Source: a virus (lineage: Duplodnaviria; Caudoviricetes). From it: a stretch of DNA of 64,000 bases. Under the pieces are notes generated by a model. It worked only from the letters and a program-made list of their open reading frames with translations. It made no database searches and was not told where the DNA came from. Below are positions 1-64,000 of this stretch, piece by piece. Made by a program: the position numbers and the translations under genes. Position 1 is the first letter of the stretch; every line of letters begins with the position of its first letter. The stretch lies in the IMG/VR virus record IMGVR_UViG_3300027286_000002. One strand, written 5' to 3'.

Positions 1-354
1 CATGATCAAAACCTTCATGTGCTTGGTCTTATCTCATCTGAAGAACACTCAGATGATGGTCTCCTACATAAAATGTCTACTACCAATTCTCTTTTTATGC
101 ACATCCTTCCTAATATCCAGCTCTATTTACCTTTTGTCAGACTCTATAAAATCTGATTGCCTTTTTATTTACTTTAGTTATCTTAAAAAATCCCATTTCA
201 ATCTTTTCAACTACTTAGATAAAATTTTTCCCATATAGATATATTTTTGAAAAATCGAATAACCTATTTATATACTTTATTTTCCCAAAACTATTTTCCG
301 TTTGGATTTTTTATTTTTATTTTTCAATGCGGGTTTAGTCTTTTCTGCATACAG

Positions 355-393
355 GACACCTACACACACACTTGAAAGTGTTTTGTGTGTGTC
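355..393. terminator. Imperfect inverted repeat, possible terminator downstream of the 2859-aa gene
   Basis: GACAC..ACACACACT-TGAA-AGTGT..GTGTGTGTC followed by TTTT on +; lies about 60 bp beyond the stop of 455..9034. Confidence 0.4.
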
Positions 394-454
394 TTTTATC
401 GTCCTTAAAGGAACTTAAAAAGAGTTTTAGCTGAGAAATAAAAGAATATGGAAA

Positions 455-3400
455 CTACTTTAAAGTGCCATTAACTTTATTTGCACGGATATTTAACCAA
501 TAGTATCTACTAGATCGTAAATCAAAACTATCAATAGTATCTTCAAGGAAAGACTTTAAAGCACTAGGTAGAGAATTGAGATAGCCATCTAAAATTAAGA
601 AAGGATCTTCAATATAATATCTTCGATCAAGGATGCTGAGTCTTTGATTAGTAGGTGTATAAGGATATATATCTACATTGCCTATAATGTCTATGAATTG
701 AGGATTAGTAATAGTAGTAGTATCATCTAAACCTAAAATATCAAGATCAGATGAAGTGGCATAACCAGCATAGAAGAAATCTTGCCATGTAGATAAATAA
801 GGTTGAGAGGCATATAAAGAAGAAAGATTATAGACATAAGATAATAATCTTTCATAAAGCAGGTATGCAATGCAAGGCAAAGGAAGATCATTAGATTGAG
901 AACTTAGTTCTACAATAGACCATTGAGCAATAGGAATATCAACAGTAGGAATAAGACTAAAAGGATAATCAGTAGGGTAAGGATTATCATAAGAAAGATA
1001 ATCAGTACCTATTACAGGATCAAGAGTTAAAATTCTAGTGTTCGTATCTATTTCAACAATGTGATAAAGACCACGATTATCATCAAGAGTAGGATGATAA
1101 GAATTAGATCTAGCTTCTGCTTGTGGATTAGGATAAATGAAAAGGTATTGACCTGTCTTTAGAATAGAAATATCTTCGGATAAAGGGAAAGGGAATTGGT
1201 TAGTATTTGTTATAGATACAGTAGTGTTAGAAGATAGGATAAGATTTTGAGTGATGAGATCATTATTGATAAGCTGGATAAGAGATTGTTCTATAGGTCG
1301 AGAGGATTGTTTATAGGCATAGTAAAGAGTGTTGCTAGTAGGAACTACAGATTGGTCGAAAATAAGACAGGTAAAATTAGATGGATAATTAATATTAGTG
1401 ATACGAGCGAAAGGAGTAGAGGATTGGTAAAGAATATCACCAATAGAAAGAGCAGTGATATTAGTAGGATAATTAAAGGTTTTTAAGTATGGATTGAGAG
1501 TAGTGATGGATGTAGCTTTGGTTTGGATTCTTAGGTAGAAGTTTTTAATGTAGTCAGCTTGAAAGGAAGAGAATTTTTTATCAAATCGTCTAGTTCGTCT
1601 AATAGAGAAAGTGACAGGTAGAGTAAGGTCATTAGGTAAAGGATTGTTATTAGGTAAAGGATTTGGGAAAAGGTATGTATTGATGTCATTTAAATAAGTG
1701 CTGTAGGTGGTGTTTGGATTAGCAAGATTAGCATTAAGCAAGCTAGGTGCAGTAGAGTTTAGTTTAATGGCAGGTGTTGTTATTGAGTATGTAAGTGTAG
1801 CAGTGGTTATATATGCTCTTAAGAAGAGAGTAGGAGATGAGAAAGTGATTTTGTTATTAGATGTAGTGTTTGTATTAAAGAATTTGGTATGGTTGTTAAC
1901 AGTGGCATTGGCATTAAAAGGGAAGGTAGAAGAAAAGTTATCAAAGTCTACGATGGTTTGACCTGTGACATATCCTGATGTTAGGTTGATGGGTGTTAAG
2001 ATAGGAGTAGTGGTGTTTGTAGCATAGTCATATTGAACAATAGTACCAATAGAGATAATTTTAGTGGTTGGATTGTAGCTAGTGCCTGTGCATTTATAGA
2101 TAGTTTGATCTGAATCGATTTGGATAAAGATAGTTGTGTTAGTGAAAGTAGAAGTATCGAAATCATCTGTCATTTGGATTTGAGTATTATTAGCAGAAGA
2201 GAATTTAGGAAAGGATGGATTGAGATTGATGGAAATAGTAGGTGTTAATGCAGTTTCTTGAACGATACCTATAAGAGAAATACCTTTAAAGAAAACAAGA
2301 TCATTAGGCAGGACATTAGTGATGGTGGATGAGATATTAAAGAGAGTGAGATAATAAGCAGGATTAGATGAGTGATGAAAATAGGCTGTGTAATTAGTAG
2401 GTAGGTTGGATGAAGTGTCTACTTTAGCAGAGGTAAAGAGATTACCTTTAATATTACTGTATGGTAGAGTGGTGTTGCCTTTGCCAAAGAAAGAAGGGAT
2501 TTTAAGAGTGTGTGTGGAAGGTTGGGAATAGAAAGTGTATGGTTGAGTAGCATTAGCAGAAAAAGAAGAATTAGATGCAATAGATTGGATAGATGTAGAA
2601 GAAGTATTTAAGTCATAATAAGAAATATCAGTGATACCGATAATGAGTTCAGTTTGAACATTAACAGAGTCAATGGTTGAATTATGAGGTGCAAAATAAG
2701 AGAAGTTTAGATATTGGTGTGAGATAGAGCAACGATCTTCATTAATAGAAAGGTTATTATCATTATGGAAGGCATTATTGGAATGGTTATTAAGAGAGCA
2801 GGTGAAAGGGATCATGGTATTAAGAGGAATATCAGGAGTAAGACCATAAATAGAAGATAAGATGCCAACAGTTTGAAATTTAATTTCATTAATAGTGGAT
2901 AGGTCGAGATTAGAGATATTATAGCTTGTGGGGGATGAGATGGATGTGATGACAGACCATTGCGATGTACCAGCATTATATGTGAATTGGATGCAAGTGT
3001 CTGTGAATGATTGAGATTGGATAAATTTAAAGATGATAGGAGTTTGTTGAGTATTAAAAAGAGAAGTGAAATCGTAATTAGATGCAGATGGTACAAATTT
3101 TAATCTGTATTGATAAACTATAAATGGGAAAGCAGAAATCTGGACAGGCGAGTAGACAATAAATTCATTGCCTGTGATGAAGTTAGAGATTTTGTATTCT
3201 ACATTATTGTTATTAGAGTAGATATTCATTCTAGGAATAATGAGTTCTGATTCGCTAGAAGATTGGAAGTAGCCTTGTTCTTTAATGATGGTAAGGTCGT
3301 TTTTATCTGTTGGATTAATATTATCAATAAGAGTACCTGTAGTCGTGTCGATATTTAAATCAAAGCGAATTTCATCTGGGTAGACAGGATTTGACGAGTA

Positions 3401-6400
3401 GGTTTTATAGAGGATGTCTTTAATATCTCTAGTAAGTCTATTAAGGAGTTCTCTTTCTTTGCCATTGAGATTATTGTAAGGGATAGTCATAAGACCTGAA
3501 TCATTTTTATTAAGACCATTAAGAGCAGGCAAATCTTCAAAAGGTTTAGTATCTGTGTAGTTAAAGAAAACATCACCTTCAAGACATTCATTAGGACTAG
3601 GTGGATTTTGATTAACAAATTCTTTAATAGGCAAGTTTGGATCATTTAGAGAAGGATAGCTATTATCAATGATGCTACCTGTTTTATAATTTACTTTAAC
3701 ATCAAATCCGATACGATATTCAAAGAGAGTAGGTGTTTGGTTATCGATATCACCACCAGATAAATTTTGGATGATGGTTTGACCAAAGGTAGCAGATAAA
3801 GGAATATTATCAATAATAGGATTAGTAGTATTTAAGACAACATAGCAACCTTGTTTAATATCGCTGACAGTCGCATTACGATAGTCAAAAGTAAAATCAA
3901 CAACCACAGGATTATTTCTATCTTTAATAGAAGTGAAAGTGTTATTGTCATTGCTAAGAGCAAGCAGGTTGCCTATAGATAAAGGTGGAATAACAAGATC
4001 AGGATTACCTGATTGGACAGAATATGTAGAACCATTAGGAATAAGTTCATTGGTATTTGGCAGACCTGTATCTGGATCAATAGGAAATTCACTTAAAGGC
4101 ACGGAAGATAAGATAAAAGTAGGATTGGTAGAGATACTTGCATAGCCTGTTTTAGAGTAGTCATAAACAAAATAAGCACCTGCTCTTTTTCTAAGAGTGA
4201 CAGAAGAGATATTAGTGATAGGATTAAGAAGAGGATTAGAAATAGAACCTATTCGCTTGCCATAGGTATCAAGAAAGTTAAAATCACCATCACCTAAGAA
4301 ATAAGCAGATTGCATTTTTTCAGGATAAAGTCTTGAAAAGACACTATCTTTGCACATGGCTTTCCAAATGAAATACAGAGTGGAATTGATACCTAAGAAA
4401 TAATAAGTAGAAACAGATTTAGTGTCTGTTAAAACAATATCATCAATATCATTATAGATCATAGATTTTTGTTTATTGATAATCGTATCGATTTGAGATG
4501 CACTAGGTGTAGATCCACCTGTTAAACCACCTGTCAAAGAAGAAAAAGATGCACCTATTTTAATAGGATCAGTAGGTAAAAGATAGGTGCTAGGATTTTC
4601 TGTATTAAGGATTTCCAAAGCAACATATCTAGGATTTAATTGTCTAGTGAGAGGATCTTCTAAACCTGTGCCAAAATAATCAGAAGTTGCTTGAATGATT
4701 TCAAATTTAAAAGCACCATCTTGATCACCAACAGAGCGATCAAGGTCAAGAGTTTCAAGATTAGTGATTACTTGATTATAATCAGATAAATTTTTACGAG
4801 CAATCACATCTTTAGCTAGATCATCATAAATACCTAAACCTACACCTTTTGGTGTATCGCCAAAGGACTTTGATCTACCATTAGTTTGTGGACTGTTAAA
4901 ATTGATTTCAGTTTCATATTCAGATTGTTCTACTACTCTTAAATAGAATTGGTCTTGTGCATTGACCACACATTTGGCAAAAAGTTTTTTACCTGTATAT
5001 GGTGATTCGATATATTGATTGAAGTTTGCTTTATATGTAGGATAAATCAATCTGCCATTAGAAAGAAAAGGACTTAAACTTTGAGGTCTAGTGTGAAAGA
5101 AATAGTAAGCAACATTAGGTTGGACAGAGTGATTAAGATTTAATTGGATTTCACCTGTGGCATCATTAATAGAATAGTCATAGTTCACTACCAATTCACT
5201 GCCTATGCCATATTCCATATCATATTTAATAAGTTTGTAGTCTTGATCAGATAAGAAAGATTTCGCATAGATTTTAGTATCGTTTTGGTTATATACAGGT
5301 CTTGCACTAACTGTGATCACAGGTTCACTGCTAACATTAATGCTTAAAACACTTGTGAAAGTGATAATCGTTTTTGTTAGATCATCAGATAAGCGAATGG
5401 ATTTTACTTGGTAGCAATCTGTATCTAAAAACATCAAAGTGTTTACTTGAATATATGCAGTAATATCTTCACTAATGGTAAGATTGCTGGATAAAGGTTT
5501 GGCATTAATCACATGGTTATTATTGCCTGTGAGAGAACTTAAAGCAATAAAGATATTTTCATTAGATAAGACAAAGATTTTAGGATCATCACTAGGTGAT
5601 CTAGCACCACTATCAAATTTAGCTGGTGTATCAAAAGTGACATTAGTTTTACCATTCGCATAGGTAGCAGTATCTACAACAAAAAATTCAGTAGTGGATT
5701 TGATTACAGAGTTTGCTTTAATGATATTTGTGTAGTCGCCATAAATATCAAATCCTGTACTGCCTTTAGTGATTTGCATTAAAGGCAACCAAATAGGATT
5801 AACAACTTTAATTGTGTATTCACCACCTATTGCTTGTTTAACAGAATAAGAAATTTTGACTGTGTAGTCTTCTGTGTTTTCACTAGGTAAGGTTAAGATA
5901 TTTGTTGTGTAGTCGAAAGTAGGAATTTTAGTGTTATCAAAGATACCTACAATTTCAGCACCTACATAAACTTGTGGACTAACTGTCTGTTCTATTGTGT
6001 AGGCATTAGGATTAAAGCTGTATTTAGATGAAGTGATTTTAGTGGTCGTTTCATTTTGAATAGTGAAAAGAATAGGCTCAACAATTTGAGTGTTTTCATC
6101 CGTGTAATATTCAACTTCAATACCAACACCTGCATCCAAAGGACTTAAGAAAGAAATATTGCCACCTGTGGTTTCTACAACATAATCATCAGTAGAGATT
6201 TCTTCAATGATGTATGCAGGTTTATTAAGACCATAAAATTCACTTGTTGTTTCAGATGAGATCAATACTTCAATATTTTGATATGCTAATGGAATAAAGA
6301 CAACATCACCTGTAATAGAAGATAGGATATTAGATAAAGTGATTTCACCTGTGATACTGTCAATAGAAACATCAGATGATGGTGTGTCAAAGACAGGTGT

Positions 6401-9034
6401 GTATAAAGTAGCATCACTACCTACACGGATTTTAAATTCTAAAGCTAAAACTCTTGGATCAGTAATATCAACAAAGCATTGGTCGGTAGATAAACCTAAA
6501 GCAATATCTTTAAGGACAGTAATAGGCTGTTCTGTATTGTCATTATATCTAGCAATCAGATTATCTAGAGTAGAGCATTTAGCAGTGATGATTTGTTTAA
6601 GAGTGTTTGTTGTAGTCGCATGAACTTTCTTAACCTTTAAGAATGATCTTACATTATTAAGAGAAATAAAACATTCGGAAGTTAAGAGTGTTGGATCAGG
6701 TTCTGAATATCCTTTATATGCTTTCCAAGTAGTATCGGAAGGCATACTAGATAAAGTGAGTGTAACACCATCTACTTCATTTACTTTAAAGAAGTTTGAG
6801 TTCGTTTGAATCCAATCATTCGGATTAATATCATAGGTGTTATCTAAGACATATAGGTTATCATTGATAATGGCATTATAGCCTTGTTCAATTTGTTTAG
6901 AGTATCTAGTGAAGTATCTAGCAAAACCTGAAATATTTGTATCAAAGGTTTCATTCTCAATAAGATTAGCTGTGTATTTATCTTTGGTTAAAGTGATAGA
7001 AGTGGATTGATCAACAACACCGGGCTCAAGATCAAGAATGGTAGTAGGTGTATCTATTCTTCTAGTTCGTGTAATATTCCTAATCCAAGCAAATTTGCTT
7101 TCATTAAAAAGGTGTTGGATTTCTACATCAGCTGTTAAAGTATTCTTACCTACTTTAAAGAAAGTATTCGCATCATAGCCATCATAATCTTCTCTTGGGA
7201 TAAAATCTAAAAAGGCATAAGTGGATTGAATGATTTCTTTACTGACTTGAATATCATTATAGAGAATGTTGCTAGTGAAATCATAATCTGCATTGTCATT
7301 ATTTCTTTTTTGTAGATCTAAATAAAGACCTGTGGTTAAATACCAATCAGTAAGAATTTGATGTGCAACAAAACCTAATGCCTGTAGGATTTCTAAATCA
7401 GAAGTGTTTAAGATTTGAATAGATGAACTAGCTTTAAGCACAAGGTATCTATTTTCGGATTTAATAGGATTATTAGAAGATCCTAATAGATTGTCAAAAT
7501 GGTCTTGAATTTCCCATGCTTGTTTACTGCCAGCTAAACCACTAAAATTAAGATTTCTAGTGATACCATTGATAACTAATCTAAGTACACCACCTGTGAT
7601 TGTGTATTTGTCTTGTTTAGCTGAGTAAATTCTGAAATCACTACCTTCATTATATTTGGTGTAGGATTTAAGAGGAATAGCACTTTGCACAAAATAAAGA
7701 TATCTACCCTGTTGAAAGGATAAGAATGTAGATTTAAATTCAATATTGATAGTGAAGTCGATAGCATTTTTAACAAGTGTCAAATATGCTTTAGACCATT
7801 TAAGTTCATTTGGTACATCTTCATAGGTAGGATAAATATTGACATCAATCATATCACCCACATTATTGGCAACATAATTATATTTATTTAAGACTGCAAT
7901 CTTTAAACCACTGCCATCAGGTCTTGAACTTGTAGGATCATCACCTGTTGGTAAAATACCTGTACCATCTGCAATAACATCAAAGCCTGCTGTGAAGTTT
8001 GTTTTAGGATTAACTTTGCCATTCTCAATTAAGACAGGTTCAACAAAAGAAATAGGTTTAGAACTTAAGACAAGACCATCATAATAAAGAGTGTAGTTAT
8101 TAGGATTGAGTAAAGAAACCTTGCTTGTTTGTTTACTGATATATGCAATCCCTTTTTCTAAAGATAAGGGAAAAAGATTTTCATCATCATAATATTGAAC
8201 TGAAAGATATTCTCTATTGCCTAATCTTAATAAAGGTGTTTCAAATCCTTGTGGTTTAGGTGAAAGGTAATAAGCATCATATACAGGATGGACGATACCA
8301 TCTGACATATCTAGTGATTCATTAAAAAACCAAATCTCTTTACCTGCATTCGCTTGGATAAAGCTATCTTTAAATTGAACTTTATTTTGATCAACAAAGA
8401 TAACAGCATCAAAAGTACCATCGAAAGTAAAAGGATCAGGTTTAACAGAGAACTTTTTAGTTTCAGTTTGGATAAGGTCTTGACCAACATAAATAAGACT
8501 AACAAAGACATTATCTTCATCAATAATACCTTTAGGTAAAGTGTATTCAGATGTGTCTGGTGTTAAGATACCTAAGCTAACAGGTGACCCACCTTTTAAG
8601 AGTTTCCAATTTTGACCATCCCATTCAAATCTTTGTTTAGATGTATCATTTCTAGTCCAGTGAAATAAAGGTTCTTCGAGATAGAAATTTGCATCAGTGA
8701 GATTATTAACAAGAGAGTAGAAAAGATTAGGTTTAAGGAATTTGGTGGAAGTGGCAACAGGACTTTTAATAGCATCATAGGTTTGGATTTTGTATTCATA
8801 ATAGTTGCCATCCATATTACCTGTTGCAGTGATAGAGTAATTGCGAACAGGATTTAAAGACCATGCGATTTTAGAGTTATTAGTTGAGATGAGAAGATAT
8901 TCAACTTGACCTTGATCAAAGCATAAAGTACCTTGACGATAGGCATCACGATTACCAATAAATCTAGTCGCAAGGCTTGTAGTAGATTGGTTAGTGTTAG
9001 CATTTTTTGTATCTAAAATGATTTTACTAGACAT
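455..9034 (-). CDS. Giant putative virion structural protein (2859 aa), tail/baseplate associated
   Basis: Very long ORF, beta-rich S/T/N/D/I composition, no enzyme motifs, directly downstream of 9042..9602; function inferred from composition and context. Confidence 0.6.
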   Translation of the reverse strand: MSSKIILDTKNANTNQSTTSLATRFIGNRDAYRQGTLCFDQGQVEYLLISTNNSKIAWSLNPVRNYSITATGNMDGNYYEYKIQTYDAIKSPVATSTKFLKPNLFYSLVNNLTDANFYLEEPLFHWTRNDTSKQRFEWDGQNWKLLKGGSPVSLGILTPDTSEYTLPKGIIDEDNVFVSLIYVGQDLIQTETKKFSVKPDPFTFDGTFDAVIFVDQNKVQFKDSFIQANAGKEIWFFNESLDMSDGIVHPVYDAYYLSPKPQGFETPLLRLGNREYLSVQYYDDENLFPLSLEKGIAYISKQTSKVSLLNPNNYTLYYDGLVLSSKPISFVEPVLIENGKVNPKTNFTAGFDVIADGTGILPTGDDPTSSRPDGSGLKIAVLNKYNYVANNVGDMIDVNIYPTYEDVPNELKWSKAYLTLVKNAIDFTINIEFKSTFLSFQQGRYLYFVQSAIPLKSYTKYNEGSDFRIYSAKQDKYTITGGVLRLVINGITRNLNFSGLAGSKQAWEIQDHFDNLLGSSNNPIKSENRYLVLKASSSIQILNTSDLEILQALGFVAHQILTDWYLTTGLYLDLQKRNNDNADYDFTSNILYNDIQVSKEIIQSTYAFLDFIPREDYDGYDANTFFKVGKNTLTADVEIQHLFNESKFAWIRNITRTRRIDTPTTILDLEPGVVDQSTSITLTKDKYTANLIENETFDTNISGFARYFTRYSKQIEQGYNAIINDNLYVLDNTYDINPNDWIQTNSNFFKVNEVDGVTLTLSSMPSDTTWKAYKGYSEPDPTLLTSECFISLNNVRSFLKVKKVHATTTNTLKQIITAKCSTLDNLIARYNDNTEQPITVLKDIALGLSTDQCFVDITDPRVLALEFKIRVGSDATLYTPVFDTPSSDVSIDSITGEITLSNILSSITGDVVFIPLAYQNIEVLISSETTSEFYGLNKPAYIIEEISTDDYVVETTGGNISFLSPLDAGVGIEVEYYTDENTQIVEPILFTIQNETTTKITSSKYSFNPNAYTIEQTVSPQVYVGAEIVGIFDNTKIPTFDYTTNILTLPSENTEDYTVKISYSVKQAIGGEYTIKVVNPIWLPLMQITKGSTGFDIYGDYTNIIKANSVIKSTTEFFVVDTATYANGKTNVTFDTPAKFDSGARSPSDDPKIFVLSNENIFIALSSLTGNNNHVINAKPLSSNLTISEDITAYIQVNTLMFLDTDCYQVKSIRLSDDLTKTIITFTSVLSINVSSEPVITVSARPVYNQNDTKIYAKSFLSDQDYKLIKYDMEYGIGSELVVNYDYSINDATGEIQLNLNHSVQPNVAYYFFHTRPQSLSPFLSNGRLIYPTYKANFNQYIESPYTGKKLFAKCVVNAQDQFYLRVVEQSEYETEINFNSPQTNGRSKSFGDTPKGVGLGIYDDLAKDVIARKNLSDYNQVITNLETLDLDRSVGDQDGAFKFEIIQATSDYFGTGLEDPLTRQLNPRYVALEILNTENPSTYLLPTDPIKIGASFSSLTGGLTGGSTPSASQIDTIINKQKSMIYNDIDDIVLTDTKSVSTYYFLGINSTLYFIWKAMCKDSVFSRLYPEKMQSAYFLGDGDFNFLDTYGKRIGSISNPLLNPITNISSVTLRKRAGAYFVYDYSKTGYASISTNPTFILSSVPLSEFPIDPDTGLPNTNELIPNGSTYSVQSGNPDLVIPPLSIGNLLALSNDNNTFTSIKDRNNPVVVDFTFDYRNATVSDIKQGCYVVLNTTNPIIDNIPLSATFGQTIIQNLSGGDIDNQTPTLFEYRIGFDVKVNYKTGSIIDNSYPSLNDPNLPIKEFVNQNPPSPNECLEGDVFFNYTDTKPFEDLPALNGLNKNDSGLMTIPYNNLNGKERELLNRLTRDIKDILYKTYSSNPVYPDEIRFDLNIDTTTGTLIDNINPTDKNDLTIIKEQGYFQSSSESELIIPRMNIYSNNNNVEYKISNFITGNEFIVYSPVQISAFPFIVYQYRLKFVPSASNYDFTSLFNTQQTPIIFKFIQSQSFTDTCIQFTYNAGTSQWSVITSISSPTSYNISNLDLSTINEIKFQTVGILSSIYGLTPDIPLNTMIPFTCSLNNHSNNAFHNDNNLSINEDRCSISHQYLNFSYFAPHNSTIDSVNVQTELIIGITDISYYDLNTSSTSIQSIASNSSFSANATQPYTFYSQPSTHTLKIPSFFGKGNTTLPYSNIKGNLFTSAKVDTSSNLPTNYTAYFHHSSNPAYYLTLFNISSTITNVLPNDLVFFKGISLIGIVQETALTPTISINLNPSFPKFSSANNTQIQMTDDFDTSTFTNTTIFIQIDSDQTIYKCTGTSYNPTTKIISIGTIVQYDYATNTTTPILTPINLTSGYVTGQTIVDFDNFSSTFPFNANATVNNHTKFFNTNTTSNNKITFSSPTLFLRAYITTATLTYSITTPAIKLNSTAPSLLNANLANPNTTYSTYLNDINTYLFPNPLPNNNPLPNDLTLPVTFSIRRTRRFDKKFSSFQADYIKNFYLRIQTKATSITTLNPYLKTFNYPTNITALSIGDILYQSSTPFARITNINYPSNFTCLIFDQSVVPTSNTLYYAYKQSSRPIEQSLIQLINNDLITQNLILSSNTTVSITNTNQFPFPLSEDISILKTGQYLFIYPNPQAEARSNSYHPTLDDNRGLYHIVEIDTNTRILTLDPVIGTDYLSYDNPYPTDYPFSLIPTVDIPIAQWSIVELSSQSNDLPLPCIAYLLYERLLSYVYNLSSLYASQPYLSTWQDFFYAGYATSSDLDILGLDDTTTITNPQFIDIIGNVDIYPYTPTNQRLSILDRRYYIEDPFLILDGYLNSLPSALKSFLEDTIDSFDLRSSRYYWLNIRANKVNGTLK

Positions 9035-9041
9035 ATTTTGA

Positions 9042-9602
9042 TTATCCTATTTTACAGATGATTGGTGAAACAGAAGGTACTACACTAGCAGATCCGATGA
9101 CTGCACCAATACCTGTACCTGTGAGAAATAAGTTGCTTATACTAAGAGCAAAGGCATTTAAAAGCAAAGGATTTGGATTAGGTATTCCACTAGCAGGGAA
9201 AGCAGATTGTAAACTTGCTAGTAGAGTTGGATAAGGTGCAATGATATTAACAATAGCACAAGCACCTGTGCCCACAATAGGACTAATACCTGTAAATTGC
9301 ATAGGTAGAGTGCTTAAGCAAGTAGCAATCGCTTGAGCCATAGCAGTGGTGTTGGAGCTAACAAGACCATTAGCAATAAAACCTGTTAATGCTAATGGTG
9401 TATTAGGAATGATAATAACTTTACCATTAGCAGTGCCTACACCTAAAGTACCTGTGCAAGTGGCATTAGCGAAAACAGAAGAATTAATCCAATTAAAGAT
9501 ACCTAGACCAAGAGCATTAGTGGATAAGATCCAGCTTTGACCTTTAAGAGCAGGATTACTTGCAAGTAATGTAGATGCAATTAAAGGTGGTGAAATTGCC
9601 AT
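9042..9602 (-). CDS. Hydrophobic A/G/S/T-rich protein (186 aa), probable virion component
   Basis: Clean ORF 7 bp upstream of the giant gene; almost no charged residues. Confidence 0.5.
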   Translation of the reverse strand: MAISPPLIASTLLASNPALKGQSWILSTNALGLGIFNWINSSVFANATCTGTLGVGTANGKVIIIPNTPLALTGFIANGLVSSNTTAMAQAIATCLSTLPMQFTGISPIVGTGACAIVNIIAPYPTLLASLQSAFPASGIPNPNPLLLNAFALSISNLFLTGTGIGAVIGSASVVPSVSPIICKIG

Positions 9603-9681
9603 GAGTGTAAAAATCCTTTGTATTATATTTATATATTATATGTATTGTATAGAAAGCATACACAAACAAAGGTGGAAAAAA

Positions 9682-10956
9682 ATGAAATTTGCAAGTGATG
9701 AAAAAGCACAAATCCAAAAGGCATTATGGGAAGTAGTAAGAACAGCATCAATGGCATTGATGAAATTAAATGAAATTGAAGGTGAAGAGGAAAAATTAGA
9801 GGAAGAAGAAAAACCACAACGAACAGCGAAAAAGGTAGAAGCGATGCCTATTAATCCAACACAAAAAACAGTATCAATGGCAGAAAGAATTGCATCATTA
9901 AGAAGTGGAAATAGGCAACAAAGCACAATGCCAGCTAATAATCAAAGACCTGAAGTAATTAGAAAAGCAAGTTTAACAGATGATAAGATTAAGTCATTTG
10001 CAGTAAGAATAGGTAATGAGATTTTGCCTAAAGTAAAAGATGAGGATTATGATTTAAGAGTATTATTTAAGCATTCAAGTACTTGGAATGAGATTAAAGA
10101 CAGTGTAGATAGTAATTCTATTAAATCTGTGGTATCATCTGTAAATGAACTTATTCAAGACAGGTTAGATCAAAAGTTTGCACAAGAGCAGGCTCAATTA
10201 AAAAAACAAGCATTATTAAAACAAAAGCAGGATTTATTAAAGCAAGCAGAAGAGCAAAAGCAATTAGAAATGGTTGAGGCTAGAAAGCAAAAGTTAGCCA
10301 AAGCACAAAAGAACATGGTGATGGCATCTATTATTAAAGAGATGAAACCATTTGTCAAAGCAGGCAATATGAATACGATTAATGTAGCATTACAGAAATC
10401 AGCAACATGGCAAAATATTAAATCAAATTTAAGTAGTCAAAATGAACGAAATGCTTTTGTTAGTGAAATGATTCAAGCATCAGGATTTTTAAATACAAAG
10501 AATGCAGATTTTCAAAGAGATGTAATTCCACCTAATAGAGATAGCTTTTCCACAGGTGTGCAGACAAATCGTGGTGTAGATAATTTTAAAGGCAAAGAAA
10601 GTTTACCTAAAGGATATTCAGATGACATAGGCAGTACAGCACCTGATTCACCTGTAAATAAGACTTTGAATTTAGATAGATCAGATAGTCATGGTAGAAC
10701 ACCAGCAGTAGCATTAAATAACATTACTGAAGTTGTGCAAAGTGGTGGATCAGCTAAAGTCATCCCTGATAATAAAGGATATGCAAATAATTCTAGTCCA
10801 TTAAGAACATCATCCGAAGATGAAGAATTAGAAAACCTTTGGAATACAGAGCCAAGTGAGGATGATGTAGAGCAGGATGAATTTGCATCAGAAGAATATG
10901 ATGATGGCATTAGTGAAGATATGGATGATGATGATTTCTTTGGCGATGAAGAATAA
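9682..10956 (+). CDS. Hypothetical coiled-coil protein with acidic C-tail and KxAS/RxAS motifs (possible head-associated protein)
   Basis: Start MKFAS after AAAGGTGG; Q/K-rich coiled coil; two similar helical blocks (FKHSSTWNEIK / LQKSATWQNIK); D/E-rich end. Confidence 0.6.
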   Translation: MKFASDEKAQIQKALWEVVRTASMALMKLNEIEGEEEKLEEEEKPQRTAKKVEAMPINPTQKTVSMAERIASLRSGNRQQSTMPANNQRPEVIRKASLTDDKIKSFAVRIGNEILPKVKDEDYDLRVLFKHSSTWNEIKDSVDSNSIKSVVSSVNELIQDRLDQKFAQEQAQLKKQALLKQKQDLLKQAEEQKQLEMVEARKQKLAKAQKNMVMASIIKEMKPFVKAGNMNTINVALQKSATWQNIKSNLSSQNERNAFVSEMIQASGFLNTKNADFQRDVIPPNRDSFSTGVQTNRGVDNFKGKESLPKGYSDDIGSTAPDSPVNKTLNLDRSDSHGRTPAVALNNITEVVQSGGSAKVIPDNKGYANNSSPLRTSSEDEELENLWNTEPSEDDVEQDEFASEEYDDGISEDMDDDDFFGDEE

Positions 10957-11011
10957 TAGATTTAGATAAGAATGTTTAAATTGTAATTGTTTTAGATAAG
11001 AAATAATAGTT

Positions 11012-14000
11012 TTAGCAAGAATGTCTAACTTTATAAATGACATTTAAATATTGTTCAATCATGGTTTGGTCAAAGGTATCATCTTTTCTACTTTCCAACC
11101 AATTTTTAAGTGGCTGTGAAGCACCTATTTTAAAGTCGAACATGGCTTGAGAGATATTATCAAAATAGCTAGTCTTATTGAAATACACTTTATCTGTATC
11201 AAAGAAGATTTTCTCAATCTTATTATTGGTTGTGGCATTGTATGTAGATGTAGTATCTTGAGTAGTATCATCTAGGTGGATGACTCTTAACTTACTACCT
11301 GCATCTTTATATTGGATGAAAGTAGCAATAGATTGTGGATAAGGTACTCTTGGATAATTTGATTTAAGGAATTGGTTATATTTAGTAGTGTATGCTTTAT
11401 CGTTAAGGACACCATAGATATAATCCATAGTATCGAGAGAAGAGAAGGTTTGGTCTGTAGCTAGTGTGGGTTCATCTTGGTGAGATTTAGAGATTGCTTT
11501 CCCAAATTCGTTTAGAAAGTCAGTTGTGAAGTTAGATGATTGAGATGCAGGCATAATGCTACTGCCTTCATTATAGAGAAATAAAGGTGTAGAGTGAACA
11601 CCTCTGTCACCTTTAAAGAATTTAATATCAGGAATTGTTTTTGTGTATTGTATATGTGCAAAATTATCTTCAAAACAGGTTCGAGAATAAATTAAAAATA
11701 TTTGCTCTTTCGCTTGCTCATGTTTTTTGATTTCTTCTCTTCTACGAGCTGTCAATTTACTATCAAAGTAATGTCTAGTGTCAAAAACTCTATATGTTAA
11801 GGTAGAGAAAATACCATCCTCTTTCTTATTTATAGACTGCTGAATTTTCCTAGTGTTTACTGTTTCTGAACAGTCTAAAGGTAAGATACTATTTTTTAAA
11901 TAATTTTCTATTTTCATAGAAAGTCTATCTGAATTAGTATCTAAAAGTAAATTATCACAACCTGTTGTGATACCAATACTGCTTTCTTTAAAGCAATGTT
12001 CTAAAGAAAAACTATTTTGGTCGTATTCACTTTTAATAGAACTTTCTTGATAATATAAGTAATATTCAGGCTTGAATATCTCTATTTTTATAAAATTATT
12101 TTCCGAAATTGAATTTGTTTCCAAATATTTAAATTTACCTTCCTTTGAGCCTTTAATTTCATGATAGTGTACACTAGCCAAATTACCTACTACTTTCTTA
12201 TTAGTCTTAACGAAGAATGAGATGCACACAGGTGTCTTGATGTTAAAAACATTTTCATCTTTAAAATTAAGAATGTAAATCTCATCAAAACTTTCTAATA
12301 AAGACTTTCTCATATTTGTCATACCAATAGAAGATAAGAAACTACTGTTGGAAATATAAGCTACTACACCACTGCCATTTTGATCAATAAGATTCTGTGC
12401 ATACCTAATAAACTTAATGTAGTCATCATTTAAAGCACCACTGCTACCTTTCATAGCATAATCACCCATGAGATCATTAATAAACTTGCCATTATTCTTA
12501 CTCCTACCATTATAAGGTGGATTGCCAAGAACTACCATCACAGGCTGTTCTTGTCTTACTCTATTTGCTCCTATTGCCTCTTCATTTAATTGATAAACCA
12601 AATCACTCACACTCAATAAATGCTCTTCTACATCCACTGCACCATTTAAGGTGTTTGTTAAGTAAATGTTAAATCTTTCTGTATCTTCACTTAAACTGTC
12701 TTTTAATAACTCATACATCTTCATGTGTGCCATCACATAAGAAGGCATCATCAATTCAAAACCATTTAATCTAGGTATCAAATCTTTATTCACATAATCA
12801 TTCCATAAAGAAGGATACTTGTAATTACTCTTGATATATGAAACTACTGAATTTAAAAAATTGCCTGTGCCTGTCGCAGGATCTAAAATCTGTACCTTAT
12901 GCACATTTTCTTTATTTACCATTTCTGTTTTATATGAGTTTTCACCTACCTTTACTTTTTTATTGTAGGTATAGGATTGCTTTTCACTAGATGAAATACC
13001 ATCTTTAATAGCAAACTTAGTCTTTAAGATTTCATCTACACCTTTTACAATATAGTCCACTACTTCTACAGGTGTGTACCAAACACCCATTTGCTTTCTT
13101 AATTCAGGATCATATTGCTCTAAAAAATTCTCATAAAAGTGAATAACTATATCATTGTTAGCCAGCTTTAAAGATGAAATGATTTTACTCATATCCGTGT
13201 TAGCTAAAATGGTTGTGATTGCATCTATCAAATTATTGATGCTTTGGGATAACTCATTCTTATCATTGCTAATGGTATCAAAGAATTGCTTTAATAAAGG
13301 ATTGGTATTTGGGATAAGATTTGAAGCATCTGATCTAGTAAAGATAGCATTTGGATCTTTTTGGAAAGCATAATACCTTGATGCAAATAAACCATAACTT
13401 AAAGTTTGTGCATAAAGGTCTGCAAATTGACTGTTATCAATATCTTCAATAAGCATCTTTTTAAATTCATTTCTATATGCCACCAGCTTGTATTTCTTTT
13501 TGGTTTTAATCTTTTGCTCAATTTCAAGATCATCAGTATTTAAAGTAGATAAGATGTCTGCTTTAAGTAGCTTAGTTTTATCTGCAAGTTTTTTAGCTAA
13601 TGCCAAAGGATTATTAAAATGGATAGTGCTTGCCATGAAGTTATCTAGCAAGGTATTAAACTTATCAAAGCTGGCAGGATTGGTTTCATCTAGTTTGCAT
13701 TTATCTAATAGGATGCCATCTTGGTAAAATTCAAAGTCAATAAAGTTAGTGATAAGCAATTTAGGAAATGCCTGCTTATATCTATTGAATTGGTCTTGAT
13801 GTTTTTTATGAGATAAATCTTCATTAAGGTTTTTAGTTTCAATATAGAAAGCTACCAAAGAGTTTTGAGTATAGACTTCCATATCAATTTTATTTTTACC
13901 TTTGCCTGTTGGTTCATCAGTAAAGACAAGACCTTTAAGAATAGATTTAAGAGCAGGACGATAAGAGTATTCAGAACCATTACGAGATTCGATATCTTTA

Positions 14001-14026
14001 AGTTGGTTTAGGTATGTAGTAAGCAT
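11012..14026 (-). CDS. Fused restriction-modification enzyme, type IIG/ISP-like (PD-(D/E)xK nuclease + N6-adenine MTase + C-terminal specificity domain)
   Basis: IDM..IETK nuclease-like motif, GVWYTP, ILDPATGTGNFL (SAM-binding), VLGNPPY (catalytic), C-terminal DYIYGVL..Y..KY..FLK..YPRVPYP and KIG..QP..NWL..RK typical of the type ISP C-terminal family; no helicase domain. Confidence 0.85.
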   Translation of the reverse strand: MLTTYLNQLKDIESRNGSEYSYRPALKSILKGLVFTDEPTGKGKNKIDMEVYTQNSLVAFYIETKNLNEDLSHKKHQDQFNRYKQAFPKLLITNFIDFEFYQDGILLDKCKLDETNPASFDKFNTLLDNFMASTIHFNNPLALAKKLADKTKLLKADILSTLNTDDLEIEQKIKTKKKYKLVAYRNEFKKMLIEDIDNSQFADLYAQTLSYGLFASRYYAFQKDPNAIFTRSDASNLIPNTNPLLKQFFDTISNDKNELSQSINNLIDAITTILANTDMSKIISSLKLANNDIVIHFYENFLEQYDPELRKQMGVWYTPVEVVDYIVKGVDEILKTKFAIKDGISSSEKQSYTYNKKVKVGENSYKTEMVNKENVHKVQILDPATGTGNFLNSVVSYIKSNYKYPSLWNDYVNKDLIPRLNGFELMMPSYVMAHMKMYELLKDSLSEDTERFNIYLTNTLNGAVDVEEHLLSVSDLVYQLNEEAIGANRVRQEQPVMVVLGNPPYNGRSKNNGKFINDLMGDYAMKGSSGALNDDYIKFIRYAQNLIDQNGSGVVAYISNSSFLSSIGMTNMRKSLLESFDEIYILNFKDENVFNIKTPVCISFFVKTNKKVVGNLASVHYHEIKGSKEGKFKYLETNSISENNFIKIEIFKPEYYLYYQESSIKSEYDQNSFSLEHCFKESSIGITTGCDNLLLDTNSDRLSMKIENYLKNSILPLDCSETVNTRKIQQSINKKEDGIFSTLTYRVFDTRHYFDSKLTARRREEIKKHEQAKEQIFLIYSRTCFEDNFAHIQYTKTIPDIKFFKGDRGVHSTPLFLYNEGSSIMPASQSSNFTTDFLNEFGKAISKSHQDEPTLATDQTFSSLDTMDYIYGVLNDKAYTTKYNQFLKSNYPRVPYPQSIATFIQYKDAGSKLRVIHLDDTTQDTTSTYNATTNNKIEKIFFDTDKVYFNKTSYFDNISQAMFDFKIGASQPLKNWLESRKDDTFDQTMIEQYLNVIYKVRHSC

Positions 14027-14308
14027 TTATATTTCATGTCTTTTTTTGAGAACAAAAGAGTAAAGATCTGAGTCAATCTTTAGATATTTAGGTTGTGCAA
14101 AGAGATAAGTATCTTTGTATGAGTACAGCCATTCTTTTCCATCATGGTAAACATGATGGATTGTGTTGGTGTTTGTAACCAAAAGAAAACTATTAACATC
14201 AAGACTTTTAAGAGAGAGAAAAAAGAAATGATCATAGAACTTTGTGCAAAGAAATTCATTTAAAGTTCCACTTTGTACTTTAAGGTATAAATCTTCTTCT
14301 TTTAACAT
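14027..14308 (-). CDS. Hypothetical protein (93 aa), coupled to the RM gene
   Basis: Its TAA abuts the ATG of 11012..14026. Confidence 0.6.
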   Translation of the reverse strand: MLKEEDLYLKVQSGTLNEFLCTKFYDHFFFLSLKSLDVNSFLLVTNTNTIHHVYHDGKEWLYSYKDTYLFAQPKYLKIDSDLYSFVLKKRHEI

Positions 14309-14317
14309 TTTTGTGGA

Positions 14318-14599
14318 TTACTTAGACTTTCTATATGCTTCACAGATTTCTTTAAATCTTGCTTGACCATCTTTCCATTCTTGACTGTTATAGTCAGTGG
14401 TGTCTTCTTCCATAGGATATTCATCTTGTTTTTCAACAGGATCACACCATTCACTTGGATCAATATCTGCTAAAGACCATTCATCAGTGGATTTAGGTAA
14501 GGTACTCATTTGACCCCATGCAGGTGGTGCAGGATGTTCAGAAATGTTAGTCCAATTGAATTTAGGTTGGTTAGTAGACCATGTTTTTTGATTTGTCAT
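14318..14599 (-). CDS. Small acidic Trp-rich hypothetical protein (93 aa)
   Basis: AAAGGA SD, first gene after conserved motif at 14638; 6 Trp, D/E-rich. Confidence 0.65.
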   Translation of the reverse strand: MTNQKTWSTNQPKFNWTNISEHPAPPAWGQMSTLPKSTDEWSLADIDPSEWCDPVEKQDEYPMEEDTTDYNSQEWKDGQARFKEICEAYRKSK

Positions 14600-14637
14600 T
14601 TTGACTAATCCTTTGTGTTTTTGTTATTGATACTACA

Positions 14638-14670
14638 TAAACACTTAGGATTAAGATTTATTGCAAGTTC
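14638..14670 (-). promoter_or_regulatory. Conserved promoter-like motif copy 1
   Basis: GAACTTGCAATAA-N13-GTGTTTA then TG-TAGTAT on minus strand, upstream of 14318..14599. Confidence 0.75.
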
Positions 14671-15412
14671 AATAAGAAAAATATTTTTTCATAAAATAAT
14701 GTAATGGCTTTCTCTTATATTGGTAATGCAATCCATATTGCTCTTGGAAAGGATACATCTCATTCAAATCTCTAAGTTTTGATCCATATTTATTGACCAT
14801 GAGATCATGTAAATCATCAAGATCAGGGATATGTTTTAAAGAAGCAAGATCAGCCTCTACTTGCAGAGCAACAGATAATTGTTGAAAAATCCATTGCTGT
14901 GCAGGATGATCTAATAAGACATTTTGAAGAGTACTTAAAAGAACATCACCAAGAGAAAGGTAATAGAAAGTGAAGTAATAAGGATCATGTGATTCAAGGT
15001 ATTTAGAAATACAGTAATCAAGAGTAGAGAAAGTAGTTTTATCTTTAATGCGAGTATGCAAAGTAGTTGGACACAAAATACCATCTTGATCTTTAAAAGA
15101 ATAGACACTATCTTCAGCCAAAGGCACTGATCCAATTTCTTTACCTAAGATGGTAGTAGTATCTTTACCAGCTTGACGAGTATCTGTTAAAGTGGTGGCA
15201 TCTGCTTGATAAAGCATGAAAGCATACAAAGAGATATTTTCATTAGTGTTAAGTTCAAAACAAGTATGGTGTTGTAAAACATTTAACCATAATTCGGATT
15301 GAGAGTAAAAATTAGGATCAAGAGCCTGTAGGAAGTCTTTAACATCTTGATCATTTTCTTCAATTCGTTTTAAGACGATTTGTTCAAATTTTTGAAACAG
15401 TAGGTTAGACAT
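14669..15412 (-). CDS. Hypothetical protein (247 aa)
   Basis: ORF with AAAAAGG SD; no recognised motif. Confidence 0.65.
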   Translation of the reverse strand: MSNLLFQKFEQIVLKRIEENDQDVKDFLQALDPNFYSQSELWLNVLQHHTCFELNTNENISLYAFMLYQADATTLTDTRQAGKDTTTILGKEIGSVPLAEDSVYSFKDQDGILCPTTLHTRIKDKTTFSTLDYCISKYLESHDPYYFTFYYLSLGDVLLSTLQNVLLDHPAQQWIFQQLSVALQVEADLASLKHIPDLDDLHDLMVNKYGSKLRDLNEMYPFQEQYGLHYQYKRKPLHYFMKKYFSY

Positions 15413-15478
15413 AGTGTTTACCTTTTTATTTAGATGTGGATGGTAAACAGACTTATAATAAAGTGTAGAGGATTTCTG

Positions 15479-15509
15479 TTTTTAATAATGAATTTATTTT
15501 ATATGTTTT
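15479..15509 (+). promoter_or_regulatory. AT-rich 31-bp element copy 1 (possible late promoter)
   Basis: TTTTTAATAATGAATTTATTTTATATGTTTT, 30/31 identical to 16356..16386; both precede + strand genes. Confidence 0.45.
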
Positions 15510-15546
15510 TAAGAATGTTCATTTACTTTTTCAAAAAGGACAAAAA

Positions 15547-16311
15547 ATGTTTAGAAGATTAAACTCTTTAGCTAAAAAAATAGCAGTAGCATCTCAAAGA
15601 ACACAATCTAGTATTCCAGCTACTCGTAGTCGTTTTGCATCTCGTTCTCGTTTCGCTATGGAAGATCAAGGTGTGAGCCTTAGCGAACTTTCACCACAAA
15701 TGCAAGATACAGCACACTCATTATGGCTTGGTGGTGACAATCCCGAATATGAGATCGCACAAGATATTATTCATGATGAGATCAATCTATTAAATTCTAC
15801 TGTATTTCCAGAAATTACTATGGAAAAATACGGTTTAGAATATGATTACTATCATGGTGAATTTTCTGTTGAAATTGCTAGAATCGATTTTACCGATCTT
15901 TTGATGACACCACGATTTGCAAAGTATAAAAGTCTTGGTAAATTCCTAAGAAGCATTATCTCAGATTTTGATGATTCTAGTACCACAGTCAGTACAGGAT
16001 TTCATGGTGGCTACAAGTTGAAAGGAAATCAAGACTATGCTGAAGGCACAACAAGTTTCTTATTATATCGCATTCAAGACGAAATTGGTCAATATTATGG
16101 CTCTGATCCTAAAAAGGGATTTGCTGGTTTAAAGAATTTGGTTGAAGATTTTGTAGATGAGGTTAGAGAATATGTAACAGATTTCTTACATGAAATTACA
16201 CAGATCATTCGTAACGAATTTGAAAATATTGAAAGTTTTGAATATTTTAAAGACCGAGCAGAAGATAATGATTATAAATTTGACCCGAGGACAGGTAAAA
16301 TTGTTTCCTAA
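15547..16311 (+). CDS. Hypothetical protein with basic RxAS-type leader and acidic body
   Basis: MFRRLNSLAKKIAVAS..RSRFASRSRFA leader; C-terminal AEDNDYKFDPRTG resembles an ending common in phage hypothetical proteins. Confidence 0.65.
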   Translation: MFRRLNSLAKKIAVASQRTQSSIPATRSRFASRSRFAMEDQGVSLSELSPQMQDTAHSLWLGGDNPEYEIAQDIIHDEINLLNSTVFPEITMEKYGLEYDYYHGEFSVEIARIDFTDLLMTPRFAKYKSLGKFLRSIISDFDDSSTTVSTGFHGGYKLKGNQDYAEGTTSFLLYRIQDEIGQYYGSDPKKGFAGLKNLVEDFVDEVREYVTDFLHEITQIIRNEFENIESFEYFKDRAEDNDYKFDPRTGKIVS

Positions 16312-16355
16312 TTACTTTTTTTAATAAAAACTACCTAACATATTAGATCACTTCT

Positions 16356-16386
16356 TTTTTAATAATGTATTTATTTTATATGTTTT
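16356..16386 (+). promoter_or_regulatory. AT-rich 31-bp element copy 2 (possible late promoter)
   Basis: TTTTTAATAATGTATTTATTTTATATGTTTT upstream of ATG 16422. Confidence 0.45.
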
Positions 16387-16421
16387 ATTTAAACTATAAA
16401 GATCAAAAAGGAAGTGATGCT

Positions 16422-16919
16422 ATGAATAAGCACAATGCTATTAAAAAAGCAATGCTACAAAGATTATCTGCTGATAATCAAAGAGATATTCCAAAATATG
16501 TACAAGACAAAGCAGAGTTTTTTGAAAAAGAAAAAGGATATGATACAGGATATGCTTTTAGTACAGCTTGGAGCATTTATTGTAAATATAAAAATCCCAA
16601 CGATAAAGCACATTGCACAAAAGATCCAAGTGAATATTTTACAGGTAAAACAGCAAGTTTCAAATATGCAGGTGCTGTAAAAGAAATGCTTATGGATGCT
16701 ATTGATGAAAGCATTAAATATCTTGAACAAATCACTAAACTTGATTTACTAGATGATGATGTTTTATTTGATCTTACACAGGAATATGTAATGAGTTCTT
16801 TTAATCCTAGAACAGAAATGCAGATTGAAAAGCTATTATTTTCAAAAGGTGTTAATAAATTTTTGATTGGTAAGTTTTTTAATAAAGTTCAATTTGAAAC
16901 ACAAGAAGTTCCATTTTAA
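16422..16919 (+). CDS. Hypothetical protein (YAFSTAWSIYC motif, weakly ChaB-like)
   Basis: Start after AAAAAGGAAG SD; motif resemblance only. Confidence 0.55.
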   Translation: MNKHNAIKKAMLQRLSADNQRDIPKYVQDKAEFFEKEKGYDTGYAFSTAWSIYCKYKNPNDKAHCTKDPSEYFTGKTASFKYAGAVKEMLMDAIDESIKYLEQITKLDLLDDDVLFDLTQEYVMSSFNPRTEMQIEKLLFSKGVNKFLIGKFFNKVQFETQEVPF

Positions 16920-18254
16920 TTAAAAGGTAATCTTCATTTCACCTACTTGATTTCCATTTACATTTTTAATGACTACTTGACTGCATTCCTTTAAATCTAA
17001 ATCATTGATTTGGATATTTTCAATGATTAAGGTTGCACCTTCTGTCATTTGGAATTTCATTCCATTGATGCCTGCACTCTTAAACACTTTGGTTTCTGTT
17101 TTAATAGTATCTGTTTTCATAACAGGTATATCCTTTTCTATAGGTGGTTGCTCTACTATAGGTTGCTCTATAATGGTTGGTTGTTCTATAATGGTTGGTT
17201 GTTCTATAATGGTTGGTTGTTCTACAATGGTTGCAGGTTGCTCTACAATGGTAGGTTGGTTATCTAAAAGATGTTTAAAATCATCTTGGTATTTCATTTC
17301 CATCATGTCTTTTACTTCTGTTTTAAGTACAGATGGAATGCCACAACCAAAAATGCCTTTAAATGCTTGATCAATCTTATGGAAGTTTTTAGTCCATTCT
17401 TTATCAAGAACAGGATCAGTAACCATATCAATCAGCCATTGTCTTTTGATTTCAAGATACTGTTCTTTGCTGTATCGTTCTGATTTACCTTGTATTACAG
17501 ATAAAACATGATCTGTTAATAAGATCGCACCTTGTTCATACCAAGATTCTACTCTTGGTGGTAAAGGTGTGCTTGTAGTCATATCCAAAGGATTTTCAAG
17601 ACCATTTAAGAAATTGTTAATGTTTTCTCTGATACATTTTCTGTAAAAATCTACAGGATTTTCATTATGCACATTCACAGGTAGTAAACGATATGGTTTA
17701 TCCATACAGTTTTTTTCAATCACTAACCAATCTTCTTTTTGAATGATTGTTTTAATAAAATTTTCAACTGTGAACACAAAAAAGTCACTTTCTTGTTTGC
17801 AGTCCTCTGCTGGTAATAGAGATCTTAACATTTTAAACCTTTGTGATATTTCCCAAAAGTTTGGATAGTGTTTTTGAATGGTTTCAATCGTAGGTTTGAT
17901 TTTTTGCACAATCTCAATAAATGGTATGCCTAAATCATCTGCTTCTTTTTTTGCCCATTCTCTTATAGGATGTCCTGACATATCTTTTAAATGAAAGACA
18001 AGCATTGTAGTAAATGGAATGATTGGAAAAGACTTTTTGGTTGGATCTTTATGTCCACCAAACATAAAATTCATGCCTAGTTCTTTTCTCAATGCAGGTA
18101 AAATCACATCTTTAATGTTTTCCAACCTGCCACCTACAAAGTAGCATTGAAATGGAAAATTGAGATTGTCATTAGTGATTTGAAAGCTATTTGGATTATC
18201 AAATAATGCTTTAATTTTTTTGCCATCTGTTGGTAATGGTATGCTTGTTGTCAT
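16920..18254 (-). CDS. Protein with N-terminal DUF2325-like flavodoxin-fold domain and PTIIEQ repeats
   Basis: YFVGG...MSGH..REWAKKEADDLGIPFI fits the DUF2325 pattern; tandem repeat near C-terminus. Confidence 0.55.
   Translation of the reverse strand: MTTSIPLPTDGKKIKALFDNPNSFQITNDNLNFPFQCYFVGGRLENIKDVILPALRKELGMNFMFGGHKDPTKKSFPIIPFTTMLVFHLKDMSGHPIREWAKKEADDLGIPFIEIVQKIKPTIETIQKHYPNFWEISQRFKMLRSLLPAEDCKQESDFFVFTVENFIKTIIQKEDWLVIEKNCMDKPYRLLPVNVHNENPVDFYRKCIRENINNFLNGLENPLDMTTSTPLPPRVESWYEQGAILLTDHVLSVIQGKSERYSKEQYLEIKRQWLIDMVTDPVLDKEWTKNFHKIDQAFKGIFGCGIPSVLKTEVKDMMEMKYQDDFKHLLDNQPTIVEQPATIVEQPTIIEQPTIIEQPTIIEQPIVEQPPIEKDIPVMKTDTIKTETKVFKSAGINGMKFQMTEGATLIIENIQINDLDLKECSQVVIKNVNGNQVGEMKITF
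17145..17260 (-). repeat. Coding tandem repeat, ~18-bp unit (PTI[I/V]EQ), about 6 copies
   Basis: TTCTATAATGGTTGGTTG repeated on + strand; protein QPTIVEQPATIVEQPTIIEQPTIIEQPTIIEQPIVEQP. Confidence 0.9.
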
Positions 18255-18351
18255 TTAAAGTTTTCCTTTGTTGACTGTTTGGTTTTTATTCTTAAAGTAT
18301 TTAAAATTAAATTTTACATTTTTAGATCACTTTTTTTGTGATCACCTGCAT

Positions 18352-18903
18352 TTAGAACATTATCTTTTCTAAGACTTCTCTTAAATCACTTAATGTTCTA
18401 TGACTGCCTGTATCTTCAAAACCTTTTTCTTTTTGCTCTTCATAACTTTCATAGATACCGAAAAGTTCACCTGTCAAATCTGACATATCGGAATATTCGT
18501 TATGTTCTACTATGAGTTCAAATGGTTCTGTCAAAGTACCAAGTGTATTGAATATCTTTGATCTCATTGTCTTTTCAAGACTGTGAAATTCAGTTTCTGT
18601 TGCCACTTCTTCAAGTAAACCTCTTAACTTGCTAACTGTCTTTTCACAAATCTTAAAGTTTGCATAGACTTCACTTGCATCTTCTGCATCTCTCATGATG
18701 CTACAAATCACTTCTTCAATCTCATCATTCGCTTGATAGAGATCATGCTGTTTAGACAATGTACTATCTGTATAGTTAACTGCTACTGCTTTGACAACGA
18801 ATGCCTTGAAATCTGCCTCAAGACCTGCAAAGTCATTGTCATGTTTACTGTGTAGGTCTTGAAGACCTTTGAAAATATTTAGGATTAAAGATGACTTCTT
18901 CAA
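18352..18903 (-). CDS. Acidic helical hypothetical protein (183 aa)
   Basis: AAAAGGA SD, preceded by conserved motif at 18943. Confidence 0.65.
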   Translation of the reverse strand: MKKSSLILNIFKGLQDLHSKHDNDFAGLEADFKAFVVKAVAVNYTDSTLSKQHDLYQANDEIEEVICSIMRDAEDASEVYANFKICEKTVSKLRGLLEEVATETEFHSLEKTMRSKIFNTLGTLTEPFELIVEHNEYSDMSDLTGELFGIYESYEEQKEKGFEDTGSHRTLSDLREVLEKIMF

Positions 18904-18942
18904 TTTTGATCCTTTTGAGTGGTTGGTTTGTTTGGTAATAGG

Positions 18943-18975
18943 TAAACACTTAAGATCAGAACTTATTGCAAGTTC
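18943..18975 (-). promoter_or_regulatory. Conserved promoter-like motif copy 2
   Basis: GAACTTGCAATAA-N13-GTGTTTA-CC-TATTAC. Confidence 0.75.
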
Positions 18976-18987
18976 ATTTAAGTTTTT

Positions 18988-19398
18988 TTATTCAACTAGG
19001 ATATACGATTGTAATCCATCGTTTTCATGTAGTGGTCTGAACTCAACAAGTTTAAAATTTCTTATTTTTTCAGACCAATCTTCTGCTGTCGGATCATGGA
19101 ATTTAGTTAAAAATTCAAAGACCATTTCATTTCTTAGTTTATTGAAACTAGGACTCAGATGCTCGATTTTATTAATCACTATCGTATAGTTAATACCTTT
19201 GTGATCTTCGGATTTGACCTTTGCCATGATAATTTCTTTACCATCGCTATCAATAAACCAAAGTGTTCTTTGGAATGCCACCAAAGATTTACTACGGATA
19301 CCATCATTCAACCATAATGATACCTGATTAGAGAGGAAGGATGAAATCACTTCGGAATTTGTAAATGTAGCCATAATAGCAACACTTCTTTCTGCCAC
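18988..19398 (-). CDS. Hypothetical protein (~130 aa; start uncertain)
   Basis: ORF downstream of motif at 19474; alternative ATG at 19374. Confidence 0.55.
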   Translation of the reverse strand: MAERSVAIMATFTNSEVISSFLSNQVSLWLNDGIRSKSLVAFQRTLWFIDSDGKEIIMAKVKSEDHKGINYTIVINKIEHLSPSFNKLRNEMVFEFLTKFHDPTAEDWSEKIRNFKLVEFRPLHENDGLQSYILVE

Positions 19399-19473
19399 CT
19401 ACAAGTAAAGTAGCACAGAGTAAAAAGAACTAGAGTTTTCAAAGAGCTTACGATTTTTTCATTTCGTATCATA

Positions 19474-19506
19474 TAAACACTTATGCTCAATTTAAATTGC
19501 AAGTTC
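19474..19506 (-). promoter_or_regulatory. Conserved promoter-like motif copy 3
   Basis: GAACTTGCAA-N16-GTGTTTA-TA-TGATAC. Confidence 0.75.
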
Positions 19507-19579
19507 ATTTAAGTTTTTTCATATTCTTTTTATATTCTATCTATCTTTCATACATATAAAGATGAAAGGTTTTAATCCT

Positions 19580-20140
19580 ATGTTTTTTAAAAATCGTATT
19601 GCCAAAGCTAATGTAAATCCTGTTAGGCAAAGAACACAATACTCTTGTGTATCTGCATCTACTGCTATGGCATTAAATGCTTTAGGTTTTGACACATCAG
19701 AAGATGAAGTTCAAAAAGTAATTGGTGCTAAACCTATGCAAGGTGCTAGATGGGAAGAAGTTTTAGCCTGCCTGCAACATTATGGCTGTAGAGGTACTTT
19801 AGTTGTACCTTCTACTTTAAAGCAAGTTAAAGGCTGGACAGATCTAGGCAAGCCTGTTCTCATCTCTTGGAATCCTGAAGGTAGAGAATGGAGTCATGCA
19901 AGTTTAATTTTTGATGTAGTAGAAAAACCTGATGGTACTATGGATGTTTATGTTGCTGATCCAAATATCCCTGATCCTGATCAAACTGTTAGGATTGTAG
20001 ATTCAAGTACTTTCTATTCTAAATGGGCAGAGAAATGGCCCAATTACATGGTTCGTAGACCTGCTCTTATGGTTGATCGTGAAGTAAACTCAGAAGGTCG
20101 TCAAGTGATGGCATCTCTAAGAAAAAGAAAAGGATTTTAA
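19580..20140 (+). CDS. C39-like (papain-fold) cysteine peptidase
   Basis: QRTQYSC (Q-x4-S-C), SHASL (His), VADPN (Asp) in C39 order; SD AAAGG before ATG 19580. Confidence 0.75.
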   Translation: MFFKNRIAKANVNPVRQRTQYSCVSASTAMALNALGFDTSEDEVQKVIGAKPMQGARWEEVLACLQHYGCRGTLVVPSTLKQVKGWTDLGKPVLISWNPEGREWSHASLIFDVVEKPDGTMDVYVADPNIPDPDQTVRIVDSSTFYSKWAEKWPNYMVRRPALMVDREVNSEGRQVMASLRKRKGF

Positions 20141-20144
20141 TAAA

Positions 20145-21155
20145 ATGTTAAAAAGAAATAGATTTAATCGTTTTACTGCCTGTGGCTGTAATGGTGATGA
20201 TTCTCAACAAGAATTATCTCAACCTTTAATGATGAGAAGAGATTATGGTAGCATTGAAGCAAATGATATGTTTGCTGATTTTGATAAAGAATCTAGATTT
20301 CATGAAGGTCCCCAAGGCAAGAAAGAATTTAAAGAATGGTTTGAAGATCAACCTGAAGATTTTCAAGATGAATGGAAAGAAAACACTGATAAATATAAAG
20401 ATCAGTTTAAAAAAGCTGATTTGGAAAGACAGTCAAGATTTCATTCAGGACCCAAAGGTAAAAAAGAATGGAGCAAATGGATTAAAGAACAAGACTTTGA
20501 AGATGAATGGAAAGTAAACACCTGTATGTATGGTGGTACTATTACAGGTCAAGCACCTAAATCTCAAGAGTCCTGCGAAAAAGAATTGAATGTTAAACTA
20601 GCATCAAGAGTAGCTAATAAGTTTATTAATGCTAACAATACTCAAAATAAGTTTCTTAATAGAACTGCTAGAATGCTAGTAGCATCTATTGAATCTGAAA
20701 TGAATGATCTTTTAGCTGATGCTGATAAAGCTGATGAAAAAGCTAAAGAATATAAAACTGCATGGTCTAAACATGATTTGACATACCTTAAGAAATCAAA
20801 TGTTATTCCAGCTGATCTACATGATAAACTAGCATCGTCTTTTGATATTATTAAAAGTGCTGAAGAACTTGTTAAGAAAGCTGTGAGAACTCTTAAAGCT
20901 ACTGCAAAAAAGAAAAGAAAAGAAGCTAGAAAGCTAGGTAAGAAAGCTAATGCTATTATGGATATTCAAGCTGATTCAGATGGTTCTTATATGTCTGTTT
21001 CTCATATCGAACAAATGATTACTCAACTTTCTACTCTTGCTGATATGATTAATTCAGATACACCATTAGAAGATTGGGTTGAAAGTAAACTTGCTCATGC
21101 ACATCAAAACATTATGGATGTAGCAAGCTATATGCTATATAGTCCTAAATCTTAA
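20145..21155 (+). CDS. Charged hypothetical protein, possible internal head protein
   Basis: Internal repeat SRFHEGPQGKKEFKEW / SRFHSGPKGKKEWSKW; KLASRVANKF; C-terminal LEDWVESKLAHA..I.DVASYM resembles the WVxSKI block of large-phage proteins. Confidence 0.6.
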   Translation: MLKRNRFNRFTACGCNGDDSQQELSQPLMMRRDYGSIEANDMFADFDKESRFHEGPQGKKEFKEWFEDQPEDFQDEWKENTDKYKDQFKKADLERQSRFHSGPKGKKEWSKWIKEQDFEDEWKVNTCMYGGTITGQAPKSQESCEKELNVKLASRVANKFINANNTQNKFLNRTARMLVASIESEMNDLLADADKADEKAKEYKTAWSKHDLTYLKKSNVIPADLHDKLASSFDIIKSAEELVKKAVRTLKATAKKKRKEARKLGKKANAIMDIQADSDGSYMSVSHIEQMITQLSTLADMINSDTPLEDWVESKLAHAHQNIMDVASYMLYSPKS

Positions 21156-21362
21156 ATACCATTTGATTGTCCACAGGTCTTTATCTACCATATAATCTAA
21201 TATCTCTAAAGACCAAAATAAAAAAAGGTAGCCTGATATTTTTACATACCAAACTACCTTCTCTTGTACTGCCAATTCGCTTTTAAATAATATGATGCTT
21301 ACTTTTATATAACATAGAAACCATAAAGCTAACCATATTATTAACATCAAATACCTTATCAA
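21135..21362 (-). CDS. Small putative membrane protein
   Basis: Two hydrophobic segments; follows the Hc1-like gene on the same strand. Confidence 0.4.
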   Translation of the reverse strand: MIRYLMLIIWLALWFLCYIKVSIILFKSELAVQEKVVWYVKISGYLFLFWSLEILDYMVDKDLWTIKWYLRFRTI

Positions 21363-21394
21363 GAGACTTTATCAAGATAAGATATATTTAATGT

Positions 21395-21652
21395 TTAGGC
21401 TTTCTTAATGGCAAAGCCTGTTGCATACTTCTTTTTTGGATTTGCTTCTTTTTCTGCTTTTCTCTTTGCTTTTTCTGCTTTAGAGATTTCTAACAATTCT
21501 TTTCTTAAACCATTTAAAGATTTAGAAATTGTTAGAAGTTCTTTTCTTGCTCGCACACTTGGCTTGAGTTTGCCTTTTTCTGCTGATTCTACATCAGCTA
21601 CAACTGCTTGTAATTGTGCAATCGCTTCGGATAACTTTAATGATAATGTCAT
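21395..21652 (-). CDS. Histone H1-like nucleoid protein, Hc1 type
   Basis: AEKG.....RARKELL.ISK....LRKE...ISKAEK aligns with the Chlamydia Hc1 N-terminal helix (AEKGNKAAAQRVR..SIKLEK.AKVYRKESIKAEK); K/A-rich tail. Confidence 0.65.
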   Translation of the reverse strand: MTLSLKLSEAIAQLQAVVADVESAEKGKLKPSVRARKELLTISKSLNGLRKELLEISKAEKAKRKAEKEANPKKKYATGFAIKKA

Positions 21653-21679
21653 TTGAACATTTCCTTTGTTTTGATTGGT

Positions 21680-22054
21680 TTATTTTATAATACAATAAAA
21701 AGGTCTAAGGTATTCCACAATTTTTTTATGTGATGTCATTTTTATCACTGTCTGAAATTGCTCTTCACCACAGATCTTTGCTATGTCTATCAATTCCTGC
21801 ATCGTAGGTTTAATAATCGTGTTTACAAAAACATGATTTTCTTCCATATATACAAACTCATCTTTTCGGATTAGTCCTTTAAGATATAAGATAGTACTGC
21901 CATATTTTAAAACCCATGCTTCTGCTTCTCTCATTGCTCTTTTTTGTTTCTTATTTACTTTAGGTATAAGATCAGGTGGCAAAACCAACACAGGATCAAT
22001 CCACCTCTTAAAGTAAAAATTGTTTCCAAGATAATCTTTCAAGTTCATTCGCAT
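21680..22054 (-). CDS. Hypothetical protein (124 aa)
   Basis: ORF in the polymerase operon. Confidence 0.55.
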   Translation of the reverse strand: MRMNLKDYLGNNFYFKRWIDPVLVLPPDLIPKVNKKQKRAMREAEAWVLKYGSTILYLKGLIRKDEFVYMEENHVFVNTIIKPTMQELIDIAKICGEEQFQTVIKMTSHKKIVEYLRPFYCIIK

Positions 22055-22220
22055 CTTCCCATTTCAAGAAAATTAACTTTTCTTTGTTGATTACTTCTTC
22101 TTTGGTAGTGATGATCAAGTTATAAAACTTTAACTCGATCTTTAAATCTTTTTTTACTGCCAATGGCAATACGACTTGATAGCCATCACTAATGGCTTGG
22201 ATGATTGTTGAGTTTAACAT
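22008..22220 (-). CDS. Hypothetical protein (70 aa)
   Basis: Starts 3 bp after stop of 22223..22708; overlaps next gene. Confidence 0.45.
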   Translation of the reverse strand: MLNSTIIQAISDGYQVVLPLAVKKDLKIELKFYNLIITTKEEVINKEKLIFLKWEDANELERLSWKQFLL

Positions 22221-22222
22221 TT

Positions 22223-22708
22223 TTATTTTCCCATTTGAAATTTGCCACCTACTTTTAAAGTTTTAGGTGGCAAAGACCATTCGTCTTGTTGAATGACAGG
22301 TTGTTGTGGTTTAAGGTCTTGTGGATTACCTACAAAATATAGATTTTGCACAGGTGTGTTTATCTCATCATTTTGAGATATGACAACAGGTTTTTCAATC
22401 TGTCCTATCTTATAATGTTTAGGCTGTGTTTTATTAAAATCTAAACTAGCTGGTGTCCATACATCAATAGCTGGATTGATATGGTATTCTTCAAAATCAC
22501 TGATGCCTTTATATTGAGATGCTTCAGATTGCTTTATTGTAGGTGTATTAAAAAACCTATCGACTTGAGTAATAATTCTTTCATCCCAAGTAGAAAATGC
22601 CCAGCTTGCTCTTTCACATTTTCTATTTTTACAAACCTTGCAAAACATTTCAGTAAAGTCTTTTTCTGTCATGCCTTGATTATTACATTCAAATAATAAA
22701 TCTTTCAT
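22223..22708 (-). CDS. Hypothetical protein with N-terminal Cys cluster (C..FCxxCxxxxC)
   Basis: Possible metal-binding motif; operon-coupled. Confidence 0.6.
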   Translation of the reverse strand: MKDLLFECNNQGMTEKDFTEMFCKVCKNRKCERASWAFSTWDERIITQVDRFFNTPTIKQSEASQYKGISDFEEYHINPAIDVWTPASLDFNKTQPKHYKIGQIEKPVVISQNDEINTPVQNLYFVGNPQDLKPQQPVIQQDEWSLPPKTLKVGGKFQMGK

Positions 22709-22709
22709 T

Positions 22710-22928
22710 TTATTTATCTTCTTTCTTTGGTGAGATATATAAATCAGAATCTACAATCCAATTATTTCTGCCTACGATTTCTCTTGCTCTTGCAATCGAT
22801 AATGCCATACACCTTCTAAAATTATCTTTTGTAATCACAAGTCCAGCTCCTTCATAATTGTTTATATAATGACATAGCTTTTCATTATATTGAAACCTAT
22901 TGCCACCATGATGAAACCAATATAACAT
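22710..22928 (-). CDS. Mini-gene array member 7 (putative MTase target-recognition module)
   Basis: MLYWF..GN..NNYEGAG..I.KDNFR..MAL..AR..NW..D.D.Y.SP. Confidence 0.7.
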   Translation of the reverse strand: MLYWFHHGGNRFQYNEKLCHYINNYEGAGLVITKDNFRRCMALSIARAREIVGRNNWIVDSDLYISPKKEDK

Positions 22929-22929
22929 T

Positions 22930-23166
22930 TTATCTACATTCTTTCTTAGGTGCTAAATACACATCTGCTTGATTTATCCAAGTATGTTTTATTAAAGATT
23001 TAGATACACTTAATGCTATGCTATCTCTAAAATAATAAGGCTGTAAAAAGAAACCTTGTTTGCCACAATCATCTCTACTAGCTTTTGAAGTAATAGAACT
23101 AATAAAATACTTATATTGTGATGAGTGCATTACATCATTTGATGATAATTCTAACCAACAAATCAT
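22930..23166 (-). CDS. Mini-gene array member 6
   Basis: MICWL..N..ISS..G..FR..IAL..HTWINQADVYLAP. Confidence 0.7.
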   Translation of the reverse strand: MICWLELSSNDVMHSSQYKYFISSITSKASRDDCGKQGFFLQPYYFRDSIALSVSKSLIKHTWINQADVYLAPKKECR

Positions 23167-23390
23167 TTCTCTTCATCCTTAATAATAGGAGCATAATATC
23201 TATCACAATTATTTATCCAAGTTCTATTTATAACATCTCTTCCTCTTGCTACATAGATAGACATATTTAATCTAAAGTTTTTCTGATCTATGTAATATCC
23301 TGAATGTCTACTAGATACACTTGATAAAAAGAAGACATGAGAATCAATAGATGTGATGTCATTATTTGAATTTTCAAACCAACAAATCAT
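23163..23390 (-). CDS. Mini-gene array member 5
   Basis: MICWF..NN..LSS..GYYI..NFR..AR..TWINN.D.YYAP; ATGA overlap with member 6. Confidence 0.7.
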   Translation of the reverse strand: MICWFENSNNDITSIDSHVFFLSSVSSRHSGYYIDQKNFRLNMSIYVARGRDVINRTWINNCDRYYAPIIKDEEK

Positions 23391-23395
23391 TTTAC

Positions 23396-23623
23396 TTATC
23401 TTTCTATAGTAGGTTTAAAATACATATCATTAGCACGATGCCAATTCTCATATTTCCTAGAATCCATAAGATAACCTGTTCTCACAATATAGAAAGCTAA
23501 AGCATCTCTAAAATTAGTTTCTTTTATAGGTAATCCTGTGTTTCCAAAAGAACTTGAAGTGATTAACACAAATCGAGTATTTCTTTTCACTTCATTCGCT
23601 GACATCTCAAAACTAAAAATCAT
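23396..23623 (-). CDS. Mini-gene array member 4
   Basis: MIFSF..N..ITSS..GLPI..NFR..VR..NW...D.YFKP. Confidence 0.7.
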   Translation of the reverse strand: MIFSFEMSANEVKRNTRFVLITSSSFGNTGLPIKETNFRDALAFYIVRTGYLMDSRKYENWHRANDMYFKPTIER

Positions 23624-23876
23624 TTTACTTATCTCTCTTACATGGTGCTAAATGCACATCACAATCTTGATACCAATTTCTACCATTAGGCTGGACTAAT
23701 GCTCTAACATTAAAGAAAGCTATACTCTTCCTAAATGAGTTTCCCTCCCTTATATGAAATCCTGCACCTTGATAGTTATTTACTAAGAATACTAACTCTT
23801 TATTGTATCTTACTAAATTTCCATGTGAGTGAAACCAACAGATCATTTTACTTATCTTTCTTACATGGTGCTAAAT
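23619..23876. repeat. Direct repeats at mini-gene junctions (35 bp, 1 mismatch: 23619..23653 and 23842..23876)
   Basis: ATCATTTTACTTATCT(C/T)TCTTACATGGTGCTAAAT; a 30-bp partial copy at 23376..23405 matches 23832..23861 with 1 mismatch. Confidence 0.85.
23625..23846 (-). CDS. Mini-gene array member 3
   Basis: MICWF..GN..NNYQGAGF.I..NSFR..VR..NW..D.DVHLAP. Confidence 0.7.
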   Translation of the reverse strand: MICWFHSHGNLVRYNKELVFLVNNYQGAGFHIREGNSFRKSIAFFNVRALVQPNGRNWYQDCDVHLAPCKRDK

Positions 23877-24069
23877 ATACATCAGGATCGTTCATCCATG
23901 TATTTTCAGGTAAAGTCCTAGCTATAAATAAACCTATTGTATTTCTAAACGATTCTTTATTTCTAGGATACATTCCACTAACATTAGATGATAATTTAGA
24001 TGAAATAAAACATACAAGTAAAGGATTGAACTGCACATTATTGCCATTATTATTAAACCAACAGATCAT
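23848..24069 (-). CDS. Mini-gene array member 2
   Basis: Start reset to MICWF at 24069; ..ISS..SG..FR..IGLF.AR.LP..TWMNDPDVYLAP. Confidence 0.7.
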   Translation of the reverse strand: MICWFNNNGNNVQFNPLLVCFISSKLSSNVSGMYPRNKESFRNTIGLFIARTLPENTWMNDPDVYLAPCKKDK

Positions 24070-24286
24070 TTTTTGTTCTTTCCACTGATAATGCCAAATA
24101 CACATCAGGATCATTCATCCAAGTATGTTTAGGTAAAGACCTTCCTATATATAAAGAAATTGACTTCCTAAAATTATCTTTTCTTATATAGAAACCATGT
24201 TGATTGTGATATGCACTACTAAATAATGCTACTTGCCAATGATTATGACATACACAACCACCACGATTATTAAAATAACAGATCAT
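24053..24286 (-). CDS. Mini-gene array member 1
   Basis: MICYF..QVALFSSAY..HGFYI.KDNFR..ISLY..R.LP.HTWMNDPDVYLA; starts 7 bp after polymerase stop. Confidence 0.7.
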   Translation of the reverse strand: MICYFNNRGGCVCHNHWQVALFSSAYHNQHGFYIRKDNFRKSISLYIGRSLPKHTWMNDPDVYLALSVERTKNDLLV

Positions 24287-24292
24287 TTTAAT

Positions 24293-26893
24293 TTATTCCT
24301 TTAATAAGATAGATACATCTCTACCTTGATACATAATCTTAATGTCTTTACCTGCATTATTCTTAATCCATTCGCTTAACCTGTCTGTTTCACTATGAGA
24401 TAACTCACTCAACTCATAAATCTCATAATGCTTTGCTTTTTCCTCTTGCTCCGTGCTTAAGGTTGTTTCATTTAATACCTTTGGCTTTGGCTGTCCACTA
24501 TGATCTACTTTAAAAGCATTTACTAAAAACTCATCTTCACCTTTGCCTTCCCTTAACTCTTTCAAGTCATAAGGCACAGACCAATCTTTTCCTATCTCAA
24601 CATCCACTGTTAATGGTACAATCCAATTCTTATTTTGCAATGCTTTATTCCTAACCATAATATCACATAACAAAGGTATCGCTTCACCTATAATGTCTTT
24701 ATGGATTTCAAACACAATTTCATCATGCACTGTTAAAATCATCATTAGCTTATCAAACCAATTTCTCTTTTTAACATTCTCATAAATTAAACTCATTGCA
24801 ATCTTAGTAATATCTGCACTCGTACCTTGCACAGGTGAATTTACTGCCTTTCTCTCATCCTTTGATCTCAAAGAAAACTCTTTAGATTTAATATCAGGCA
24901 TTAACATTCTTCGACCAAAAGCTGTTAATACATATCCATTTTCTTTGGCAAAATCCACTTCCTTTTTCCACCACTTTGTTAAACCTTTATATGTCTTTGT
25001 AAAGGTTTGATATTTCTCATCACCTTCTTCTTGAGTACAACTAATAGTTCTAACTACTGCTTTACCTGTACCACCATAACATAAAGCAAAATTAACACCT
25101 TTCGCATTGCCTCTTAATGCTTTCCAATCAGGTCTTTTCTTTGCCTCTTCACCATAAAAAGCAACTGCTGTCAATGTATGCAAATCACCTATTTTATCTG
25201 ATCCACATATACAGATAGCTGGTGGTATAATAGGAAATCCATCTTCGCCTCGTTCTTTAGTATATTTACGATTGCATGATGAACATCTAAAAAATTCTTC
25301 AATCCATAAAGGCTCTTGACTAATGTTTGTTACAATTCTTAACTCAACACCTGCATAGTCAATTGCTACTAAATAATGATCAGGATTTCTTACTGCAATA
25401 CACTCTCTTAATCTTGAAGTAATCATTGGTCTTTTCGGATCATATCCTGATGGAATACCTTGAAAAGGTACTCTACAACCACCATCTTTTGTCTCCCATG
25501 GTCTACTTGTAGTACCACAACTAAAACGACCTGTATCTGCTCCGAACTGATTAAACTTTGGTTTTAATGTACCATCATCTGCAATATCTTCTTTCATAGG
25601 TATGAGATATTGACCTAATGCTTTAGCTAGTTCTCTTAATCTTTTAATCTTTCTCACAAATGGAAAAGTATCGGATGCCTCTTCAATTACTTCATCTAAA
25701 ACATCAGCACCTGTTGCCACTTGACCACTTGCAGTAGTTTGTAAATTAGGTACTTCTAATTCTCTAAACATCATGCCTAATTGTTGAGAAGATAAAATAT
25801 CATATTTATATTCAAAGACTACTTCTTCTTTTTGTTTAGGATTAGTTAAAGATGCTACCATTTTTCTAGCTACAAAATCTTCACCTGCCATATCTAAATG
25901 TGGATACATACGATCAGCTTCTTTTCTTGCCTCGTCTATGCAATCTTTAAAGCTATCTGTATTATCTGTATTAAACTTATTAACACCTTTTAAATCGCCT
26001 TTCATGATTTTAATGTATGCTGGCATAACATCTCTACCAAGTAATTCATTTGCTCCTTCATATACTTCAATAAGGCTGTCCATCCATTCCTTTTGACCAA
26101 TCTTAATAAACTCTTGTGTTTTCTTTTGATCAATATAAACTCTGTTTCTGTGCATCCACCTAACTGATGTATTGCATTTCTTTTCTATCATATAAAGACT
26201 AATCATTTCTTTAGGAAAGATGTCTTTTAAGATATTATAAAGTTTAAGAGTACATAAAGCATCAGCACCTGCATACCATACACAAGCATCCCAAGACGGA
26301 TCAAGAGTAGAATAATCTTTAATTTTAGATTTAGGAATGAGTTCATCAAGTTCAATCATTTCCCAACCTAATTTATCTTTAGACATATCTTTAAGACCAC
26401 GACCACCTTTATCACGACTGTTCATAAGACAAGCCATAATATAGTTATCTTCCCATAGCTTTGGATTTTCAAATCTTTCTTTACCTAAAAGAGTTTCGCC
26501 ATTATATTCTAAAAACTCTTGATCAAAAGCACCATTATGGAATATAGGAATAGCAGTAGCATTTACATTAAGCAAGCGACTAAATTCTCTATCTATGATT
26601 GACCATGAAACATTATGTTCTGTACCTGCACTGTGTCTAATAGGAAAGTAATATGCTTTCTTTTCATTCGGAGCAATAGAAATACCTACAATAGATGCTC
26701 TTGTTCTACCATGAAAAACACGATTATCTAAACCTGTTGTTTCTAAGTCTATGCCATAATGACTAGATGCCAAACATTCATCAATAGCTTGTTTAATATT
26801 ATCTTTAGTACCTAAAATGAGATCAACTTCTTTCATCCATTTTTTAGGTTTAACATCTGGTCTTTGTAGTGATTCAAAGAAATCTGAAAACAT
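24293..26893 (-). CDS. polA: Family A DNA polymerase with 3'-5' exonuclease domain
   Basis: ExoI IDLETTGL, ExoII HNGAFD, ExoIII YAGADA; ADTGRFS; motif A IDYAGVELR, motif B R.NAKGVNFALCYG, motif C TVHDEIV; no 5'-3' exonuclease domain. Confidence 0.95.
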   Translation of the reverse strand: MFSDFFESLQRPDVKPKKWMKEVDLILGTKDNIKQAIDECLASSHYGIDLETTGLDNRVFHGRTRASIVGISIAPNEKKAYYFPIRHSAGTEHNVSWSIIDREFSRLLNVNATAIPIFHNGAFDQEFLEYNGETLLGKERFENPKLWEDNYIMACLMNSRDKGGRGLKDMSKDKLGWEMIELDELIPKSKIKDYSTLDPSWDACVWYAGADALCTLKLYNILKDIFPKEMISLYMIEKKCNTSVRWMHRNRVYIDQKKTQEFIKIGQKEWMDSLIEVYEGANELLGRDVMPAYIKIMKGDLKGVNKFNTDNTDSFKDCIDEARKEADRMYPHLDMAGEDFVARKMVASLTNPKQKEEVVFEYKYDILSSQQLGMMFRELEVPNLQTTASGQVATGADVLDEVIEEASDTFPFVRKIKRLRELAKALGQYLIPMKEDIADDGTLKPKFNQFGADTGRFSCGTTSRPWETKDGGCRVPFQGIPSGYDPKRPMITSRLRECIAVRNPDHYLVAIDYAGVELRIVTNISQEPLWIEEFFRCSSCNRKYTKERGEDGFPIIPPAICICGSDKIGDLHTLTAVAFYGEEAKKRPDWKALRGNAKGVNFALCYGGTGKAVVRTISCTQEEGDEKYQTFTKTYKGLTKWWKKEVDFAKENGYVLTAFGRRMLMPDIKSKEFSLRSKDERKAVNSPVQGTSADITKIAMSLIYENVKKRNWFDKLMMILTVHDEIVFEIHKDIIGEAIPLLCDIMVRNKALQNKNWIVPLTVDVEIGKDWSVPYDLKELREGKGEDEFLVNAFKVDHSGQPKPKVLNETTLSTEQEEKAKHYEIYELSELSHSETDRLSEWIKNNAGKDIKIMYQGRDVSILLKE

Positions 26894-26949
26894 GATTGTC
26901 CTTTTAATAAAAAGAGTTCAATCATATTATATTATATTAAATCTTTTTT

Positions 26950-27681
26950 CTAAGTATTTTCATCCGTGTATCTATGTGCTTTAAGATTATATTGACAGCA
27001 CATCTCAATACCTACATTTAAACGATTGACTTCAAAAGACATGACAATCTTTTCTAAATGTGTTTGATCAATTTTTTGTTCATCAATAACTAATTGACCT
27101 TCCCCGGGGATATTATCTATGTTTTCTTTTCTTAAATCAATATTTGATTGAAAAACTTCATCTATAAAATCTTCAATCTTTTCATCATCAAAAAATCCTT
27201 CTTCACTTTCATCCCAACTGTCATCTTCATCTTCTTCTTCAAAACCAATGATTTGATTTTGAATTTCTTTCATCAGTTCATTTTTACCTGCATCAGTAGA
27301 AAGATCTGATTTAAGAGCAGTCAAAAGATCAGCTTGATTACCATAATTCTTAACAGCCTTTAATAACTTTTTTGCCATGTCTGTATGCAAGATATTTCCT
27401 TGAAAGAACATTCTTGCACCAATAACACCTTCAAGTTCATATTCACCACTGTGTAATAAACTTGGTCTTGTTAAAGTTACCATACCTTTTAAATATTCTA
27501 ATGGTGTTAGTGATTTAGTAGCATATACTTTTAAATTCATAATCGCATCTGCCAAAGCTGTGATTAAAGCATCTGCTACAATCTTTTCTTTATCGATTGG
27601 AATTAAATTAAAGAGATTGCTAAAAGCTAATTTGACAATAGATGTTGGACTAGCATACTTACTGATATATGAATACTTCAT
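26950..27681 (-). CDS. Hypothetical protein with KYAS/KLAF leader and acidic stretch
   Basis: Start at MKYSY after AAAGGA; EEEDEDDSWDESEE tract. Confidence 0.6.
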   Translation of the reverse strand: MKYSYISKYASPTSIVKLAFSNLFNLIPIDKEKIVADALITALADAIMNLKVYATKSLTPLEYLKGMVTLTRPSLLHSGEYELEGVIGARMFFQGNILHTDMAKKLLKAVKNYGNQADLLTALKSDLSTDAGKNELMKEIQNQIIGFEEEDEDDSWDESEEGFFDDEKIEDFIDEVFQSNIDLRKENIDNIPGEGQLVIDEQKIDQTHLEKIVMSFEVNRLNVGIEMCCQYNLKAHRYTDENT

Positions 27682-27747
27682 TTTAAATCCTTTGTGTTTT
27701 ATCAATACAAAGGATCATACTATAGAATAATTATAAAAAACACACCT

Positions 27748-28104
27748 TTATTGATTGATATAATGCAAAATCACTTTCTTTAAAAATTCAGGTTTGGATA
27801 CTAAGTTATACCATTTAAATGAATGACTTGAAAATTCACTATATGAATAAGTACCATCATTTCTTCCAACATCTGCTATTTTTTCTTCAGTGATCACAAT
27901 TTGAAGTTTAAAATTTCTACCGAAATAAATTCTATTGTCTTCACAAATGAAACTCTTTGCTTTAAGTTTATATTTCACTTGAAGATCATCAAAAGAGTTA
28001 AGAACATCACAAAGAATTTGTGCACCCTCGATACAATAATCTTCATTGCCTTCAATTTCCCAATCGATGTTATTAAGGTCTTGAATTTTTTGATTTAAGT
28101 CCAT
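27748..28104 (-). CDS. Hypothetical protein (118 aa)
   Basis: AAGGA SD; preceded by motif at 28144. Confidence 0.6.
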   Translation of the reverse strand: MDLNQKIQDLNNIDWEIEGNEDYCIEGAQILCDVLNSFDDLQVKYKLKAKSFICEDNRIYFGRNFKLQIVITEEKIADVGRNDGTYSYSEFSSHSFKWYNLVSKPEFLKKVILHYINQ

Positions 28105-28143
28105 TTGACTTTTCCTTTTTAAGGTTGTGTTAATGATATTAGA

Positions 28144-28176
28144 TAAACACTAAGACACTTAAAAAGATTGCAACTT
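28144..28176 (-). promoter_or_regulatory. Conserved promoter-like motif copy 4 (variant)
   Basis: AAAGTTGCAA-N17-GTGTTTA-TC-TAATAT. Confidence 0.6.
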
Positions 28177-28188
28177 TATTAAAATATT

Positions 28189-31100
28189 TTATCCATTTGA
28201 ACGAACATTAAATGTAAATTGAATATACAATAATGGGAATACTGGCTTGTAGAAAGCATTGATCAATAATCCTGTCGCATCTTCAGGATCTTGTACCACT
28301 GCCAAACCTGTATATGATTCAATGATGCCACTCAAAACAAGTCTTTGAAATTCATTATTGACTGCTAATAAAACCTGTGTTTGAATCACAGGTAAATTCT
28401 TAACACCAATAAATCCATCCAAAACACCTCTCATTGTTCTTTGAACTTGATCTGCAATTTGAATGATTGTAGGTGTCTTTGTCAATACAGATGACATATT
28501 GGTTGTTAAACCATGTCTAATCTTAATGGTTGTGCCTGCATTCTCAAGAATAGAAACACCTTTAACTGCTGTTGCATTTGCCTCAACAGGTGTTAGATTT
28601 CTCAATACACCATTAAAGCCATTTACTTGTCTTGATTCCCATGGGGTAGCAACATCAATATTAATAGATGTTGTTGTACCAGCTACTGCACAAGCTAAAT
28701 AGCGACCATCTACAATATAAGTAACAGGATTACCTGTTGCATTTGTGATAGTTAAACTTGCAATATCTGGATAAATAACACGAACACGACTTGAACCTGT
28801 AAGATTTGCCAAACGACCTGCTTCTTTTGGAATAGTACCACTTGCAAAACCTAAAATCGCTGTTCTTTCAGATCTAAATCTTAATGAACTTTGTAAATCA
28901 CAATGCTTGCTAATATGACTTAACAAACTTTCACTTGCAGGGATCAATGGCAAAATTACTGATGGTGTCAAAACTGCTGTAATGCCACCTTCAATAGAAT
29001 CAATCGCTTCAATCATTTGTGTTTCTGTGATTTCAGCACTACCTGCTAATCTCTTAATTTGTTTACAAGCAATTGTACCTGCACCATTCAAGATTGCAAG
29101 ATAAGCACCTAATGACATAGGATTTTGTGTAGATACTTCACCATATTCAGATACAACATCTGCAATGCTATTAAATACCTTTGTTGTATAGTCTACTTTC
29201 TCTTGTGTATAAGAGATATAATAAACTTGACCAATATCAGGTTCACTGCCACCTTTGTCAAAGGTTTCAAGATTAGCTGTATCACCTACTGAAACACCTG
29301 TTGTATTTGATACGATTACAGATACACCATTAACAAAGTTCTTTGGAATATTTGCATTACAAGTGATGTTTTGACTTACATTCCATTTAAAGAAAGCATT
29401 TGCATCTTGGGGATAATCTACACCACCATCTCTTGGCAAAATAGTGAATGTTAATCCTGTTACAGCATCTACATAGGTTTGACCAATATAACCATCTTGA
29501 CCAAGACCACTATTGAAAATAGAAGTATTAGCTGAACCTGATCCATTAGATACACTTGATTTTACATAGAAACCTTGTTTAGCATCTTCACCAACTGCAC
29601 CATCTAAATTTGTAATCTTTAATCCTGTGCCTTTGGTTGTAATCGCATTGCCACCTGTGAAATCTACAATAGATCCTACACCTGTGCTTAAACTTTCAAT
29701 CGCTAGATATTGCTTGTTAGTTGCACTAATATGTACAAAAGCAACAGCCTTTGATTTGAAATAGTCATTTGCAAGAGTTTCACCAAAAAGCAAATCTGTT
29801 AATGTATTTGATTGATGGCTCATTAATGCACTTACAATTTGACTTGCATTTACACTAGATGATGTAGAGGTTTGATTTGCAGTTAAACCTAAAGTTTCAT
29901 TTGCACTACCATTTAAAACTTTAAGATAACTATTTACAAAAGATCCACCACCTACAATACGAATGCCTGCACCTTCTTGAGTAGCTACTACAATAGCATC
30001 TACACCAGCATCAGCAAAAGCATTATTGATTTGATCTACAATAGAATTAGAGATCAAGATCAAACCATCTACAATACTCTCACCTACACAAGTTAAAGTG
30101 CCTGTGCCACTAGATGTAAATTCTACACTTACAATAGTTCCATTCACATCAAGCAATAAAGTATTATTAGCTGGATATGAGTTATTAGTACCATTATAGA
30201 ATTTCACAGCTGGTTGACTGTCTGCTGTCTTTTGTTCTGTCCAACCTGTTAATAACTTTAATGTAGGTTGTTGAACGACTGCACCTTTAAGAGCAGATGC
30301 AAAACTTGCTTTTAATCCTGCCTTTGTTAATAAGCTACCTGCTACTACACGGATACCTAACTCACCACTTGGTAAGAAATATGTATTGCCTTGAAAGAAA
30401 CGATTTCTCAAAATCAATCTTTCTTTTAAAGCACCACCACCTAGTGAAGTAGTAGCAACTTGTGCAACAGGTAAAAGACCAAATTTAGTTTGTGTACCAT
30501 CTGCATCATCTGTATCAATACCTGCAATGATAGCAAAATCATCTTCAGGATCAGCTTGGCTAATAAATTCAAGGTAACCATAGGTATCTTCATCAGCTAG
30601 AATGTGGACTACTGTGCCTGTACCACCTAAGAAAAATCCATTATTGTTAGCAGTAAAGACAGTACCAATATTATTATCTGCACTACCTACCATTGTATAG
30701 TCTGTACCACCTACTGTTAAAATAACATAGGTATCACCATCTACAATATCTTGAGCATCTACAATTTCAAATTTCTTGCCTAATTGATCTAAGCTAAAAA
30801 TCAAACGCCCTTGTGAATTTGCAGTAACAGAAATAATCACACCTTCAGTAACACCATCTACTTCATATTGAAGTAAAGCATCTACTAATGCACTATTGAT
30901 TTGTGTTTCAAGTTCTGTTGCCAAAGCAGTAGCAGTAGAATAAACAGCATCATTTAAAGTGATTGAAATTTCGCCTACTGTTCCATTTACATTACCTACA
31001 AATTGGAAAGATAAAGTATCATGGCTGTTTGCAATAATCTCTACACCACCATTTAAGGTAGTCATGGTTTGGTATTGAGCAGATACAGAATTACAAGCAA

Positions 31101-33237
31101 TATTAATAGCATTTGCAATATCTGTAGCAGTACAATTTGCGACTGTGCCAATGTTCACTACTACATCTTGATTATCCAGCTTTAATTGAATGCTGTCATT
31201 ACCTGCACTAATTGTACCTAAATCTTCCAATCCACTTTCTACTGTATATGGCAACACATCACCTACGATATGTGCAATCGCTCCAAAACGACCTGCACCT
31301 GTTGGTGCTGATAAACTTACACCACCTGTGATAGTTGCTTCATCAATAGCTAAATTGATTTGATCGCTTGTATCTTTAATGGTGAAATATGGACTTGCTC
31401 CACCACTAATATATAAAGCACTTGTAGGATTGCTAGATGCAAATTTAACAGTCACTGTTTCATTAATAGGTGTGCCTGTTGTGATACGAGCATCAGGTAG
31501 TAATTCACTGCCACTTGGGAAAGACAAATCTACACCATTTAAAGATGATCCTTTTGTACCTAAAGTAACATCATATAAAGCACTACCTTGCTTTAAAACT
31601 TGATATTTACCTGATCCACTTGCACCATCTGAAATACAAACAAATTGATATTGATTATTTCCACCAATAGTAGAATCAGTCAAAGTGTTATAATAGAAAG
31701 TAGCAAATACTTCTTTGCCTTCTTCTACTTCTTCAGATAAGACGATTGTGGAATCAACAGGATTAACACGAACGACTACTGAATCAGCTTTCTCAATCGC
31801 ATCGGTAAAATTATATCCTACTTTGACTTGAACTAAATCTGCTCTTGAAGTAGGTGTGCCTGAACCTGTACCATCGACAGGTTGGTATGGCAATTTAAAT
31901 GTGCTTGGTAAAGGTCTAGGTGGTACAACACTTGTGTCAATTACTCTTTCACATTTAACAAGATAAACCTTATCATCTTTTAAAGATGCTGTGATTTGGC
32001 TGTCATTAAATGCTGTTGCACCTGTTGAGGTTTCACCTGCTTCAACAAGAACAGAAGTACCCCAAACAATCTTATCATCTTTAAGAACCCATGAAACACC
32101 TTCGATAAAATTAGAAGATGCACCACCTGATCCATCAGCAACAAGAGAAACAGATTCAACACTAACAACACCTGTGCTTGGAATGTAATCAAATTGATCT
32201 CTAAAGCTATTAAAGTAATAAGTTACTGTTAAAGTAGCATCAGTAGCTGGAGCATCTTTCAAAGTAATGCTACCATTAGTACCATCTACACTTGCAGGTG
32301 AAATTGTACTGCCATTAAGTTTAACTACAACATCAGTAATATCAGTAGTAGTAATACCACCATTAGTACCATCGACAATAGGATAATGACTTGTAAAGAA
32401 AGTCTTGTTTCTTGAAGTAGCTTGATTAACGACAAGACCAAGTTTAGCATTAGCAGATCCACTACCAATAACAATAGAGCCATTAGCATTTAATTGTAAG
32501 TTTTCTTGATTAAAGTTATCTGTGTATGTAGATGCCTCTAAAGAACCATAAGATCCTGAATTAATAATAGCAACTACTCTATTAAGATCATCTTCTCTAT
32601 TGCCTGTTGAAACTGTTGGCAAAGAAATAGAATATTGAACACCATCTACTAAGAAAACAAAAACATTACTTAAAGCATCAAAATCAAAGCTACCATTTGA
32701 GCCAATGATTTCAGCTTGAGTAGTAGTGATTTGAGATGAAATATCTTCATTCTCAATTAAAGTATCTGTTCTCTTAAAAAAATAAGAAACTAAAACAGTA
32801 TCTGTGATAGCTGGTGTAGATGCAAGTTCAACAATACCTTTAGCACCATCTACACTTAAAACAACAGTAACTTGACCATTGACATAAGCAGTGACACTAG
32901 AACTATCAGTAGCGACTACACCACCACCCGTACCATCAACCATAGGAAATTTTTGAACTTGCACTTTAGTTGCAGTTCCATTGAAATTACCTAAAATTGG
33001 TGTACCATCAGGATTAAATCCTAATACTGCACGACCACTCATATTTTCATTTACAATTCGTTGATCTACAGATGAAGAAGATCCACGAATCATTTGAACT
33101 CCAACAGATTGAATAGTTTCTTTACCTGCACCTAGCAATAAAGGTATTTGACCTGTGAAATTGCTAGATGGTAAAGGTGAATCAAAAACTGTTTGAGTAT
33201 ATACACCGGGCGGTGCATAGCCACCTTGAATAGCCAT
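28189..33237 (-). CDS. Contractile tail sheath protein, unusually large (1682 aa)
   Basis: N-terminal YAPPGVYT; C-terminal sheath core (V..YG, RSERTAILG, RVRVIYP, I.IRHGLTT, YKPVFPLLYIQFTF); long central insertion. Confidence 0.85.
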   Translation of the reverse strand: MAIQGGYAPPGVYTQTVFDSPLPSSNFTGQIPLLLGAGKETIQSVGVQMIRGSSSSVDQRIVNENMSGRAVLGFNPDGTPILGNFNGTATKVQVQKFPMVDGTGGGVVATDSSSVTAYVNGQVTVVLSVDGAKGIVELASTPAITDTVLVSYFFKRTDTLIENEDISSQITTTQAEIIGSNGSFDFDALSNVFVFLVDGVQYSISLPTVSTGNREDDLNRVVAIINSGSYGSLEASTYTDNFNQENLQLNANGSIVIGSGSANAKLGLVVNQATSRNKTFFTSHYPIVDGTNGGITTTDITDVVVKLNGSTISPASVDGTNGSITLKDAPATDATLTVTYYFNSFRDQFDYIPSTGVVSVESVSLVADGSGGASSNFIEGVSWVLKDDKIVWGTSVLVEAGETSTGATAFNDSQITASLKDDKVYLVKCERVIDTSVVPPRPLPSTFKLPYQPVDGTGSGTPTSRADLVQVKVGYNFTDAIEKADSVVVRVNPVDSTIVLSEEVEEGKEVFATFYYNTLTDSTIGGNNQYQFVCISDGASGSGKYQVLKQGSALYDVTLGTKGSSLNGVDLSFPSGSELLPDARITTGTPINETVTVKFASSNPTSALYISGGASPYFTIKDTSDQINLAIDEATITGGVSLSAPTGAGRFGAIAHIVGDVLPYTVESGLEDLGTISAGNDSIQLKLDNQDVVVNIGTVANCTATDIANAINIACNSVSAQYQTMTTLNGGVEIIANSHDTLSFQFVGNVNGTVGEISITLNDAVYSTATALATELETQINSALVDALLQYEVDGVTEGVIISVTANSQGRLIFSLDQLGKKFEIVDAQDIVDGDTYVILTVGGTDYTMVGSADNNIGTVFTANNNGFFLGGTGTVVHILADEDTYGYLEFISQADPEDDFAIIAGIDTDDADGTQTKFGLLPVAQVATTSLGGGALKERLILRNRFFQGNTYFLPSGELGIRVVAGSLLTKAGLKASFASALKGAVVQQPTLKLLTGWTEQKTADSQPAVKFYNGTNNSYPANNTLLLDVNGTIVSVEFTSSGTGTLTCVGESIVDGLILISNSIVDQINNAFADAGVDAIVVATQEGAGIRIVGGGSFVNSYLKVLNGSANETLGLTANQTSTSSSVNASQIVSALMSHQSNTLTDLLFGETLANDYFKSKAVAFVHISATNKQYLAIESLSTGVGSIVDFTGGNAITTKGTGLKITNLDGAVGEDAKQGFYVKSSVSNGSGSANTSIFNSGLGQDGYIGQTYVDAVTGLTFTILPRDGGVDYPQDANAFFKWNVSQNITCNANIPKNFVNGVSVIVSNTTGVSVGDTANLETFDKGGSEPDIGQVYYISYTQEKVDYTTKVFNSIADVVSEYGEVSTQNPMSLGAYLAILNGAGTIACKQIKRLAGSAEITETQMIEAIDSIEGGITAVLTPSVILPLIPASESLLSHISKHCDLQSSLRFRSERTAILGFASGTIPKEAGRLANLTGSSRVRVIYPDIASLTITNATGNPVTYIVDGRYLACAVAGTTTSINIDVATPWESRQVNGFNGVLRNLTPVEANATAVKGVSILENAGTTIKIRHGLTTNMSSVLTKTPTIIQIADQVQRTMRGVLDGFIGVKNLPVIQTQVLLAVNNEFQRLVLSGIIESYTGLAVVQDPEDATGLLINAFYKPVFPLLYIQFTFNVRSNG

Positions 33238-33249
33238 AATCTTTTGCTC

Positions 33250-33675
33250 CTATTTTTGTTGGAAATTACATCCAATTTCTTTTCTGACTTGGTTTTTTAT
33301 ATCTCTTTGAGTTTCATGATAATGCTTATCCATTACATATTCATTGTCATATCCAACAACAATATCTAATGGATTGCCTTTTGTTTCTTCAAGTAGCTTT
33401 ACTTTGTCTTTATATCTCATCTTTGCAATTTCCCATTTTCTAATAGAATCTTGCATCAATACTCTTTCAAAGTTCGTATCCAAACTCTCAACACCTGTTG
33501 ATTGTGGTTTTACTTCTTCTACTTGAATTGCATTATATCCAATACTCTTTGTACCTTGTAATGCAGAAAAGGCTTCTTTTCCACAGGATGTACAAGATTG
33601 AGAATTGACATCAGTAGCTACTCTTTTACTAAAAGATAAACCACATGATCTACATTGGAATTTTAAGATAGGCAT
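33250..33675 (-). CDS. FmdB-family zinc-ribbon protein
   Basis: MPILKFQCRSCG..F......CTSCG pattern. Confidence 0.75.
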   Translation of the reverse strand: MPILKFQCRSCGLSFSKRVATDVNSQSCTSCGKEAFSALQGTKSIGYNAIQVEEVKPQSTGVESLDTNFERVLMQDSIRKWEIAKMRYKDKVKLLEETKGNPLDIVVGYDNEYVMDKHYHETQRDIKNQVRKEIGCNFQQK

Positions 33676-33720
33676 TAAGATTACTCCTCTTTGTCTAATA
33701 ACATTGATTTAATAAATAAA

Positions 33721-34830
33721 TTATTTAAGATCTTGGATTTTATATTTCACCAAACCTGTGTAGCCTACTTGATTTTCTGCATCAGGCAATTCCTTTTCTA
33801 AACTTAATGATTTCCCATAAGACATTAATGGTTCTATCAATGGAATGTGCATAAACCAATCCACCTGCAAGGTTGTAGATACACTCGCTGTGTAAAAATA
33901 ATCATCACCATTTTCATCATACACCTCTTCTGATTCACCACCTAAACTCACTTCATTCATATTGATGCCTCTTGTAGCCAGCTGATCTTTTAATACTGCC
34001 CACATCCACACTGTTGTTCTATCAGCCAAATCTGCTTGCGAATGGACATCTCTTGCTATAATTTCTATTTCTACAGAAACATCCCATCTGCCACCATACT
34101 CTTTATAAATATCATCAGGTTCATCTAAAACAACAATCGCTTGCTGATCACCACCTCTTAACCTGCGACCAAAATAAATTAAAACCCCGGGGATAATCTT
34201 ATGATAGACTTGATCAGGTCTTACATATTTTGGCTCAATCACACCTACCTGCAATTCTGTATATGTGATCTCTATATTTAAACCATTTAATAATTCATTA
34301 GCTAATTCTATCACATCACCATTTAAAGTATAGTCTACACCTTCTACATATCGCATATATGATGGTTTCTCAATAATCCTTAAACTATTTTCCACAGGTG
34401 TACCTAACAATTGGATTTCTGTTGGACTAATAAACACAGGTTCTGTTTCTTTTACTCTTTTATATTTAGTGATGTCTATACGATAAGTTTCATATTGATC
34501 TTCTATTTGAGTAATATCTAAAATATAAATACCTTCATCTGCACGGAATTTTGGATTTTCTTTGACCCACTCAATAGATCCATATTGTAGCTTTTTTGTT
34601 TTAGCTAGATAAACATATCCTCTTACTGTTGTTAAGTAATTATCTGCACTCATCACTACATTATTTGCTCCACCTGTCTTAATCACCATGCCAAATTGTG
34701 GTCTTTGGTCAAAGCTATATTTACCTTGTATATTATTTGCCAATTCAGGATATCTAGGATGATCTGACCAATATTTTCTTAGTTCTTCTATCATGAGATT
34801 GCGAACTTCTAATGTTAAGTAATGAAACAT
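33721..34830 (-). CDS. Putative tail terminator/neck protein
   Basis: Upstream of sheath; C-terminal W.V.V.IEIIARD....DLAD resembles tail-terminator folds; inferred. Confidence 0.5.
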   Translation of the reverse strand: MFHYLTLEVRNLMIEELRKYWSDHPRYPELANNIQGKYSFDQRPQFGMVIKTGGANNVVMSADNYLTTVRGYVYLAKTKKLQYGSIEWVKENPKFRADEGIYILDITQIEDQYETYRIDITKYKRVKETEPVFISPTEIQLLGTPVENSLRIIEKPSYMRYVEGVDYTLNGDVIELANELLNGLNIEITYTELQVGVIEPKYVRPDQVYHKIIPGVLIYFGRRLRGGDQQAIVVLDEPDDIYKEYGGRWDVSVEIEIIARDVHSQADLADRTTVWMWAVLKDQLATRGINMNEVSLGGESEEVYDENGDDYFYTASVSTTLQVDWFMHIPLIEPLMSYGKSLSLEKELPDAENQVGYTGLVKYKIQDLK

Positions 34831-34867
34831 TTCTTATTTGCTCCTTTTAAAGATACTTTTAATAACT

Positions 34868-35452
34868 TCATCTATTATCTTGTCTACCATTTTTATTATT
34901 ACTCCTTGTAGTCATTGCTTTAAATCTAGCTTGTTTTCTTTTAGCTTGTAGCATTATCTTTTTACGATCAAGCATTTCTTGACCTGTCATTTTCTCATAA
35001 GCTAGAATAGCAGTAGCTTGCATGACTGCACGATCTATTGCTTTTTCTATCCAAGAGTATTTTACAATCGCTGGATGAATCCATGACTTATCTGTTACTA
35101 ATGGTAGTGTTCTAAATTCTATTTCACCTTGTTTATTTTTTACAGGTATTGCTTGTCTTGGTCTATTTCTATCTGTCTTTAACCATGTCATTGGATATGC
35201 AGGCTTATTTTTTAAATGGTATTTGATATGTTGCCATGTAGAATATAAAACTATATCACCATTCTCTTTTATTGTTGTACCGAATGAGTAAATAAATTCT
35301 TGTGTTTTAGGTACTGCATCAAATATTTGACCTGCTCTTTTTGCCTCTTCCCTTACTTCATTTAAGATCATTTCTGCAATAAATTTTATTTCTTTTTTAG
35401 TCTTGTCTTTTAAAGGCTGTCTAAAGACAAATTGCTTTTTTAATCTATCCAT
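34868..35452 (-). CDS. Putative tail-completion (HK97 gp10-like) protein
   Basis: Basic protein with WIHP..KYSWIEKAI motif, position in neck/tail operon; inferred. Confidence 0.4.
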   Translation of the reverse strand: MDRLKKQFVFRQPLKDKTKKEIKFIAEMILNEVREEAKRAGQIFDAVPKTQEFIYSFGTTIKENGDIVLYSTWQHIKYHLKNKPAYPMTWLKTDRNRPRQAIPVKNKQGEIEFRTLPLVTDKSWIHPAIVKYSWIEKAIDRAVMQATAILAYEKMTGQEMLDRKKIMLQAKRKQARFKAMTTRSNNKNGRQDNR

Positions 35453-35500
35453 TTTCTCAATCCTTTTATATAAGCAATCCGATATAAAAGGATTATGACC

Positions 35501-35653
35501 TTATGGTTCAAAAGACTCTGCATCCCAATATGCTTCATCTTCTGTACCATAACCTTCAAGTTCAATTTCATAGATGATGTGTCCATCTTCTGAAAAGGTT
35601 ACGATTGCTGTCCAAGTGGTTTCATTTTGGTAGGTTTGAATATGCTTTTCCAT
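35501..35653 (-). CDS. Small acidic hypothetical protein (50 aa)
   Basis: Start MEKHIQ after AAAAAGGA SD and degenerate motif at 35689. Confidence 0.5.
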   Translation of the reverse strand: MEKHIQTYQNETTWTAIVTFSEDGHIIYEIELEGYGTEDEAYWDAESFEP

Positions 35654-35688
35654 ATTAAAAAATCCTTTTTGTTGTTGTTGTATATATG

Positions 35689-35720
35689 TAAACCAAAACC
35701 ATATAAATTTATTGCATATT
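35689..35720 (-). promoter_or_regulatory. Degenerate copy of promoter-like motif (copy 5)
   Basis: ATGCAATAA-N13-TGGTTTA with the same spacing, followed by CAACAACAAC leader and SD. Confidence 0.4.
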
Positions 35721-35774
35721 GATAATCTTTTTATATGTTTTTTTATTTTGATTATAAACAAAAGGATAAACATT

Positions 35775-36593
35775 ATGTTTAATTATAAACTATCATTCAT
35801 TCGTTCTCGTCTTGCTAATTTAAAGAAAGCAAATACGATTAGACCATTTTTTATTGATAACTCTTTTGGTAGATCCTATAGAGATGATTCAAGAAGTCTT
35901 TTGCCATCTGTACCTTTAGGTACAACATGGGGTAATCTTTTTTGGACTTTGGAAGATCTACTTGAAGCTAAGAATATTCGTAATGTTGAAGTAGTGGAAT
36001 TTGATCCAACTCAGACAGGTGATTTAAGAAAATTTTCTATCTCAGCTGAATTAGGTTTATATGTTTCACCTACAGAAGAGGGTAGAAGATTAAGAGGTTT
36101 TGAGCGAGTAACATATAACTGTCCACCAAGTAAATGTGTTTGGATTGATGGCAAACCTAAAATTACTGCACACTTAAAAAATTTCTTTTTAAAATACTTT
36201 AAAGAGCTTGTTTTTATGCCTAGAAAAAATTCCTCTCAAATACCTACTTGCACCATTACTAATTATAGAGATGCTACTTTTGAAGTAGTTGAAGATCCTA
36301 ATTTTCATATGGTTGGTGTTGCCATGAAAATTACAATGGACATTGTGGCTGATTTTTCAGGAATTAGAGAATCTTTCACACCTGCATCAGATGATGAAAA
36401 ACAGTTAAATGTTAGAGAATTACAATTGTTAAGCGATAAAGAGTTTGATGCTGTGTTGGAAGATTTTAAAAGAAATCCACCTAAAAATATTTCTAAGAAA
36501 ACTAGAAATTTCTTTATGCTTGTAAGAGAATACAAAAATAGATATCCAAATATTAGAGATGTTGAGTTCTTGGTTAGACCATACCTTTCCTAA
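35775..36593 (+). CDS. Hypothetical protein with RLAN/KKAN leader
   Basis: Start MFNYK after AAAGGA SD. Confidence 0.6.
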   Translation: MFNYKLSFIRSRLANLKKANTIRPFFIDNSFGRSYRDDSRSLLPSVPLGTTWGNLFWTLEDLLEAKNIRNVEVVEFDPTQTGDLRKFSISAELGLYVSPTEEGRRLRGFERVTYNCPPSKCVWIDGKPKITAHLKNFFLKYFKELVFMPRKNSSQIPTCTITNYRDATFEVVEDPNFHMVGVAMKITMDIVADFSGIRESFTPASDDEKQLNVRELQLLSDKEFDAVLEDFKRNPPKNISKKTRNFFMLVREYKNRYPNIRDVEFLVRPYLS

Positions 36594-36600
36594 ACTAAAT

Positions 36601-36921
36601 TTACATTTCTCTTCTGATCCATCTTAAGATGCTTTCCATTTCACTCATCAATAAATCTTCATTTTCTTCATCACTGCGAATATCCCATTTTTCAACTTGT
36701 TGTGTTGTTGTTTCAATATAATCATCTGCATCATCATCCCAATCTTCAACTGTGTTTGTGATTTCCACATAGACAGTTTCTTCATGTCTGTTATATTCTA
36801 CAGAACAGTGACTTTGACTACCATCAACATCAAATGATGTTGAGTTATGTTCTGATAGAGAATACATCATGCCAAGTTGCCATGATAACCATTCCATTGC
36901 TTTAATAAGTTCGCTACTCAT
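36601..36921 (-). CDS. Small acidic hypothetical protein
   Basis: EDWDDDADDY tract; preceded by motif at 36975. Confidence 0.6.
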   Translation of the reverse strand: MSSELIKAMEWLSWQLGMMYSLSEHNSTSFDVDGSQSHCSVEYNRHEETVYVEITNTVEDWDDDADDYIETTTQQVEKWDIRSDEENEDLLMSEMESILRWIRREM

Positions 36922-36974
36922 TTGCTTTTTCCTTTTTTTAAAGTGTTTTGTAATCAATCATTTCTTACATATAT

Positions 36975-37008
36975 ATAACACTTGTCTATTAGCTTTCATT
37001 GCAAGTTC
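36975..37008 (-). promoter_or_regulatory. Conserved promoter-like motif copy 6
   Basis: GAACTTGCAA-N17-GTGTTA-TATATAT. Confidence 0.65.
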
Positions 37009-37071
37009 AATAAGCTATTTATAAAAATGTTTTAATAGAAAAACATTCTTAAACACAAAGGATTATATATC

Positions 37072-37566
37072 ATGTTAAGAAGAAATAAACTTGCATCTCT
37101 TAAAGTTCGCTTGGCTAGTTTAAATACCAAAAAAGCATATTGGGGTGATGATGATGATGATGATGTTGGTGCTTTTTTTATTATGCCACATCTTGAAATG
37201 ATCCATAAACACCTTGAACATTTTGTAGAAAGATATGCTCATGATCGATATCGTTATCATAGAGCATATCCTTCAGGTACATTTGATGTTATTGTATATG
37301 ATGAACACACAGGTGAACACAACAAAGAATTAGTAACAGTAAAATTCCATCTTTCCCAAAAAGAAGAAGATGAAATTTTAATTCAGTACTCTGCTTATAT
37401 TGATGATGGTCAATTCAATTTTGACGATAGTTTAGAAGCTGATGATGTTGTTAGAGAATCAGAAGGTCCCATCCAAATTGCTATTCATGAAAGTATAGAA
37501 CATTTTGTAGAATATACACTTGATCATTGGCTACATCAATTTCATTTGACTGTGCATGAAGATTAA
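37072..37566 (+). CDS. Acidic hypothetical protein with KLAS/RLAS leader
   Basis: MLRRNKLASLKVRLASLNTKKAYWGDDDDDD. Confidence 0.65.
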   Translation: MLRRNKLASLKVRLASLNTKKAYWGDDDDDDVGAFFIMPHLEMIHKHLEHFVERYAHDRYRYHRAYPSGTFDVIVYDEHTGEHNKELVTVKFHLSQKEEDEILIQYSAYIDDGQFNFDDSLEADDVVRESEGPIQIAIHESIEHFVEYTLDHWLHQFHLTVHED

Positions 37567-37568
37567 TC

Positions 37569-38936
37569 TCATCCTCCATGATTGTGATTTTCCCATACTG
37601 CTGTCCTGCCTCTTAATTCATGATTTGCAGATACACTATCTTTCTCACTCATCATTGGTATCGCTGAATCAGGCTGTGTTGAATATGGTGCATCATTTCT
37701 AGCTGAATATGTATCTCTAATTGTTTGATATGTGTATTTTGTCTTATGCCATAACACAGGCACACCATCCATAGGTACTGAATATCTAATATCTGCTGGC
37801 TCAAAATATCCCAAATTAAAATGCTGTTGTAATACATTTCCTCTTGCATTTGGTCTTCTTACCGGTCCTATTGAATACCTGTCATTATTTTGCTTAACTA
37901 TAAAATCCCTTTGAGATACAATAGGTGAGGGTCCAATATACACTTCATATGAATGCTCTTTTTTCCTACCTTGAGTTGCTTGACTTATTCTTCTTTCTGC
38001 ATCATCAGGTGCAACAATAATATCATAGGGTCCATCATATCCACCTATTAATCCTGTGCCAAAGCACCTAATACATCTTGAATCAGGTTGCTTTCCATAT
38101 TCTAATGTAAACCTATTAAATGCTCCACACTCGCATGGCTGTCCTACTACTTTCTTTAAGAATAATCTTACTCGTTCACCACCTTGCTCTAATGCCCATT
38201 GATTTCTTCTCACACCTTCCCTCCACATCCAATCTACTTTCTCAATCTCAATATCACTAAATGGCTGTGTATAATCTAATGGACTTTCATGCAATGCACT
38301 TGTTAATGGATCTTCTGCCACTGTTGTTACTCTATAATATGTCTTTTTATCTATAATAGAACTAATTATGCCTTCAGGTAAATAAGATAAATAAGAACAA
38401 GTAACAACACTTGTATTCGGATCAAAGGCAAGCTGGATGTCATTCATTAAAGTAATAACATTTGTGGTTGCACCTTGTCTTAATACAATATCACCTGTTT
38501 GACCAAAGACACTAGCAGGATATGCTACTTGTCCATCTATTTTAACAACCACATCTCTATATGAAGTAGAAGGCTCAATCGCACTGCCTATTCTAGCTAT
38601 TGGTCTAGCTGTTCTAAAACGATATGAACCATCTGCATTACTGCCTTTGCTTATCCAATTTGTAATCACTTCATCATAGATCATTTCTGTGATATTTGTA
38701 TCTCTATAAAAGGTAGCAGATATAGGCTGTTGATTTATTCTTTGGTAAGGTCCCCGATCTGATGTATTTGATCTATATATATTAACACCACGAATGATCC
38801 AGCCTTCATTTTCATGAATGAAAGAAGGACTATCCCATCTTAAATCTATTGCACCTTTAAGAAAAGGTGAATTAGCTGATGTGTTTCTAGGTGGCATAGG
38901 ATAAGGTGATCTTGAATATTCCCAACCTGCTGGCAT
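37569..38936 (-). CDS. Putative head-closure/neck protein
   Basis: N-terminal FN3-like IDLRW..GVNIYRS; CEC..CIRCFGTG..GGY motif seen in large-myovirus neck proteins; inferred. Confidence 0.55.
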   Translation of the reverse strand: MPAGWEYSRSPYPMPPRNTSANSPFLKGAIDLRWDSPSFIHENEGWIIRGVNIYRSNTSDRGPYQRINQQPISATFYRDTNITEMIYDEVITNWISKGSNADGSYRFRTARPIARIGSAIEPSTSYRDVVVKIDGQVAYPASVFGQTGDIVLRQGATTNVITLMNDIQLAFDPNTSVVTCSYLSYLPEGIISSIIDKKTYYRVTTVAEDPLTSALHESPLDYTQPFSDIEIEKVDWMWREGVRRNQWALEQGGERVRLFLKKVVGQPCECGAFNRFTLEYGKQPDSRCIRCFGTGLIGGYDGPYDIIVAPDDAERRISQATQGRKKEHSYEVYIGPSPIVSQRDFIVKQNNDRYSIGPVRRPNARGNVLQQHFNLGYFEPADIRYSVPMDGVPVLWHKTKYTYQTIRDTYSARNDAPYSTQPDSAIPMMSEKDSVSANHELRGRTAVWENHNHGG

Positions 38937-38987
38937 GATATGTATCCTTTATTTAGAGCATATATAAAGGATTTAGATATAAATATT

Positions 38988-39413
38988 TTATTCGTTAGCC
39001 ATCTCAAATAAGATTTGATCTGCAAGACCATCTTCTAAGGTTTTTTGTTTTAAGACAAGCTGTCTATATAAGACATCAAAGATGTAGTGTTTATTGTAAG
39101 AGATGTCTTGTTTTCCTAATAAGTTTTTTCTTAATTCAGATAGAAAAATAAAACACCATGATTGAAATGTACTAGGTGTATCAAGATTTGACTGCATCAA
39201 ATCTGTTATTGTATAAAAGTTAAGTTCTATTGTGATCTGTGGTGGATGAAAGACACGATTTAAAAGGTATTCAAATAAATGAATTTCAGTTTGATCTAAA
39301 AACTTGCCTGCTAGAACACGATTTAATAAATGCTCAACTTTATTTTTAGTCCATATAGAAGTACTGCATATCAAAATAGATTTTGCATTATTGATAAAGG
39401 ACTGTATATCCAT
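38988..39413 (-). CDS. Hypothetical protein, diverged paralog of 39415..39852
   Basis: F.NNAK..I..T..WTK..V..L...V..G+.L shared N-terminus. Confidence 0.6.
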   Translation of the reverse strand: MDIQSFINNAKSILICSTSIWTKNKVEHLLNRVLAGKFLDQTEIHLFEYLLNRVFHPPQITIELNFYTITDLMQSNLDTPSTFQSWCFIFLSELRKNLLGKQDISYNKHYIFDVLYRQLVLKQKTLEDGLADQILFEMANE

Positions 39414-39414
39414 A

Positions 39415-39852
39415 TTAATTTATATCATCCAAAGAAACCCAAGATTCAAAATCAATACCTTCAACATCTTCATCCTGTTCTACTTTTTTAGGTTTAATTT
39501 TCAAAACTAATCTGTCATATTTGCTTTGAAAACAATCTTTTTGTTTTTCTGTTAATGCTTTGCCTGCTTTCATTTGTTTTTCTAAACTTTCTAAGAAACC
39601 TAATAACCATTCGGATTTGGTCTTTTTTCTTAAAGTTTCAAGTTTAGTAACAAATTCAGGATCAATCTCTACAGGTGCAGGTGGATTTAAGACTGCATCT
39701 AATTTTGCATTAAAAATAGTCATTTGTTTTTCAGATAATGTTCTACCTGAGTTCACTTGCTCAATAAGAGAACTTACGAAACCTTTAGTCCATTCATCTG
39801 TGGTGATCATGATTAATGCTTTTGCATTGTTTAAAAAGGCTTGGTCTGCCAT
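39415..39852 (-). CDS. Hypothetical protein with duplicated W..GF..SL..Q...G+.L(S/T)EKQ module
   Basis: Two internal copies; AGGAG SD; preceded by motif at 39888. Confidence 0.7.
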   Translation of the reverse strand: MADQAFLNNAKALIMITTDEWTKGFVSSLIEQVNSGRTLSEKQMTIFNAKLDAVLNPPAPVEIDPEFVTKLETLRKKTKSEWLLGFLESLEKQMKAGKALTEKQKDCFQSKYDRLVLKIKPKKVEQDEDVEGIDFESWVSLDDIN

Positions 39853-39887
39853 TTTTTTACTCCTATGGTTGGTTTGTTGATACTACC

Positions 39888-39920
39888 TAAACACTTGCTC
39901 TAAAGGTTTATTGCAAGTTC
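39888..39920 (-). promoter_or_regulatory. Conserved promoter-like motif copy 7
   Basis: GAACTTGCAATAA-N13-GTGTTTA-GG-TAGTAT. Confidence 0.75.
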
Positions 39921-39928
39921 ACTTATAT

Positions 39929-40069
39929 TTATTGGTGCTTTAAAAGTTTTGTCTTTAAAGCAGTCAAGGTTTTTATGCTGAGTTTGTTTTTAACTAGAAC
40001 CAATTCAACTTCCATTCGGATTTGAGAATTTTTACAAGTATATAACAAACGATATACTTCGTTTAACAT
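39929..40069 (-). CDS. Small ORF not in supplied track (46 aa, MLNEVYRLL...KLLKHQ)
   Basis: TAATG overlap with stop of 40069..40359 fills the gap exactly. Confidence 0.5.
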   Translation of the reverse strand: MLNEVYRLLYTCKNSQIRMEVELVLVKNKLSIKTLTALKTKLLKHQ

Positions 40070-40359
40070 TACCATCCCTTCTTGCTCAACAAAAATTTGA
40101 GTTTTGGTTTTACTGAATCAGGATCAGTCTGGTCAATGTAGAAAGTCCTAGACTTTGTAAAGTCACCATTTATTTGAATGACTTGCACAAGGATATAGGT
40201 TTTACCTTTTTGGATTTGTTTCATCCCATGTATGTGGATTTTGGTATTAACATCCAAGTGAATGTCAATACTGCCATTCTGCAAAATATCAGATTTGATA
40301 TCTGCATAGACAGAAGAAAGAGTAGAGATGATGGATTGATTTAAAATTTGAGTTAACAT
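40069..40359 (-). CDS. Hypothetical protein (96 aa)
   Basis: AAGGAG SD. Confidence 0.6.
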   Translation of the reverse strand: MLTQILNQSIISTLSSVYADIKSDILQNGSIDIHLDVNTKIHIHGMKQIQKGKTYILVQVIQINGDFTKSRTFYIDQTDPDSVKPKLKFLLSKKGW

Positions 40360-40370
40360 AGTAATACTCC

Positions 40371-40664
40371 TTATTTGATGTTTTTTGGTAAAAGTTTGGT
40401 GATGACTTTTTGACTATCTTCTGATTTGCAGGACTCAAATCTATCTTCGATTTGAATGCCATCTTTATCATAGATAGATAAAGTAAAGGTGCAGATTGCT
40501 TTATTTACAGGTGTTCTGTAAATAAGATTTACTCTTGTTTGGTCTTTGTGTTTACCTGTGTACTCACAAGTAAAGATATAACCATCGAAACTACACACGG
40601 ATGTGATTTCGAGGTTGCTGTATTTAGTAGAGATGATTTGGTTTAGTGTAGAAAAGTGGATCAT
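40371..40664 (-). CDS. Hypothetical protein (97 aa)
   Basis: AAAGGA SD; first gene after motif at 40698. Confidence 0.6.
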   Translation of the reverse strand: MIHFSTLNQIISTKYSNLEITSVCSFDGYIFTCEYTGKHKDQTRVNLIYRTPVNKAICTFTLSIYDKDGIQIEDRFESCKSEDSQKVITKLLPKNIK

Positions 40665-40697
40665 TTTTTTTATCCTTTGGTTTGTTGTTGTAATAGA

Positions 40698-40730
40698 TAA
40701 ACACTTAAGATTAAAACTTATTGCAAGTTC
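40698..40730 (-). promoter_or_regulatory. Conserved promoter-like motif copy 8
   Basis: GAACTTGCAATAA-N13-GTGTTTA-TC-TATTAC. Confidence 0.75.
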
Positions 40731-40796
40731 ATTAAATTTTTTATTTTAAATATAAATGTTCTTTGTAGCTAAACTTATTATGTGAAAGGCATACAG

Positions 40797-41825
40797 ATGA
40801 GTAAAGACATTCATGTTTCACACCAATGTCCACATTACATTAGGTTTGAATCCTATACTTTAGATAATATCACTGATGTTGTCACTAGATCACCTATCAA
40901 TGGTTCTAGTCTTTTTACCATCACTAAAAATAATATTACCATAAACCAAGAAGGTCTTTACTCACCTGCTGAAATTATCTTCCCTGCTAATGCTCCATAT
41001 AAAATCCTAAATCCTAACTACACTTTTGTTTATCAAAATGTATCTTATCCTGTGAAATTTGATACAGGTCTTTTATCTGCATCTCAAATCCAAAACACTC
41101 TTATTAAATACCTGCCTATGAATAAAGTAGAAGTCAATCTTGTAAACCAATCTATTCAGATAAAAGATAAATCCACAGGTCTATCTTCAAGACTAGAAAT
41201 ACAAGGTGATTTAAATAAGTTTGGATTTACTTATGAGAAATTTAAAGCACAAGGTAAACAAGTGCATACAGGCTGGAAACTTTTTAAAAGAGATGATGGC
41301 TTAGGCTATTTCATTCGCTTTAATGAAAATGTAAAAGGTAATTATCTTATTTCATACACTACAGAAAAGAATTATTGTAATCGATGTGCAAGCACAGGCA
41401 TTGAAAATGATTTAAGATTTAATGAGTATGGTGAAATTAAACAAGTGGAAAAACACGATCTACTTTATCAGCAGGTTGCCAAAGTTTGCCTTACTAAAAT
41501 TAATACTAATCCTCAACACTCTTGGTATGGTACTAATGCTTTTGATTTTGTAGGTGCTAAACAAGGCAACCTAGCTAAACTTAGCATTCAAGAATCTGTA
41601 AGACAAGCACTCAATCAGCATATCAATATTCAAAATCAAGTTGGTAAAATACAAAAGCTATCTTTAGAAGAACAAATTGCATCTGTTCGGAAAATTGATG
41701 TGCAACAAGTTCCTAATACTAATAATGCCTACCTTGTTGATATTGGTCTTGTTAGCAGAGCAAATACACCTGTTAATCTTAACATTGTGTTTGCAGTCCC
41801 CGGCTCTATTGACTTAACAAATTGA
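40797..41825 (+). CDS. Baseplate wedge protein with C-terminal gp25-like domain
   Basis: C-terminal L.T..NTNP.H.WYGT....VG..........I..AL pattern; CxxC; directly upstream of baseplate J-like gene. Confidence 0.6.
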   Translation: MSKDIHVSHQCPHYIRFESYTLDNITDVVTRSPINGSSLFTITKNNITINQEGLYSPAEIIFPANAPYKILNPNYTFVYQNVSYPVKFDTGLLSASQIQNTLIKYLPMNKVEVNLVNQSIQIKDKSTGLSSRLEIQGDLNKFGFTYEKFKAQGKQVHTGWKLFKRDDGLGYFIRFNENVKGNYLISYTTEKNYCNRCASTGIENDLRFNEYGEIKQVEKHDLLYQQVAKVCLTKINTNPQHSWYGTNAFDFVGAKQGNLAKLSIQESVRQALNQHINIQNQVGKIQKLSLEEQIASVRKIDVQQVPNTNNAYLVDIGLVSRANTPVNLNIVFAVPGSIDLTN

Positions 41826-41838
41826 AAGATAAAATAAA

Positions 41839-44800
41839 ATGATACAAATTATTTCACCTAGTGGTTCTTTACTAGATAGTCCTGCTAACTATTCCACTAC
41901 TCAAAAAGCTATCTTTATTAAAGGTATTACTGATGATCCAAGCAATCTTAGTATCACTATTGAAAACCAAACCTATACAGGCATGGATATTTTCTTTGAT
42001 GGTAATTACTTTACCTTTCCTAATCCTGCTCTTAGTCCTGATGGTCTTATTCTCTATAATGGTAATAACAATCTTATTCTTAATCTTTCTACTACTGAAA
42101 CCTTTTATCTTAATGTTATCCAACCTATCGTCAATCTCTACCAACCACCTGCTCAACCACAAGGCATCTATATTGAAAGACTTGCACAAGATGTTCTTAT
42201 TAAATTCCAACATACAGACAGTGAAGTCAAATATTATAACTTGTATGCTAGTGTTTCTTCAGGTGGTGGCATCAATGGTTATCAAAAAATTAACTTTGAA
42301 CCTTTAGATCCTATTAGCTATGGCATAGGTAAAGAAGTTTTAACTACCATTGCAGATGAAACCTTTAATGCAAATACTCAAACTGCTGATCCTTTATATG
42401 CTAAATTAAATTTCATCCAAACTGATGGTTCTACTAATTTAGCCAGCGATGTCATTTTTAATAGTGAAGTCAGTGAAGCTATTAAACGATTGAGATTGAC
42501 TGCTACTTTATCTGCTATTGATATCCAAACTGAAATCGTCTTTAAACATAATAGACAAGCTACTCAAAATTCTACACCACCTACTATTCAATTTGGTGCT
42601 TTCGCTTCTCTTTCTAATGAAAATGTTCTTTACTATGTTGCCACTGCTGTTAAAGTTGTTAATGGTACTGAAATTGAAAGTGCATATTCTTTAGAAGTAG
42701 TAGGCAAGCCTGTCAATATTAATCAATCTAATGTTTCTTTACCTGTAGTCAATCGTCAAACCTTAACTACAGAAATGATTACTACCATCCATAAATTACA
42801 ACCTGATGCTTTAGTGAACCCGGGCTCTGTTACTAGAGATGTCATTATTGATCCTTTTGTTAATGAAATGGAAAGAACTAGATTCTTATTAGACTTTACC
42901 TACCGTGCTATGTCTTTTACTACTTTACTCACTATTGATGATCCTAGAAACACAGGTAAAAGTATTGCAGTCAGTAATTCAAATTATAAAACTGCTCTTG
43001 GACAAGCTCTTTTCTTTAGTGAACAAAATAGAGTACAAGCAGTTATTGATTCAGCCTTTGATAAACTTGCATATAACTTTGGCATTAAAAGAAGATTAGG
43101 TAGTCGTGCAATTGGTGAAGTAGTTTTCTTTGTTAAGACTGCTCCTACTAGAACTATCAATATTCCTTCATACACTACGATTTATGCAGGCAGTATTCCT
43201 TTTCAAACTACACAATTCGCTAGAATTTCAATAGATACATTATCTTCTTTTTATGATCCTGTTAAAGATAGATATGCAGTTTATGTACCTGTGCAAGCAT
43301 TAAATATAGGTATTGCAGGCAATGTCACTAGCAACCAAATCAGAAACTCTTCTATTAATGGTCTTTCTGTGAATAATGAAAATCCTACCTTTGGTGGATC
43401 AGAAGTAGAATCAAATTTAGATTTAAGTTCAAGAGCAATTAATACTCTTGCTAGTGTAGATACAGGTACTAAATCAGGTATTGAAAGAATAGCTAGTGCA
43501 ACTGCTGGTGTTACTGAAGTTTTTGTCGCAGGTGCTGAATCACCTTATCAATTTAGAGGTGATGGCAAAGTTGATGTGTGGATTCGTGGTGTGTCTTTAG
43601 CTACTGCTACTGATTTATATGCTCCAAATTTCCAAACACATAAAGATAGTCTTTTCATTCCTATTGCTGAAGGCATCTATCAATTTAAATTAGGTGATCT
43701 CAATTTGTCTTTATATAAAATGATAGATAACCAAACATTAGGATATGGTTTAAAAAATGCCACAACAGGTGAATGGTTTGATCTCACTAACCATACTATA
43801 ACAAATGACAATATTGTTATTTTAGATACTAGCTTAACACAGCCTGATTACAATATCACAGATGTTATCATAGGTGATTGGCAAGAAAATATTAGTGAAA
43901 TCATTTATCTCACTAGACAGCCTGTTGAAAGCATCTCTACTTTAATAGATGAAAATAATGTAGAATATGCACAAGGTACTGATTATCTTTTTAAGAAAAC
44001 ACAAGATCCTTTACTTGAAGGATATTCCACCAAAGCTAAAGATAATATCTTAATCAATAATGGTGCTATCACTTCTGATTTCTATTCCACAAGCGAAGTG
44101 TTTAGCTTTATTGGTTTTTATCCATATCAATTGACTAAAAAAGGTGTAGATGCTTTAAGCATCCAGCTTAGACTTGATTCGAGTGGTGATGGTGAAACAG
44201 GCTATACTTTCTATAATTCATCTTATGTTGCTAATCCTGATTTCATTATTGAAACTACAGATGAAGGATATACTACTTTAACTAGAACATCTAATTCTGA
44301 CATCCCTGAAAATGTCACAGTCAAAGTCAATTATAGCTATCTCTTAAATCTTGAAGTCACTTATTCATATAATCAAGTACTGCAAAATGTTCAATCTCAA
44401 ATTAATAACTCAAAACATTTGACTGCTGATATACTTGTTAAACAGTGCATTCCCTGTCCTATAGATGTAAAAGCAAATATTGTTATCCGAAAAGGCTATC
44501 AAGTTAGCCAAATCGATCTTGCTATTAGAAACAATGTACAAAATTATATTTCTTATCTTAATCTAGGTGCTAACCTAAGAGTGAGTGATATTGTAAGAGT
44601 GCTGGATAATGCAGATGGTGTTGCTTTTATTGACTTGCCTTTAACACAGCTTTCTTTTTCAGTAAATACTCTTGTCATTAGAGAAGAAATCATACCTAAT
44701 AACTCATACACTCAAATTGTATCTTTAACTACAGGTGTTGCAGTCGCATGGCTTATTGATGTAAACCTAGCACAACCTGCATCTACAGATGGTGGTGAAA

Positions 44801-45108
44801 TAGGTCGTGTTTATGGCAATGGTTTAGAATTTAATCTAGTTTCCCAATCACTGATCACTACTTTGGGGAATAAACCAAATAGTGTTTGCATTATAGGCAA
44901 TACTGATCTTGTAATAGGTGGCAATCCTATTACAAACAGTAAAAATAAAATCCTTGTTGCTTTGCCTATTGGTAAATCACCAAGTGATTACACCTTTCAT
45001 GTAAATTACCAAACAGCAGATGGCTCAGGCTTTGTTAATAACTTATCCTTAAATCCATTCTCTTATTTCACTGTTGGCAACTTAAACTTCACTTACAGAG
45101 CAGAGTAA
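41839..45108 (+). CDS. Baseplate J-like wedge protein, extended (1089 aa)
   Basis: DKLAYNFGIKRR.G.RA.GEV.F, V.A...G..GNV....I, GG.E.ES..DL..R, V..VFV, G.VDVWI. Confidence 0.8.
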   Translation: MIQIISPSGSLLDSPANYSTTQKAIFIKGITDDPSNLSITIENQTYTGMDIFFDGNYFTFPNPALSPDGLILYNGNNNLILNLSTTETFYLNVIQPIVNLYQPPAQPQGIYIERLAQDVLIKFQHTDSEVKYYNLYASVSSGGGINGYQKINFEPLDPISYGIGKEVLTTIADETFNANTQTADPLYAKLNFIQTDGSTNLASDVIFNSEVSEAIKRLRLTATLSAIDIQTEIVFKHNRQATQNSTPPTIQFGAFASLSNENVLYYVATAVKVVNGTEIESAYSLEVVGKPVNINQSNVSLPVVNRQTLTTEMITTIHKLQPDALVNPGSVTRDVIIDPFVNEMERTRFLLDFTYRAMSFTTLLTIDDPRNTGKSIAVSNSNYKTALGQALFFSEQNRVQAVIDSAFDKLAYNFGIKRRLGSRAIGEVVFFVKTAPTRTINIPSYTTIYAGSIPFQTTQFARISIDTLSSFYDPVKDRYAVYVPVQALNIGIAGNVTSNQIRNSSINGLSVNNENPTFGGSEVESNLDLSSRAINTLASVDTGTKSGIERIASATAGVTEVFVAGAESPYQFRGDGKVDVWIRGVSLATATDLYAPNFQTHKDSLFIPIAEGIYQFKLGDLNLSLYKMIDNQTLGYGLKNATTGEWFDLTNHTITNDNIVILDTSLTQPDYNITDVIIGDWQENISEIIYLTRQPVESISTLIDENNVEYAQGTDYLFKKTQDPLLEGYSTKAKDNILINNGAITSDFYSTSEVFSFIGFYPYQLTKKGVDALSIQLRLDSSGDGETGYTFYNSSYVANPDFIIETTDEGYTTLTRTSNSDIPENVTVKVNYSYLLNLEVTYSYNQVLQNVQSQINNSKHLTADILVKQCIPCPIDVKANIVIRKGYQVSQIDLAIRNNVQNYISYLNLGANLRVSDIVRVLDNADGVAFIDLPLTQLSFSVNTLVIREEIIPNNSYTQIVSLTTGVAVAWLIDVNLAQPASTDGGEIGRVYGNGLEFNLVSQSLITTLGNKPNSVCIIGNTDLVIGGNPITNSKNKILVALPIGKSPSDYTFHVNYQTADGSGFVNNLSLNPFSYFTVGNLNFTYRAE

Positions 45109-45112
45109 AAAC

Positions 45113-47479
45113 ATGAGTGATAAAATTCCTTTTTATCCTGATTTCCCAATTGCCAATACAGATCCGATTGGCAGTAAAAGTGAAGAAAAAAAAGCATTAC
45201 AGGATTCACTTGTAGTCGCTTATGCTAATGCTCTTTCAGGTTCTTTAGCATCTAACTACCTTTCCGAATATGGTAGCAATAATAGAATTTTATATGAAGG
45301 TCTAGGTAAAACTCTTTCTAGTCTTTTATTAGATTGCTTAGACCTTGTAAATGAAGTGGACTACTCTCAAATTAGACCTGAGTTTTTTAATGATAGACTT
45401 TATGGACTACTTTTTCCTAAATCTGTAGATAGACCTTCTTTTAATAATGAAACAGAATTGAGATATACGATTTTAAATCTTATCCAAGCATTATTACAAG
45501 GTAGCACAGGTAAAGCTATTTTATATCTTCTTAATAAAGTTCAAGCGAATAGTCTTGTTGAGATTTCAGAAATAGGTGATTTTTTAATTGACTGTCTTAT
45601 CTCATCTTATGCTTTGACAACAGAAGTGAATGGACATAAACATTATGTATATGCACCTATTTTAGGTTTAGGTAAAACATCTGCACCTATAGGATATAAA
45701 TGGGGTGATGATCTACACCAACATGATGTTTTAGATGGCATCGTTCAAACTGCTAGTGGACATACACATGAAGTCTTATATGGTTTTCAACAGGATGTGA
45801 TTACACTACAGGATAATTTATATAAGCTACTCTTAAAAACTAAACCTGCTCATGTCAATATAGGTAATAGACCAAGTACTTTATTTAAAGAAGTTATTAA
45901 TAAACCTACCTTTGATTTTTCTTTGACTGCTGGTTTAATGTTTCAAGAGGATTTAAGAAAGACAGATCAAGGCATTTATTTATCTAGTGTTTATGGATAT
46001 ACTCTTACAAACTCTAAATTCCTAAGAGTGTATGATAGTGGTTTTAGGATAAATGATCGTATCCGTGTAAATAATCAAGAGAGAAAGATTGTTGCCATTA
46101 ATACTGTTTTGGCAGATGATGCACCTAGTGTTTCTTATTCTGTACCAAGACTTAACTTAACAGGCACAGGTTCTATTGTAAACCATTGCTTAATTGCATC
46201 TATGTTAGTTATGCAAGAAGGTGAATTAGTCTTAATAGGTGCATCTGCTTATTTCATCTTAAAAGTAAATCCTTATACATATAAATTATCTGCACAGGTT
46301 TTCACTTTGGATAGACCTTTGACTGCTACCACAGCTAACTTATATCTATTAGAAAATCTACAATCTTCTTTTAAGACAAGACCATTGAGATATAAAACAT
46401 ATAGTCAAACTTTCCCTGTCTTAACAAGTCAATTTACTTTACCTTTTTCTACACCATATACAATTTATGGTATGCCTATCCTACCAAGTGATTTTACTAG
46501 CAGTGTAGAAATTACAGAATACAATCCATTTACTCGTGTTATTTCTTTAAGTACATCCACTACTGAAATTGAAATCACTTATCCTTATGATGAAACAGAT
46601 CAAGTATGTTTCACTGCTTTAAATGATACTAGCTTTGTGCTTAATTCATATAGACCTAGAAACCAAAGACCAACAACAAATCTTTTGCCTGCGAATAGAA
46701 TTGAAAAAAGAAATGCACAGGTCTTATTTCACCATAAGAATACATATCCATTAGTAAAAGAATGGGTAAGATCATTTTATGCACATAGTAATACAGATAC
46801 TCTTAATAACTCATCTTTGCTTTTAAATTCTAAAAATAAATTAAACAGACACAATGTTATTAATGCTGTGCATAGAGTATTAGCACCTGCTAGTGCAAGT
46901 GTATCTGTCTTAGATGGTAAAGTGATTTTACCTTTTCATGTGAAACGAATGATATCTGTTAAGCAAGGATTGACAAATATCACTGCATATAAAGTAAATG
47001 GCAATGCAATTACTTTTAATGGCATAGCAGATGGCATAGTGATAGATGTTGTATGCTTAACAAATCGTTCAGTTAGTCAAAGTGGTGATTGGTTTAGACC
47101 TGATGATTTAAATGAAGGCATGATACCATTTAAGAATATTGTTAAGCAGGTTGCTTTTAATGTGGATGAATTTATGGCAAATCCATTAGGCAATGCAAAT
47201 CCACCTGAAAAGCCTAGACAAACTAAAATTAAAGATACAGTAACAGACAATAGTGGTTTAGCTAGTGAGTTTAGTTTTTTTAAAGATGAGTGGATAGGCT
47301 TAGAGCAAACCTTTGTTTTTGAGGATGTTTGTCCTGTGTTTAAGAGCAGTGGTGTAAATAATGCACCTTTCTTATTAAATAATGGCATCTTAAATCTTGA
47401 GCAATATGTATTAAATAATAACACTCAAGTTATATATGATGGTACTGCAAGTGTTGAAATAATACTCATATCGCTTTAA
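45113..47479 (+). CDS. Baseplate wedge partner (P2 gpI/Mu gp48-like position)
   Basis: Follows J-like gene; LL..TKPAHV motif typical of this class. Confidence 0.55.
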   Translation: MSDKIPFYPDFPIANTDPIGSKSEEKKALQDSLVVAYANALSGSLASNYLSEYGSNNRILYEGLGKTLSSLLLDCLDLVNEVDYSQIRPEFFNDRLYGLLFPKSVDRPSFNNETELRYTILNLIQALLQGSTGKAILYLLNKVQANSLVEISEIGDFLIDCLISSYALTTEVNGHKHYVYAPILGLGKTSAPIGYKWGDDLHQHDVLDGIVQTASGHTHEVLYGFQQDVITLQDNLYKLLLKTKPAHVNIGNRPSTLFKEVINKPTFDFSLTAGLMFQEDLRKTDQGIYLSSVYGYTLTNSKFLRVYDSGFRINDRIRVNNQERKIVAINTVLADDAPSVSYSVPRLNLTGTGSIVNHCLIASMLVMQEGELVLIGASAYFILKVNPYTYKLSAQVFTLDRPLTATTANLYLLENLQSSFKTRPLRYKTYSQTFPVLTSQFTLPFSTPYTIYGMPILPSDFTSSVEITEYNPFTRVISLSTSTTEIEITYPYDETDQVCFTALNDTSFVLNSYRPRNQRPTTNLLPANRIEKRNAQVLFHHKNTYPLVKEWVRSFYAHSNTDTLNNSSLLLNSKNKLNRHNVINAVHRVLAPASASVSVLDGKVILPFHVKRMISVKQGLTNITAYKVNGNAITFNGIADGIVIDVVCLTNRSVSQSGDWFRPDDLNEGMIPFKNIVKQVAFNVDEFMANPLGNANPPEKPRQTKIKDTVTDNSGLASEFSFFKDEWIGLEQTFVFEDVCPVFKSSGVNNAPFLLNNGILNLEQYVLNNNTQVIYDGTASVEIILISL

Positions 47480-47496
47480 AGGATAGATAAGAAAAA

Positions 47497-48120
47497 ATGA
47501 TTAGTGAAAATATTAAAAGACCACAAAGTTCAGTAGCTTTTGGATTTGGATTTAATGAAACTACATACCGTGTAAAAGGTGAAGTGTTTATTAAGCTGGA
47601 TGATCAAGAGATTAAAGTAAATAATGTTTACACTTTAGATGGTAGCTTGCTTGCATCTATTCTCTTTTCAGGATTATATCCAACACGATCACCTATTACA
47701 ATGTTAGCAGTAGGTACAGGTGCAACAGGTACAAGTTTAGTACCTAGTGTTGCAGATCAAAGACAAAGAAGATTAAATACTGAAATTGCTCGTAAAGAAT
47801 TTGCATCTGTCTTATTTAGAAATCCTACAACATTTGCAGTCAGTACAATTCCTACGAATGTTGTAGATTTCACAACTGTTTATAATGAGGGTGAAGCAGT
47901 AGGTGCTTTAAATGAAATGGGATTGGTTAGTCCTTATGATGCAAGTCCTTTATCTAATTATCCTTTATTAGATGGTAATGGTGATCCTGTTAGTTTTCCT
48001 GATTATGATACTACTTTAGATGTTACGAATTATGACATTCTGATTAACTATTTGACTTTCCCTGTGATCAATAAGCCATCTAATTCTGTTTTAGCAATTA
48101 CTTGGCGATTGACTTTTTAA
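47497..48120 (+). CDS. Baseplate/tail-fibre attachment protein
   Basis: MLAVGTG..L.TEIARK..TT...E.VG.LNEMGL..FPVINKP..L.ITW.LTF. Confidence 0.6.
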   Translation: MISENIKRPQSSVAFGFGFNETTYRVKGEVFIKLDDQEIKVNNVYTLDGSLLASILFSGLYPTRSPITMLAVGTGATGTSLVPSVADQRQRRLNTEIARKEFASVLFRNPTTFAVSTIPTNVVDFTTVYNEGEAVGALNEMGLVSPYDASPLSNYPLLDGNGDPVSFPDYDTTLDVTNYDILINYLTFPVINKPSNSVLAITWRLTF

Positions 48121-48136
48121 AAGGTAGATAAGTAAA

Positions 48137-51031
48137 ATGGCAAAATATATTACTACTACATCCAGAAACCTTGATCCTAGTTTAACAAATTATGAGAGTG
48201 TTGTCTTTCAAACAGGCAAACCTTTACTTGATAGCGAATTAAACTTAGTTCAAGATATTAGTCTAGTCAATTCCAAACCTAGTGGCATCATTTCAAATAA
48301 AAAAGACATCTTTTCTGATTATGTTTTTAACACTACTCCAAATACCTTAACTTTAAGTGCTTTTGATGTCCGTGTTAAAAATAAAGTCATTAGAATTGCT
48401 TATGCAAATGATAACACAGGCTCAAATAAAATCTCTTTATCTAGTCCACCAGCTACTCAAAAATCTACAACCTTTGTCTTTTTAGAAATTTGGAAAGCAT
48501 TAGTTAGTCCTGCTACTTTACCTAATGCTAGATTAAGAATAGGTGATAATGTTGCCAATGGTGATACGATTACCATTGATACAGATACAATTACTTGTGG
48601 TGTGGATTTTGTCTTAGGTGCTGATAAATATGTCACTGCTTTAAATATTGCTACTGCTTTAAGTAGCTTATCTAATGTAGTCAGTTCAGATAGCAAAGGT
48701 ACAGATTTTATTTTCTTAACTTTAGATACTACTGTTTCCATTAGTACAACATCACTTGCTATTACTGTAACACCTGCCACAGGTGAATCAAGTGGTTTAA
48801 ATATTCCTGCGAATAATAAGATATACATTTATGGCAATGTGCAATCTTTAACAGGTGCTTGGTTAGATGATGATATTTATGATACTACTTTAAATGCAGA
48901 GTCCACTAAGAGAATACAATATCAATATCGTTTCCGAACAGTAGATAACTTTGCAGTAGATACATATCAAGATGGTTTTTCAGATACTACTAATGTTAAA
49001 GCACAAGGTACTAATGGATCACCTACTTCTTATTCTTTTAGTGCAAGCTCAACAGATAATGGCTTATGGATTGCAGGCTCAGGTAATGAAGCATCTGCTA
49101 CTGATTTAGGTACTGTAGATGGATATGTATATGCTTTACCTATTTGTTTTGTCAATCGTAGAAATAGTGGTGGTTTTAATCCTGTTAATCCTAATGGTGC
49201 TTTATTATCTACACATACAGGTGCAACAGAAAATTGGCTAGATCTTGATCCTATTATTATTCCTGCTGGATTAAGCGACAGACCTGATGGTTTATTTGCT
49301 GATTTAATATCTGATGTGGATATCACAGACATGAGAAAGAAAGTGATTGATATTTTAGACAGTGAAAAGCTATTAACAGAGCAAACACATTATCTTTTTG
49401 ACAATAACATTAAGACAGTTCAAAGAGATGGTAGAAATAGATTTTATATAGGCAATCAAATTACAGATGGTGATCGCAGTACAGAACCTTTGGTTTGTGA
49501 TGCGATTGAATATTATGGTGTTACTCAACCAAATACCTATGGCAATTTAATCGGATATGCAGATGGTTTAAGACGAAGATTTTCAGGCTATCCAAATGTA
49601 GAGAAAGTAATCGCAACAATAACAATTTCAGATGATGATCCGACAGCTTTTGCTTATGTAGATAAAGTAGTAGGTACTTTTAATTGGTATGAAAATGATG
49701 AGATCATTTTAGACTTTGGCAACTATTATAATGCAGGCTTTTTTAATCCTGTTACTGATTCATTCCCAACAAGTACAAAAATCATTGATGTCTTAAGAGC
49801 ATGGCATGATGATGGACACACAACTACAGCAGTTAGTCAAAATATTCAATTTAAGAAAATAGAATTTATCTCTGCAACAAAGGTTTCTTTAATCTTAGAT
49901 AAAAATGACTTCACTGTAAATGGTGGTCTATCTGCTACAAGTAATTACCAAATGACAGGCAATACTACAGATGGTGATGTAGGCAGTCCTAGAAATATCT
50001 TTATTGAACTTGCTTTATGTTATCCTGAAGGTAATGGTTTAAGTGCAACACCTATTTTATTAAATCCTGATTCAAGTGTTTATCCACAAGGTAGTGTTAT
50101 TAACGAATCTAGTCTTTTCTTTTCAGAATTTGAAGATGGTGTTTTAGCATCTTTTAATGATACGAATAGAGAAATTGCTTTAGAGTATGTTAAGAAAATA
50201 CAGACAATAGAACTTGTAAGTAAGTCTGCCACAGAAATCTTAACTCCTTTTAAATTCTATGGTGATGGCATTACTTATTTTGTGCAATATGAAGATCAAG
50301 AAGTAGGTGCTGGATATTCAGATGTACTTAATACATCTGATTACAATAAATCCGATGCGAGTGTTTTGGTAAATGCTTTAACAAATGCAGGTCAAACTTT
50401 AGTTAGCTTAAAATATTATCCTTTACTAGCAAACAAAGCTAGAACGATGGTCTATTATAGATACCTAGCATCTCAAACTACAATCCCATCAGGATTAACG
50501 ATTGATGTTGAGCCTATTTATATTTCTAAATCTATGTATGCTATTCAAACAAGCAAAGGCAGTTTAAGTGTATCTTATCCTTATCCGAGTGCAAGTGACA
50601 TGGTAGGTATCCATAGTGATTTTGACTTAGACGAATGGGATTTAAGAGCAAATGCACAGATCTCTATTAGTGATTTTAATATTGATGCTGGTATGTTAAG
50701 TCTTAATAACTTTATGCCTATTGATATTAACACGGATTTGACTTTTACAAGCAAGACAACAGACTCACAAGGCAATACAATTTATGAAGGTGGTTCAGGA
50801 TATTTACCTGTCACTTATTCATCACCTTTCTCTAGTGAAGTAAGTCATAAAAATGTATTACCTTTATTATGTAAAGCGAAATCAAACACTTTATATTTCA
50901 GAAAAGGTGAAGTGCTTTTGGTTTTGATTAGTAGATATGCAGAATTGGATAGTGAGAATAAAATTACATTAGGTAGTAATTACACGATTGCAAGTATCTA
51001 CAACACTAAAAACAGATTGATGATGGAGTAA
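48137..51031 (+). CDS. Large baseplate/tail structural protein (964 aa), paralog of 54684..59828
   Basis: VVFQTGKPLLDSELN, VFLEIW, KRIQ.QYR.R, RPDGL.AD shared with 54684..59828. Confidence 0.65.
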   Translation: MAKYITTTSRNLDPSLTNYESVVFQTGKPLLDSELNLVQDISLVNSKPSGIISNKKDIFSDYVFNTTPNTLTLSAFDVRVKNKVIRIAYANDNTGSNKISLSSPPATQKSTTFVFLEIWKALVSPATLPNARLRIGDNVANGDTITIDTDTITCGVDFVLGADKYVTALNIATALSSLSNVVSSDSKGTDFIFLTLDTTVSISTTSLAITVTPATGESSGLNIPANNKIYIYGNVQSLTGAWLDDDIYDTTLNAESTKRIQYQYRFRTVDNFAVDTYQDGFSDTTNVKAQGTNGSPTSYSFSASSTDNGLWIAGSGNEASATDLGTVDGYVYALPICFVNRRNSGGFNPVNPNGALLSTHTGATENWLDLDPIIIPAGLSDRPDGLFADLISDVDITDMRKKVIDILDSEKLLTEQTHYLFDNNIKTVQRDGRNRFYIGNQITDGDRSTEPLVCDAIEYYGVTQPNTYGNLIGYADGLRRRFSGYPNVEKVIATITISDDDPTAFAYVDKVVGTFNWYENDEIILDFGNYYNAGFFNPVTDSFPTSTKIIDVLRAWHDDGHTTTAVSQNIQFKKIEFISATKVSLILDKNDFTVNGGLSATSNYQMTGNTTDGDVGSPRNIFIELALCYPEGNGLSATPILLNPDSSVYPQGSVINESSLFFSEFEDGVLASFNDTNREIALEYVKKIQTIELVSKSATEILTPFKFYGDGITYFVQYEDQEVGAGYSDVLNTSDYNKSDASVLVNALTNAGQTLVSLKYYPLLANKARTMVYYRYLASQTTIPSGLTIDVEPIYISKSMYAIQTSKGSLSVSYPYPSASDMVGIHSDFDLDEWDLRANAQISISDFNIDAGMLSLNNFMPIDINTDLTFTSKTTDSQGNTIYEGGSGYLPVTYSSPFSSEVSHKNVLPLLCKAKSNTLYFRKGEVLLVLISRYAELDSENKITLGSNYTIASIYNTKNRLMME

Positions 51032-51037
51032 AGAAAA

Positions 51038-54019
51038 ATGCCTACAAGTTCATTTACAGGTGGCAATGCAGGTAGTGGTACAAATAAGAATGTAAATAAT
51101 GTGATTTATGTTCAAGATAAAGGCAATACTACATTTGATGGGTATATAACAATAGATGGAAATTTGACTGTTAATGGTACAACTACAACAATAGATAGTG
51201 TTACTTTGACAATAGAAGATCCTGTGATTACATTAGCTAAAAATGCTAATCTTAATCCTACTGCTAGTACAGATGCAGGCTTGTTTTTACAAAGAGGAAG
51301 TACAGAAAATCCTGCTGTTTTTATTTGGAATGAAACTTTAAATCAATTTGAACTTGCAACAGTAGCAGGTGCAACGAGTGCAACAACAAATTTCACAAGT
51401 CTTACAAAAACATATTCTACTTTAAAAGCAGGTATTTTTAGTGGATCATCTGCTACCTTTACAGGTGTAGTTACTTCAAATGGTCTATCTTTAACAACAG
51501 ATGGTCAAGTTTCAATTAAAAAACCAACAGACACTTCTACTACACCTGCTATTTTATTAAATGCAGATAGAACAGGTAATGGACAACAAGCAGATATTAT
51601 TGCTCTTGAAGTAGAGAGAGGTGCATTAACAAATGCTAAAATTAAATGGGATGAAACAAATGATTGGTGGGATTTTAATTCCAATGTTTATTTTTCTGAA
51701 AATTTGACAATAGGCAGTGATGATACAAAAGATTTAACAATTCTTTCTGAAACCACTATCTCAAATAATCTCATTCCTGTCTATATTTATGTTAAGTATA
51801 ATGCTACATCCTTTACAGACAATGAGTATTTTTATATCTTTAGTACAGACGATAATGGTCTTACAAGAGAAGTCATTCCGATAAAAGTTAATTTTAGTTC
51901 GCCAAAACTAAAATTAAATCAAAGTGCTGGATATAATCGTTATATTGCATATTCAGCATCAACATATAATAACACCACACCACCTACTATCAATGGTATT
52001 GTCTATATTAATCCAAATAAAACTTATTATTTTCATATGGTGAGTGATGCAATAGACTTGTCTAATTTAGATTTTCAAATTTATGCAAGTAATTCTATTT
52101 TAGGATATGCTCCAACATATTGGAAAGTATTTGACGGATATGATGTAAATACTACAACTGCTATCGTAACATATACATTTGTCAGAGGTTCTACTTGGAA
52201 AGAAAGTGATGTTGTTTACAAAGCAGGGATTTTAGGTGGATTTGGATTTATAGATGTTTCTGATATAAGTAGTCCTACTTCTGTGAGTGATATTCAAGCT
52301 AAGACTTCTTTAAAAATCCAAAAAGGTAAAAATGCAATTTTATTAAATAGTGATTACACAGGCAATCCTAATGTAGATGGTTCAAATGTCATTGCTCTCG
52401 AAGTAGAGAGAGGGATAGGCACTAATAGTTATATTGAATGGAATGAAGAAAATCAAAGATGGGATATAGAACCAAGTTCTTTTTCTACATCTTTCGCAAC
52501 AGATACTTTAGATGCTACTACTACTACAATAAATATGTTAGATGCTAATAACATTACAACAGAACAAATTGAGATTGAAAACAATCATTTCCCTGTTTAT
52601 ATTTATGTTAAGTATAATTCTTTATCTTTAGGTGATAGTGAGTATTTTTATATTTTTAGTACAGATGACAATGGTATTACAAGAGATGTTGTTCGTTTAT
52701 CTAATTTAGATCATCTTTCCGAAAACACAGGTGCTGGTTATTATCGTTATATTGCAAGTGCAGGTTCAACATATAATAACACAACACCTACACCTACTGT
52801 AAATGCTATTGCTTATTTAGATCCAAATAAAACTTATTATTTTAATATGGACAGTACTGATATTGAATCTTTAGTGCCTGATTTTTATGCTTATGTAAGT
52901 ACAACAGAATTAGGATCAGGAGAATTACCTTCTTATGCACTTGTATTGAGTGGTTTTAGTTCAAGCACTACTACTTCGGCAAATATTGTTTATACTCTAA
53001 TTACCAATGCTCAATGGAATGGCAATAATATAGTTCGTAGAGTAGATAATGGTACAGTAGAAATTAGTACAATGAATGGTGCAACCACAGTAGATGATAT
53101 TGATACCATACCTCTTAGAATACACTCTAAAAAAGAAAATCAATCTACTACTGCTATCTTATTAAATAGTGATGAAACAGGATCACCTACAAAAAGTGTA
53201 CAAATTGAAGTAGAGAGGGGTACAAGTACTAACAGCTATATTAAATGGGATGAAACAAATGACAGATGGGAAATATTCAATGATCTTAAAGTTTTAGATT
53301 CATCTTCAAATACTACTTTACTAACAGATACTTCTTTTATTTATACCTATAAGCCTTTAAGTTTAAATAATAGTCTATTCTATAAAGTACAAAGAATATC
53401 CTCTACACCAACTAATATCACCTCAGATGTGTCTTTTGTAGTTATAGAAAATGGTGCTTTAGGTAGTGCTGTTTTCCAAATGAATCTTCCTAATTTAAAT
53501 GATGATACAATAGGTGGAAGAGTTATTAATATTGCAGTCAAAAATGCAAACTATGCAGAGATTTACACAGGTGGTACAGGACAAAATATTAGACATGGTG
53601 GTACTATATACTCACCATCAGATGCTTTTATTTTAAGTGGATATAGTTCTGTTCAATTAATATCTCATATTGTAGGTGGTGTTAAAGATTGGTATGTCAC
53701 AGCTATATCTAATTCAGATATGATAGATTATATCACTGCTAGTGGTGCTATTACTATTTTTAATGGCAAGACCTATCACTGCAATCCTGCAGGTACTATT
53801 GCTTTAACTTTAGGTGTTGCACCTAATGGTACACAACTTACATTTAGATCTAGATCTAATCAAACCACTACAATCACTACTGCAAATAGTGGTATTGAAG
53901 GTACACATAATACAATCACCTTCAATTCAGATGCAAAAGGTTTAAGTATATATTATTATGGTACTAGCTGGTGGGTTTCTAGTATGTATGGCAATGTCGG
54001 CATAACCACAGTCCCTTAA
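51038..54019 (+). CDS. Tail fibre-like protein with internal duplications (993 aa)
   Basis: ITIDGNLTVNGTTTTIDS..LTIEDP.I.L; three ILLN..G....EVERG..N..I.W.E repeats; two PVYIYVKYN..YFYIFSTDDNG domains. Confidence 0.7.
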   Translation: MPTSSFTGGNAGSGTNKNVNNVIYVQDKGNTTFDGYITIDGNLTVNGTTTTIDSVTLTIEDPVITLAKNANLNPTASTDAGLFLQRGSTENPAVFIWNETLNQFELATVAGATSATTNFTSLTKTYSTLKAGIFSGSSATFTGVVTSNGLSLTTDGQVSIKKPTDTSTTPAILLNADRTGNGQQADIIALEVERGALTNAKIKWDETNDWWDFNSNVYFSENLTIGSDDTKDLTILSETTISNNLIPVYIYVKYNATSFTDNEYFYIFSTDDNGLTREVIPIKVNFSSPKLKLNQSAGYNRYIAYSASTYNNTTPPTINGIVYINPNKTYYFHMVSDAIDLSNLDFQIYASNSILGYAPTYWKVFDGYDVNTTTAIVTYTFVRGSTWKESDVVYKAGILGGFGFIDVSDISSPTSVSDIQAKTSLKIQKGKNAILLNSDYTGNPNVDGSNVIALEVERGIGTNSYIEWNEENQRWDIEPSSFSTSFATDTLDATTTTINMLDANNITTEQIEIENNHFPVYIYVKYNSLSLGDSEYFYIFSTDDNGITRDVVRLSNLDHLSENTGAGYYRYIASAGSTYNNTTPTPTVNAIAYLDPNKTYYFNMDSTDIESLVPDFYAYVSTTELGSGELPSYALVLSGFSSSTTTSANIVYTLITNAQWNGNNIVRRVDNGTVEISTMNGATTVDDIDTIPLRIHSKKENQSTTAILLNSDETGSPTKSVQIEVERGTSTNSYIKWDETNDRWEIFNDLKVLDSSSNTTLLTDTSFIYTYKPLSLNNSLFYKVQRISSTPTNITSDVSFVVIENGALGSAVFQMNLPNLNDDTIGGRVINIAVKNANYAEIYTGGTGQNIRHGGTIYSPSDAFILSGYSSVQLISHIVGGVKDWYVTAISNSDMIDYITASGAITIFNGKTYHCNPAGTIALTLGVAPNGTQLTFRSRSNQTTTITTANSGIEGTHNTITFNSDAKGLSIYYYGTSWWVSSMYGNVGITTVP

Positions 54020-54035
54020 AAAATGAAAGTATAAA

Positions 54036-54671
54036 ATGATAATCGTAAACAGAAAAGATGATAAAATCATCCAAAGGTCTAGTGAAATCACAATCACAGA
54101 TATGAATGGCAAATACCTTTTAGATGAACCTGAAACCACTAAAGTTTCTTTAGCTAATTCTATTCCTACCATCCAATCCGATATTCAAGATAGCTTCCTT
54201 GCTCTTTATCCAGATTACACAGATATAACCTTTAAATCTTTACCTGTGCAATCCGATTTTGATGCTAGTGCTTTATATACTACTTATCCATCAAGATGTC
54301 AGTTAGGTAGTGATTATAATACCTGTGCTATTTTACCTAAAAATGAAAACACTAATGCTTATGGTGTGCTTATCACAGATACAATCACTACTACAAGTAA
54401 AGATAAATTCCTTGTCTATTGGAAGGTTGCTATTGTTAGCTATGGTCAAGAGCAATCAGTAAATGTAAATGTACCAAGCACAATGACATATGAAATTTTA
54501 GAACCTAGTGATATTCAAGTGTATATTTCTAATGATGACGGTGTATCTTATACAGAGGCGAATTATTTGACACCTGTGAGTTTTCCGAGTGCATCCACTA
54601 CTCTAAGACTAGCATTTATCAATAATTCATTAAATAAAATACACTTATTAGGATATGCAATACTTTACTAG
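54036..54671 (+). CDS. Hypothetical structural protein (211 aa)
   Basis: Within tail operon; VYISNDDG.SY motif. Confidence 0.55.
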   Translation: MIIVNRKDDKIIQRSSEITITDMNGKYLLDEPETTKVSLANSIPTIQSDIQDSFLALYPDYTDITFKSLPVQSDFDASALYTTYPSRCQLGSDYNTCAILPKNENTNAYGVLITDTITTTSKDKFLVYWKVAIVSYGQEQSVNVNVPSTMTYEILEPSDIQVYISNDDGVSYTEANYLTPVSFPSASTTLRLAFINNSLNKIHLLGYAILY

Positions 54672-54683
54672 GAGATAATTAAC

Positions 54684-57600
54684 ATGGCTGATAATTTTGG
54701 AACAGAAGTCAGTAGAGTTCTCAATAATCAAAACACTAAATTTACACATCTCATTTGGCAATCAGGTAAACCACCTTTGGATTCTGAATTAAACTTTGTT
54801 GGACAGCTTGCCAATGATTCTTTAATTGATGCAATTAAACAAACTACACCTAGTGGTTTTCTTGCTGATCCTATTAGTGCGATTGATTTTGAATGTAATC
54901 CTTTAGATAGCAATCAGTTCAGATTAAATTCTATTGATGCTATTGTTAATGGTATGCCTATTCGTATTCGTGGCTGTAATACGAATAGTGAAACCTCTAA
55001 CATCATTAAATTATCTGCACCACCTGCCACAGGCAATCGTGTAGATTTTGTTTTCTTAGAAGTTTGGCGATCTTTAGTTAGTCCAAATCCTTCTACTGAT
55101 TATAAACCTAGTGCTATTACTTTCTATAAATATGGCAACACTCAATTTGGTGGTACTAATATTACAGATGATCTTATTGATAATGACATAGGATTTGAAA
55201 CCACTAAACGAGTTCAAATTCAATATCGTTTAAGAGTAGAAACTAATATTGATATTGACACTTATCCACAAGGCTTAGGTGATCCATCTGTTTTTGGTCA
55301 AGGTAATTCTATTAATCCTGTGACAAGTGCAGTATATACTAATATGGCAAGCGAAGGTGATCCATCCTGCTGGAAAGCATCATCTGTTGATTTTGAATCA
55401 ACAGATAATTATTCCTATGCTATTCCTATTTGTGCTGTCTTTAGACGATCTACTTCTTCTTATATTGCTGTTCTTAATGGTTCATCACCTACACATAATG
55501 GTGCATCTGTAAGATCATCATCTACACCTAAAACCTTAACACAAGCTATTTTATCTGCAAGTTTGACTTCATCTGCTACTACTTTAAATTTAGGCAGTTC
55601 TATTGTAGGCAGTGGTTTAGATGAAGGTAATTCTGTAGGTGATTATCTAGTTTTAAACACAGGCATTAATAAAGAGATTGTTTTGATCTCTAGTGTGAAT
55701 GTAGGCACAGGTGCTATTGTTATTGTTCGTGGTCAATTAGGTACTCAAGCTAAATCTCATCTAGCATCTACACAAGTGAGTTTATATAATGCAAGACCTG
55801 ATGGTTTATATGCAGATCAAATTCATGAACAAGATATTTTAGATTTGATGAATAGCATTTCTTTAACAGGATTTGATTATTCACAGCTATTGCAAAATGC
55901 AGTAAATGACTTGATCACAAATAATTTAAGAACAACTTGGAAATCAAGTGCTACAGGCAGTGATAGTAAAGGTATTACTTTGGCTCAAGTGGATGTTATT
56001 GGTAATCCTAATACAACAAGACCATATACTGAAATTTTAGATGCTCCAAATGGTATTAGAACAGTATGGTCAGATAGTGCAGTGGTTGAGAAAAATGTAA
56101 ATATCATTATTGATCCAGCTACAGCTTTAAATGATGATGGTACTACTGTTGGATATTTTGATAGTGGCTTAACAGACAATTGGACGATTAGTGCAGATTT
56201 AAAACCAACAGGTTTTATGCCTAGTGTAGATATTGGTGGTGGTACATATCAACAAGCATGGTCAAGTGGTGCTGTCATTTTCTTAAACTTAGGTGGTCTT
56301 GATGGTCAAAGTGGTGCAAGAAAAGGTTTTAAGAATAATCAAAAAGCAGTTCGTTTCTTAACTGAATCAGAGGAAGATTTAAAGCTATATCTTATTAATG
56401 ATAATGGATATACCGATCCATTCACCAAAAAAACTCTTTTGCCTGTACTATCAACTTTTGCAGGTTATCCATCTAAAGTAGAAATCTTTGGTGGTCTTGT
56501 ACACTCATCTTTAAAAGTTACAGGTATTTCAACAGTCTTAGCTGATCTTCAAATTAAAAGAATTTCTAATAGTGCAGATGTCAATCTTGAATATTATTAT
56601 GAAATTGATTTAGGTGTAAATCTTGCAAGTTTACTTGATGGTACTACTAAAGTTTTAGGTAATGAATCAGTAGCTGATCTTCTTACAAACTATGGTAAAG
56701 ATAATACAGGCTTTAGTTCTGAATTATTTGCTATTGTTTATGGATCACCTAAAACACAAAACAACCAATCCTTTCAAATTATAGGCATGGGAAAAGATGG
56801 TTTAACTTCTAGTGAAACTGATGCTAGTGGTTTAAATACAAATTCTACCATTCGCTTACTTCGTTTAAATGGTGCTTTCTCTAATTGGACAGAAGATACA
56901 GATGGCAATACTTTAACAGTAGAAATCAGAACTAGAAGAACTTATGCTTTTGATGGTACTACTGCTACTGATCCTTCTTTATGTATCGTCTTGCCTTATC
57001 ATACTGTTTATGAAAATAATGCAGTATCTCAAATTTATGCTACTGAAGGCACATACTCTACATCTAAACTTTTAATTAATGCTACTTTACAATATGCACC
57101 CGGTCACAGTGGTCTTGCTCGTTCACCTGATCAAATCCATAATGTGTCTTTAAGAAATAAAAGCACAGCTTATCTTAGAAATGCTATTAGTGATCTTGAT
57201 GCTACTCAAACTATTTTTGAAACAGACCTTGTTAAATATGATGCCAATACTCATATTCAATTATGGAATGCTTTAGCATCTAAAAATGCTGATCCTAGTC
57301 CTACAGGTAATCTTAATACTTTTGGTGGCAGTGTTATTGGTGGTGCAGATATTGATCGTAATAATGAAATCTTTGCTGATCCAAATTCTAAAACTTTAAT
57401 TCTTAAACCTTTTAAGCAACATAATCTATTATTGCAATCCTTCCGTGCAAGTACATCTACTGATTTGCTTTTAAGTCAATATTATCAAGATGGTGTCACT
57501 GATAAAGATGGTGCAGGCATCTTCACAGGTGCTGGATTGCCTCAAGATTATTTTGAATTTCCACCTATGCACCTACCTAAATTTGGTAGACAGGATATTC

Positions 57601-59828
57601 CTTTCCATACAAACACAGGTTTAGGTGATCCTTTCTTAAATGGTTTACATCATCTCTTTATTGACACTAATACAAATACAGATGATGTCTATAATATCAT
57701 TGGTGGTGATAGTAATGAGGGTTCAGCTGGTGTTGAGCCTATGCTTTTCTACACTGCTATTGATTATGGTACAAGTGATGATATTACTACAGGTCATCCA
57801 TCTTTAGGTGCTAGAAAAGTTTCTCTTGAAATCCCAAGTACAGACTTTGGCAATATCTTAAATGGTATTGAACTGCCACCTTATCATGGTCTTGCTCGTG
57901 TTTATGGTGTATATGAAAAAACAGATTACCTTGCTAAAGTAGGTTCATCTGTAGCTGGTGGACATGAATCAGATCGTGTTACTCCTATTGCAAATCCACC
58001 TATTAATTTATTAAGAACAGATGCTACTAAATACACTATGTTTATTAGACAAGATGGTGCAAGTGATGTAGCAGACACAACAGGCAGTCATACTTATATC
58101 TTAACAGAACATTCTCTTGATATTCGTAAAATTCCTACTTATGTAGCAGGCGATGAATTTGCAGATTTTGATTATGTAGTAGAATGCTGTGTCTTTGGCT
58201 TTGCAAATGGATTTATTAATAAGAATAGCTTTATTCTCATTCGTAAATATGATGGTGCTGGTGTTGAGAATGTAAATCTCACTACCTTACCAACAGAATT
58301 ACAAAATGTGGATGTTGTTATCCCTTCACCTTTTGGATCAGCAGATGAACTTTATGTAGAGTATTCAAGAACAGCATATCAAGGTGATATTTACCATACA
58401 AGAGGAGGATCAGTTGCAAATTATAATGATGAAGTTATTAGACAAGGACAACTTAATCCAAATGATCACTATTATGGTGGACTTACAAGAAAACAATTTA
58501 ATACAGATGGTTCATCAGCTATTACAATCACTAATCCAAGAGGATTTGCAGTGCTTGCATCTATGGATTTTTATTTGACATTAGGTACAGGTAATATCGG
58601 TGGTACTCTTTATGAGAACACAGTAACAGATATTGGATATGAATCTACACATACACCACCAACTGCCTTAAATCAAGAATTGATCCATATCAAAGCAAAA
58701 GCCTTTAATGGAAAAGAAATTGGATTAACAAATGCTACTGCTACTTTAGTTTATGTAAAAAATAAAATTGTAGATGGTGTCTTACAAGTAAACCATTGCT
58801 ATATTACAATCACATTGCCTAATGGTACAATTAAATCAGATGACTTTGCGATCACTAATGTTTTCACAGATGAGAGTTTAGCATCTACCATTATTGACAC
58901 AGTAGGCATTTTATCTGACTACATTATTAGTGGATCATATACAATAGATCTTTATGTAAATAGAATTGTGTTTACATATATGGAAAAAGGTGTGATTGGG
59001 AATCAAGCTCAAATCTCTATTTATTTTACCTTCCCTGTAAATCAAAATAAGTTCACATATAAATTAGGTGTAGATACTTTATATGCCACAACAAAAGTGT
59101 ATATGACAGGTGGCACAGGTATTCAAAATAATGCAGGCAATGGATCACTTGACTCATCTTTAATAGGCTTAACATCTCGATTGCCATTAGGTTTACTTGT
59201 AAATGATTATGATTTCTTATGTGAAGATATTCTTAATGATGGATCAAGCTATTTACAATCTACTTTAGGTAGTGTTAAGACTGCTAATATCTCTTTACCT
59301 ATTGGTAGCAATGGTCTTGCTTATTCTAAAGTGAATGGTGTTGCTGGTGATGCTCTTATTATGAGTGAAGCAGTAAATGATACATATATTGCTTTTACTG
59401 ATCTTAGTCCATCAGGTACTAAAACCTATAGAACACATCGTGGTGCTGTTTTATTTGGAGCATCAGGTAAAGTTAAAGGTGGTGCTGTTTCTTATGTTGT
59501 CACTAGCTTTCCTACAAGTGTACAACCTGTCCTTAAAGGTGGTGTTTTAGCTTGTAAAGCTATGCTCGTTCAAAACTTTGATGAAACTGCATTTACTACA
59601 GATGATGAAGTATCTTATGGTAGTGAATTACAATTAGTTATCATTACACAGGCAATTTACAGATCAGATGTGAATCAGGCAATTACTTTACAAGGTAGTA
59701 TTTCACCAAGTGGATATGGTGAAGGATATGCAAGTGCAGATAGATTTAATATTAAAGGTAGACCTGTGATTAAGAATAAAATTCAGAAACCTGATTTAAC
59801 AATTAGTCCTGCACCATTTACAAGGTAA
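54684..59828 (+). CDS. Large baseplate/tail structural protein (1714 aa), paralog of 48137..51031
   Basis: LIWQSGKPPLDSELN, VFLEVW, KRVQ.QYR.R, RPDGLYAD. Confidence 0.65.
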   Translation: MADNFGTEVSRVLNNQNTKFTHLIWQSGKPPLDSELNFVGQLANDSLIDAIKQTTPSGFLADPISAIDFECNPLDSNQFRLNSIDAIVNGMPIRIRGCNTNSETSNIIKLSAPPATGNRVDFVFLEVWRSLVSPNPSTDYKPSAITFYKYGNTQFGGTNITDDLIDNDIGFETTKRVQIQYRLRVETNIDIDTYPQGLGDPSVFGQGNSINPVTSAVYTNMASEGDPSCWKASSVDFESTDNYSYAIPICAVFRRSTSSYIAVLNGSSPTHNGASVRSSSTPKTLTQAILSASLTSSATTLNLGSSIVGSGLDEGNSVGDYLVLNTGINKEIVLISSVNVGTGAIVIVRGQLGTQAKSHLASTQVSLYNARPDGLYADQIHEQDILDLMNSISLTGFDYSQLLQNAVNDLITNNLRTTWKSSATGSDSKGITLAQVDVIGNPNTTRPYTEILDAPNGIRTVWSDSAVVEKNVNIIIDPATALNDDGTTVGYFDSGLTDNWTISADLKPTGFMPSVDIGGGTYQQAWSSGAVIFLNLGGLDGQSGARKGFKNNQKAVRFLTESEEDLKLYLINDNGYTDPFTKKTLLPVLSTFAGYPSKVEIFGGLVHSSLKVTGISTVLADLQIKRISNSADVNLEYYYEIDLGVNLASLLDGTTKVLGNESVADLLTNYGKDNTGFSSELFAIVYGSPKTQNNQSFQIIGMGKDGLTSSETDASGLNTNSTIRLLRLNGAFSNWTEDTDGNTLTVEIRTRRTYAFDGTTATDPSLCIVLPYHTVYENNAVSQIYATEGTYSTSKLLINATLQYAPGHSGLARSPDQIHNVSLRNKSTAYLRNAISDLDATQTIFETDLVKYDANTHIQLWNALASKNADPSPTGNLNTFGGSVIGGADIDRNNEIFADPNSKTLILKPFKQHNLLLQSFRASTSTDLLLSQYYQDGVTDKDGAGIFTGAGLPQDYFEFPPMHLPKFGRQDIPFHTNTGLGDPFLNGLHHLFIDTNTNTDDVYNIIGGDSNEGSAGVEPMLFYTAIDYGTSDDITTGHPSLGARKVSLEIPSTDFGNILNGIELPPYHGLARVYGVYEKTDYLAKVGSSVAGGHESDRVTPIANPPINLLRTDATKYTMFIRQDGASDVADTTGSHTYILTEHSLDIRKIPTYVAGDEFADFDYVVECCVFGFANGFINKNSFILIRKYDGAGVENVNLTTLPTELQNVDVVIPSPFGSADELYVEYSRTAYQGDIYHTRGGSVANYNDEVIRQGQLNPNDHYYGGLTRKQFNTDGSSAITITNPRGFAVLASMDFYLTLGTGNIGGTLYENTVTDIGYESTHTPPTALNQELIHIKAKAFNGKEIGLTNATATLVYVKNKIVDGVLQVNHCYITITLPNGTIKSDDFAITNVFTDESLASTIIDTVGILSDYIISGSYTIDLYVNRIVFTYMEKGVIGNQAQISIYFTFPVNQNKFTYKLGVDTLYATTKVYMTGGTGIQNNAGNGSLDSSLIGLTSRLPLGLLVNDYDFLCEDILNDGSSYLQSTLGSVKTANISLPIGSNGLAYSKVNGVAGDALIMSEAVNDTYIAFTDLSPSGTKTYRTHRGAVLFGASGKVKGGAVSYVVTSFPTSVQPVLKGGVLACKAMLVQNFDETAFTTDDEVSYGSELQLVIITQAIYRSDVNQAITLQGSISPSGYGEGYASADRFNIKGRPVIKNKIQKPDLTISPAPFTR

Positions 59829-59840
59829 CAAAGTAAATGA

Positions 59841-60269
59841 TCATTGTGGTTTGTCATTATATTGACCAACAGTAATATCATCTCTTTCAAATTGTTTTTG
59901 TAAATCTGAAATAAATTTCATTGCATCAATATCACCTAATTCAATTAAAGGAATCAATCTCTTTGTGGAATCAGGAATTGCATCATCAAAAAGAACTGCA
60001 TCTTCAAGTGATGCACCTGCAATGAAAACTGCAAAGATTGCATTGTATGGAATATGACATTCAAAAGGTACACCACCAAAGGATAAAGTTGCCACGACTT
60101 TATCATCTCTAAACTGCATAGGATATGAAAAGTGATTTGAAAGATTTAATCGTACATTATCTTTACTCATTAAATCTTTTGGTAATTTAACACCTTCATA
60201 GGTAGGATTAATTGCAACAGTGGTTTTTGCTATTGCTAAGTGATCTAAAAGGATTTGCTTTCTATCCAT
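59841..60269 (-). CDS. sspB: SspB-family ClpXP adaptor homolog
   Basis: V.LP..L....VRLNLS..F.......D.V.ATLSFGGVPF.C.IPY.AIFAV matches the SspB core. Confidence 0.7.
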   Translation of the reverse strand: MDRKQILLDHLAIAKTTVAINPTYEGVKLPKDLMSKDNVRLNLSNHFSYPMQFRDDKVVATLSFGGVPFECHIPYNAIFAVFIAGASLEDAVLFDDAIPDSTKRLIPLIELGDIDAMKFISDLQKQFERDDITVGQYNDKPQ

Positions 60270-60329
60270 TTGTATTTTCCTTCGTTATTGAAGTTTGAGT
60301 TCTCAAAGAACTTATTGTCTACATATACC

Positions 60330-60362
60330 TAAACACTAAAGATAAATTTTTATTGCAAGTTC
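60330..60362 (-). promoter_or_regulatory. Conserved promoter-like motif copy 9
   Basis: GAACTTGCAATAA-N13-GTGTTTA-GG-TATATG, overlapping the ligase stop codon. Confidence 0.75.
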
Positions 60363-62193
60363 ATTTACACATATTTAAAAATTCTTGTTCTGTGATAACC
60401 TTAATGCCAAGTGCATTTGCTTTATCTAGTTTACTGCCAGCTTTTTCACCTGCTACAAGATAACTTAAATTCTTGCTTACTGATGATGCTACATTGCCAC
60501 CTAACTCTAATACCTTTGCTTCTGCATCATTTCTCTTTAAGGTAGTCAATGTACCTGTGAAAAGAAATGATTTGTTTTTAAAGATACCTGTCTTTTCACT
60601 GCCATTGTCAATTTGGATATATTGCAAAAGATCAGTAATAACATTTACATTTGCTTTAAGACCATTAACAATATCCTGTGCTGTGATACTGCCAAAACCA
60701 TCTAGTTTTTCAATATCAGATGTCTTTAATGCTAAAACTGCATCTAAGGTTTTAAATTGACTTGTTAAAACATCACTTGCTTTTTTACCTAAACTGTGAA
60801 TGCCAAGAGATATTAAAAACTTATCTAAAGATAATCTAGTGCTTTTGGTAATGCTAGATAACCAATTATCTGCTCTAGTTTCACCAACACTTTCAATCTT
60901 TAATAAATCTTCTCTTTTAAGTCTATATAGATCAGCAAAGTTATTGACAAGACCTTCTTCTATTAACTTTTCAATCCATACATTGCCTATGCCTTCAATA
61001 CCTACTTTTTCCATAAAGTAACTTACCTTTGTAGATAAACTACAATTCGCTGTGCAATATAGAAAATCTTCTTTTTGTTCTGTTGCTGATGAACAGAATG
61101 GACAACATACAGGAATTTCAATAGATGTATCACCTGCATTAATGACTTTTTCAAGGTGTGGAATAACACCACCTCTTCTTATTGCCAAAACATCTGCATT
61201 AAGAGTTAAACCTTTTGTCTTAATCATACCTGCATGATGCAAAGTAATCCTGCCTACCATTGCACCACTTAATTTCACAGGTTGGACGATTGCTACAGGT
61301 GTTAAGATACCTGATCTGCTAATTTGCCATTCAACATTTAAAAGTTTAGTTGTACCAAACTCACCTTGAAATTTATATGCTATTGCTCCTTTAGGGTGAT
61401 GTGATGTATATCCTGCATTTTCATATGCTTGATTATCATTTACACGATAAACAACACCATCTAGTTCATAGTCCAAACTATCTTTAATGTTTAGGATATG
61501 ATCATAACCTGCTTGTAGATGATCAATACCATTAAAGACAGTATAAAATGGGATTTCAAAACCTAATGCTTTAAGTGCATCTATTTTATCAGAAAATAGA
61601 TTAAACTCACTGCCTATGAAATCGTATGCAAGAAACTTGATGCCTTGTACATTGCCATCTTTTCTCTTAATAATACCTGCTACTGCATTTCTAGGATTTG
61701 CAAAGATATCCTTTTGAGTATTAAATACAGAAATAGGCATATATAATTCACCACGAATTTCTACAGGTGTTGTTATGCTAATTTGCTTTGGTACGATGTT
61801 GATAATGTTTTGTGTAATATCTTCACCTATATTGCCATCACCTCTTGTTGCACCTTGTACCAAAATGCCATTTTCATATTTGATACTGCAAGCCATACCA
61901 TCAATTTTAGGTGTGCATACATAAGATGAAAAAGACCTAGACCATTTCTTTAAGTCATCTTCATTATAACACTTGTCTAATGACAACATAGGTTTAGAAT
62001 GTTGTACTTCCATACCAATTTCTGCGAATGTGCCTAAACTGCTTAAGACAGGTGATGTAGGTGCAACTGCTCTTAATTGCTCTACAAGTGCATCATACTC
62101 TACATCAGAGATTTCAGGTGCATTCAAATCCCAATAAAGAGAATTGTGTTTCTTAACTAGATTTTCAAGTTCTGTGATAGATAACATTTTCAT
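60361..62193 (-). CDS. ligA: NAD-dependent DNA ligase
   Basis: Domain Ia (YW....ISDVEYD), KIDG adenylation motif, TRGDG..GEDIT, EIRGE, DGVV, AIAYKF, C4 zinc finger, HhH repeats, C-terminal BRCT. Confidence 0.95.
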   Translation of the reverse strand: MKMLSITELENLVKKHNSLYWDLNAPEISDVEYDALVEQLRAVAPTSPVLSSLGTFAEIGMEVQHSKPMLSLDKCYNEDDLKKWSRSFSSYVCTPKIDGMACSIKYENGILVQGATRGDGNIGEDITQNIINIVPKQISITTPVEIRGELYMPISVFNTQKDIFANPRNAVAGIIKRKDGNVQGIKFLAYDFIGSEFNLFSDKIDALKALGFEIPFYTVFNGIDHLQAGYDHILNIKDSLDYELDGVVYRVNDNQAYENAGYTSHHPKGAIAYKFQGEFGTTKLLNVEWQISRSGILTPVAIVQPVKLSGAMVGRITLHHAGMIKTKGLTLNADVLAIRRGGVIPHLEKVINAGDTSIEIPVCCPFCSSATEQKEDFLYCTANCSLSTKVSYFMEKVGIEGIGNVWIEKLIEEGLVNNFADLYRLKREDLLKIESVGETRADNWLSSITKSTRLSLDKFLISLGIHSLGKKASDVLTSQFKTLDAVLALKTSDIEKLDGFGSITAQDIVNGLKANVNVITDLLQYIQIDNGSEKTGIFKNKSFLFTGTLTTLKRNDAEAKVLELGGNVASSVSKNLSYLVAGEKAGSKLDKANALGIKVITEQEFLNMCK

Positions 62194-62208
62194 TCGTCCT
62201 TTCGTTTT

Positions 62209-62607
62209 TTAACAATCTACTTGATTGACACTCATTTTTGTTAGTCTTTTTATTTGTAATCCATCAGGTACTTTATCGCTAGGATTGTTTCTACATTCCC
62301 ATGATAAGTAAGATAGGATGAAATCTATATCACTTGTCACAAATTTACCATCTGTGAAAAGAGGATAATTATTATCATTTTCTGTGAAGGATAATAAATT
62401 TTTGTGATTGACTACTAGACCTGTGACATATTTACCATCTTCTGTTGTCCTAATGGTGATACTTTCAAATCCCATTGCTACAAAATCATGAAGAATTACT
62501 TCATTCTTTTTGATTGAGAAGTTTAAACCTTTCATGGTCAATCTTTCTTTGATGTATGTCTTTTCCTTGAGAACAGTAATACCTTTTGATCTTCTTGCCA
62601 TTTTCAT
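62209..62607 (-). CDS. Hypothetical protein (132 aa)
   Basis: AAAGGA SD; first gene after motif at 62650. Confidence 0.6.
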   Translation of the reverse strand: MKMARRSKGITVLKEKTYIKERLTMKGLNFSIKKNEVILHDFVAMGFESITIRTTEDGKYVTGLVVNHKNLLSFTENDNNYPLFTDGKFVTSDIDFILSYLSWECRNNPSDKVPDGLQIKRLTKMSVNQVDC

Positions 62608-62649
62608 TTTCCTTTTTTTGAAAAGTGGTTTTGTCTTATTGATACTACT

Positions 62650-62682
62650 TAAACACTTAAGATTAAGATTTATTGCAAGTCA
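62650..62682 (-). promoter_or_regulatory. Conserved promoter-like motif copy 10
   Basis: GACTTGCAATAA-N13-GTGTTTA-AG-TAGTAT. Confidence 0.75.
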
Positions 62683-62724
62683 GATAAAAAAGATTATAAG
62701 AAAAAAAAGAAAGCAGGTGTTTAA

Positions 62725-63069
62725 TTGATTAAACTTTACTTACCTTTTACACAAGATTTGATAAAAGTGCCTTATTCCGAACAGGATATGTATTTGATCC
62801 AAGCTAAAGGATCAGGTTCTATTAAAATAGGTGTAGCTAAAGATTGTGATGCTCGTATAAAGCAATTACAGACAGGCAATGCTGTAGAATTAAGATTGAT
62901 TCATGTCTTTAAAGGATATGGCAATGTAGAAAGACCACTGCATAAAGAATTGAAAAAGTTTAGAGAAAAAGGTGAATGGTTTTCCTATAAATGTGTTGGC
63001 TCACTGCCTGTTGAGATATATGAACAGATACCTTATGGTGCATTAGATTCATGGTGGCTTTCTATATAA
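62725..63069 (+). CDS. GIY-YIG/T5orf172-family nuclease domain protein
   Basis: MYLIQ....IKIG.....RIKQLQTGN...L.L......E..LH......R.KGEWF; TTG start. Confidence 0.8.
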   Translation: MIKLYLPFTQDLIKVPYSEQDMYLIQAKGSGSIKIGVAKDCDARIKQLQTGNAVELRLIHVFKGYGNVERPLHKELKKFREKGEWFSYKCVGSLPVEIYEQIPYGALDSWWLSI

Positions 63070-63156
63070 GAGCCAAGCAAACCTACTAGATATATAAATA
63101 ATGCCTCTTTACTTAAAAAGAATAAAGCTAAACAAATTAAAAGATGCTTAATCATT

Positions 63157-63993
63157 TTACAAAGCTGTCCATTTCTCTTCATTATTAGGTGCATTATCTA
63201 CTAATGTAGGAAAAGCACTTTCTACTGTTGTTATTCGTGGATTATTAAAATCCCTGCTTAGATTTGTATCTAAATTAGGATAAACAATATTGTCTATGTT
63301 ATTTACAATGAAACTTAAATGATGTGTATCTGAATATGATTCACTATCAAATAAAAGACTTGGTGTGACACCACCTACTGCACCTAATAAGATTTCATCT
63401 CTTTCTTTGACCAGCTGTTCTCTTAAATCGCATAGCTTAATAATTCTTGCCTCAAGATCATTTCTCAATTCTTTAATTTCCTGTGGCAACCATCTTTTAG
63501 CTGATTCGACTGCATCACTAATCTCTTTGCCAAAGTCATACATATTTAAATTCTTGCCAAACTTTCTAGGTGGAAATTTCCATAATGGCAACCAACCACC
63601 TGTACTTAATGTACCTGTTTGTGGATTTTTATCTGGCTGTGGTGCAATGATACCCGTGTAAGGCTGTGTTTCAATAATTTGTTCATCACTGTAAAAATAT
63701 GAATCTGGTTTTAAGAACATAGAAATATCAAAAGGATTTCCACCTTGCACAACATAAGCAATAATGAGTTTATGCAGGCTTGATCCTTTATTGACTTCAA
63801 ATCCTATTCTTCTTTCTGTCATTTTACTTGTAGAACCATCTTTTAAAAAAGATACACGGATATATCCTATTTGTGAAAGTTCATTGTTAATAACTTTCAA
63901 TCGTGCTTCGACATTTCTTCTTTGGTTTAAAGCAAAGTTTCTGAACTCATACCAACTACCTTCTCTAAAATAAACAGACCAAGCAAAAGACAT
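63157..63993 (-). CDS. Hypothetical protein (278 aa) with C-terminal coiled coil
   Basis: Long clean ORF; no recognised motif. Confidence 0.65.
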   Translation of the reverse strand: MSFAWSVYFREGSWYEFRNFALNQRRNVEARLKVINNELSQIGYIRVSFLKDGSTSKMTERRIGFEVNKGSSLHKLIIAYVVQGGNPFDISMFLKPDSYFYSDEQIIETQPYTGIIAPQPDKNPQTGTLSTGGWLPLWKFPPRKFGKNLNMYDFGKEISDAVESAKRWLPQEIKELRNDLEARIIKLCDLREQLVKERDEILLGAVGGVTPSLLFDSESYSDTHHLSFIVNNIDNIVYPNLDTNLSRDFNNPRITTVESAFPTLVDNAPNNEEKWTAL

Positions 63994-64000
63994 TTTTATT

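What the first reader, a model, noticed from the sequence alone, without database searches (positions are those of the whole stretch)
455..63993. An Ala-Ala-free proteome: apparent total avoidance of GCNGC
Seen: I read every credible ORF (about 20,000 residues, including Ala-rich ones such as the 1682-aa sheath and the 186-aa protein) and found no AA dipeptide, and found no GCNGC in the DNA by eye. Every Ala-Ala codon pair (GCN GCN) contains GCNGC, so synonymous change cannot remove the site. At about 5-6% Ala, several tens of AA pairs would be expected (rough estimate). Established: GCNGC is the Fnu4HI-type site. Inference: long selection by a host GCNGC system has been strong enough to rewrite protein sequences, which also fingerprints the host.
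Basis: partly seen in the sequence, partly recalled or inferred. Interest (0 to 1): 0.8.

Follow-up and report, generated by a model that had tools for sequence, protein, structure and literature searches.

The report
Restriction-site purge erases Ala-Ala dipeptides
A freshwater giant phage has removed so many restriction-enzyme target words from its DNA that the amino-acid pair Ala-Ala, and most Pro-Gly, Gly-Pro and Trp-Pro, has been edited out of its proteins, so host DNA-cutting defences have reshaped protein sequences and not only silent codon choice.

Summary
The 64-kb window has no GCNGC on either strand (about 57 expected) and no Ala-Ala in 20,321 residues (59-64 expected; lowest of 2000 shuffles, 41). 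The 196-kb record, about 63% of a jumbo phage from rivers and lakes, has 13 GCNGC. All 13 are in-frame Ala-Ala pairs in conserved motifs, and 12 of them use rare GCC/GCG codons.

Orthologues show that ancestral Ala-Ala was replaced by SG, DA, PA, AG, GA or AS, so proteins were rewritten. A single Fnu4HI-type GCNGC system is not what the data show here. GCWGC is almost abolished (1 vs about 159-217). GCSGC is at its CpG-aware expectation (12 vs 14.8). The GCS escape codons create CCGC/GCGG and CpG, which this genome also avoids.

Ala-Ala is one symptom of a very broad purge: CCWGG, GGCC, ACGT, GCGC, CGCG, RCGY and many 6-mers. The five most depleted dipeptides (AA, WP, PG, PW, GP) are the ones that cannot be encoded without an avoided word.

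Relatives differ. One avoids only GCWGC and keeps Ala-Ala; at least one shows true GCNGC avoidance.

The host was not identified. This scan noted the same phenomenon in another freshwater phage (e1-5351561). It is an extreme variant of known restriction-site avoidance.

The parts
455..63993 (.). Whole coding span of the window: no GCNGC, GCWGC, CCWGG, ACGT, GCGC, CGCG or CCGC, and no Ala-Ala in any ORF
28189..33237 (-). Giant tail sheath gene (1682 aa; 132 Ala; 10.4 AA expected, 0 found), used for the orthologue tests
   Evidence: homologues carry Pfam sheath domains PF17482/PF04984
32554..32559 (-). Sheath residues 227-228, SG (TCA GGA), at a position that is Ala-Ala in 4/5 sister and 10 outgroup sequences
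30877..30882 (-). Sheath residues 786-787, DA (GAT GCT), at an ancestral Ala-Ala position
30169..30174 (-). Sheath residues 1022-1023, PA (CCA GCT), at an ancestral Ala-Ala position (23 outgroup sequences have AA)
29965..29970 (-). Sheath residues 1090-1091, AG (GCA GGC), at an ancestral Ala-Ala position
29104..29109 (-). Sheath residues 1377-1378, GA (GGT GCT), at a position that is Ala-Ala in 5/5 sister and 46 outgroup sequences
28840..28845 (-). Sheath residues 1465-1466, AS (GCA AGT), at an ancestral Ala-Ala position
9042..9602 (-). 186-aa Ala-rich protein (12.9% Ala; 3.1 AA expected, 0 found)
54684..59828 (+). 1714-aa protein (110 Ala; 7.1 AA expected, 0 found)
455..9034 (-). 2859-aa protein (114 Ala; 4.5 AA expected, 0 found)
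7019..7024 (-). Pro-Gly encoded CCC GGT (a rare Pro codon that avoids CCWGG)
27103..27108 (-). Pro-Gly encoded CCC GGG
33205..33210 (-). Pro-Gly encoded CCC GGT
34186..34191 (-). Pro-Gly encoded CCC GGG
41799..41804 (+). Pro-Gly encoded CCC GGC
42820..42825 (+). Pro-Gly encoded CCG GGC
57099..57104 (+). Pro-Gly encoded CCC GGT
20036..20041 (+). The only Trp-Pro in the window (TGG CCC), which is also its only GGCC
20307..20312 (+). Gly-Pro (GGT CCC): a forced GGWCC. All 7 GGWCC sites in the window are its 7 Gly-Pro pairs
20448..20453 (+). Gly-Pro (GGA CCC): forced GGWCC
37465..37470 (+). Gly-Pro (GGT CCC): forced GGWCC
37863..37868 (-). Gly-Pro (GGA CCG): forced GGWCC
37929..37934 (-). Gly-Pro (GGA CCC): forced GGWCC
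38028..38033 (-). Gly-Pro (GGA CCC): forced GGWCC
38748..38753 (-). Gly-Pro (GGA CCT): forced GGWCC
11012..14026 (-). 1004-aa Type IIG/ISP-like N6-adenine methyltransferase fusion. It is context for the phage's anti-restriction investment and is not specific to GCNGC
   Evidence: PF18135 5e-47, PF02384, PF07669, PF20473

Best explanation
This jumbo phage has been under long, strong selection to remove the target words of many sequence-specific host nucleases, most likely Type II restriction enzymes. Wherever the genetic code allows it, the words were removed by silent changes. Where every synonymous spelling of a dipeptide contains an avoided word, the protein was changed instead. Ala-Ala is the extreme case. 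GCA/GCT-GCN contains GCWGC (TseI/BbvI-type), which is essentially forbidden. GCC/GCG-GCN contains CCGC/GCGG (AciI-type) and a CpG, which are also strongly avoided. Together these cover all GCNGC. So one Ala of each pair was replaced by a one-nucleotide neighbour (Ser, Gly, Thr, Pro, Val, Asp), except in a few catalytic motifs, which keep Ala-Ala through the less harmful GCS spelling. The same logic explains the loss of Pro-Gly (CCWGG), Gly-Pro (GGWCC/GGCC), Trp-Pro (GGCC) and Pro-Trp (CCWGG/CCWWGG). Shown: the counts, the reading frames, the codon choice, the orthologue replacements and the recurrence. Inferred: that nucleases are the selective agent, and which enzymes they are.
For: (1) The depletion is at DNA level and in all frames. 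Out-of-frame GCWGC is 0 vs 15.4 +/- 3.9, out-of-frame GCSGC is 0 vs 12.1 +/- 3.0, and noncoding GCNGC is 0 vs about 3.5. GCWGC is 1 vs 217 under codon shuffle and 1 vs 159 under a CpG-aware expectation. (2) Residual sites are the forced ones: 13/13 GCNGC are AA, 33/34 GGWCC are GP, 4/6 GGCC are WP, 29/31 CCGG lie in PG, and 5/7 CCWWGG are PW. (3) Codon choice dodges the words: 12/13 AA use GCS (P = 3e-12), and 29/29 PG use CCS although CCS is 5% of Pro codons. (4) In an unbiased ranking of 400 dipeptides, the five most depleted are AA 0.06, WP 0.17, PG 0.23, PW 0.25 and GP 0.27. (5) The purge is broad and made of restriction-type words: ACGT 0/231, GCGC 0/83, CGCG 0/29, GGCC 6/125, CCWGG 1/142, ATGCAT 0/80, GAATTC 1/54, AAGCTT 3/77, ACGC 1/153, ACTGG 3/221, GTCTC 13/206, CCGC 21/81 of which 12 are forced. 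GATC, TGCA and CTAG are not avoided. (6) Polarised orthologue replacements: 0/6 ancestral AA retained vs 62/165 controls; of 12 sister-clade AA, 1 is kept. (7) Natural experiments in relatives. Sister L013 has 15 GCWGC, which are its 15 AA. L021 (GC 52%, normal CpG) has GCWGC 0/24 but GCSGC 28 and keeps AA at 17/22.6, all GCS. L017 has lost AA (1/14.4). L015 shows true GCNGC avoidance (GCSGC 5/20, P = 6e-5; CCGC normal) with AA 5/34.6. L033 avoids neither. (8) The AA-poor state needs at least 11 changes on the sheath tree, and at least 3 origins are confirmed on DNA. (9) Surviving AA sit in the UvrD Walker A region, SNF2 motif V and the TerL ATPase domain. (10) No C5 methyltransferase was found in the held record. 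(11) There is no excess of transition neighbours.
Against: The host and its restriction systems are unknown, so no avoided word is tied to an enzyme. In this genome, GCSGC avoidance cannot be separated statistically from CCGC and CpG avoidance (12 vs 14.8; only 9 unforced CCGC sites), so a GCNGC enzyme acting alongside a GCWGC enzyme is not excluded. AA (6% retained) is more depleted than PG (23%) although both have a CpG-containing escape; I attribute this to easier substitution of Ala, which is inference. Only about 63% of the genome is held. There is no experimental evidence.
Confidence: 0.8

Rival explanations
1. One reading: one host GCNGC-specific (Fnu4HI-type) restriction system is the single cause of the Ala-Ala loss in this phage.
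For: GCNGC as a whole is 0 in the window and 13 vs 247 in the genome. Out-of-frame GCSGC is 0 vs 12.1 under synonymous shuffle. True GCNGC avoidance exists in a relative, L015, where CpG and CCGC are normal.
Against: A CpG-aware expectation for GCSGC is 14.8 and 12 are observed. The 12:1 GCS:GCW bias of surviving AA (P = 3e-12) is not predicted by a uniform GCNGC pressure. CCGC/GCGG is depleted outside GCSGC as well (9 unforced vs about 80; L012 0 vs 19). This lineage differs from its sister in GCWGC (15 in the sister), not in GCSGC (0 in both).
Confidence: 0.12
2. The selective agent is modification-dependent (Type IV/IIM) restriction. Hosts with cytosine methyltransferases mark GCNGC/GCWGC, CCWGG, ACGT, GCGC and GGCC on progeny phage DNA, and the next host's BisI-, TagI-, SauUSI- or McrBC-like enzymes cut the marked sites. 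Removing the methylatable words escapes both.
For: TagI cuts DNA modified by M.Fnu4HI (GCNGC), Dcm (CCWGG) and M.HpyCH4IV (ACGT), three words missing here (PMC12707154). BisI-family enzymes cut methylated GCNGC (PMC8281217). An orphan GCWGC m4C methyltransferase occurs in freshwater Chloroflexi (PMC6329791). All four G/C-only 4-bp palindromes are purged, while most A/T-containing ones are not.
Against: Many avoided words are classic Type II 6-mers with adenine targets (GAATTC, AAGCTT, ATGCAT) and Type IIS-like words (ACTGG, GTCTC), which fit orthodox restriction better. Sequence alone cannot separate the two agents.
Confidence: 0.2
3. Mutational decay: the words are methylated at cytosine and are lost by 5-methylcytosine deamination, as with vertebrate CpG loss, without selection by nucleases.
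For: CpG is depleted overall (observed/expected about 0.28) and several avoided words are known C-methylation targets.
Against: Transition-derived neighbours are not enriched over transversion neighbours: for GCWGC, 1.31-1.36 vs 1.0-2.1; for CCWGG, 0.66-0.79 vs 0.9-2.1. Most Ala-Ala replacements need transversions (SA, PA, AG, GA, AS). Adenine-only words such as GAATTC are purged too. The depletion is essentially complete, including sites that cost amino-acid changes.
Confidence: 0.03
4. Protein- or translation-level selection against Ala-Ala itself (a protease site, or a ribosomal or tRNA effect), with the GCNGC lack as a by-product.
For: Earlier scan notes propose an Ala-containing maturation-cleavage tag in this phage (untested here).
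Against: GCNGC is also missing out of frame and in noncoding DNA (0 vs about 27 and about 3.5). Surviving AA switch codons rather than being tolerated at random. Relative L021 keeps normal AA while lacking GCWGC. PG, GP, WP and PW follow the same DNA-word logic.
Confidence: 0.02

Closest known systems
Restriction-site (short palindrome) avoidance in virulent dsDNA phages (Sharp 1986; Karlin 1992; Rocha 2001, as cited in PMC8410138; survey by Rusinov et al. 2018, PMC6286503; review PMC12707154)
   Same: 4-6 bp palindromic and Type IIS-like words are depleted far below composition- and codon-aware expectation in a probably lytic dsDNA phage. The set of avoided words is lineage-specific and differs between relatives.
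   Different: The literature read here treats avoidance as acting through synonymous change (PMC8410138). Rusinov et al. do not mention codons or amino acids, and they find GCNGC usually not avoided (CB<1 in only 22.5% of pairs). Here the purge removes whole dipeptides from the proteome, affects at least 25 words at once, and the non-synonymous replacements can be traced in orthologues.
GCNGC (Fnu4HI), GCWGC (TseI/ApeKI; BbvI GCAGC) and CCGC (AciI) specificities
   Same: Together these words cover every Ala-Ala codon pair. M.Fnu4HI = GCNGC (PMC12707154) and TseI = GCWGC (PMC6329791) are documented in papers read here. The BbvI, ApeKI and AciI assignments are from my own knowledge.
   Different: No such enzyme is linked to this phage's host. 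The pattern fits GCWGC plus CCGC/CpG better than Fnu4HI-type alone.
CpG suppression in vertebrate RNA viruses that evade ZAP (Takata 2017, as cited in PMC8410138)
   Same: A short nucleotide motif is purged genome-wide to evade a sequence-reading host defence.
   Different: That case is a dinucleotide removed synonymously. This case concerns DNA, many longer words, and protein-level cost.
Earlier finding of this scan, e1-5351561 (another uncultured freshwater tailed phage lacking AA, GP, PG, WP)
   Same: The same four dipeptides and the same explanation.
   Different: It is a different genome. This report adds the GCWGC versus GCSGC dissection, polarised orthologue replacements, and recurrence across a phage family.

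Membership tests
Restriction-site avoidance (anti-restriction by motif purge) | Target words are under-represented against composition-, dinucleotide- and codon-aware nulls | tested here: met
   for example GCWGC 1 vs 159-217, CCWGG 1 vs 116-142, ACGT 0 vs 219-248, GGCC 6 vs 84-125
Restriction-site avoidance (anti-restriction by motif purge) | Depletion acts on the DNA word in every reading frame and in noncoding DNA, not on a peptide | tested here: met
   out-of-frame GCWGC 0 vs 15.4, GCSGC 0 vs 12.1, noncoding 0; residual sites are almost all forced by the protein
Restriction-site avoidance (anti-restriction by motif purge) | Avoided words are short palindromes or known restriction specificities, while other words of the same composition are not avoided | tested here: met
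   GATC 858 vs 697-769, with TGCA and CTAG normal. The match to named enzymes is partly from papers and partly from recall
Restriction-site avoidance (anti-restriction by motif purge) | The host encodes cognate restriction systems, and sites reduce infectivity | not testable with these tools
   Host unknown; the scan for cellular relatives of a host-like gene found nothing
Avoidance specific to a GCNGC (Fnu4HI-type) system | Both GCWGC and GCSGC are depleted beyond what CpG scarcity explains | tested here: not met
   GCWGC 1 vs 158.8, but GCSGC 12 vs 14.8. The feature is met in relative L015 (5 vs 20.2, P = 6e-5)
Avoidance specific to a GCNGC (Fnu4HI-type) system | Residual forced sites show no preference for the central base | tested here: not met
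   12 GCSGC to 1 GCWGC although 91% of Ala codons end in A/T (P = 3e-12)
Methylation-deamination decay of motifs | Excess of C>T / G>A neighbours of the lost word | tested here: not met
   transition neighbours are not enriched over transversion neighbours; replacements are mostly transversions

The most novel reading that the evidence does not exclude
Restriction systems are a measurable driver of non-synonymous evolution in phages. In a large clade of aquatic jumbo phages, lineage-specific purges of N-centred 5-bp words repeatedly erase AA, PG, GP and WP from whole proteomes. Dipeptide spectra would then act as a protein-level record of the restriction repertoire a phage lineage has faced. 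That record could be read from protein sequences alone and used to date host or defence shifts.
Probability: 0.6. Interest if true: 0.65.

Novelty: new variant of a known kind. Interest (0 to 1): 0.6.

Why it matters
Restriction avoidance is normally described as a silent, codon-level adaptation. Here it is strong and broad enough to forbid particular amino-acid pairs across about 61,000 residues. The replacements can be traced in orthologues, and the state has recurred in related phages. This means (i) host DNA-level immunity can constrain phage protein sequence space. (ii) Dipeptide deficits can flag restriction pressure in metagenomic phage proteins when no host is known. (iii) Pairs of relatives such as L021 and L017 show how base composition and CpG tolerance decide whether escape is silent or costs amino acids. 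(iv) Composition-based tools, such as gene finders, protein language models and host predictors, may be biased on such genomes.

Tried and rejected
- Megablast of the sheath gene against INPHARED phages found no match. PHROGs gave nothing for the sheath or most structural proteins.
- Host identification failed. A scan of genome contigs with the 1711-aa host-like surface protein (genome 67039-72174) found no relative. The avoided-word list could not be compared with REBASE, for which no tool was available.
- DNA for P0014 could not be fetched.
- Seven full-text literature searches found no paper describing loss of dipeptides through restriction avoidance. The library is limited, so this does not prove novelty.
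- I tried to show GCSGC-specific avoidance in this genome apart from CCGC and CpG avoidance. There is no statistical power, because only 9 unforced CCGC sites exist.
- The deamination, peptide-level and artefact explanations were considered and rejected.
- I did not run the representative-protein search, structure prediction or complex prediction, because they do not bear on this question.
Full report
**1. The observation**

- An exact search finds no GCNGC on either strand of the 64,000-bp window. One hundred dinucleotide-preserving shuffles give 56.8 +/- 8.0.
- A greedy set of 52 non-overlapping ORFs covers 95.5% of the window and encodes 20,321 residues with 5.4% Ala. It contains no Ala-Ala, against 59.4 expected from composition. 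Shuffling residues within each protein gives 63.8 +/- 7.3, with a minimum of 41 in 2000 shuffles.
- A-x-A is not depleted (88 vs 59), so only adjacent Ala is affected.
- The window is bases 116765-180764 (minus strand) of a 195,689-bp IMG/VR virus record with 32.0% GC, estimated 63% complete.
- The whole record has 13 GCNGC, all between 3.5 and 97 kb.
- AA occurs 13 times in 61,301 residues, against about 200 expected.
- GCNGC in coding DNA is 13, against 247 +/- 15 when codon order is shuffled and 40 +/- 5.5 when only synonymous codons are shuffled.

**2. What the residual sites show**

- All 13 GCNGC are in-frame Ala-Ala codon pairs. None is out of frame or noncoding. Synonymous shuffles predict 15.4 out-of-frame GCWGC and 12.1 out-of-frame GCSGC.
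- Twelve of the 13 are GCSGC, although only 313 of 3517 Ala codons (8.9%) end in G or C (P = 3e-12).
- The surviving pairs lie in conserved motifs:
  - the Walker A region of a UvrD helicase
  - motif V of an SNF2 helicase
  - the ATPase domain of a terminase-like protein
  - a DUF5824 protein
  - an intein-containing protein
- The genome therefore keeps Ala-Ala only where the protein needs it, and there it uses the spelling that avoids GCWGC.

**3. Ala-Ala is one symptom of a very broad purge**

Observed counts in genome coding DNA, against codon-order-shuffle expectations unless another null is named:

| Word | Observed | Expected |
|---|---|---|
| GCWGC | 1 | 217 |
| CCWGG | 1 | 142 |
| ACGT | 0 | 231 |
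| GCGC | 0 | 83 |
| CGCG | 0 | 29 |
| GGCC | 6 | 125 |
| ATGCAT | 0 | 80 |
| GAATTC | 1 | 54 |
| AAGCTT | 3 | 77 |
| ACTAGT | 1 | 43 |
| GGTACC | 0 | 20 |
| GGATCC | 0 | 16 |
| ACGC/GCGT | 1 | 153 (first-order Markov) |
| ACTGG | 3 | 221 (first-order Markov) |
| GTCTC | 13 | 206 (first-order Markov) |
| CCGC | 21 | 81 (first-order Markov) |

- GATC (858 vs 697), TGCA and CTAG are not avoided, so this is not a general composition effect.
- All four RCGY tetramers are essentially absent (0, 0, 1, 0), while other CpG contexts persist.
- The residual sites are again the forced ones:
  - 33 of 34 GGWCC are Gly-Pro
  - 4 of 6 GGCC are Trp-Pro (TGG CCN)
  - 29 of 31 CCGG lie in Pro-Gly
  - 5 of 7 CCWWGG are Pro-Trp
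  - the single CCWGG is Pro-Trp
- All 29 Pro-Gly pairs are spelled CCS-GGN, although CCC and CCG make up 5% of Pro codons.
- In an unbiased ranking of all 400 dipeptides, the five most depleted are AA (0.06), WP (0.17), PG (0.23), PW (0.25) and GP (0.27). These are the ones that cannot be encoded without an avoided word.

**4. GCNGC or GCWGC?**

- A first-order Markov expectation, which accounts for the genome's CpG scarcity, gives 158.8 GCWGC (1 observed) and 14.8 GCSGC (12 observed).
- GCSGC is therefore not demonstrably avoided as such. It is rare because CpG is rare, and the Ala-Ala pairs that remain have moved into it.
- The escape spelling GCS-GCN always creates CCGC or GCGG, and that word is itself avoided. 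Of 21 sites against 81 expected, 12 are the Ala-Ala pairs. Codon pairs xGC|GGD occur 0 times against 50 expected, or about 14 after the general boundary-CpG factor. Relative L012 has 0 CCGC against 19 expected.
- The most economical reading for this lineage is two layered pressures: GCWGC, which is near-absolute, and CCGC/CpG, which is strong. Their union equals GCNGC.
- A GCNGC enzyme acting in addition cannot be excluded, because only nine unforced CCGC sites remain and they give no statistical power.

**5. Relatives supply natural experiments**

The 1682-aa protein is a giant tail sheath with more than 490 homologues on jumbo-phage contigs of up to 375 kb, from freshwater and marine samples.

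At protein level:
- A 38-member outgroup clade has AA at or above expectation (for example 34 vs 23.8).
- The query's 8-member clade, down to 62% identity, has 0-1 AA of 7-12 expected.
- Its sister clade has 7-11 AA of 12-14 expected.

On the maximum-likelihood tree, the AA-poor state (below 0.2 of expectation) needs at least 11 changes. With about 10 AA expected per protein, some of these calls are noisy.

At DNA level (GCWGC and GCSGC are shown as observed / first-order Markov expected where that was computed):

| Locus | Relation | GCWGC | GCSGC | AA obs/exp | Other |
|---|---|---|---|---|---|
| L013 | sister clade | 15 | 0 | 15/19.2 | all 15 GCWGC are its AA pairs; 19 CCWGG; PG normal |
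| L002/L010 | 316-kb relative, 84% identity | 1 | 6 | 3/40.8 | keeps 13 CCWGG |
| L012 | 62% identity | 0 | 0 | 0/16 | CCGC 0 and CCNGG nearly absent (1 CCWGG) |
| L021 | GC 52%, normal CpG | 0 / 24 | 28 / 16.5 | 17/22.6 | all AA spelled GCS |
| L017 | neighbour of L021 | 0 / 14.4 | 1 / 4.3 | 1/14.4 | |
| L015 | GC 48%, CpG and CCGC normal | 2 / 39 | 5 / 20.2 (P = 6e-5) | 5/34.6 | genuine GCNGC avoidance |
| L033 | basal to the L014/L017/L021 subclade | 64 / 49 | 59 / 36.5 | 72/51 | lacks GATC (1 site in 25 kb) |

- GCWGC or GCNGC avoidance has therefore arisen at least three times on DNA evidence.
- The set of avoided words changes quickly between relatives.
- Whether Ala-Ala survives depends on whether the GCS spelling is affordable.

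**6. Proteins were rewritten**

- In the sheath alignment, positions that are AA in the sister clade are SA, AV, PA, AG, TA, GA or AS in the query clade.
- BLASTP alignments of all ORFs of the sister locus L013 to the query proteome cover 12 AA pairs. One is conserved. The rest are AG, TA, GA, SG, SA, AL, PA or AS. By comparison, 38% of one-Ala dipeptides are conserved.
- Polarising with the 120-sequence alignment (AA in at least 2 sister and at least 3 outgroup sequences) gives six ancestral AA positions. None is retained in the query, which has SG, DA, PA, AG, GA and AS at those positions. Control dipeptides are retained 62 times out of 165.
- Most replacements keep one Ala and change the other by one nucleotide, mostly a transversion.

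**7. Rivals**

- *Deamination of methylated cytosines.* It predicts an excess of transition neighbours, and none is seen: for GCWGC, transitions 1.31-1.36 against transversions 1.0-2.1; for CCWGG, transitions 0.66-0.79.
- *Selection against the peptide.* It is contradicted by the out-of-frame and noncoding absence and by L021.
- *Artefact.* It is excluded because near-identical copies occur in river, lake and freshwater runs from 2019, 2024 and 2025 and in independent assemblies.
- *Modification-dependent nucleases rather than classical Type II enzymes as the agent.* This stays open. TagI cuts 5mC-modified GCNGC, CCWGG and ACGT (PMC12707154), and BisI enzymes cut methylated GCNGC. An orphan GCWGC methyltransferase is known from lake Chloroflexi, where TseI was used as the GCWGC-specific enzyme (PMC6329791).
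- The held record has no C5 methyltransferase (PF00145) and no PF02086 hit. It has two N6/N4-type hits and a Type IIG/ISP-like N6-adenine methyltransferase fusion in the window.

**8. Comparison with the literature**

- Motif purging is an established anti-restriction strategy (PMC12707154; PMC6286503).
- A 2021 review describes it as acting through synonymous mutations that preserve the coding sequence (PMC8410138).
- The large survey by Rusinov et al. does not mention codons or amino acids. It reports that GCNGC is usually not avoided (CB<1 in 22.5% of pairs).
- Seven full-text searches found no description of dipeptide loss through restriction avoidance.
- This scan has noted the same phenomenon in another freshwater phage (e1-5351561) and, as first-reader notes, elsewhere in this genome.
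- I had derived the GCWGC, CCWGG and RCGY results before reading those notes.

**9. Verdict**

- The claim that proteins were rewritten is supported.
- Attribution to a single Fnu4HI-type system is not supported for this lineage; GCWGC plus CCGC/CpG fits better.
- The host is not identified.
- This is an extreme and instructive variant of a known strategy, not a new mechanism.

Noticed in passing
whole genome (window examples: single ACGC at 30805; no ACGT, GCGC or GCGT): All four RCGY tetramers (ACGT, ACGC, GCGT, GCGC) are essentially absent (0, 0, 1, 0 in 196 kb), while YCGR and other CpG contexts persist (ACGA 312, TCGT 318, GCGA 215). The non-palindromic ACGC/GCGT has no obvious common Type II enzyme.
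   Followed up: partly
whole genome; window sites ACTGG/CCAGT correspond to genome 172104 and 152520: Type IIS-like asymmetric words are also nearly purged: ACTGG 3 vs 221, GTCTC/GAGAC 13 vs 206, CCCAG 4 vs 116, AGGGG 3 vs 94 (both strands, first-order Markov expectation).
   Followed up: no
genome 1-110 kb versus 110-196 kb (the window lies in the clean part): Residual forbidden sites cluster in the first half of the record. AA is 13 of 112 expected in 1-97.5 kb and 0 of 90.5 expected in 97.5-196 kb. Most leftover GGCC, AAGCTT, GTATAC and ACTAGT sites are also below 110 kb. This could reflect conserved enzymes, recent gene acquisition or the order of DNA entry.
   Followed up: partly
whole genome: All four G/C-only 4-bp palindromes are purged (CCGG survives only inside Pro-Gly), while of the twelve A/T-containing ones only ACGT is absent and GATC is slightly enriched. 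No C5 methyltransferase was found, but several adenine methyltransferases are present. This suggests a division of labour: methylate adenine sites, delete cytosine-only sites. Many adenine-containing 6-mers are avoided too, so the idea is only partial.
   Followed up: partly
window 11012-14026 (-): A 1004-aa protein with N6_Mtase, Eco57I/MmeI-type methyltransferase and Type ISP C-terminal specificity domains. It is a phage-borne Type IIG/ISP-like enzyme. The role of the roughly 370 N-terminal residues was not examined.
   Followed up: partly
L010:19595-20851 (316-kb relative): Four GCNGC sites (1 GCWGC, 3 GCSGC) cluster in a 1.3-kb stretch without long ORFs in an otherwise site-free relative. 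It may be a recent insertion or an RNA or regulatory region.
   Followed up: no
L033, L014, L018 (relatives): Avoided sets differ sharply among relatives. L033 has 1 GATC in 25 kb and CCWGG 4 vs 64, but normal GCNGC. L014 has 0 AGCT. L018 lacks ACGT, GCGC and CGCG but has 94 ACGC/GCGT.
   Followed up: partly
window, all ORFs: A-x-A is enriched (88 vs 59 expected) while AA is absent. I did not check whether this is a by-product of the purge or normal for these proteins.
   Followed up: no
genome 67039-72174 (+), outside the window: A 1711-aa ORF ends in a Gly-Gly-Ser-Cys motif followed by a hydrophobic stretch and a basic tail, which resembles a C-terminal sorting signal. Pattern scanning of the genome collection found no close cellular relative.
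   Followed up: partly

What the first reader, a model, noticed from the sequence alone, without database searches (positions are those of the whole stretch)
7020..57103. All seven Pro-Gly pairs use rare CCC/CCG codons: CCWGG (Dcm/EcoRII-type) avoidance
Seen: PG occurs only 7 times in the credible ORFs (sites at 7020, 27103, 33206, 34186, 41799, 42819, 57099) and every one is CCC-GGN or CCG-GGN, although this AT-rich genome otherwise prefers CCT/CCA. I saw no CCAGG/CCTGG; about 25 would be expected from base composition (estimate). The PG that remains includes the conserved sheath PGVY motif, suggesting only essential ones survive. Inference: a second host system (CCWGG, possibly CCNGG) shapes the genome.
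Basis: partly seen in the sequence, partly recalled or inferred. Interest (0 to 1): 0.6.

Follow-up and report, generated by a model that had tools for sequence, protein, structure and literature searches.

The report
Phage purges CCWGG; Pro-Gly codons forced
An uncultured giant phage has removed the 5-letter DNA word CCWGG from its genome, which forces every Pro-Gly pair onto rare codons and thins out Pro-Gly itself; this is a very clear case of the known phage habit of deleting restriction-enzyme target sites.

Summary
The window has 0 CCWGG, against 13 to 40 expected. The 196-kb phage record has 1, against 47 to 142 expected. The window ORFs hold exactly seven Pro-Gly pairs, at the stated coordinates. 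All use CCC or CCG, although 95% of Pro codons are CCT or CCA.

The cause is selection on the DNA word. All three frames and the intergenic DNA are clean. At 26 of 26 Pro-Gly pairs shared with a sister phage (PolA 90% identical), the sister has CCW-GG and this phage has CCS-GG. The background rate of that change is 2.8%. There is no deamination signature.

Two qualifications apply.
- **The purge is wider than CCWGG.** It is nested in a lineage-specific purge of CCAG words: CCAGT/ACTGG 3 of 220 expected, CCAGA/TCTGG 36 of 266. More than 20 other words are also purged.
- **CCNGG is not what is avoided.** CCSGG is enriched. But 29 of the 31 CCGG sites sit at Pro-Gly, with 2 elsewhere against 56 expected. 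Every Pro-Gly must carry CCWGG or CCGG, and the sister lineages choose oppositely.

Pro-Gly is 2- to 4-fold depleted across the clade, and absent in relatives that purge both words.

This is a known phenomenon. The scan had already noted it in other windows of this genome.

The parts
1..64000 (.). Whole window is free of CCAGG/CCTGG on both strands. It holds 10 overlapping CCSGG hits at 7 places.
   Evidence: One search gives the counts. Searches give expectations of 13 to 40.
7019..7024 (-). Pro-Gly (aa 671 of the 2859-aa ORF 455-9034) encoded CCC-GGT
   Evidence: The sister phage G2 has CCT-GGT at the aligned position.
27103..27108 (-). Pro-Gly (aa 200 of ORF 26950-27705) encoded CCC-GGG
   Evidence: G2 has CCT-GGT.
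33205..33210 (-). Pro-Gly of the N-terminal PPGVY motif of the 1682-aa putative tail sheath (ORF 28189-33237), encoded CCC-GGT
   Evidence: G2 has CCA-GGT. The pair is Pro-Gly in 32 of 40 relatives and PPSVY in the CCNGG-free relatives. The sheath C-terminal domain match is weak.
34186..34191 (-). Pro-Gly (aa 214 of the 369-aa ORF 33721-34830, motif IIPGV) encoded CCC-GGG
   Evidence: G2 has CCT-GGT. The pair is Pro-Gly in 37 of 43 relatives and IEGV in the CCNGG-free relatives.
41799..41804 (+). Pro-Gly (aa 340 of ORF 40782-41825, baseplate-wedge-like) encoded CCC-GGC
   Evidence: G2 has CCT-GGT.
42820..42825 (+). Pro-Gly (aa 328 of the Baseplate_J-like ORF 41839-45108) encoded CCG-GGC
   Evidence: G2 has CCT-GGT.
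57099..57104 (+). Pro-Gly (aa 806 of the 1714-aa ORF 54684-59828) encoded CCC-GGT
   Evidence: G2 has CCT-GGA.
62194..63156 (.). Variable slot between the NAD-ligase gene and ORF 63157-63993. Here it holds a 132-aa ORF and a MUG113/T5orf172 ORF (62725-63069 +). The sister phage carries a C5-cytosine methyltransferase at the syntenic position.
   Evidence: Synteny. PF00145 hits in G2 only. Pfam result.

Best explanation
The window belongs to a roughly 0.3-Mb uncultured contractile-tailed phage. The record held is 196 kb and about 63% complete. Its lineage has been selected to lose every copy of CCWGG because a sequence-specific host nuclease cuts unmodified phage DNA at that word. The most likely agent is an orthodox Type II restriction enzyme of the EcoRII/BstNI/MvaI specificity class. 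Loss happened by point substitution wherever a silent alternative existed.

Pro-Gly is a special case. CCN-GGN always contains either CCWGG or CCGG, and CCGG is also a purged word in this clade, so the phage has to choose. This lineage ranks CCWGG as worse and writes all Pro-Gly pairs as CCC/CCG-GG. Its sister and most of the clade rank CCGG as worse and write CCT/CCA-GG.

Shown: the depletion, its frame independence, the 26/26 orthologous flips, the opposite choice in the sister, the clade-wide Pro-Gly deficit, and the absence of a deamination signature.

Inferred: that the agent is a restriction enzyme, that it is host-encoded, and that its word is CCWGG rather than the wider CCAGD.
For: - CCWGG is 0 in the window and 1 in the record, against 47 to 142 expected.
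- By frame, CCWGG is [0, 1, 0] against [25, 10, 13] from the synonymous shuffle, with 0 in 11 kb of intergenic DNA.
- Codon contexts in the other two frames are also clean. NCC-TGG is 0 against about 9.6 expected. CAG or CTG never occur between NNC and GNN.
- Sister phage G2 (316 kb, complete, PolA 90% identical) has 91 CCWGG, 83 of them at Pro-Gly, but only 2 CCSGG and 5 CCGG.
- At 26/26 conserved Pro-Gly pairs, G2 has CCW and G0 has CCS. The same change occurs at 40 of 1414 conserved Pro not before Gly (Fisher p 6e-38).
- All 7 window Pro-Gly pairs follow this rule.
- The tree places the CCS state as derived in the G0/G1/L025 group. G2, L029 and the sister clade use CCW with CCSGG = 0.
- CCGG in G0 is at Pro-Gly in 29 of 31 cases, with 2 elsewhere against 56 expected.
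- Pro-Gly observed/expected is 0.23 here and 0 to 0.55 across the purging clade. It is 0.8 to 1.3 in distant relatives without a purge.
- Relatives lacking both words have no Pro-Gly and carry PPSVY and IEGV at the two deeply conserved Pro-Gly motifs.
- CCWGG-only purges occur independently in L052, L057, L083 and L092. G2 still has 9 non-Pro-Gly CCWGG against 24 expected, although its CCAGT and CCAGA are not depleted.
- Site avoidance is a documented strategy, mostly against orthodox Type II systems and in non-temperate dsDNA phages (PMC6286503).
Against: - The host is unknown, and no restriction enzyme or methylome was examined.
- In the same lineage CCAGT/ACTGG (3 of 220 expected) and CCAGA/TCTGG (36 of 266) were purged while CCAGC/GCTGG (153 of 135) was not.
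- The same triple recurs in the unrelated L088/L089. A single agent reading CCAGD would explain CCWGG as a by-product.
- The record is only 63% complete, so a phage methyltransferase in the missing part cannot be excluded.
- Why 29 CCGG sites are now tolerated is not explained. Possible reasons are a relaxed pressure or protection by the lineage-specific N4/N6 methyltransferase.
Confidence: 0.75

Rival explanations
1. One agent reads an asymmetric word CCAGD (D = A, G or T) on either strand. CCWGG disappears only because CCAGG and its complement CCTGG are members of that set. The agent is then not an EcoRII/Dcm-type system. It would be a Type IIS-like enzyme or another defence with a 5-base asymmetric site.
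For: - The only three 5-mers purged in G0 but not in G2 are CCAGG/CCTGG, CCAGT/ACTGG and CCAGA/TCTGG. CCAGC/GCTGG is untouched.
- L088/L089, on a distant branch, show the same pattern, and a cleaner one: 0/29, 0/35, 0/49 and 25/24.
Against: - The purge is uneven. It reaches 0.9% and 1.4% of expectation for the G and T forms but 13.5% for the A form. 25 of the 36 survivors are CCAGAT.
- The words separate in relatives. The purge is CCWGG-only in L052, L057, L083 and L092, and ACTGG-only in L045/L046. L029 purges CCAGW but keeps CCWGG at Pro-Gly. G2 has residual CCWGG depletion without CCAGW depletion.
- I know of no described enzyme with this site. That statement is from memory and was not searched in REBASE.
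Confidence: 0.3
2. Mutational decay. The DNA is methylated at the inner C of CCWGG by a Dcm-like enzyme, and 5-methylcytosine deamination erodes the sites without any nuclease.
For: CpG is strongly depleted (observed/expected 0.28) and CA and TG are in excess (1.27 and 1.17). On the surface this resembles methylation-driven decay.
Against: - All 26 orthologous changes are at the central W, changed to C or G, not at a cytosine.
- Lost Pro-Gly pairs became PA, AG, KG, QG and the like. None became Leu-Gly or Pro-Ser/Arg(AGN).
- The deamination products CTWGG and CCWAG are below expectation, not above it: 178 against 212 to 246, and 180 against 240 to 260.
- Near-total elimination (1 of about 100) is not what a mutational bias produces.
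Confidence: 0.02
3. Translational codon-pair preference. CCC or CCG is preferred before Gly codons for decoding reasons, with no DNA-level target.
Against: - CCWGG is also absent in the two other reading frames and in intergenic DNA.
- The sister phage has similar codon usage and shows the opposite preference: 83 CCW against 1 CCS before Gly.
Confidence: 0.02
4. Self-avoidance. The phage itself makes a nuclease that cuts host DNA at CCWGG or CCAGD, and it has purged its own genome of the target.
For: Nothing direct. The lineage carries variable cassettes (a methyltransferase and a MUG113/T5orf172 ORF) at slots that differ from the sister.
Against: - No candidate nuclease was identified.
- More than 20 different words are purged, and the sets differ between close relatives. 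That fits changing host repertoires better than phage enzymes.
Confidence: 0.05

Closest known systems
Restriction-site avoidance in non-temperate dsDNA phages (survey by Rusinov et al. 2018, PMC6286503; classical work by Sharp 1986 and Karlin, cited from memory)
   Same: Short restriction-like words, mostly palindromic, are eliminated or strongly under-represented relative to composition. The purge is lineage-specific. Elimination of sites of orthodox Type II systems is the typical case.
   Different: - More than 20 words are purged at once.
- The purge reaches the protein level. Pro-Gly is at 0.23 of expectation, Ala-Ala at 0.06 and Trp-Pro at 0.17.
- Two purged words (CCWGG and CCGG) collide at one dipeptide, and sister lineages resolve the collision in opposite ways.
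- The survey does not discuss codons or amino acids: those terms occur 0 times in it.
EcoRII / BstNI / MvaI / PspGI class of Type II systems and E. coli Dcm (CCWGG)
   Same: The eliminated palindrome is exactly their recognition word. CCSGG is not eliminated.
   Different: - No host enzyme is known here.
- Neighbouring non-palindromic words CCAGT and CCAGA are purged too.
- None of the sister phage's five C5 methyltransferases resembles Dcm beyond the catalytic core. They share 25-27% identity, and the NCBIfam Dcm subfamily model scores far below its cut-off.
BsrI-type Type IIS systems (ACTGG; specificity cited from memory)
   Same: ACTGG/CCAGT is purged here to 3 of 220 expected. It is purged alone in relatives L045/L046.
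   Different: It does not explain CCAGG/CCTGG or CCAGA/TCTGG.

Membership tests
Restriction-site avoidance in a phage genome | The word is far below expectation under composition-matched and coding-aware nulls | tested here: met
   1 site against 47 (synonymous shuffle, minimum 35 of 200) and 58 to 142 (Markov orders 1 to 3). The window has 0 against 13 to 40.
Restriction-site avoidance in a phage genome | Depletion is independent of reading frame and strand, and also holds in non-coding DNA | tested here: met
   By frame the counts are [0, 1, 0] against [25, 10, 13], and intergenic DNA has 0.
Restriction-site avoidance in a phage genome | Achieved by substitutions that go against the genome's own codon preference | tested here: met
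   29 of 29 Pro-Gly pairs use CCS, although CCS makes up 5% of Pro codons. 26/26 orthologous flips against a 2.8% background.
Restriction-site avoidance in a phage genome | The host encodes an R-M system with that recognition site | not testable with these tools
   The host is unknown. The record is an uncultured IMG/VR contig.
Restriction-site avoidance in a phage genome | The pattern differs between related phages | tested here: met
   G2 has 91 CCWGG and 2 CCSGG. G0 has 1 and 37. 80 relatives were surveyed and placed on a tree.
EcoRII/Dcm-type (CCWGG-specific) target | Depletion is confined to CCWGG, with one-base neighbours unaffected | tested here: not met
   CCAGT/ACTGG is 3 of 220 expected and CCAGA/TCTGG is 36 of 266, both purged in the same lineage. 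CCAGC/GCTGG is 153 of 135.
EcoRII/Dcm-type (CCWGG-specific) target | CCWGG behaves as a separable word elsewhere in the phage family | tested here: met
   The purge is CCWGG-only in L052, L057, L083 and L092. G2 has 9 non-Pro-Gly CCWGG against 24 expected while its CCAGT and CCAGA are at or above expectation.
CCNGG (ScrFI/SsoII-type) avoidance | CCSGG is depleted as well as CCWGG | tested here: not met
   CCSGG is 37 against 6 to 11 expected. However, 29 of the 31 CCGG sites are the forced Pro-Gly sites, and CCGG elsewhere is 2 against 56.
Dcm methylation with deamination decay | Excess of CTWGG/CCWAG, and substitutions at the methylated cytosine | tested here: not met
   The products are below expectation. 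All 26 changes are at the central base.

The most novel reading that the evidence does not exclude
Pro-Gly is a built-in weak point. Every Pro-Gly must carry either CCWGG or CCGG. In this phage family the host restriction repertoire therefore dictates, lineage by lineage, which codon class all Pro-Gly pairs use. Sister phages differ at 26 of 26 sites. Where both words are targeted, Pro-Gly disappears from proteins altogether, even at the conserved sheath PPGVY motif. Host DNA-cutting defences would then be measurably shaping phage protein sequence, and the Pro-Gly codon class could serve as a quick marker of host or restriction-type switches in metagenomic phages.
Probability: 0.55. Interest if true: 0.55.

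Novelty: new member of a known kind. Interest (0 to 1): 0.4.

Why it matters
The case shows restriction pressure strong enough to change dipeptide content, not only silent codon choice. It gives a natural experiment: two closely related genomes with opposite solutions at the same 26 codon pairs.

The set of purged words is a fingerprint of the unknown host's restriction repertoire. That could help assign hosts to this uncultured giant-phage clade, and help pick enzymes for cutting or cloning its DNA.

It adds no new mechanism. The phenomenon itself has been textbook knowledge since the 1980s.

Tried and rejected
- **Nucleotide search against the phage collection.** A distant blastn with 6.7 kb of the window found nothing.
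- **LR745208.1 as outgroup.** It is the only database phage with a similar polymerase (47% identity). It has 54% GC and shows no avoidance, so it is useless for polarity but serves as a control.
- **Pattern search for CCWGG in relatives' records.** I fetched the records and counted in a script instead.
- **The look-up of encoding contigs.** I reached relatives with the search for related loci on an alignment instead.
- **Specificities of the sister's five C5 methyltransferases.** Comparison with E. coli Dcm showed similarity only in the catalytic core. NCBIfam gave only the generic dcm superfamily. No specificity could be inferred.
- **Specificity of the G0-only N4/N6 methyltransferase.** The best solved relatives are M.RsrI and other beta-class enzymes, which says nothing about its target.
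- **Literature on dipeptide-level effects.** A search on restriction avoidance plus dipeptides found nothing relevant.
- **Rejected rivals.** Deamination and codon-pair readings were rejected; see the rival explanations.
- **Host identification.** Not attempted.
Full report
**What the window is.** The window is the reverse strand of bases 116,765-180,764 of an IMG/VR virus record (G000). The record is 195,689 bp, linear, and 63% complete by CheckV. It has 32% GC and a CpG observed/expected ratio of 0.28. The window encodes a family-A DNA polymerase, an NAD-dependent ligase, baseplate proteins, a putative giant sheath and several proteins above 1,600 aa. The window differs from the stored record at two bases.

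**Check of the observation.**
- CCAGG and CCTGG are both absent from the window. Expectations are 29.6 from base composition, 40 from a first-order Markov model and 23 from a maximal-order model. A synonymous-codon shuffle that preserves all proteins and per-gene codon usage gives 13.1 +/- 2.6.
- In the whole record there is one site. Expectations are 47.4 +/- 5.2 from the shuffle (minimum 35 of 200) and 58 to 142 from the Markov models.
- The window ORFs hold exactly seven Pro-Gly pairs at the coordinates given. Six use CCC and one uses CCG, and 47 pairs are expected.
- Genome-wide, 95% of Pro codons are CCT or CCA, yet all 29 Pro-Gly pairs use CCC or CCG.

**It is a DNA-level effect.**
- CCWGG is missing in all three frames: observed [0, 1, 0] against [25, 10, 13] expected. 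It is also missing in 11 kb of intergenic DNA.
- NCC codons never precede TGG or AGG, except in the single surviving CCC-TGG. CAG and CTG never sit between NNC and GNN.
- A codon-pair or translational explanation is therefore excluded.

**Comparison with relatives.**
- A complete sister genome is G002 (316,221 bp, PolA 90% identical). G000 is collinear with its bases of about 102,400 to 304,100.
- G002 has 91 CCWGG, of which 83 are Pro-Gly junctions. It has only 2 CCSGG and 5 CCGG.
- Among 139 reciprocal-best orthologues (median 78% identity; about 42% of four-fold sites differ), 26 Pro-Gly pairs are conserved. At all 26 the sister has CCW-GG and this phage has CCS-GG. The same change occurs at 40 of 1,414 conserved prolines not followed by Gly (Fisher p 6e-38).
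- All seven window sites follow this rule.
- Twenty Pro-Gly pairs of the sister are something else here (PA, AG, KG and others). Only two Pro-Gly pairs of this phage are something else in the sister.
- Two survivors, the sheath PPGVY and an IPGV motif, are Pro-Gly in 32 of 40 and 37 of 43 relatives, down to 30-40% identity.

**Polarity.** I surveyed eighty related loci, found with a conserved 455-aa protein, and built a tree.
- The clade with at least 53% identity purges ACGT, GCGC and RCATGY. It mostly has CCSGG = 0 and encodes Pro-Gly with CCW.
- The G0/G1/L025 group is the derived exception.
- L026 is 87-88% nucleotide-identical to G0 and is mixed.
- L052 flipped independently.

**Why Pro-Gly is depleted.**
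- CCS-GG necessarily contains CCGG.
- In this phage 29 of the 31 CCGG sites are Pro-Gly junctions. Elsewhere CCGG occurs twice, against 56 expected. In the sister it is 4 against 71.
- Both phages therefore avoid both words. Each Pro-Gly costs one of them, and the two lineages rank the costs oppositely.
- Pro-Gly observed/expected is 0.23 here, 0.47 in the sister and 0 to 0.55 across the purging clade. It is 0.8 to 1.3 in distant relatives that purge nothing.
- L080, L083, L088 and L089 have no CCWGG and almost no CCSGG. They have few or no Pro-Gly pairs in 16-21 kb. At the two conserved motifs they carry PPSVY and IEGV.

**What the target word is.** A lead from an earlier report of this scan (e1-5320855) said the purge concerns CCAG. 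I tested this.
- In G0, CCAGG/CCTGG is 1 of 116 expected, CCAGT/ACTGG is 3 of 220, CCAGA/TCTGG is 36 of 266, and CCAGC/GCTGG is 153 of 135. All four are at or above expectation in the sister.
- The first three are the only 5-mers purged here and not in the sister.
- Among relatives the words separate. The purge is CCWGG-only in L052, L057, L083 and L092, and ACTGG-only in L045/46. L029 purges CCAGW with CCWGG kept at Pro-Gly. L080, L047 and L070 purge all CCAGN. The CCAGD pattern appears again in L088/89.
- The sister still shows 9 non-Pro-Gly CCWGG against 24 expected, although its CCAGT and CCAGA are not depleted.
- I therefore consider a CCWGG-specific agent the more likely reading (about 0.6) and a single CCAGD agent the main rival (about 0.3).

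**Rejected mechanisms.** Dcm-type methylation with deamination is excluded. The changes are at the central base. No Leu-Gly or Pro-Ser/Arg products are seen. CTWGG and CCWAG are below expectation.

**Context.**
- CCWGG is one of many purged words. Examples from the record are ACGT 0 of 124 expected, GCWGC 1 of 159, GGCC 6 of 143, GCGC 0 of 47, ATGCAT 0 of 100, RCATGY 0 of 188, GAATTC 1 of 79 and AAGCTT 3 of 109.
- Other dipeptides carry the same mark: AA 0.06, WP 0.17, PW 0.25, GP 0.27 and VT 0.58.
- The sister carries five C5 methyltransferase genes. Two lie inside the syntenic span and are absent here. This phage instead has an N4/N6 methyltransferase that the sister lacks.
- Their specificities could not be inferred, so any link to the tolerated words is conjecture.

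**Literature.** Site avoidance is well documented, chiefly for orthodox Type II systems and non-temperate dsDNA phages (PMC6286503; review PMC12707154). That survey does not treat codon or amino-acid consequences. My searches for such treatment found nothing.

**Verdict.** The feature is real, very clean and well explained by a known phenomenon. The EcoRII/Dcm label is plausible but not secured. The forced choice at Pro-Gly and its reversal between sister phages is the part worth keeping. The scan had already noted CCWGG avoidance in other windows of this genome.

Noticed in passing
G000 76162-77109 (+), outside the window (locus L105:2162-3109): A 315-aa PF01555 N4/N6 DNA methyltransferase with a TSPPY motif is present here and absent from the complete sister genome. 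The only CCWGG of the record (G000 77475, codons CCC-TGG) lies in the neighbouring 128-aa ORF, which has no orthologue in the sister.
   Followed up: partly
window 62194-63156: This is a variable slot. The sister phage has a 384-aa C5-cytosine methyltransferase at the syntenic position. This phage has a MUG113/T5orf172 ORF (62725-63069 +) and a 132-aa ORF there. A second C5 methyltransferase of the sister (G002 231361-232488) is also missing at its syntenic place.
   Followed up: partly
G000 whole record; window GGCC at 20037: Four of the six GGCC sites left in the record are Trp-Pro junctions (TGG-CCC), which cannot be written without GGCC. Trp-Pro is at 0.17 of expectation. Gly-Pro (GGN-CCN = GGNCC) is at 0.27 and uses only GGA or GGT, apart from one GGG.
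   Followed up: partly
G000 whole record: Other depleted dipeptides map to purged words. Ala-Ala is at 0.06 (GCWGC), Val-Thr at 0.58 (GTNAC), and Met-His and His-Met at 0.44 (ATGCAT and CATATG-like words).
   Followed up: no
G002 (loci L003-L018): The sister has its own private purges: GACAG/CTGTC 14 of 245 expected, GATATC 0 of 55 and GCAAGC/GCTTGC 1 of 46. All three are at normal frequency in this phage. The sister tolerates GCGC (24), CGCG (8), GGCC (37) and CTGCAG (77), which this phage lacks or nearly lacks.
   Followed up: no
G000, the 36 surviving CCAGA/TCTGG sites: 25 of the 36 survivors are CCAGAT/ATCTGG, often within ATCCAGAT. The purge of the A form therefore depends on the next base.
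   Followed up: no
loci L080, L083, L088, L089: These related phage contigs (42-44% GC) have no CCWGG and 0 to 2 CCSGG. L080 and L083 have no Pro-Gly pair in 16-17 kb, and L088/L089 have two in 21 kb. The conserved sheath PPGVY reads PPSVY in all four.
   Followed up: partly
window 26681 and 26747: The window differs from the stored record G000 at two single bases (T/C and C/T).
   Followed up: no
window 37465-38749: Five of the window's seven GGWCC sites cluster in or next to the highly conserved 455-aa protein gene (37569-38936). That protein is rich in conserved Gly-Pro pairs.
   Followed up: no

Follow-up and report, generated by a model that had tools for sequence, protein, structure and literature searches.

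Mini-genes in tandem behind the DNA polymerase gene of a giant phage: candidate interchangeable modules of a split N6-adenine DNA methyltransferase

In this work, we compared seven mini-genes, which lie in tandem behind the DNA polymerase gene in a 64,000-nucleotide stretch of phage DNA (hereafter the window, i.e., the whole stretch that was analysed), with their relatives, and we consider it probable that they encode trans-acting, interchangeable modules of a split phage N6-adenine methyltransferase. The same body would be completed by one module or another, the variable loops of the modules would change the sequence that is read, and the phage DNA would thereby gain multispecific protection. 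The proposal draws on the homology of the modules, the existence of a module-less body, the arrays, the purifying selection, the variation in copy number and the predicted docking, all of which were observed and are presented below.

Results

The ORF listing of the window contains seven consecutive, intact open reading frames of 72–78 aa on the minus strand, which extend from position 24286 to 22710. Their conserved upstream flank is the gene of a family A DNA polymerase with a 3'-5' exonuclease (polA, 24293..26893, minus strand; Pfam DNA_pol_A 9e-70 and DNA_pol_A_exo1 9e-10). Between the end of the polA stop codon at 24293 and the start of the first module gene, W1, at 24286 there is a gap of 6 nt. 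W1 (24053..24286, 77 aa) has a tail that is similar to a methylase-adjacent module of G001, a related phage. It is followed on the same strand by W2 (23848..24069), which has 73 aa when counted from the conserved MICWF start and the longest ORF of which reaches an upstream ATG at 24114 (88 aa), and then by W3 (23625..23846, 73 aa), W4 (23396..23623, 75 aa), W5 (23163..23390, 75 aa), W6 (22930..23166, 78 aa), in which loop 2 has a 7-residue insertion, and W7 (22710..22928, 72 aa). From W1 to W7, the junctions are a 17-nt overlap, +1, +1, +5, a 4-nt overlap and +1 nt. At +1 nt from W7 lies a conserved 161-aa gene with no assigned function (22223..22708, minus strand), which borders the array on its downstream side in all three phages, i.e., the phage of the window, G001 and a second relative, G002. 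In the alignment of the seven proteins, M1, G, F-R, W and D are invariant over the whole length, the pairwise identity to W1 is 28–51%, and each copy matched the seven-member profile in the genome scan with an E-value of 1e-29 to 4e-35, which is far beyond chance. An earlier sequence-only reading of this DNA had noticed seven tandem mini-ORFs with a common skeleton behind polA, and the ORF listing, the alignment and the profile scores all agree with that description. Imperfect direct repeats of 24–58 nt occur at the cassette junctions (22694..24290); they consist of the last codons, the stop, the ATG and the first codons, include a purine-rich stretch resembling a ribosome binding site (RBS) and are a possible substrate for unequal crossing-over.

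Every cassette has its own ATG and its own stop. The ATG falls exactly on the module boundary, where a methionine is present in 116 of 129 family members, and the RBS-like stretch before each cassette is formed by the last codons of the cassette upstream. A read-through or fusion of the seven ORFs was ruled out, as they lie in different frames and each begins at the module boundary. The orthologous cassettes of the window and G002 are under purifying selection (dN/dS 0.06–0.14), which indicates that they are maintained coding genes and that every type is retained as a functional protein; the same values rule out pseudogenes or decaying repeats. No terminator-like site was found in 21500-27800, i.e., from polA through the genes downstream of the array, which makes co-transcription with polA likely, and polA and the array are probably on the same transcript.

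An exhaustive profile search with the seven proteins against 1.8 billion representatives gave 306 matches, the majority of which are stand-alone proteins of 65–85 aa. The top matches are long proteins that contain the unit of about 68 aa either once or in 2–5 tandem copies: five in P0067, which was the best match, four in P0070, three in P0068 and two each in P0077 and P0087. The seven-member profile matched the single- and multi-module members with E-values of 6.6e-39 (P0067) to 1e-7, always at the same position, and in the reverse search (phmmer) the full-length family proteins matched all seven ORFs, with E-values down to 4e-13. In the family alignment, the unit follows the catalytic domain and precedes a helical C-terminal domain. 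The long relatives carry an NPPY motif and some of them give weak Pfam N6_Mtase/Eco57I matches. Judged by sequence comparison, the mini-genes match the module of an uncharacterised family of gamma-class NPPY N6-adenine DNA methyltransferases, represented by P0159 (UniProt A0A843HSH6, 'Eco57I restriction-modification methylase domain-containing protein'). The sequence-only reading had likened the mini-genes to a variable segment that follows the catalytic domain in N6-adenine methyltransferases; this likeness was recovered as the profile match (best E 6.6e-39) in the same position, and the consensus of the unit in the family alignment is essentially the one given in that reading. The methyltransferase family is large: a single search gave more than 700 proteins, which have no Pfam model and no annotation other than hypothetical, and its full-length members also occur in bacterial genomes, e.g., in Clostridium botulinum and Filobacillus. 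When the seven proteins were scanned against Pfam at E <= 10, there was no match except a chance one to Longin; PHROG gave nothing below 0.01, NCBIfam gave nothing useful for the seven or for the full-length relatives, and the GenBank phage collection (megablast, tblastn) had no match to the seven. Membership among the Type I HsdS or Type IIB S subunits was rejected, as the Pfam scan gave no match to Methylase_S (PF01420).

The genome record to which the window belongs (195,689 bp, estimated to be 63% complete) contains the seven modules only and no body, because it ends 3.7 kb short of the body; synteny with G001, a complete relative of 316 kb with a polA 90% identical to that of the window, put the equivalent locus about 3 kb past the end of the record. 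By walking from genes of the window as anchors, we reached a metagenome contig of 339,367 bp that overlaps the window's genome for 28.6, 16.7 and 7.1 kb, with 100.000% identity in these parts. A body of 520 aa is encoded on this contig (L040 10804-12366), about 18.6–20.2 kb before the start of the window. It contains NPPY and matches the family profile A2 at positions 4–308 and 367–546 only, the module segment being missing. Eight stand-alone modules follow the body with an ATGA overlap, and four further modules lie beyond two other genes, one for a Cpn10 homologue and one of 380 aa with a helix-turn-helix. In total, the phage of the window has one body and at least 19 free modules (8 and 4 beside the body and 7 behind polA). 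Modules of the MICWF type, as found behind polA, also directly adjoin the body, which places the polA array in the same family, and W6 is similar to the last module of the methylase-adjacent arrays in the same genome.

In G001, the body has 519 aa and matches the profile at positions 4–308 (1.8e-94) and 367–547 (6.6e-60); it has no module, and the gap holds a linker of about 40 aa that is unrelated to the module. Seven stand-alone module genes come after this body with an ATGA overlap, and no full-length module-bearing gene was found in the complete G001 genome. The same layout of a body and then an array was seen in L024, L025 and L032, which together with G001 makes four related contigs, and the 13 module-less bodies, which are 69–89% identical, have a common conserved replacement linker. 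As the first of its three options, the sequence-only reading had envisaged separate subunits for a split methyltransferase body encoded outside the window. A search of the remaining genome for an NPPY methyltransferase without the segment led to the L040 body, and the idea is supported by this module-less body 18.6 kb before the window start, by those in the four related contigs and by the predicted docking. Elsewhere, small arrays were seen after a DnaB-like helicase gene (G001) and after an SbcC-like ATPase gene (L029), so that placement behind replication or recombination genes recurs.

When cassette number and order were compared in related genomes, a check that the sequence-only reading had suggested, the array between the same flanking genes was found to have two copies in G001, seven in the window and 11 in G002, with the order shuffled. 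The polA of G002 is 98% identical to that of the window. Four of the seven window cassettes have orthologues in G002 (83–94% identity) in a different order: W3 corresponds to cassette 4 (83–85% aa identity, dN/dS 0.08), W4 to cassette 2 (89%, 0.14), W5 to cassette 3 (85%, 0.12) and W7 to cassette 8 (94%, 0.06). The remaining three have none, W6 among them, the orthologue of which was absent from the G002 array in the cassette comparison. Between the window and G002, the dS of the cassettes (0.46–1.41) is higher than that of polA (0.27), which suggests that the cassettes are older than their flanks and were exchanged between lineages. One G001 cassette is a hybrid in which the NFR helix is duplicated. 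In other freshwater and river metagenomes in which the phage occurs, the flanks were recovered as long identical contigs and the array as short contigs with unlike sequence at the cassette borders; one alternative join at the array was also found in other samples. The breakage of the array is consistent with variation within the population, and repeats alone can also break assemblies.

The AlphaFold2 (AF2) model of the single-chain P0159 has a pLDDT of 92.5, and in it the module (residues 305–369) consists of three strands, one helix and an extended tail. The model matched DrdV over the catalytic domain (Z 18.4) and M.TaqI over model residues 11–382, through the C-terminal recognition domain of M.TaqI (Z 16), and it aligned to LlaGI, M.BseCI and CamA over the full length. 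Residues 320–577 of CamA are its recognition domain, a beta cluster flanked by helices, the loops of which read the DNA (PMC8187626). By its position in the model, the module would supply the strand core to the enzyme's recognition half. Membership of the gamma class was judged by motif I, NPPY as motif IV, a C-terminal recognition domain and a Rossmann-like catalytic fold; on the NPPY of the bodies and the structural matches above, it holds for the body and its intact relatives and does not extend to the mini-proteins alone. The full-length family profile matched PDB sequences over the catalytic domain only (M.BseCI and a type I HsdM). With the isolated module, the best hits were Z 2.6 in the VIA wide search and E 3.2 in the Foldseek search of the PDB, nothing in the PDB being significant, and an Atlas feature search returned unnamed clusters only (0.77). 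Since the fold of the module by itself matched nothing significantly in the PDB, its reading as a recognition element is a positional assignment; a direct structural match to a known DNA-reading element was not obtained in the fold searches of the PDB. The support for a target-recognition element is positional and comparative, namely the alignment to recognition domains, the variable exposed loops and the tandem copies in relatives.

The isolated W2 was folded confidently by AF2 (pLDDT 85), and it was predicted to dock into the G001 body with a score of 0.87 in three concordant runs, compared to 0.00 for the best of three controls; a complex prediction of body plus module, which had been proposed at the outset, thus came out in favour of the pairing. 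In the calibration, 58 of 80 solved complexes and 2 of 110 mismatched pairs reached the mark, counts that are only rough here since custom alignments were used. The body was that of the relative, which is 86% identical, a figure obtained via the near-length-matched cluster relative P0329. About 200 contacts were predicted between the body and W2, involving body residues 203–244 (catalytic domain), 263–311 (hairpin and helix), 358–396 (start of the C-terminal domain) and 504–518 (C-terminal end), and the replacement linker lies outside this interface. The predicted complex looks like an intact enzyme with the module in its usual place. The prediction supports binding of the module to the body, and the score of 0.87 falls short of proof of binding because familiarity of the model with the intact fold may by itself give a split domain a good score. 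In the 134-member alignment, the non-interface positions were more variable than the interface positions (2.74 vs 2.21 bits, one-sided p = 0.02), a modest contrast, and the most variable stretches of the module were positions 13–18, 26–31, 36–39 and 59–62. G32 and R/K51 are conserved although they lie outside the predicted interface, which makes them candidates for a common functional contact. In the predicted complex, the body covers the majority of the module's residues, and on this model the module could be mainly structural.

The window also encodes a type ISP-like enzyme of its own at 11012-14026 (P0066), which matched Type_ISP_C (5e-47). The module profile (134 members) showed no similarity to P0066 in hhalign (probability 0.1%), and on this result the module was rejected as a Type ISP or MmeI-like recognition domain. 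The view of the sequence-only reading that the enzyme at 11012..14026 is of a different family agrees with both results.

Discussion

Taken as a mechanism, our proposal is that the mini-proteins would be separately translated free copies of the strand-strand-strand-helix core from the target-recognition half of the enzyme, and that the body would be a family member from which this core was removed and which carries the conserved linker of about 40 aa instead. The gap to be filled would be bordered by the catalytic domain, the extra beta-hairpin of that domain and the helical C-terminal domain; one mini-protein at a time would dock there non-covalently, using the conserved anchor residues as the docking surface, and would complete the enzyme. 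The reading of DNA may then be aided by the variable exposed loops (positions about 13–18, 26–31, 36–39 and 59–62). With one body and many modules, many motifs would be methylated and the replicating phage DNA would be safe from many host restriction systems. The array behind polA would serve as a third module depot, probably co-transcribed with replication genes, and its content would turn over fast through the gain, loss and shuffling of cassettes. Real binding, methyltransferase activity, a role of the module in specificity and an anti-restriction purpose are what we infer from the comparisons. The most specific form of the proposal, a natural protein-fragment complementation in which the recognition-core-deleted body can be completed by any of at least 19 modules of about 70 aa, each with a methylation motif of its own, has in our estimation an even chance of being right.

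The predicted burial of most module residues against the body leads to the alternative that survives best and that we nevertheless regard as unlikely, i.e., that the mini-proteins are plugs that complete the split methylase structurally or as activators without setting its specificity, and that their diversity reflects something else, e.g., escape from host inhibitors or degraders, or differences in expression timing or stability. Plugs of this kind would also fit with an isolated module that matches no known DNA-reading fold and with the modest contrast in variability between exposed and buried positions. However, the region in which the module lies aligns with the recognition domains of M.TaqI, CamA and M.BseCI, and the 2–5 different modules in tandem in one chain of the relatives are hard to explain by a structural role. 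Moreover, 19 distinct types that are individually conserved (dN/dS 0.06–0.14) suggest that each has its own function.

We think it quite improbable that the mini-proteins are decoys or inhibitors directed against host members of this family (defence methylases of the type IIG, BREX or type ISP-like kind), with which they would compete for the docking site or for sites on the DNA. Such host targets would be available, as full-length family members occur in bacteria (Clostridium botulinum, Filobacillus), and the small arrays after polA, the DnaB-like helicase gene and the SbcC-like ATPase gene are away from any body. In full-length enzymes, however, the docking site is already filled in cis, and in every genome that was examined fully or near the arrays the phage has its own module-less body, translationally coupled to modules of the same type. 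The high-confidence predicted docking into the phage's own type of body also argues against decoys. The complete G001 genome, with no full-length module-bearing gene, makes both decoys and recombination into a full-length gene less likely. A role as silent cassettes, which recombination would move into an expression site in the manner of shufflon-type hsdS switching, is very improbable, since, even though the junction repeats, the hybrid G001 cassette and the rearrangements in the population show that recombination acts on the arrays, each cassette has an ATG at the module boundary (116/129), an RBS-like stretch and a stop of its own, G001 has no full-length gene to receive a cassette, the body gap is filled by a conserved linker and not by a cassette, and the genes next to the polA array include no invertase or recombinase that could be recognised.

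If the proposal of a split methyltransferase with trans-acting modules is true, the arrays would represent a library of recognition modules that act in trans on a monomeric DNA methyltransferase, the first of its kind, and should the modules set the specificity, a new viral route to multispecificity would consist of one body and cheap, exchangeable inserts of 7–9 kDa. A giant phage would then possess a rapidly reshuffled, multispecific 'epigenetic camouflage' kit, which would help to account for the way in which giant freshwater phages deal with the diverse restriction systems of their hosts. It would also mean that, in enzymes like M.TaqI and CamA, the core of the recognition half can be swapped, which could provide a natural scaffold for engineered or programmable methylation with chosen motifs, and that a function can be given to a large unannotated family, comprising hundreds of mini-proteins and more than 700 full-length enzymes without a Pfam model.

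In the literature, we found no description of the module family or of the arrangement of a body plus an array, and the known systems that come closest each share a part of it. The intact family members resemble M.TaqI, CamA, M.BseCI and the type IIG/ISP enzymes (MmeI, DrdV, LlaGI) in their fold, domain order and NPPY motif, and they have the extra beta-hairpin on the catalytic domain that is found in M.TaqI and CamA. The sequence similarity of the family to the solved gamma-class enzymes is confined to the catalytic domain, and among these solved enzymes there is no split one and none with sub-modules that are repeated or can be exchanged. The role that we infer for the modules is like that of HsdS (Type I) and of the Type IIB S subunits (e.g., BsaXI S), in which a trans-acting, exchangeable and fast-evolving polypeptide provides the specificity, including at loci with several alternative hsdS genes. 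HsdS, however, has about 400 aa, two complete recognition domains and coiled-coil spacers, matches Methylase_S and binds two HsdM, whereas the modules have about 70 aa, no Pfam match and the form of a domain fragment that is predicted to insert into a monomeric M.TaqI/CamA-like enzyme.

M.AquI and M.EcoHK31I are naturally split C5 methyltransferases made of two polypeptides, with one partner and one specificity. As is proposed here for the phage enzyme, an active methyltransferase is formed from separately encoded pieces, but these are one-to-one splits without a library of alternative pieces, unlike the phage modules. In the multispecific C5-cytosine methyltransferases of the temperate Bacillus phages SPR, phi3T and rho11s, a single polypeptide carries several recognition domains (Trautner et al. 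1996, PMC450048, as relayed in PMC12707154). The likeness lies in one catalytic framework with alternative recognition modules and in protection against many restriction systems, and P0067, P0068 and P0070, relatives of the present family, likewise have 2–5 modules in one chain. Membership among the multispecific Bacillus-phage methyltransferases was rejected in view of the N6-adenine NPPY body and the separate module ORFs. In the Bacillus phage C5 enzymes all of the domains are in cis, whereas the phage described here combines an NPPY N6-adenine body that is free of modules with at least 19 separate modules of 70–80 aa at three loci.

Methylase body locus and module arrays

The module-less methylase body (520 aa), the putative recipient of the stand-alone modules, was found in the same genome as the window, in locus L040; together with a further eight and four module genes it occupies positions 10804-17142. 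This locus is placed approximately 18.6-25 kb before the start of the window. The genome record of the phage (195,689 bp) is a shortened version of the contig Ga0255134_1000001, which is at least 339 kb long, and stops 3.7 kb short of the gene for the methylase body. Searches that were confined to the phage's "own genome" therefore gave a false negative for the body. Between and beside the two module arrays of L040 there are a Cpn10/GroES homologue (14714-14986), a hydrophobic ORF of 60 aa (14217-14399) and two genes encoding proteins of approximately 370-380 aa, each with multiple helix-turn-helix motifs (15000-16142 and 17755-18867).

In the complete relative G001, a third array comprising three module genes was detected (L021 4273-5024; G001:208296-209026), with the gene for a 502-aa DnaB-like helicase on one side and that for a 174-aa zinc-finger primase-like protein on the other. 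The same genome carries a hybrid cassette of 98 aa (L020 7045-7341, minus strand) with two partial module matches, which cover profile positions 1-49 and 34-70, and with a duplicated NFR helix. This cassette looks as if it arose by recombination of two cassettes.

Other genes in the window

The phage's second methylase, which is unrelated to the module-less body, is an MmeI/type ISP-like N6-adenine methyltransferase of 1004 aa (window 11012-14026, minus strand; Type_ISP_C 5e-47, N6_Mtase 9e-16). It has its own recognition domain in cis; its approximately 370 N-terminal residues have no domain assignment, and no helicase or nuclease domain was found in the protein using Pfam. Two giant ORFs are also encoded on the minus strand, one of 2859 aa (455-9034) and one of 1682 aa (28189-33237), the latter with a weak match to the phage tail sheath C-terminal domain (5e-4). 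A C39-like cysteine peptidase of 192 aa (19562-20140, plus strand; Peptidase_C39_2, 2.6e-8) precedes a repeat-rich acidic/basic protein of 336 aa, and both are conserved in G001.

Other architectures in the methylase family

Stand-alone proteins of 270-360 aa, in which the module lies at residues ~60-140, match the half of the family that comprises the recognition and C-terminal parts. Among them are P0121, P0152, P0171, P0178 and others (~300 aa), as well as the AFDB entries D1YJ52, A0A3M5LM02 and H5V8N1. These half-length proteins could be natural splits at a different position or gene fragments from metagenomes. Most of the full-length family members (P0210-P0446, ~810-880 aa) have an extra N-terminal region of approximately 270 aa, for which no Pfam match was obtained. 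If this region is a nuclease, members of the P0210-P0446 type would be type IIG restriction-modification enzymes.
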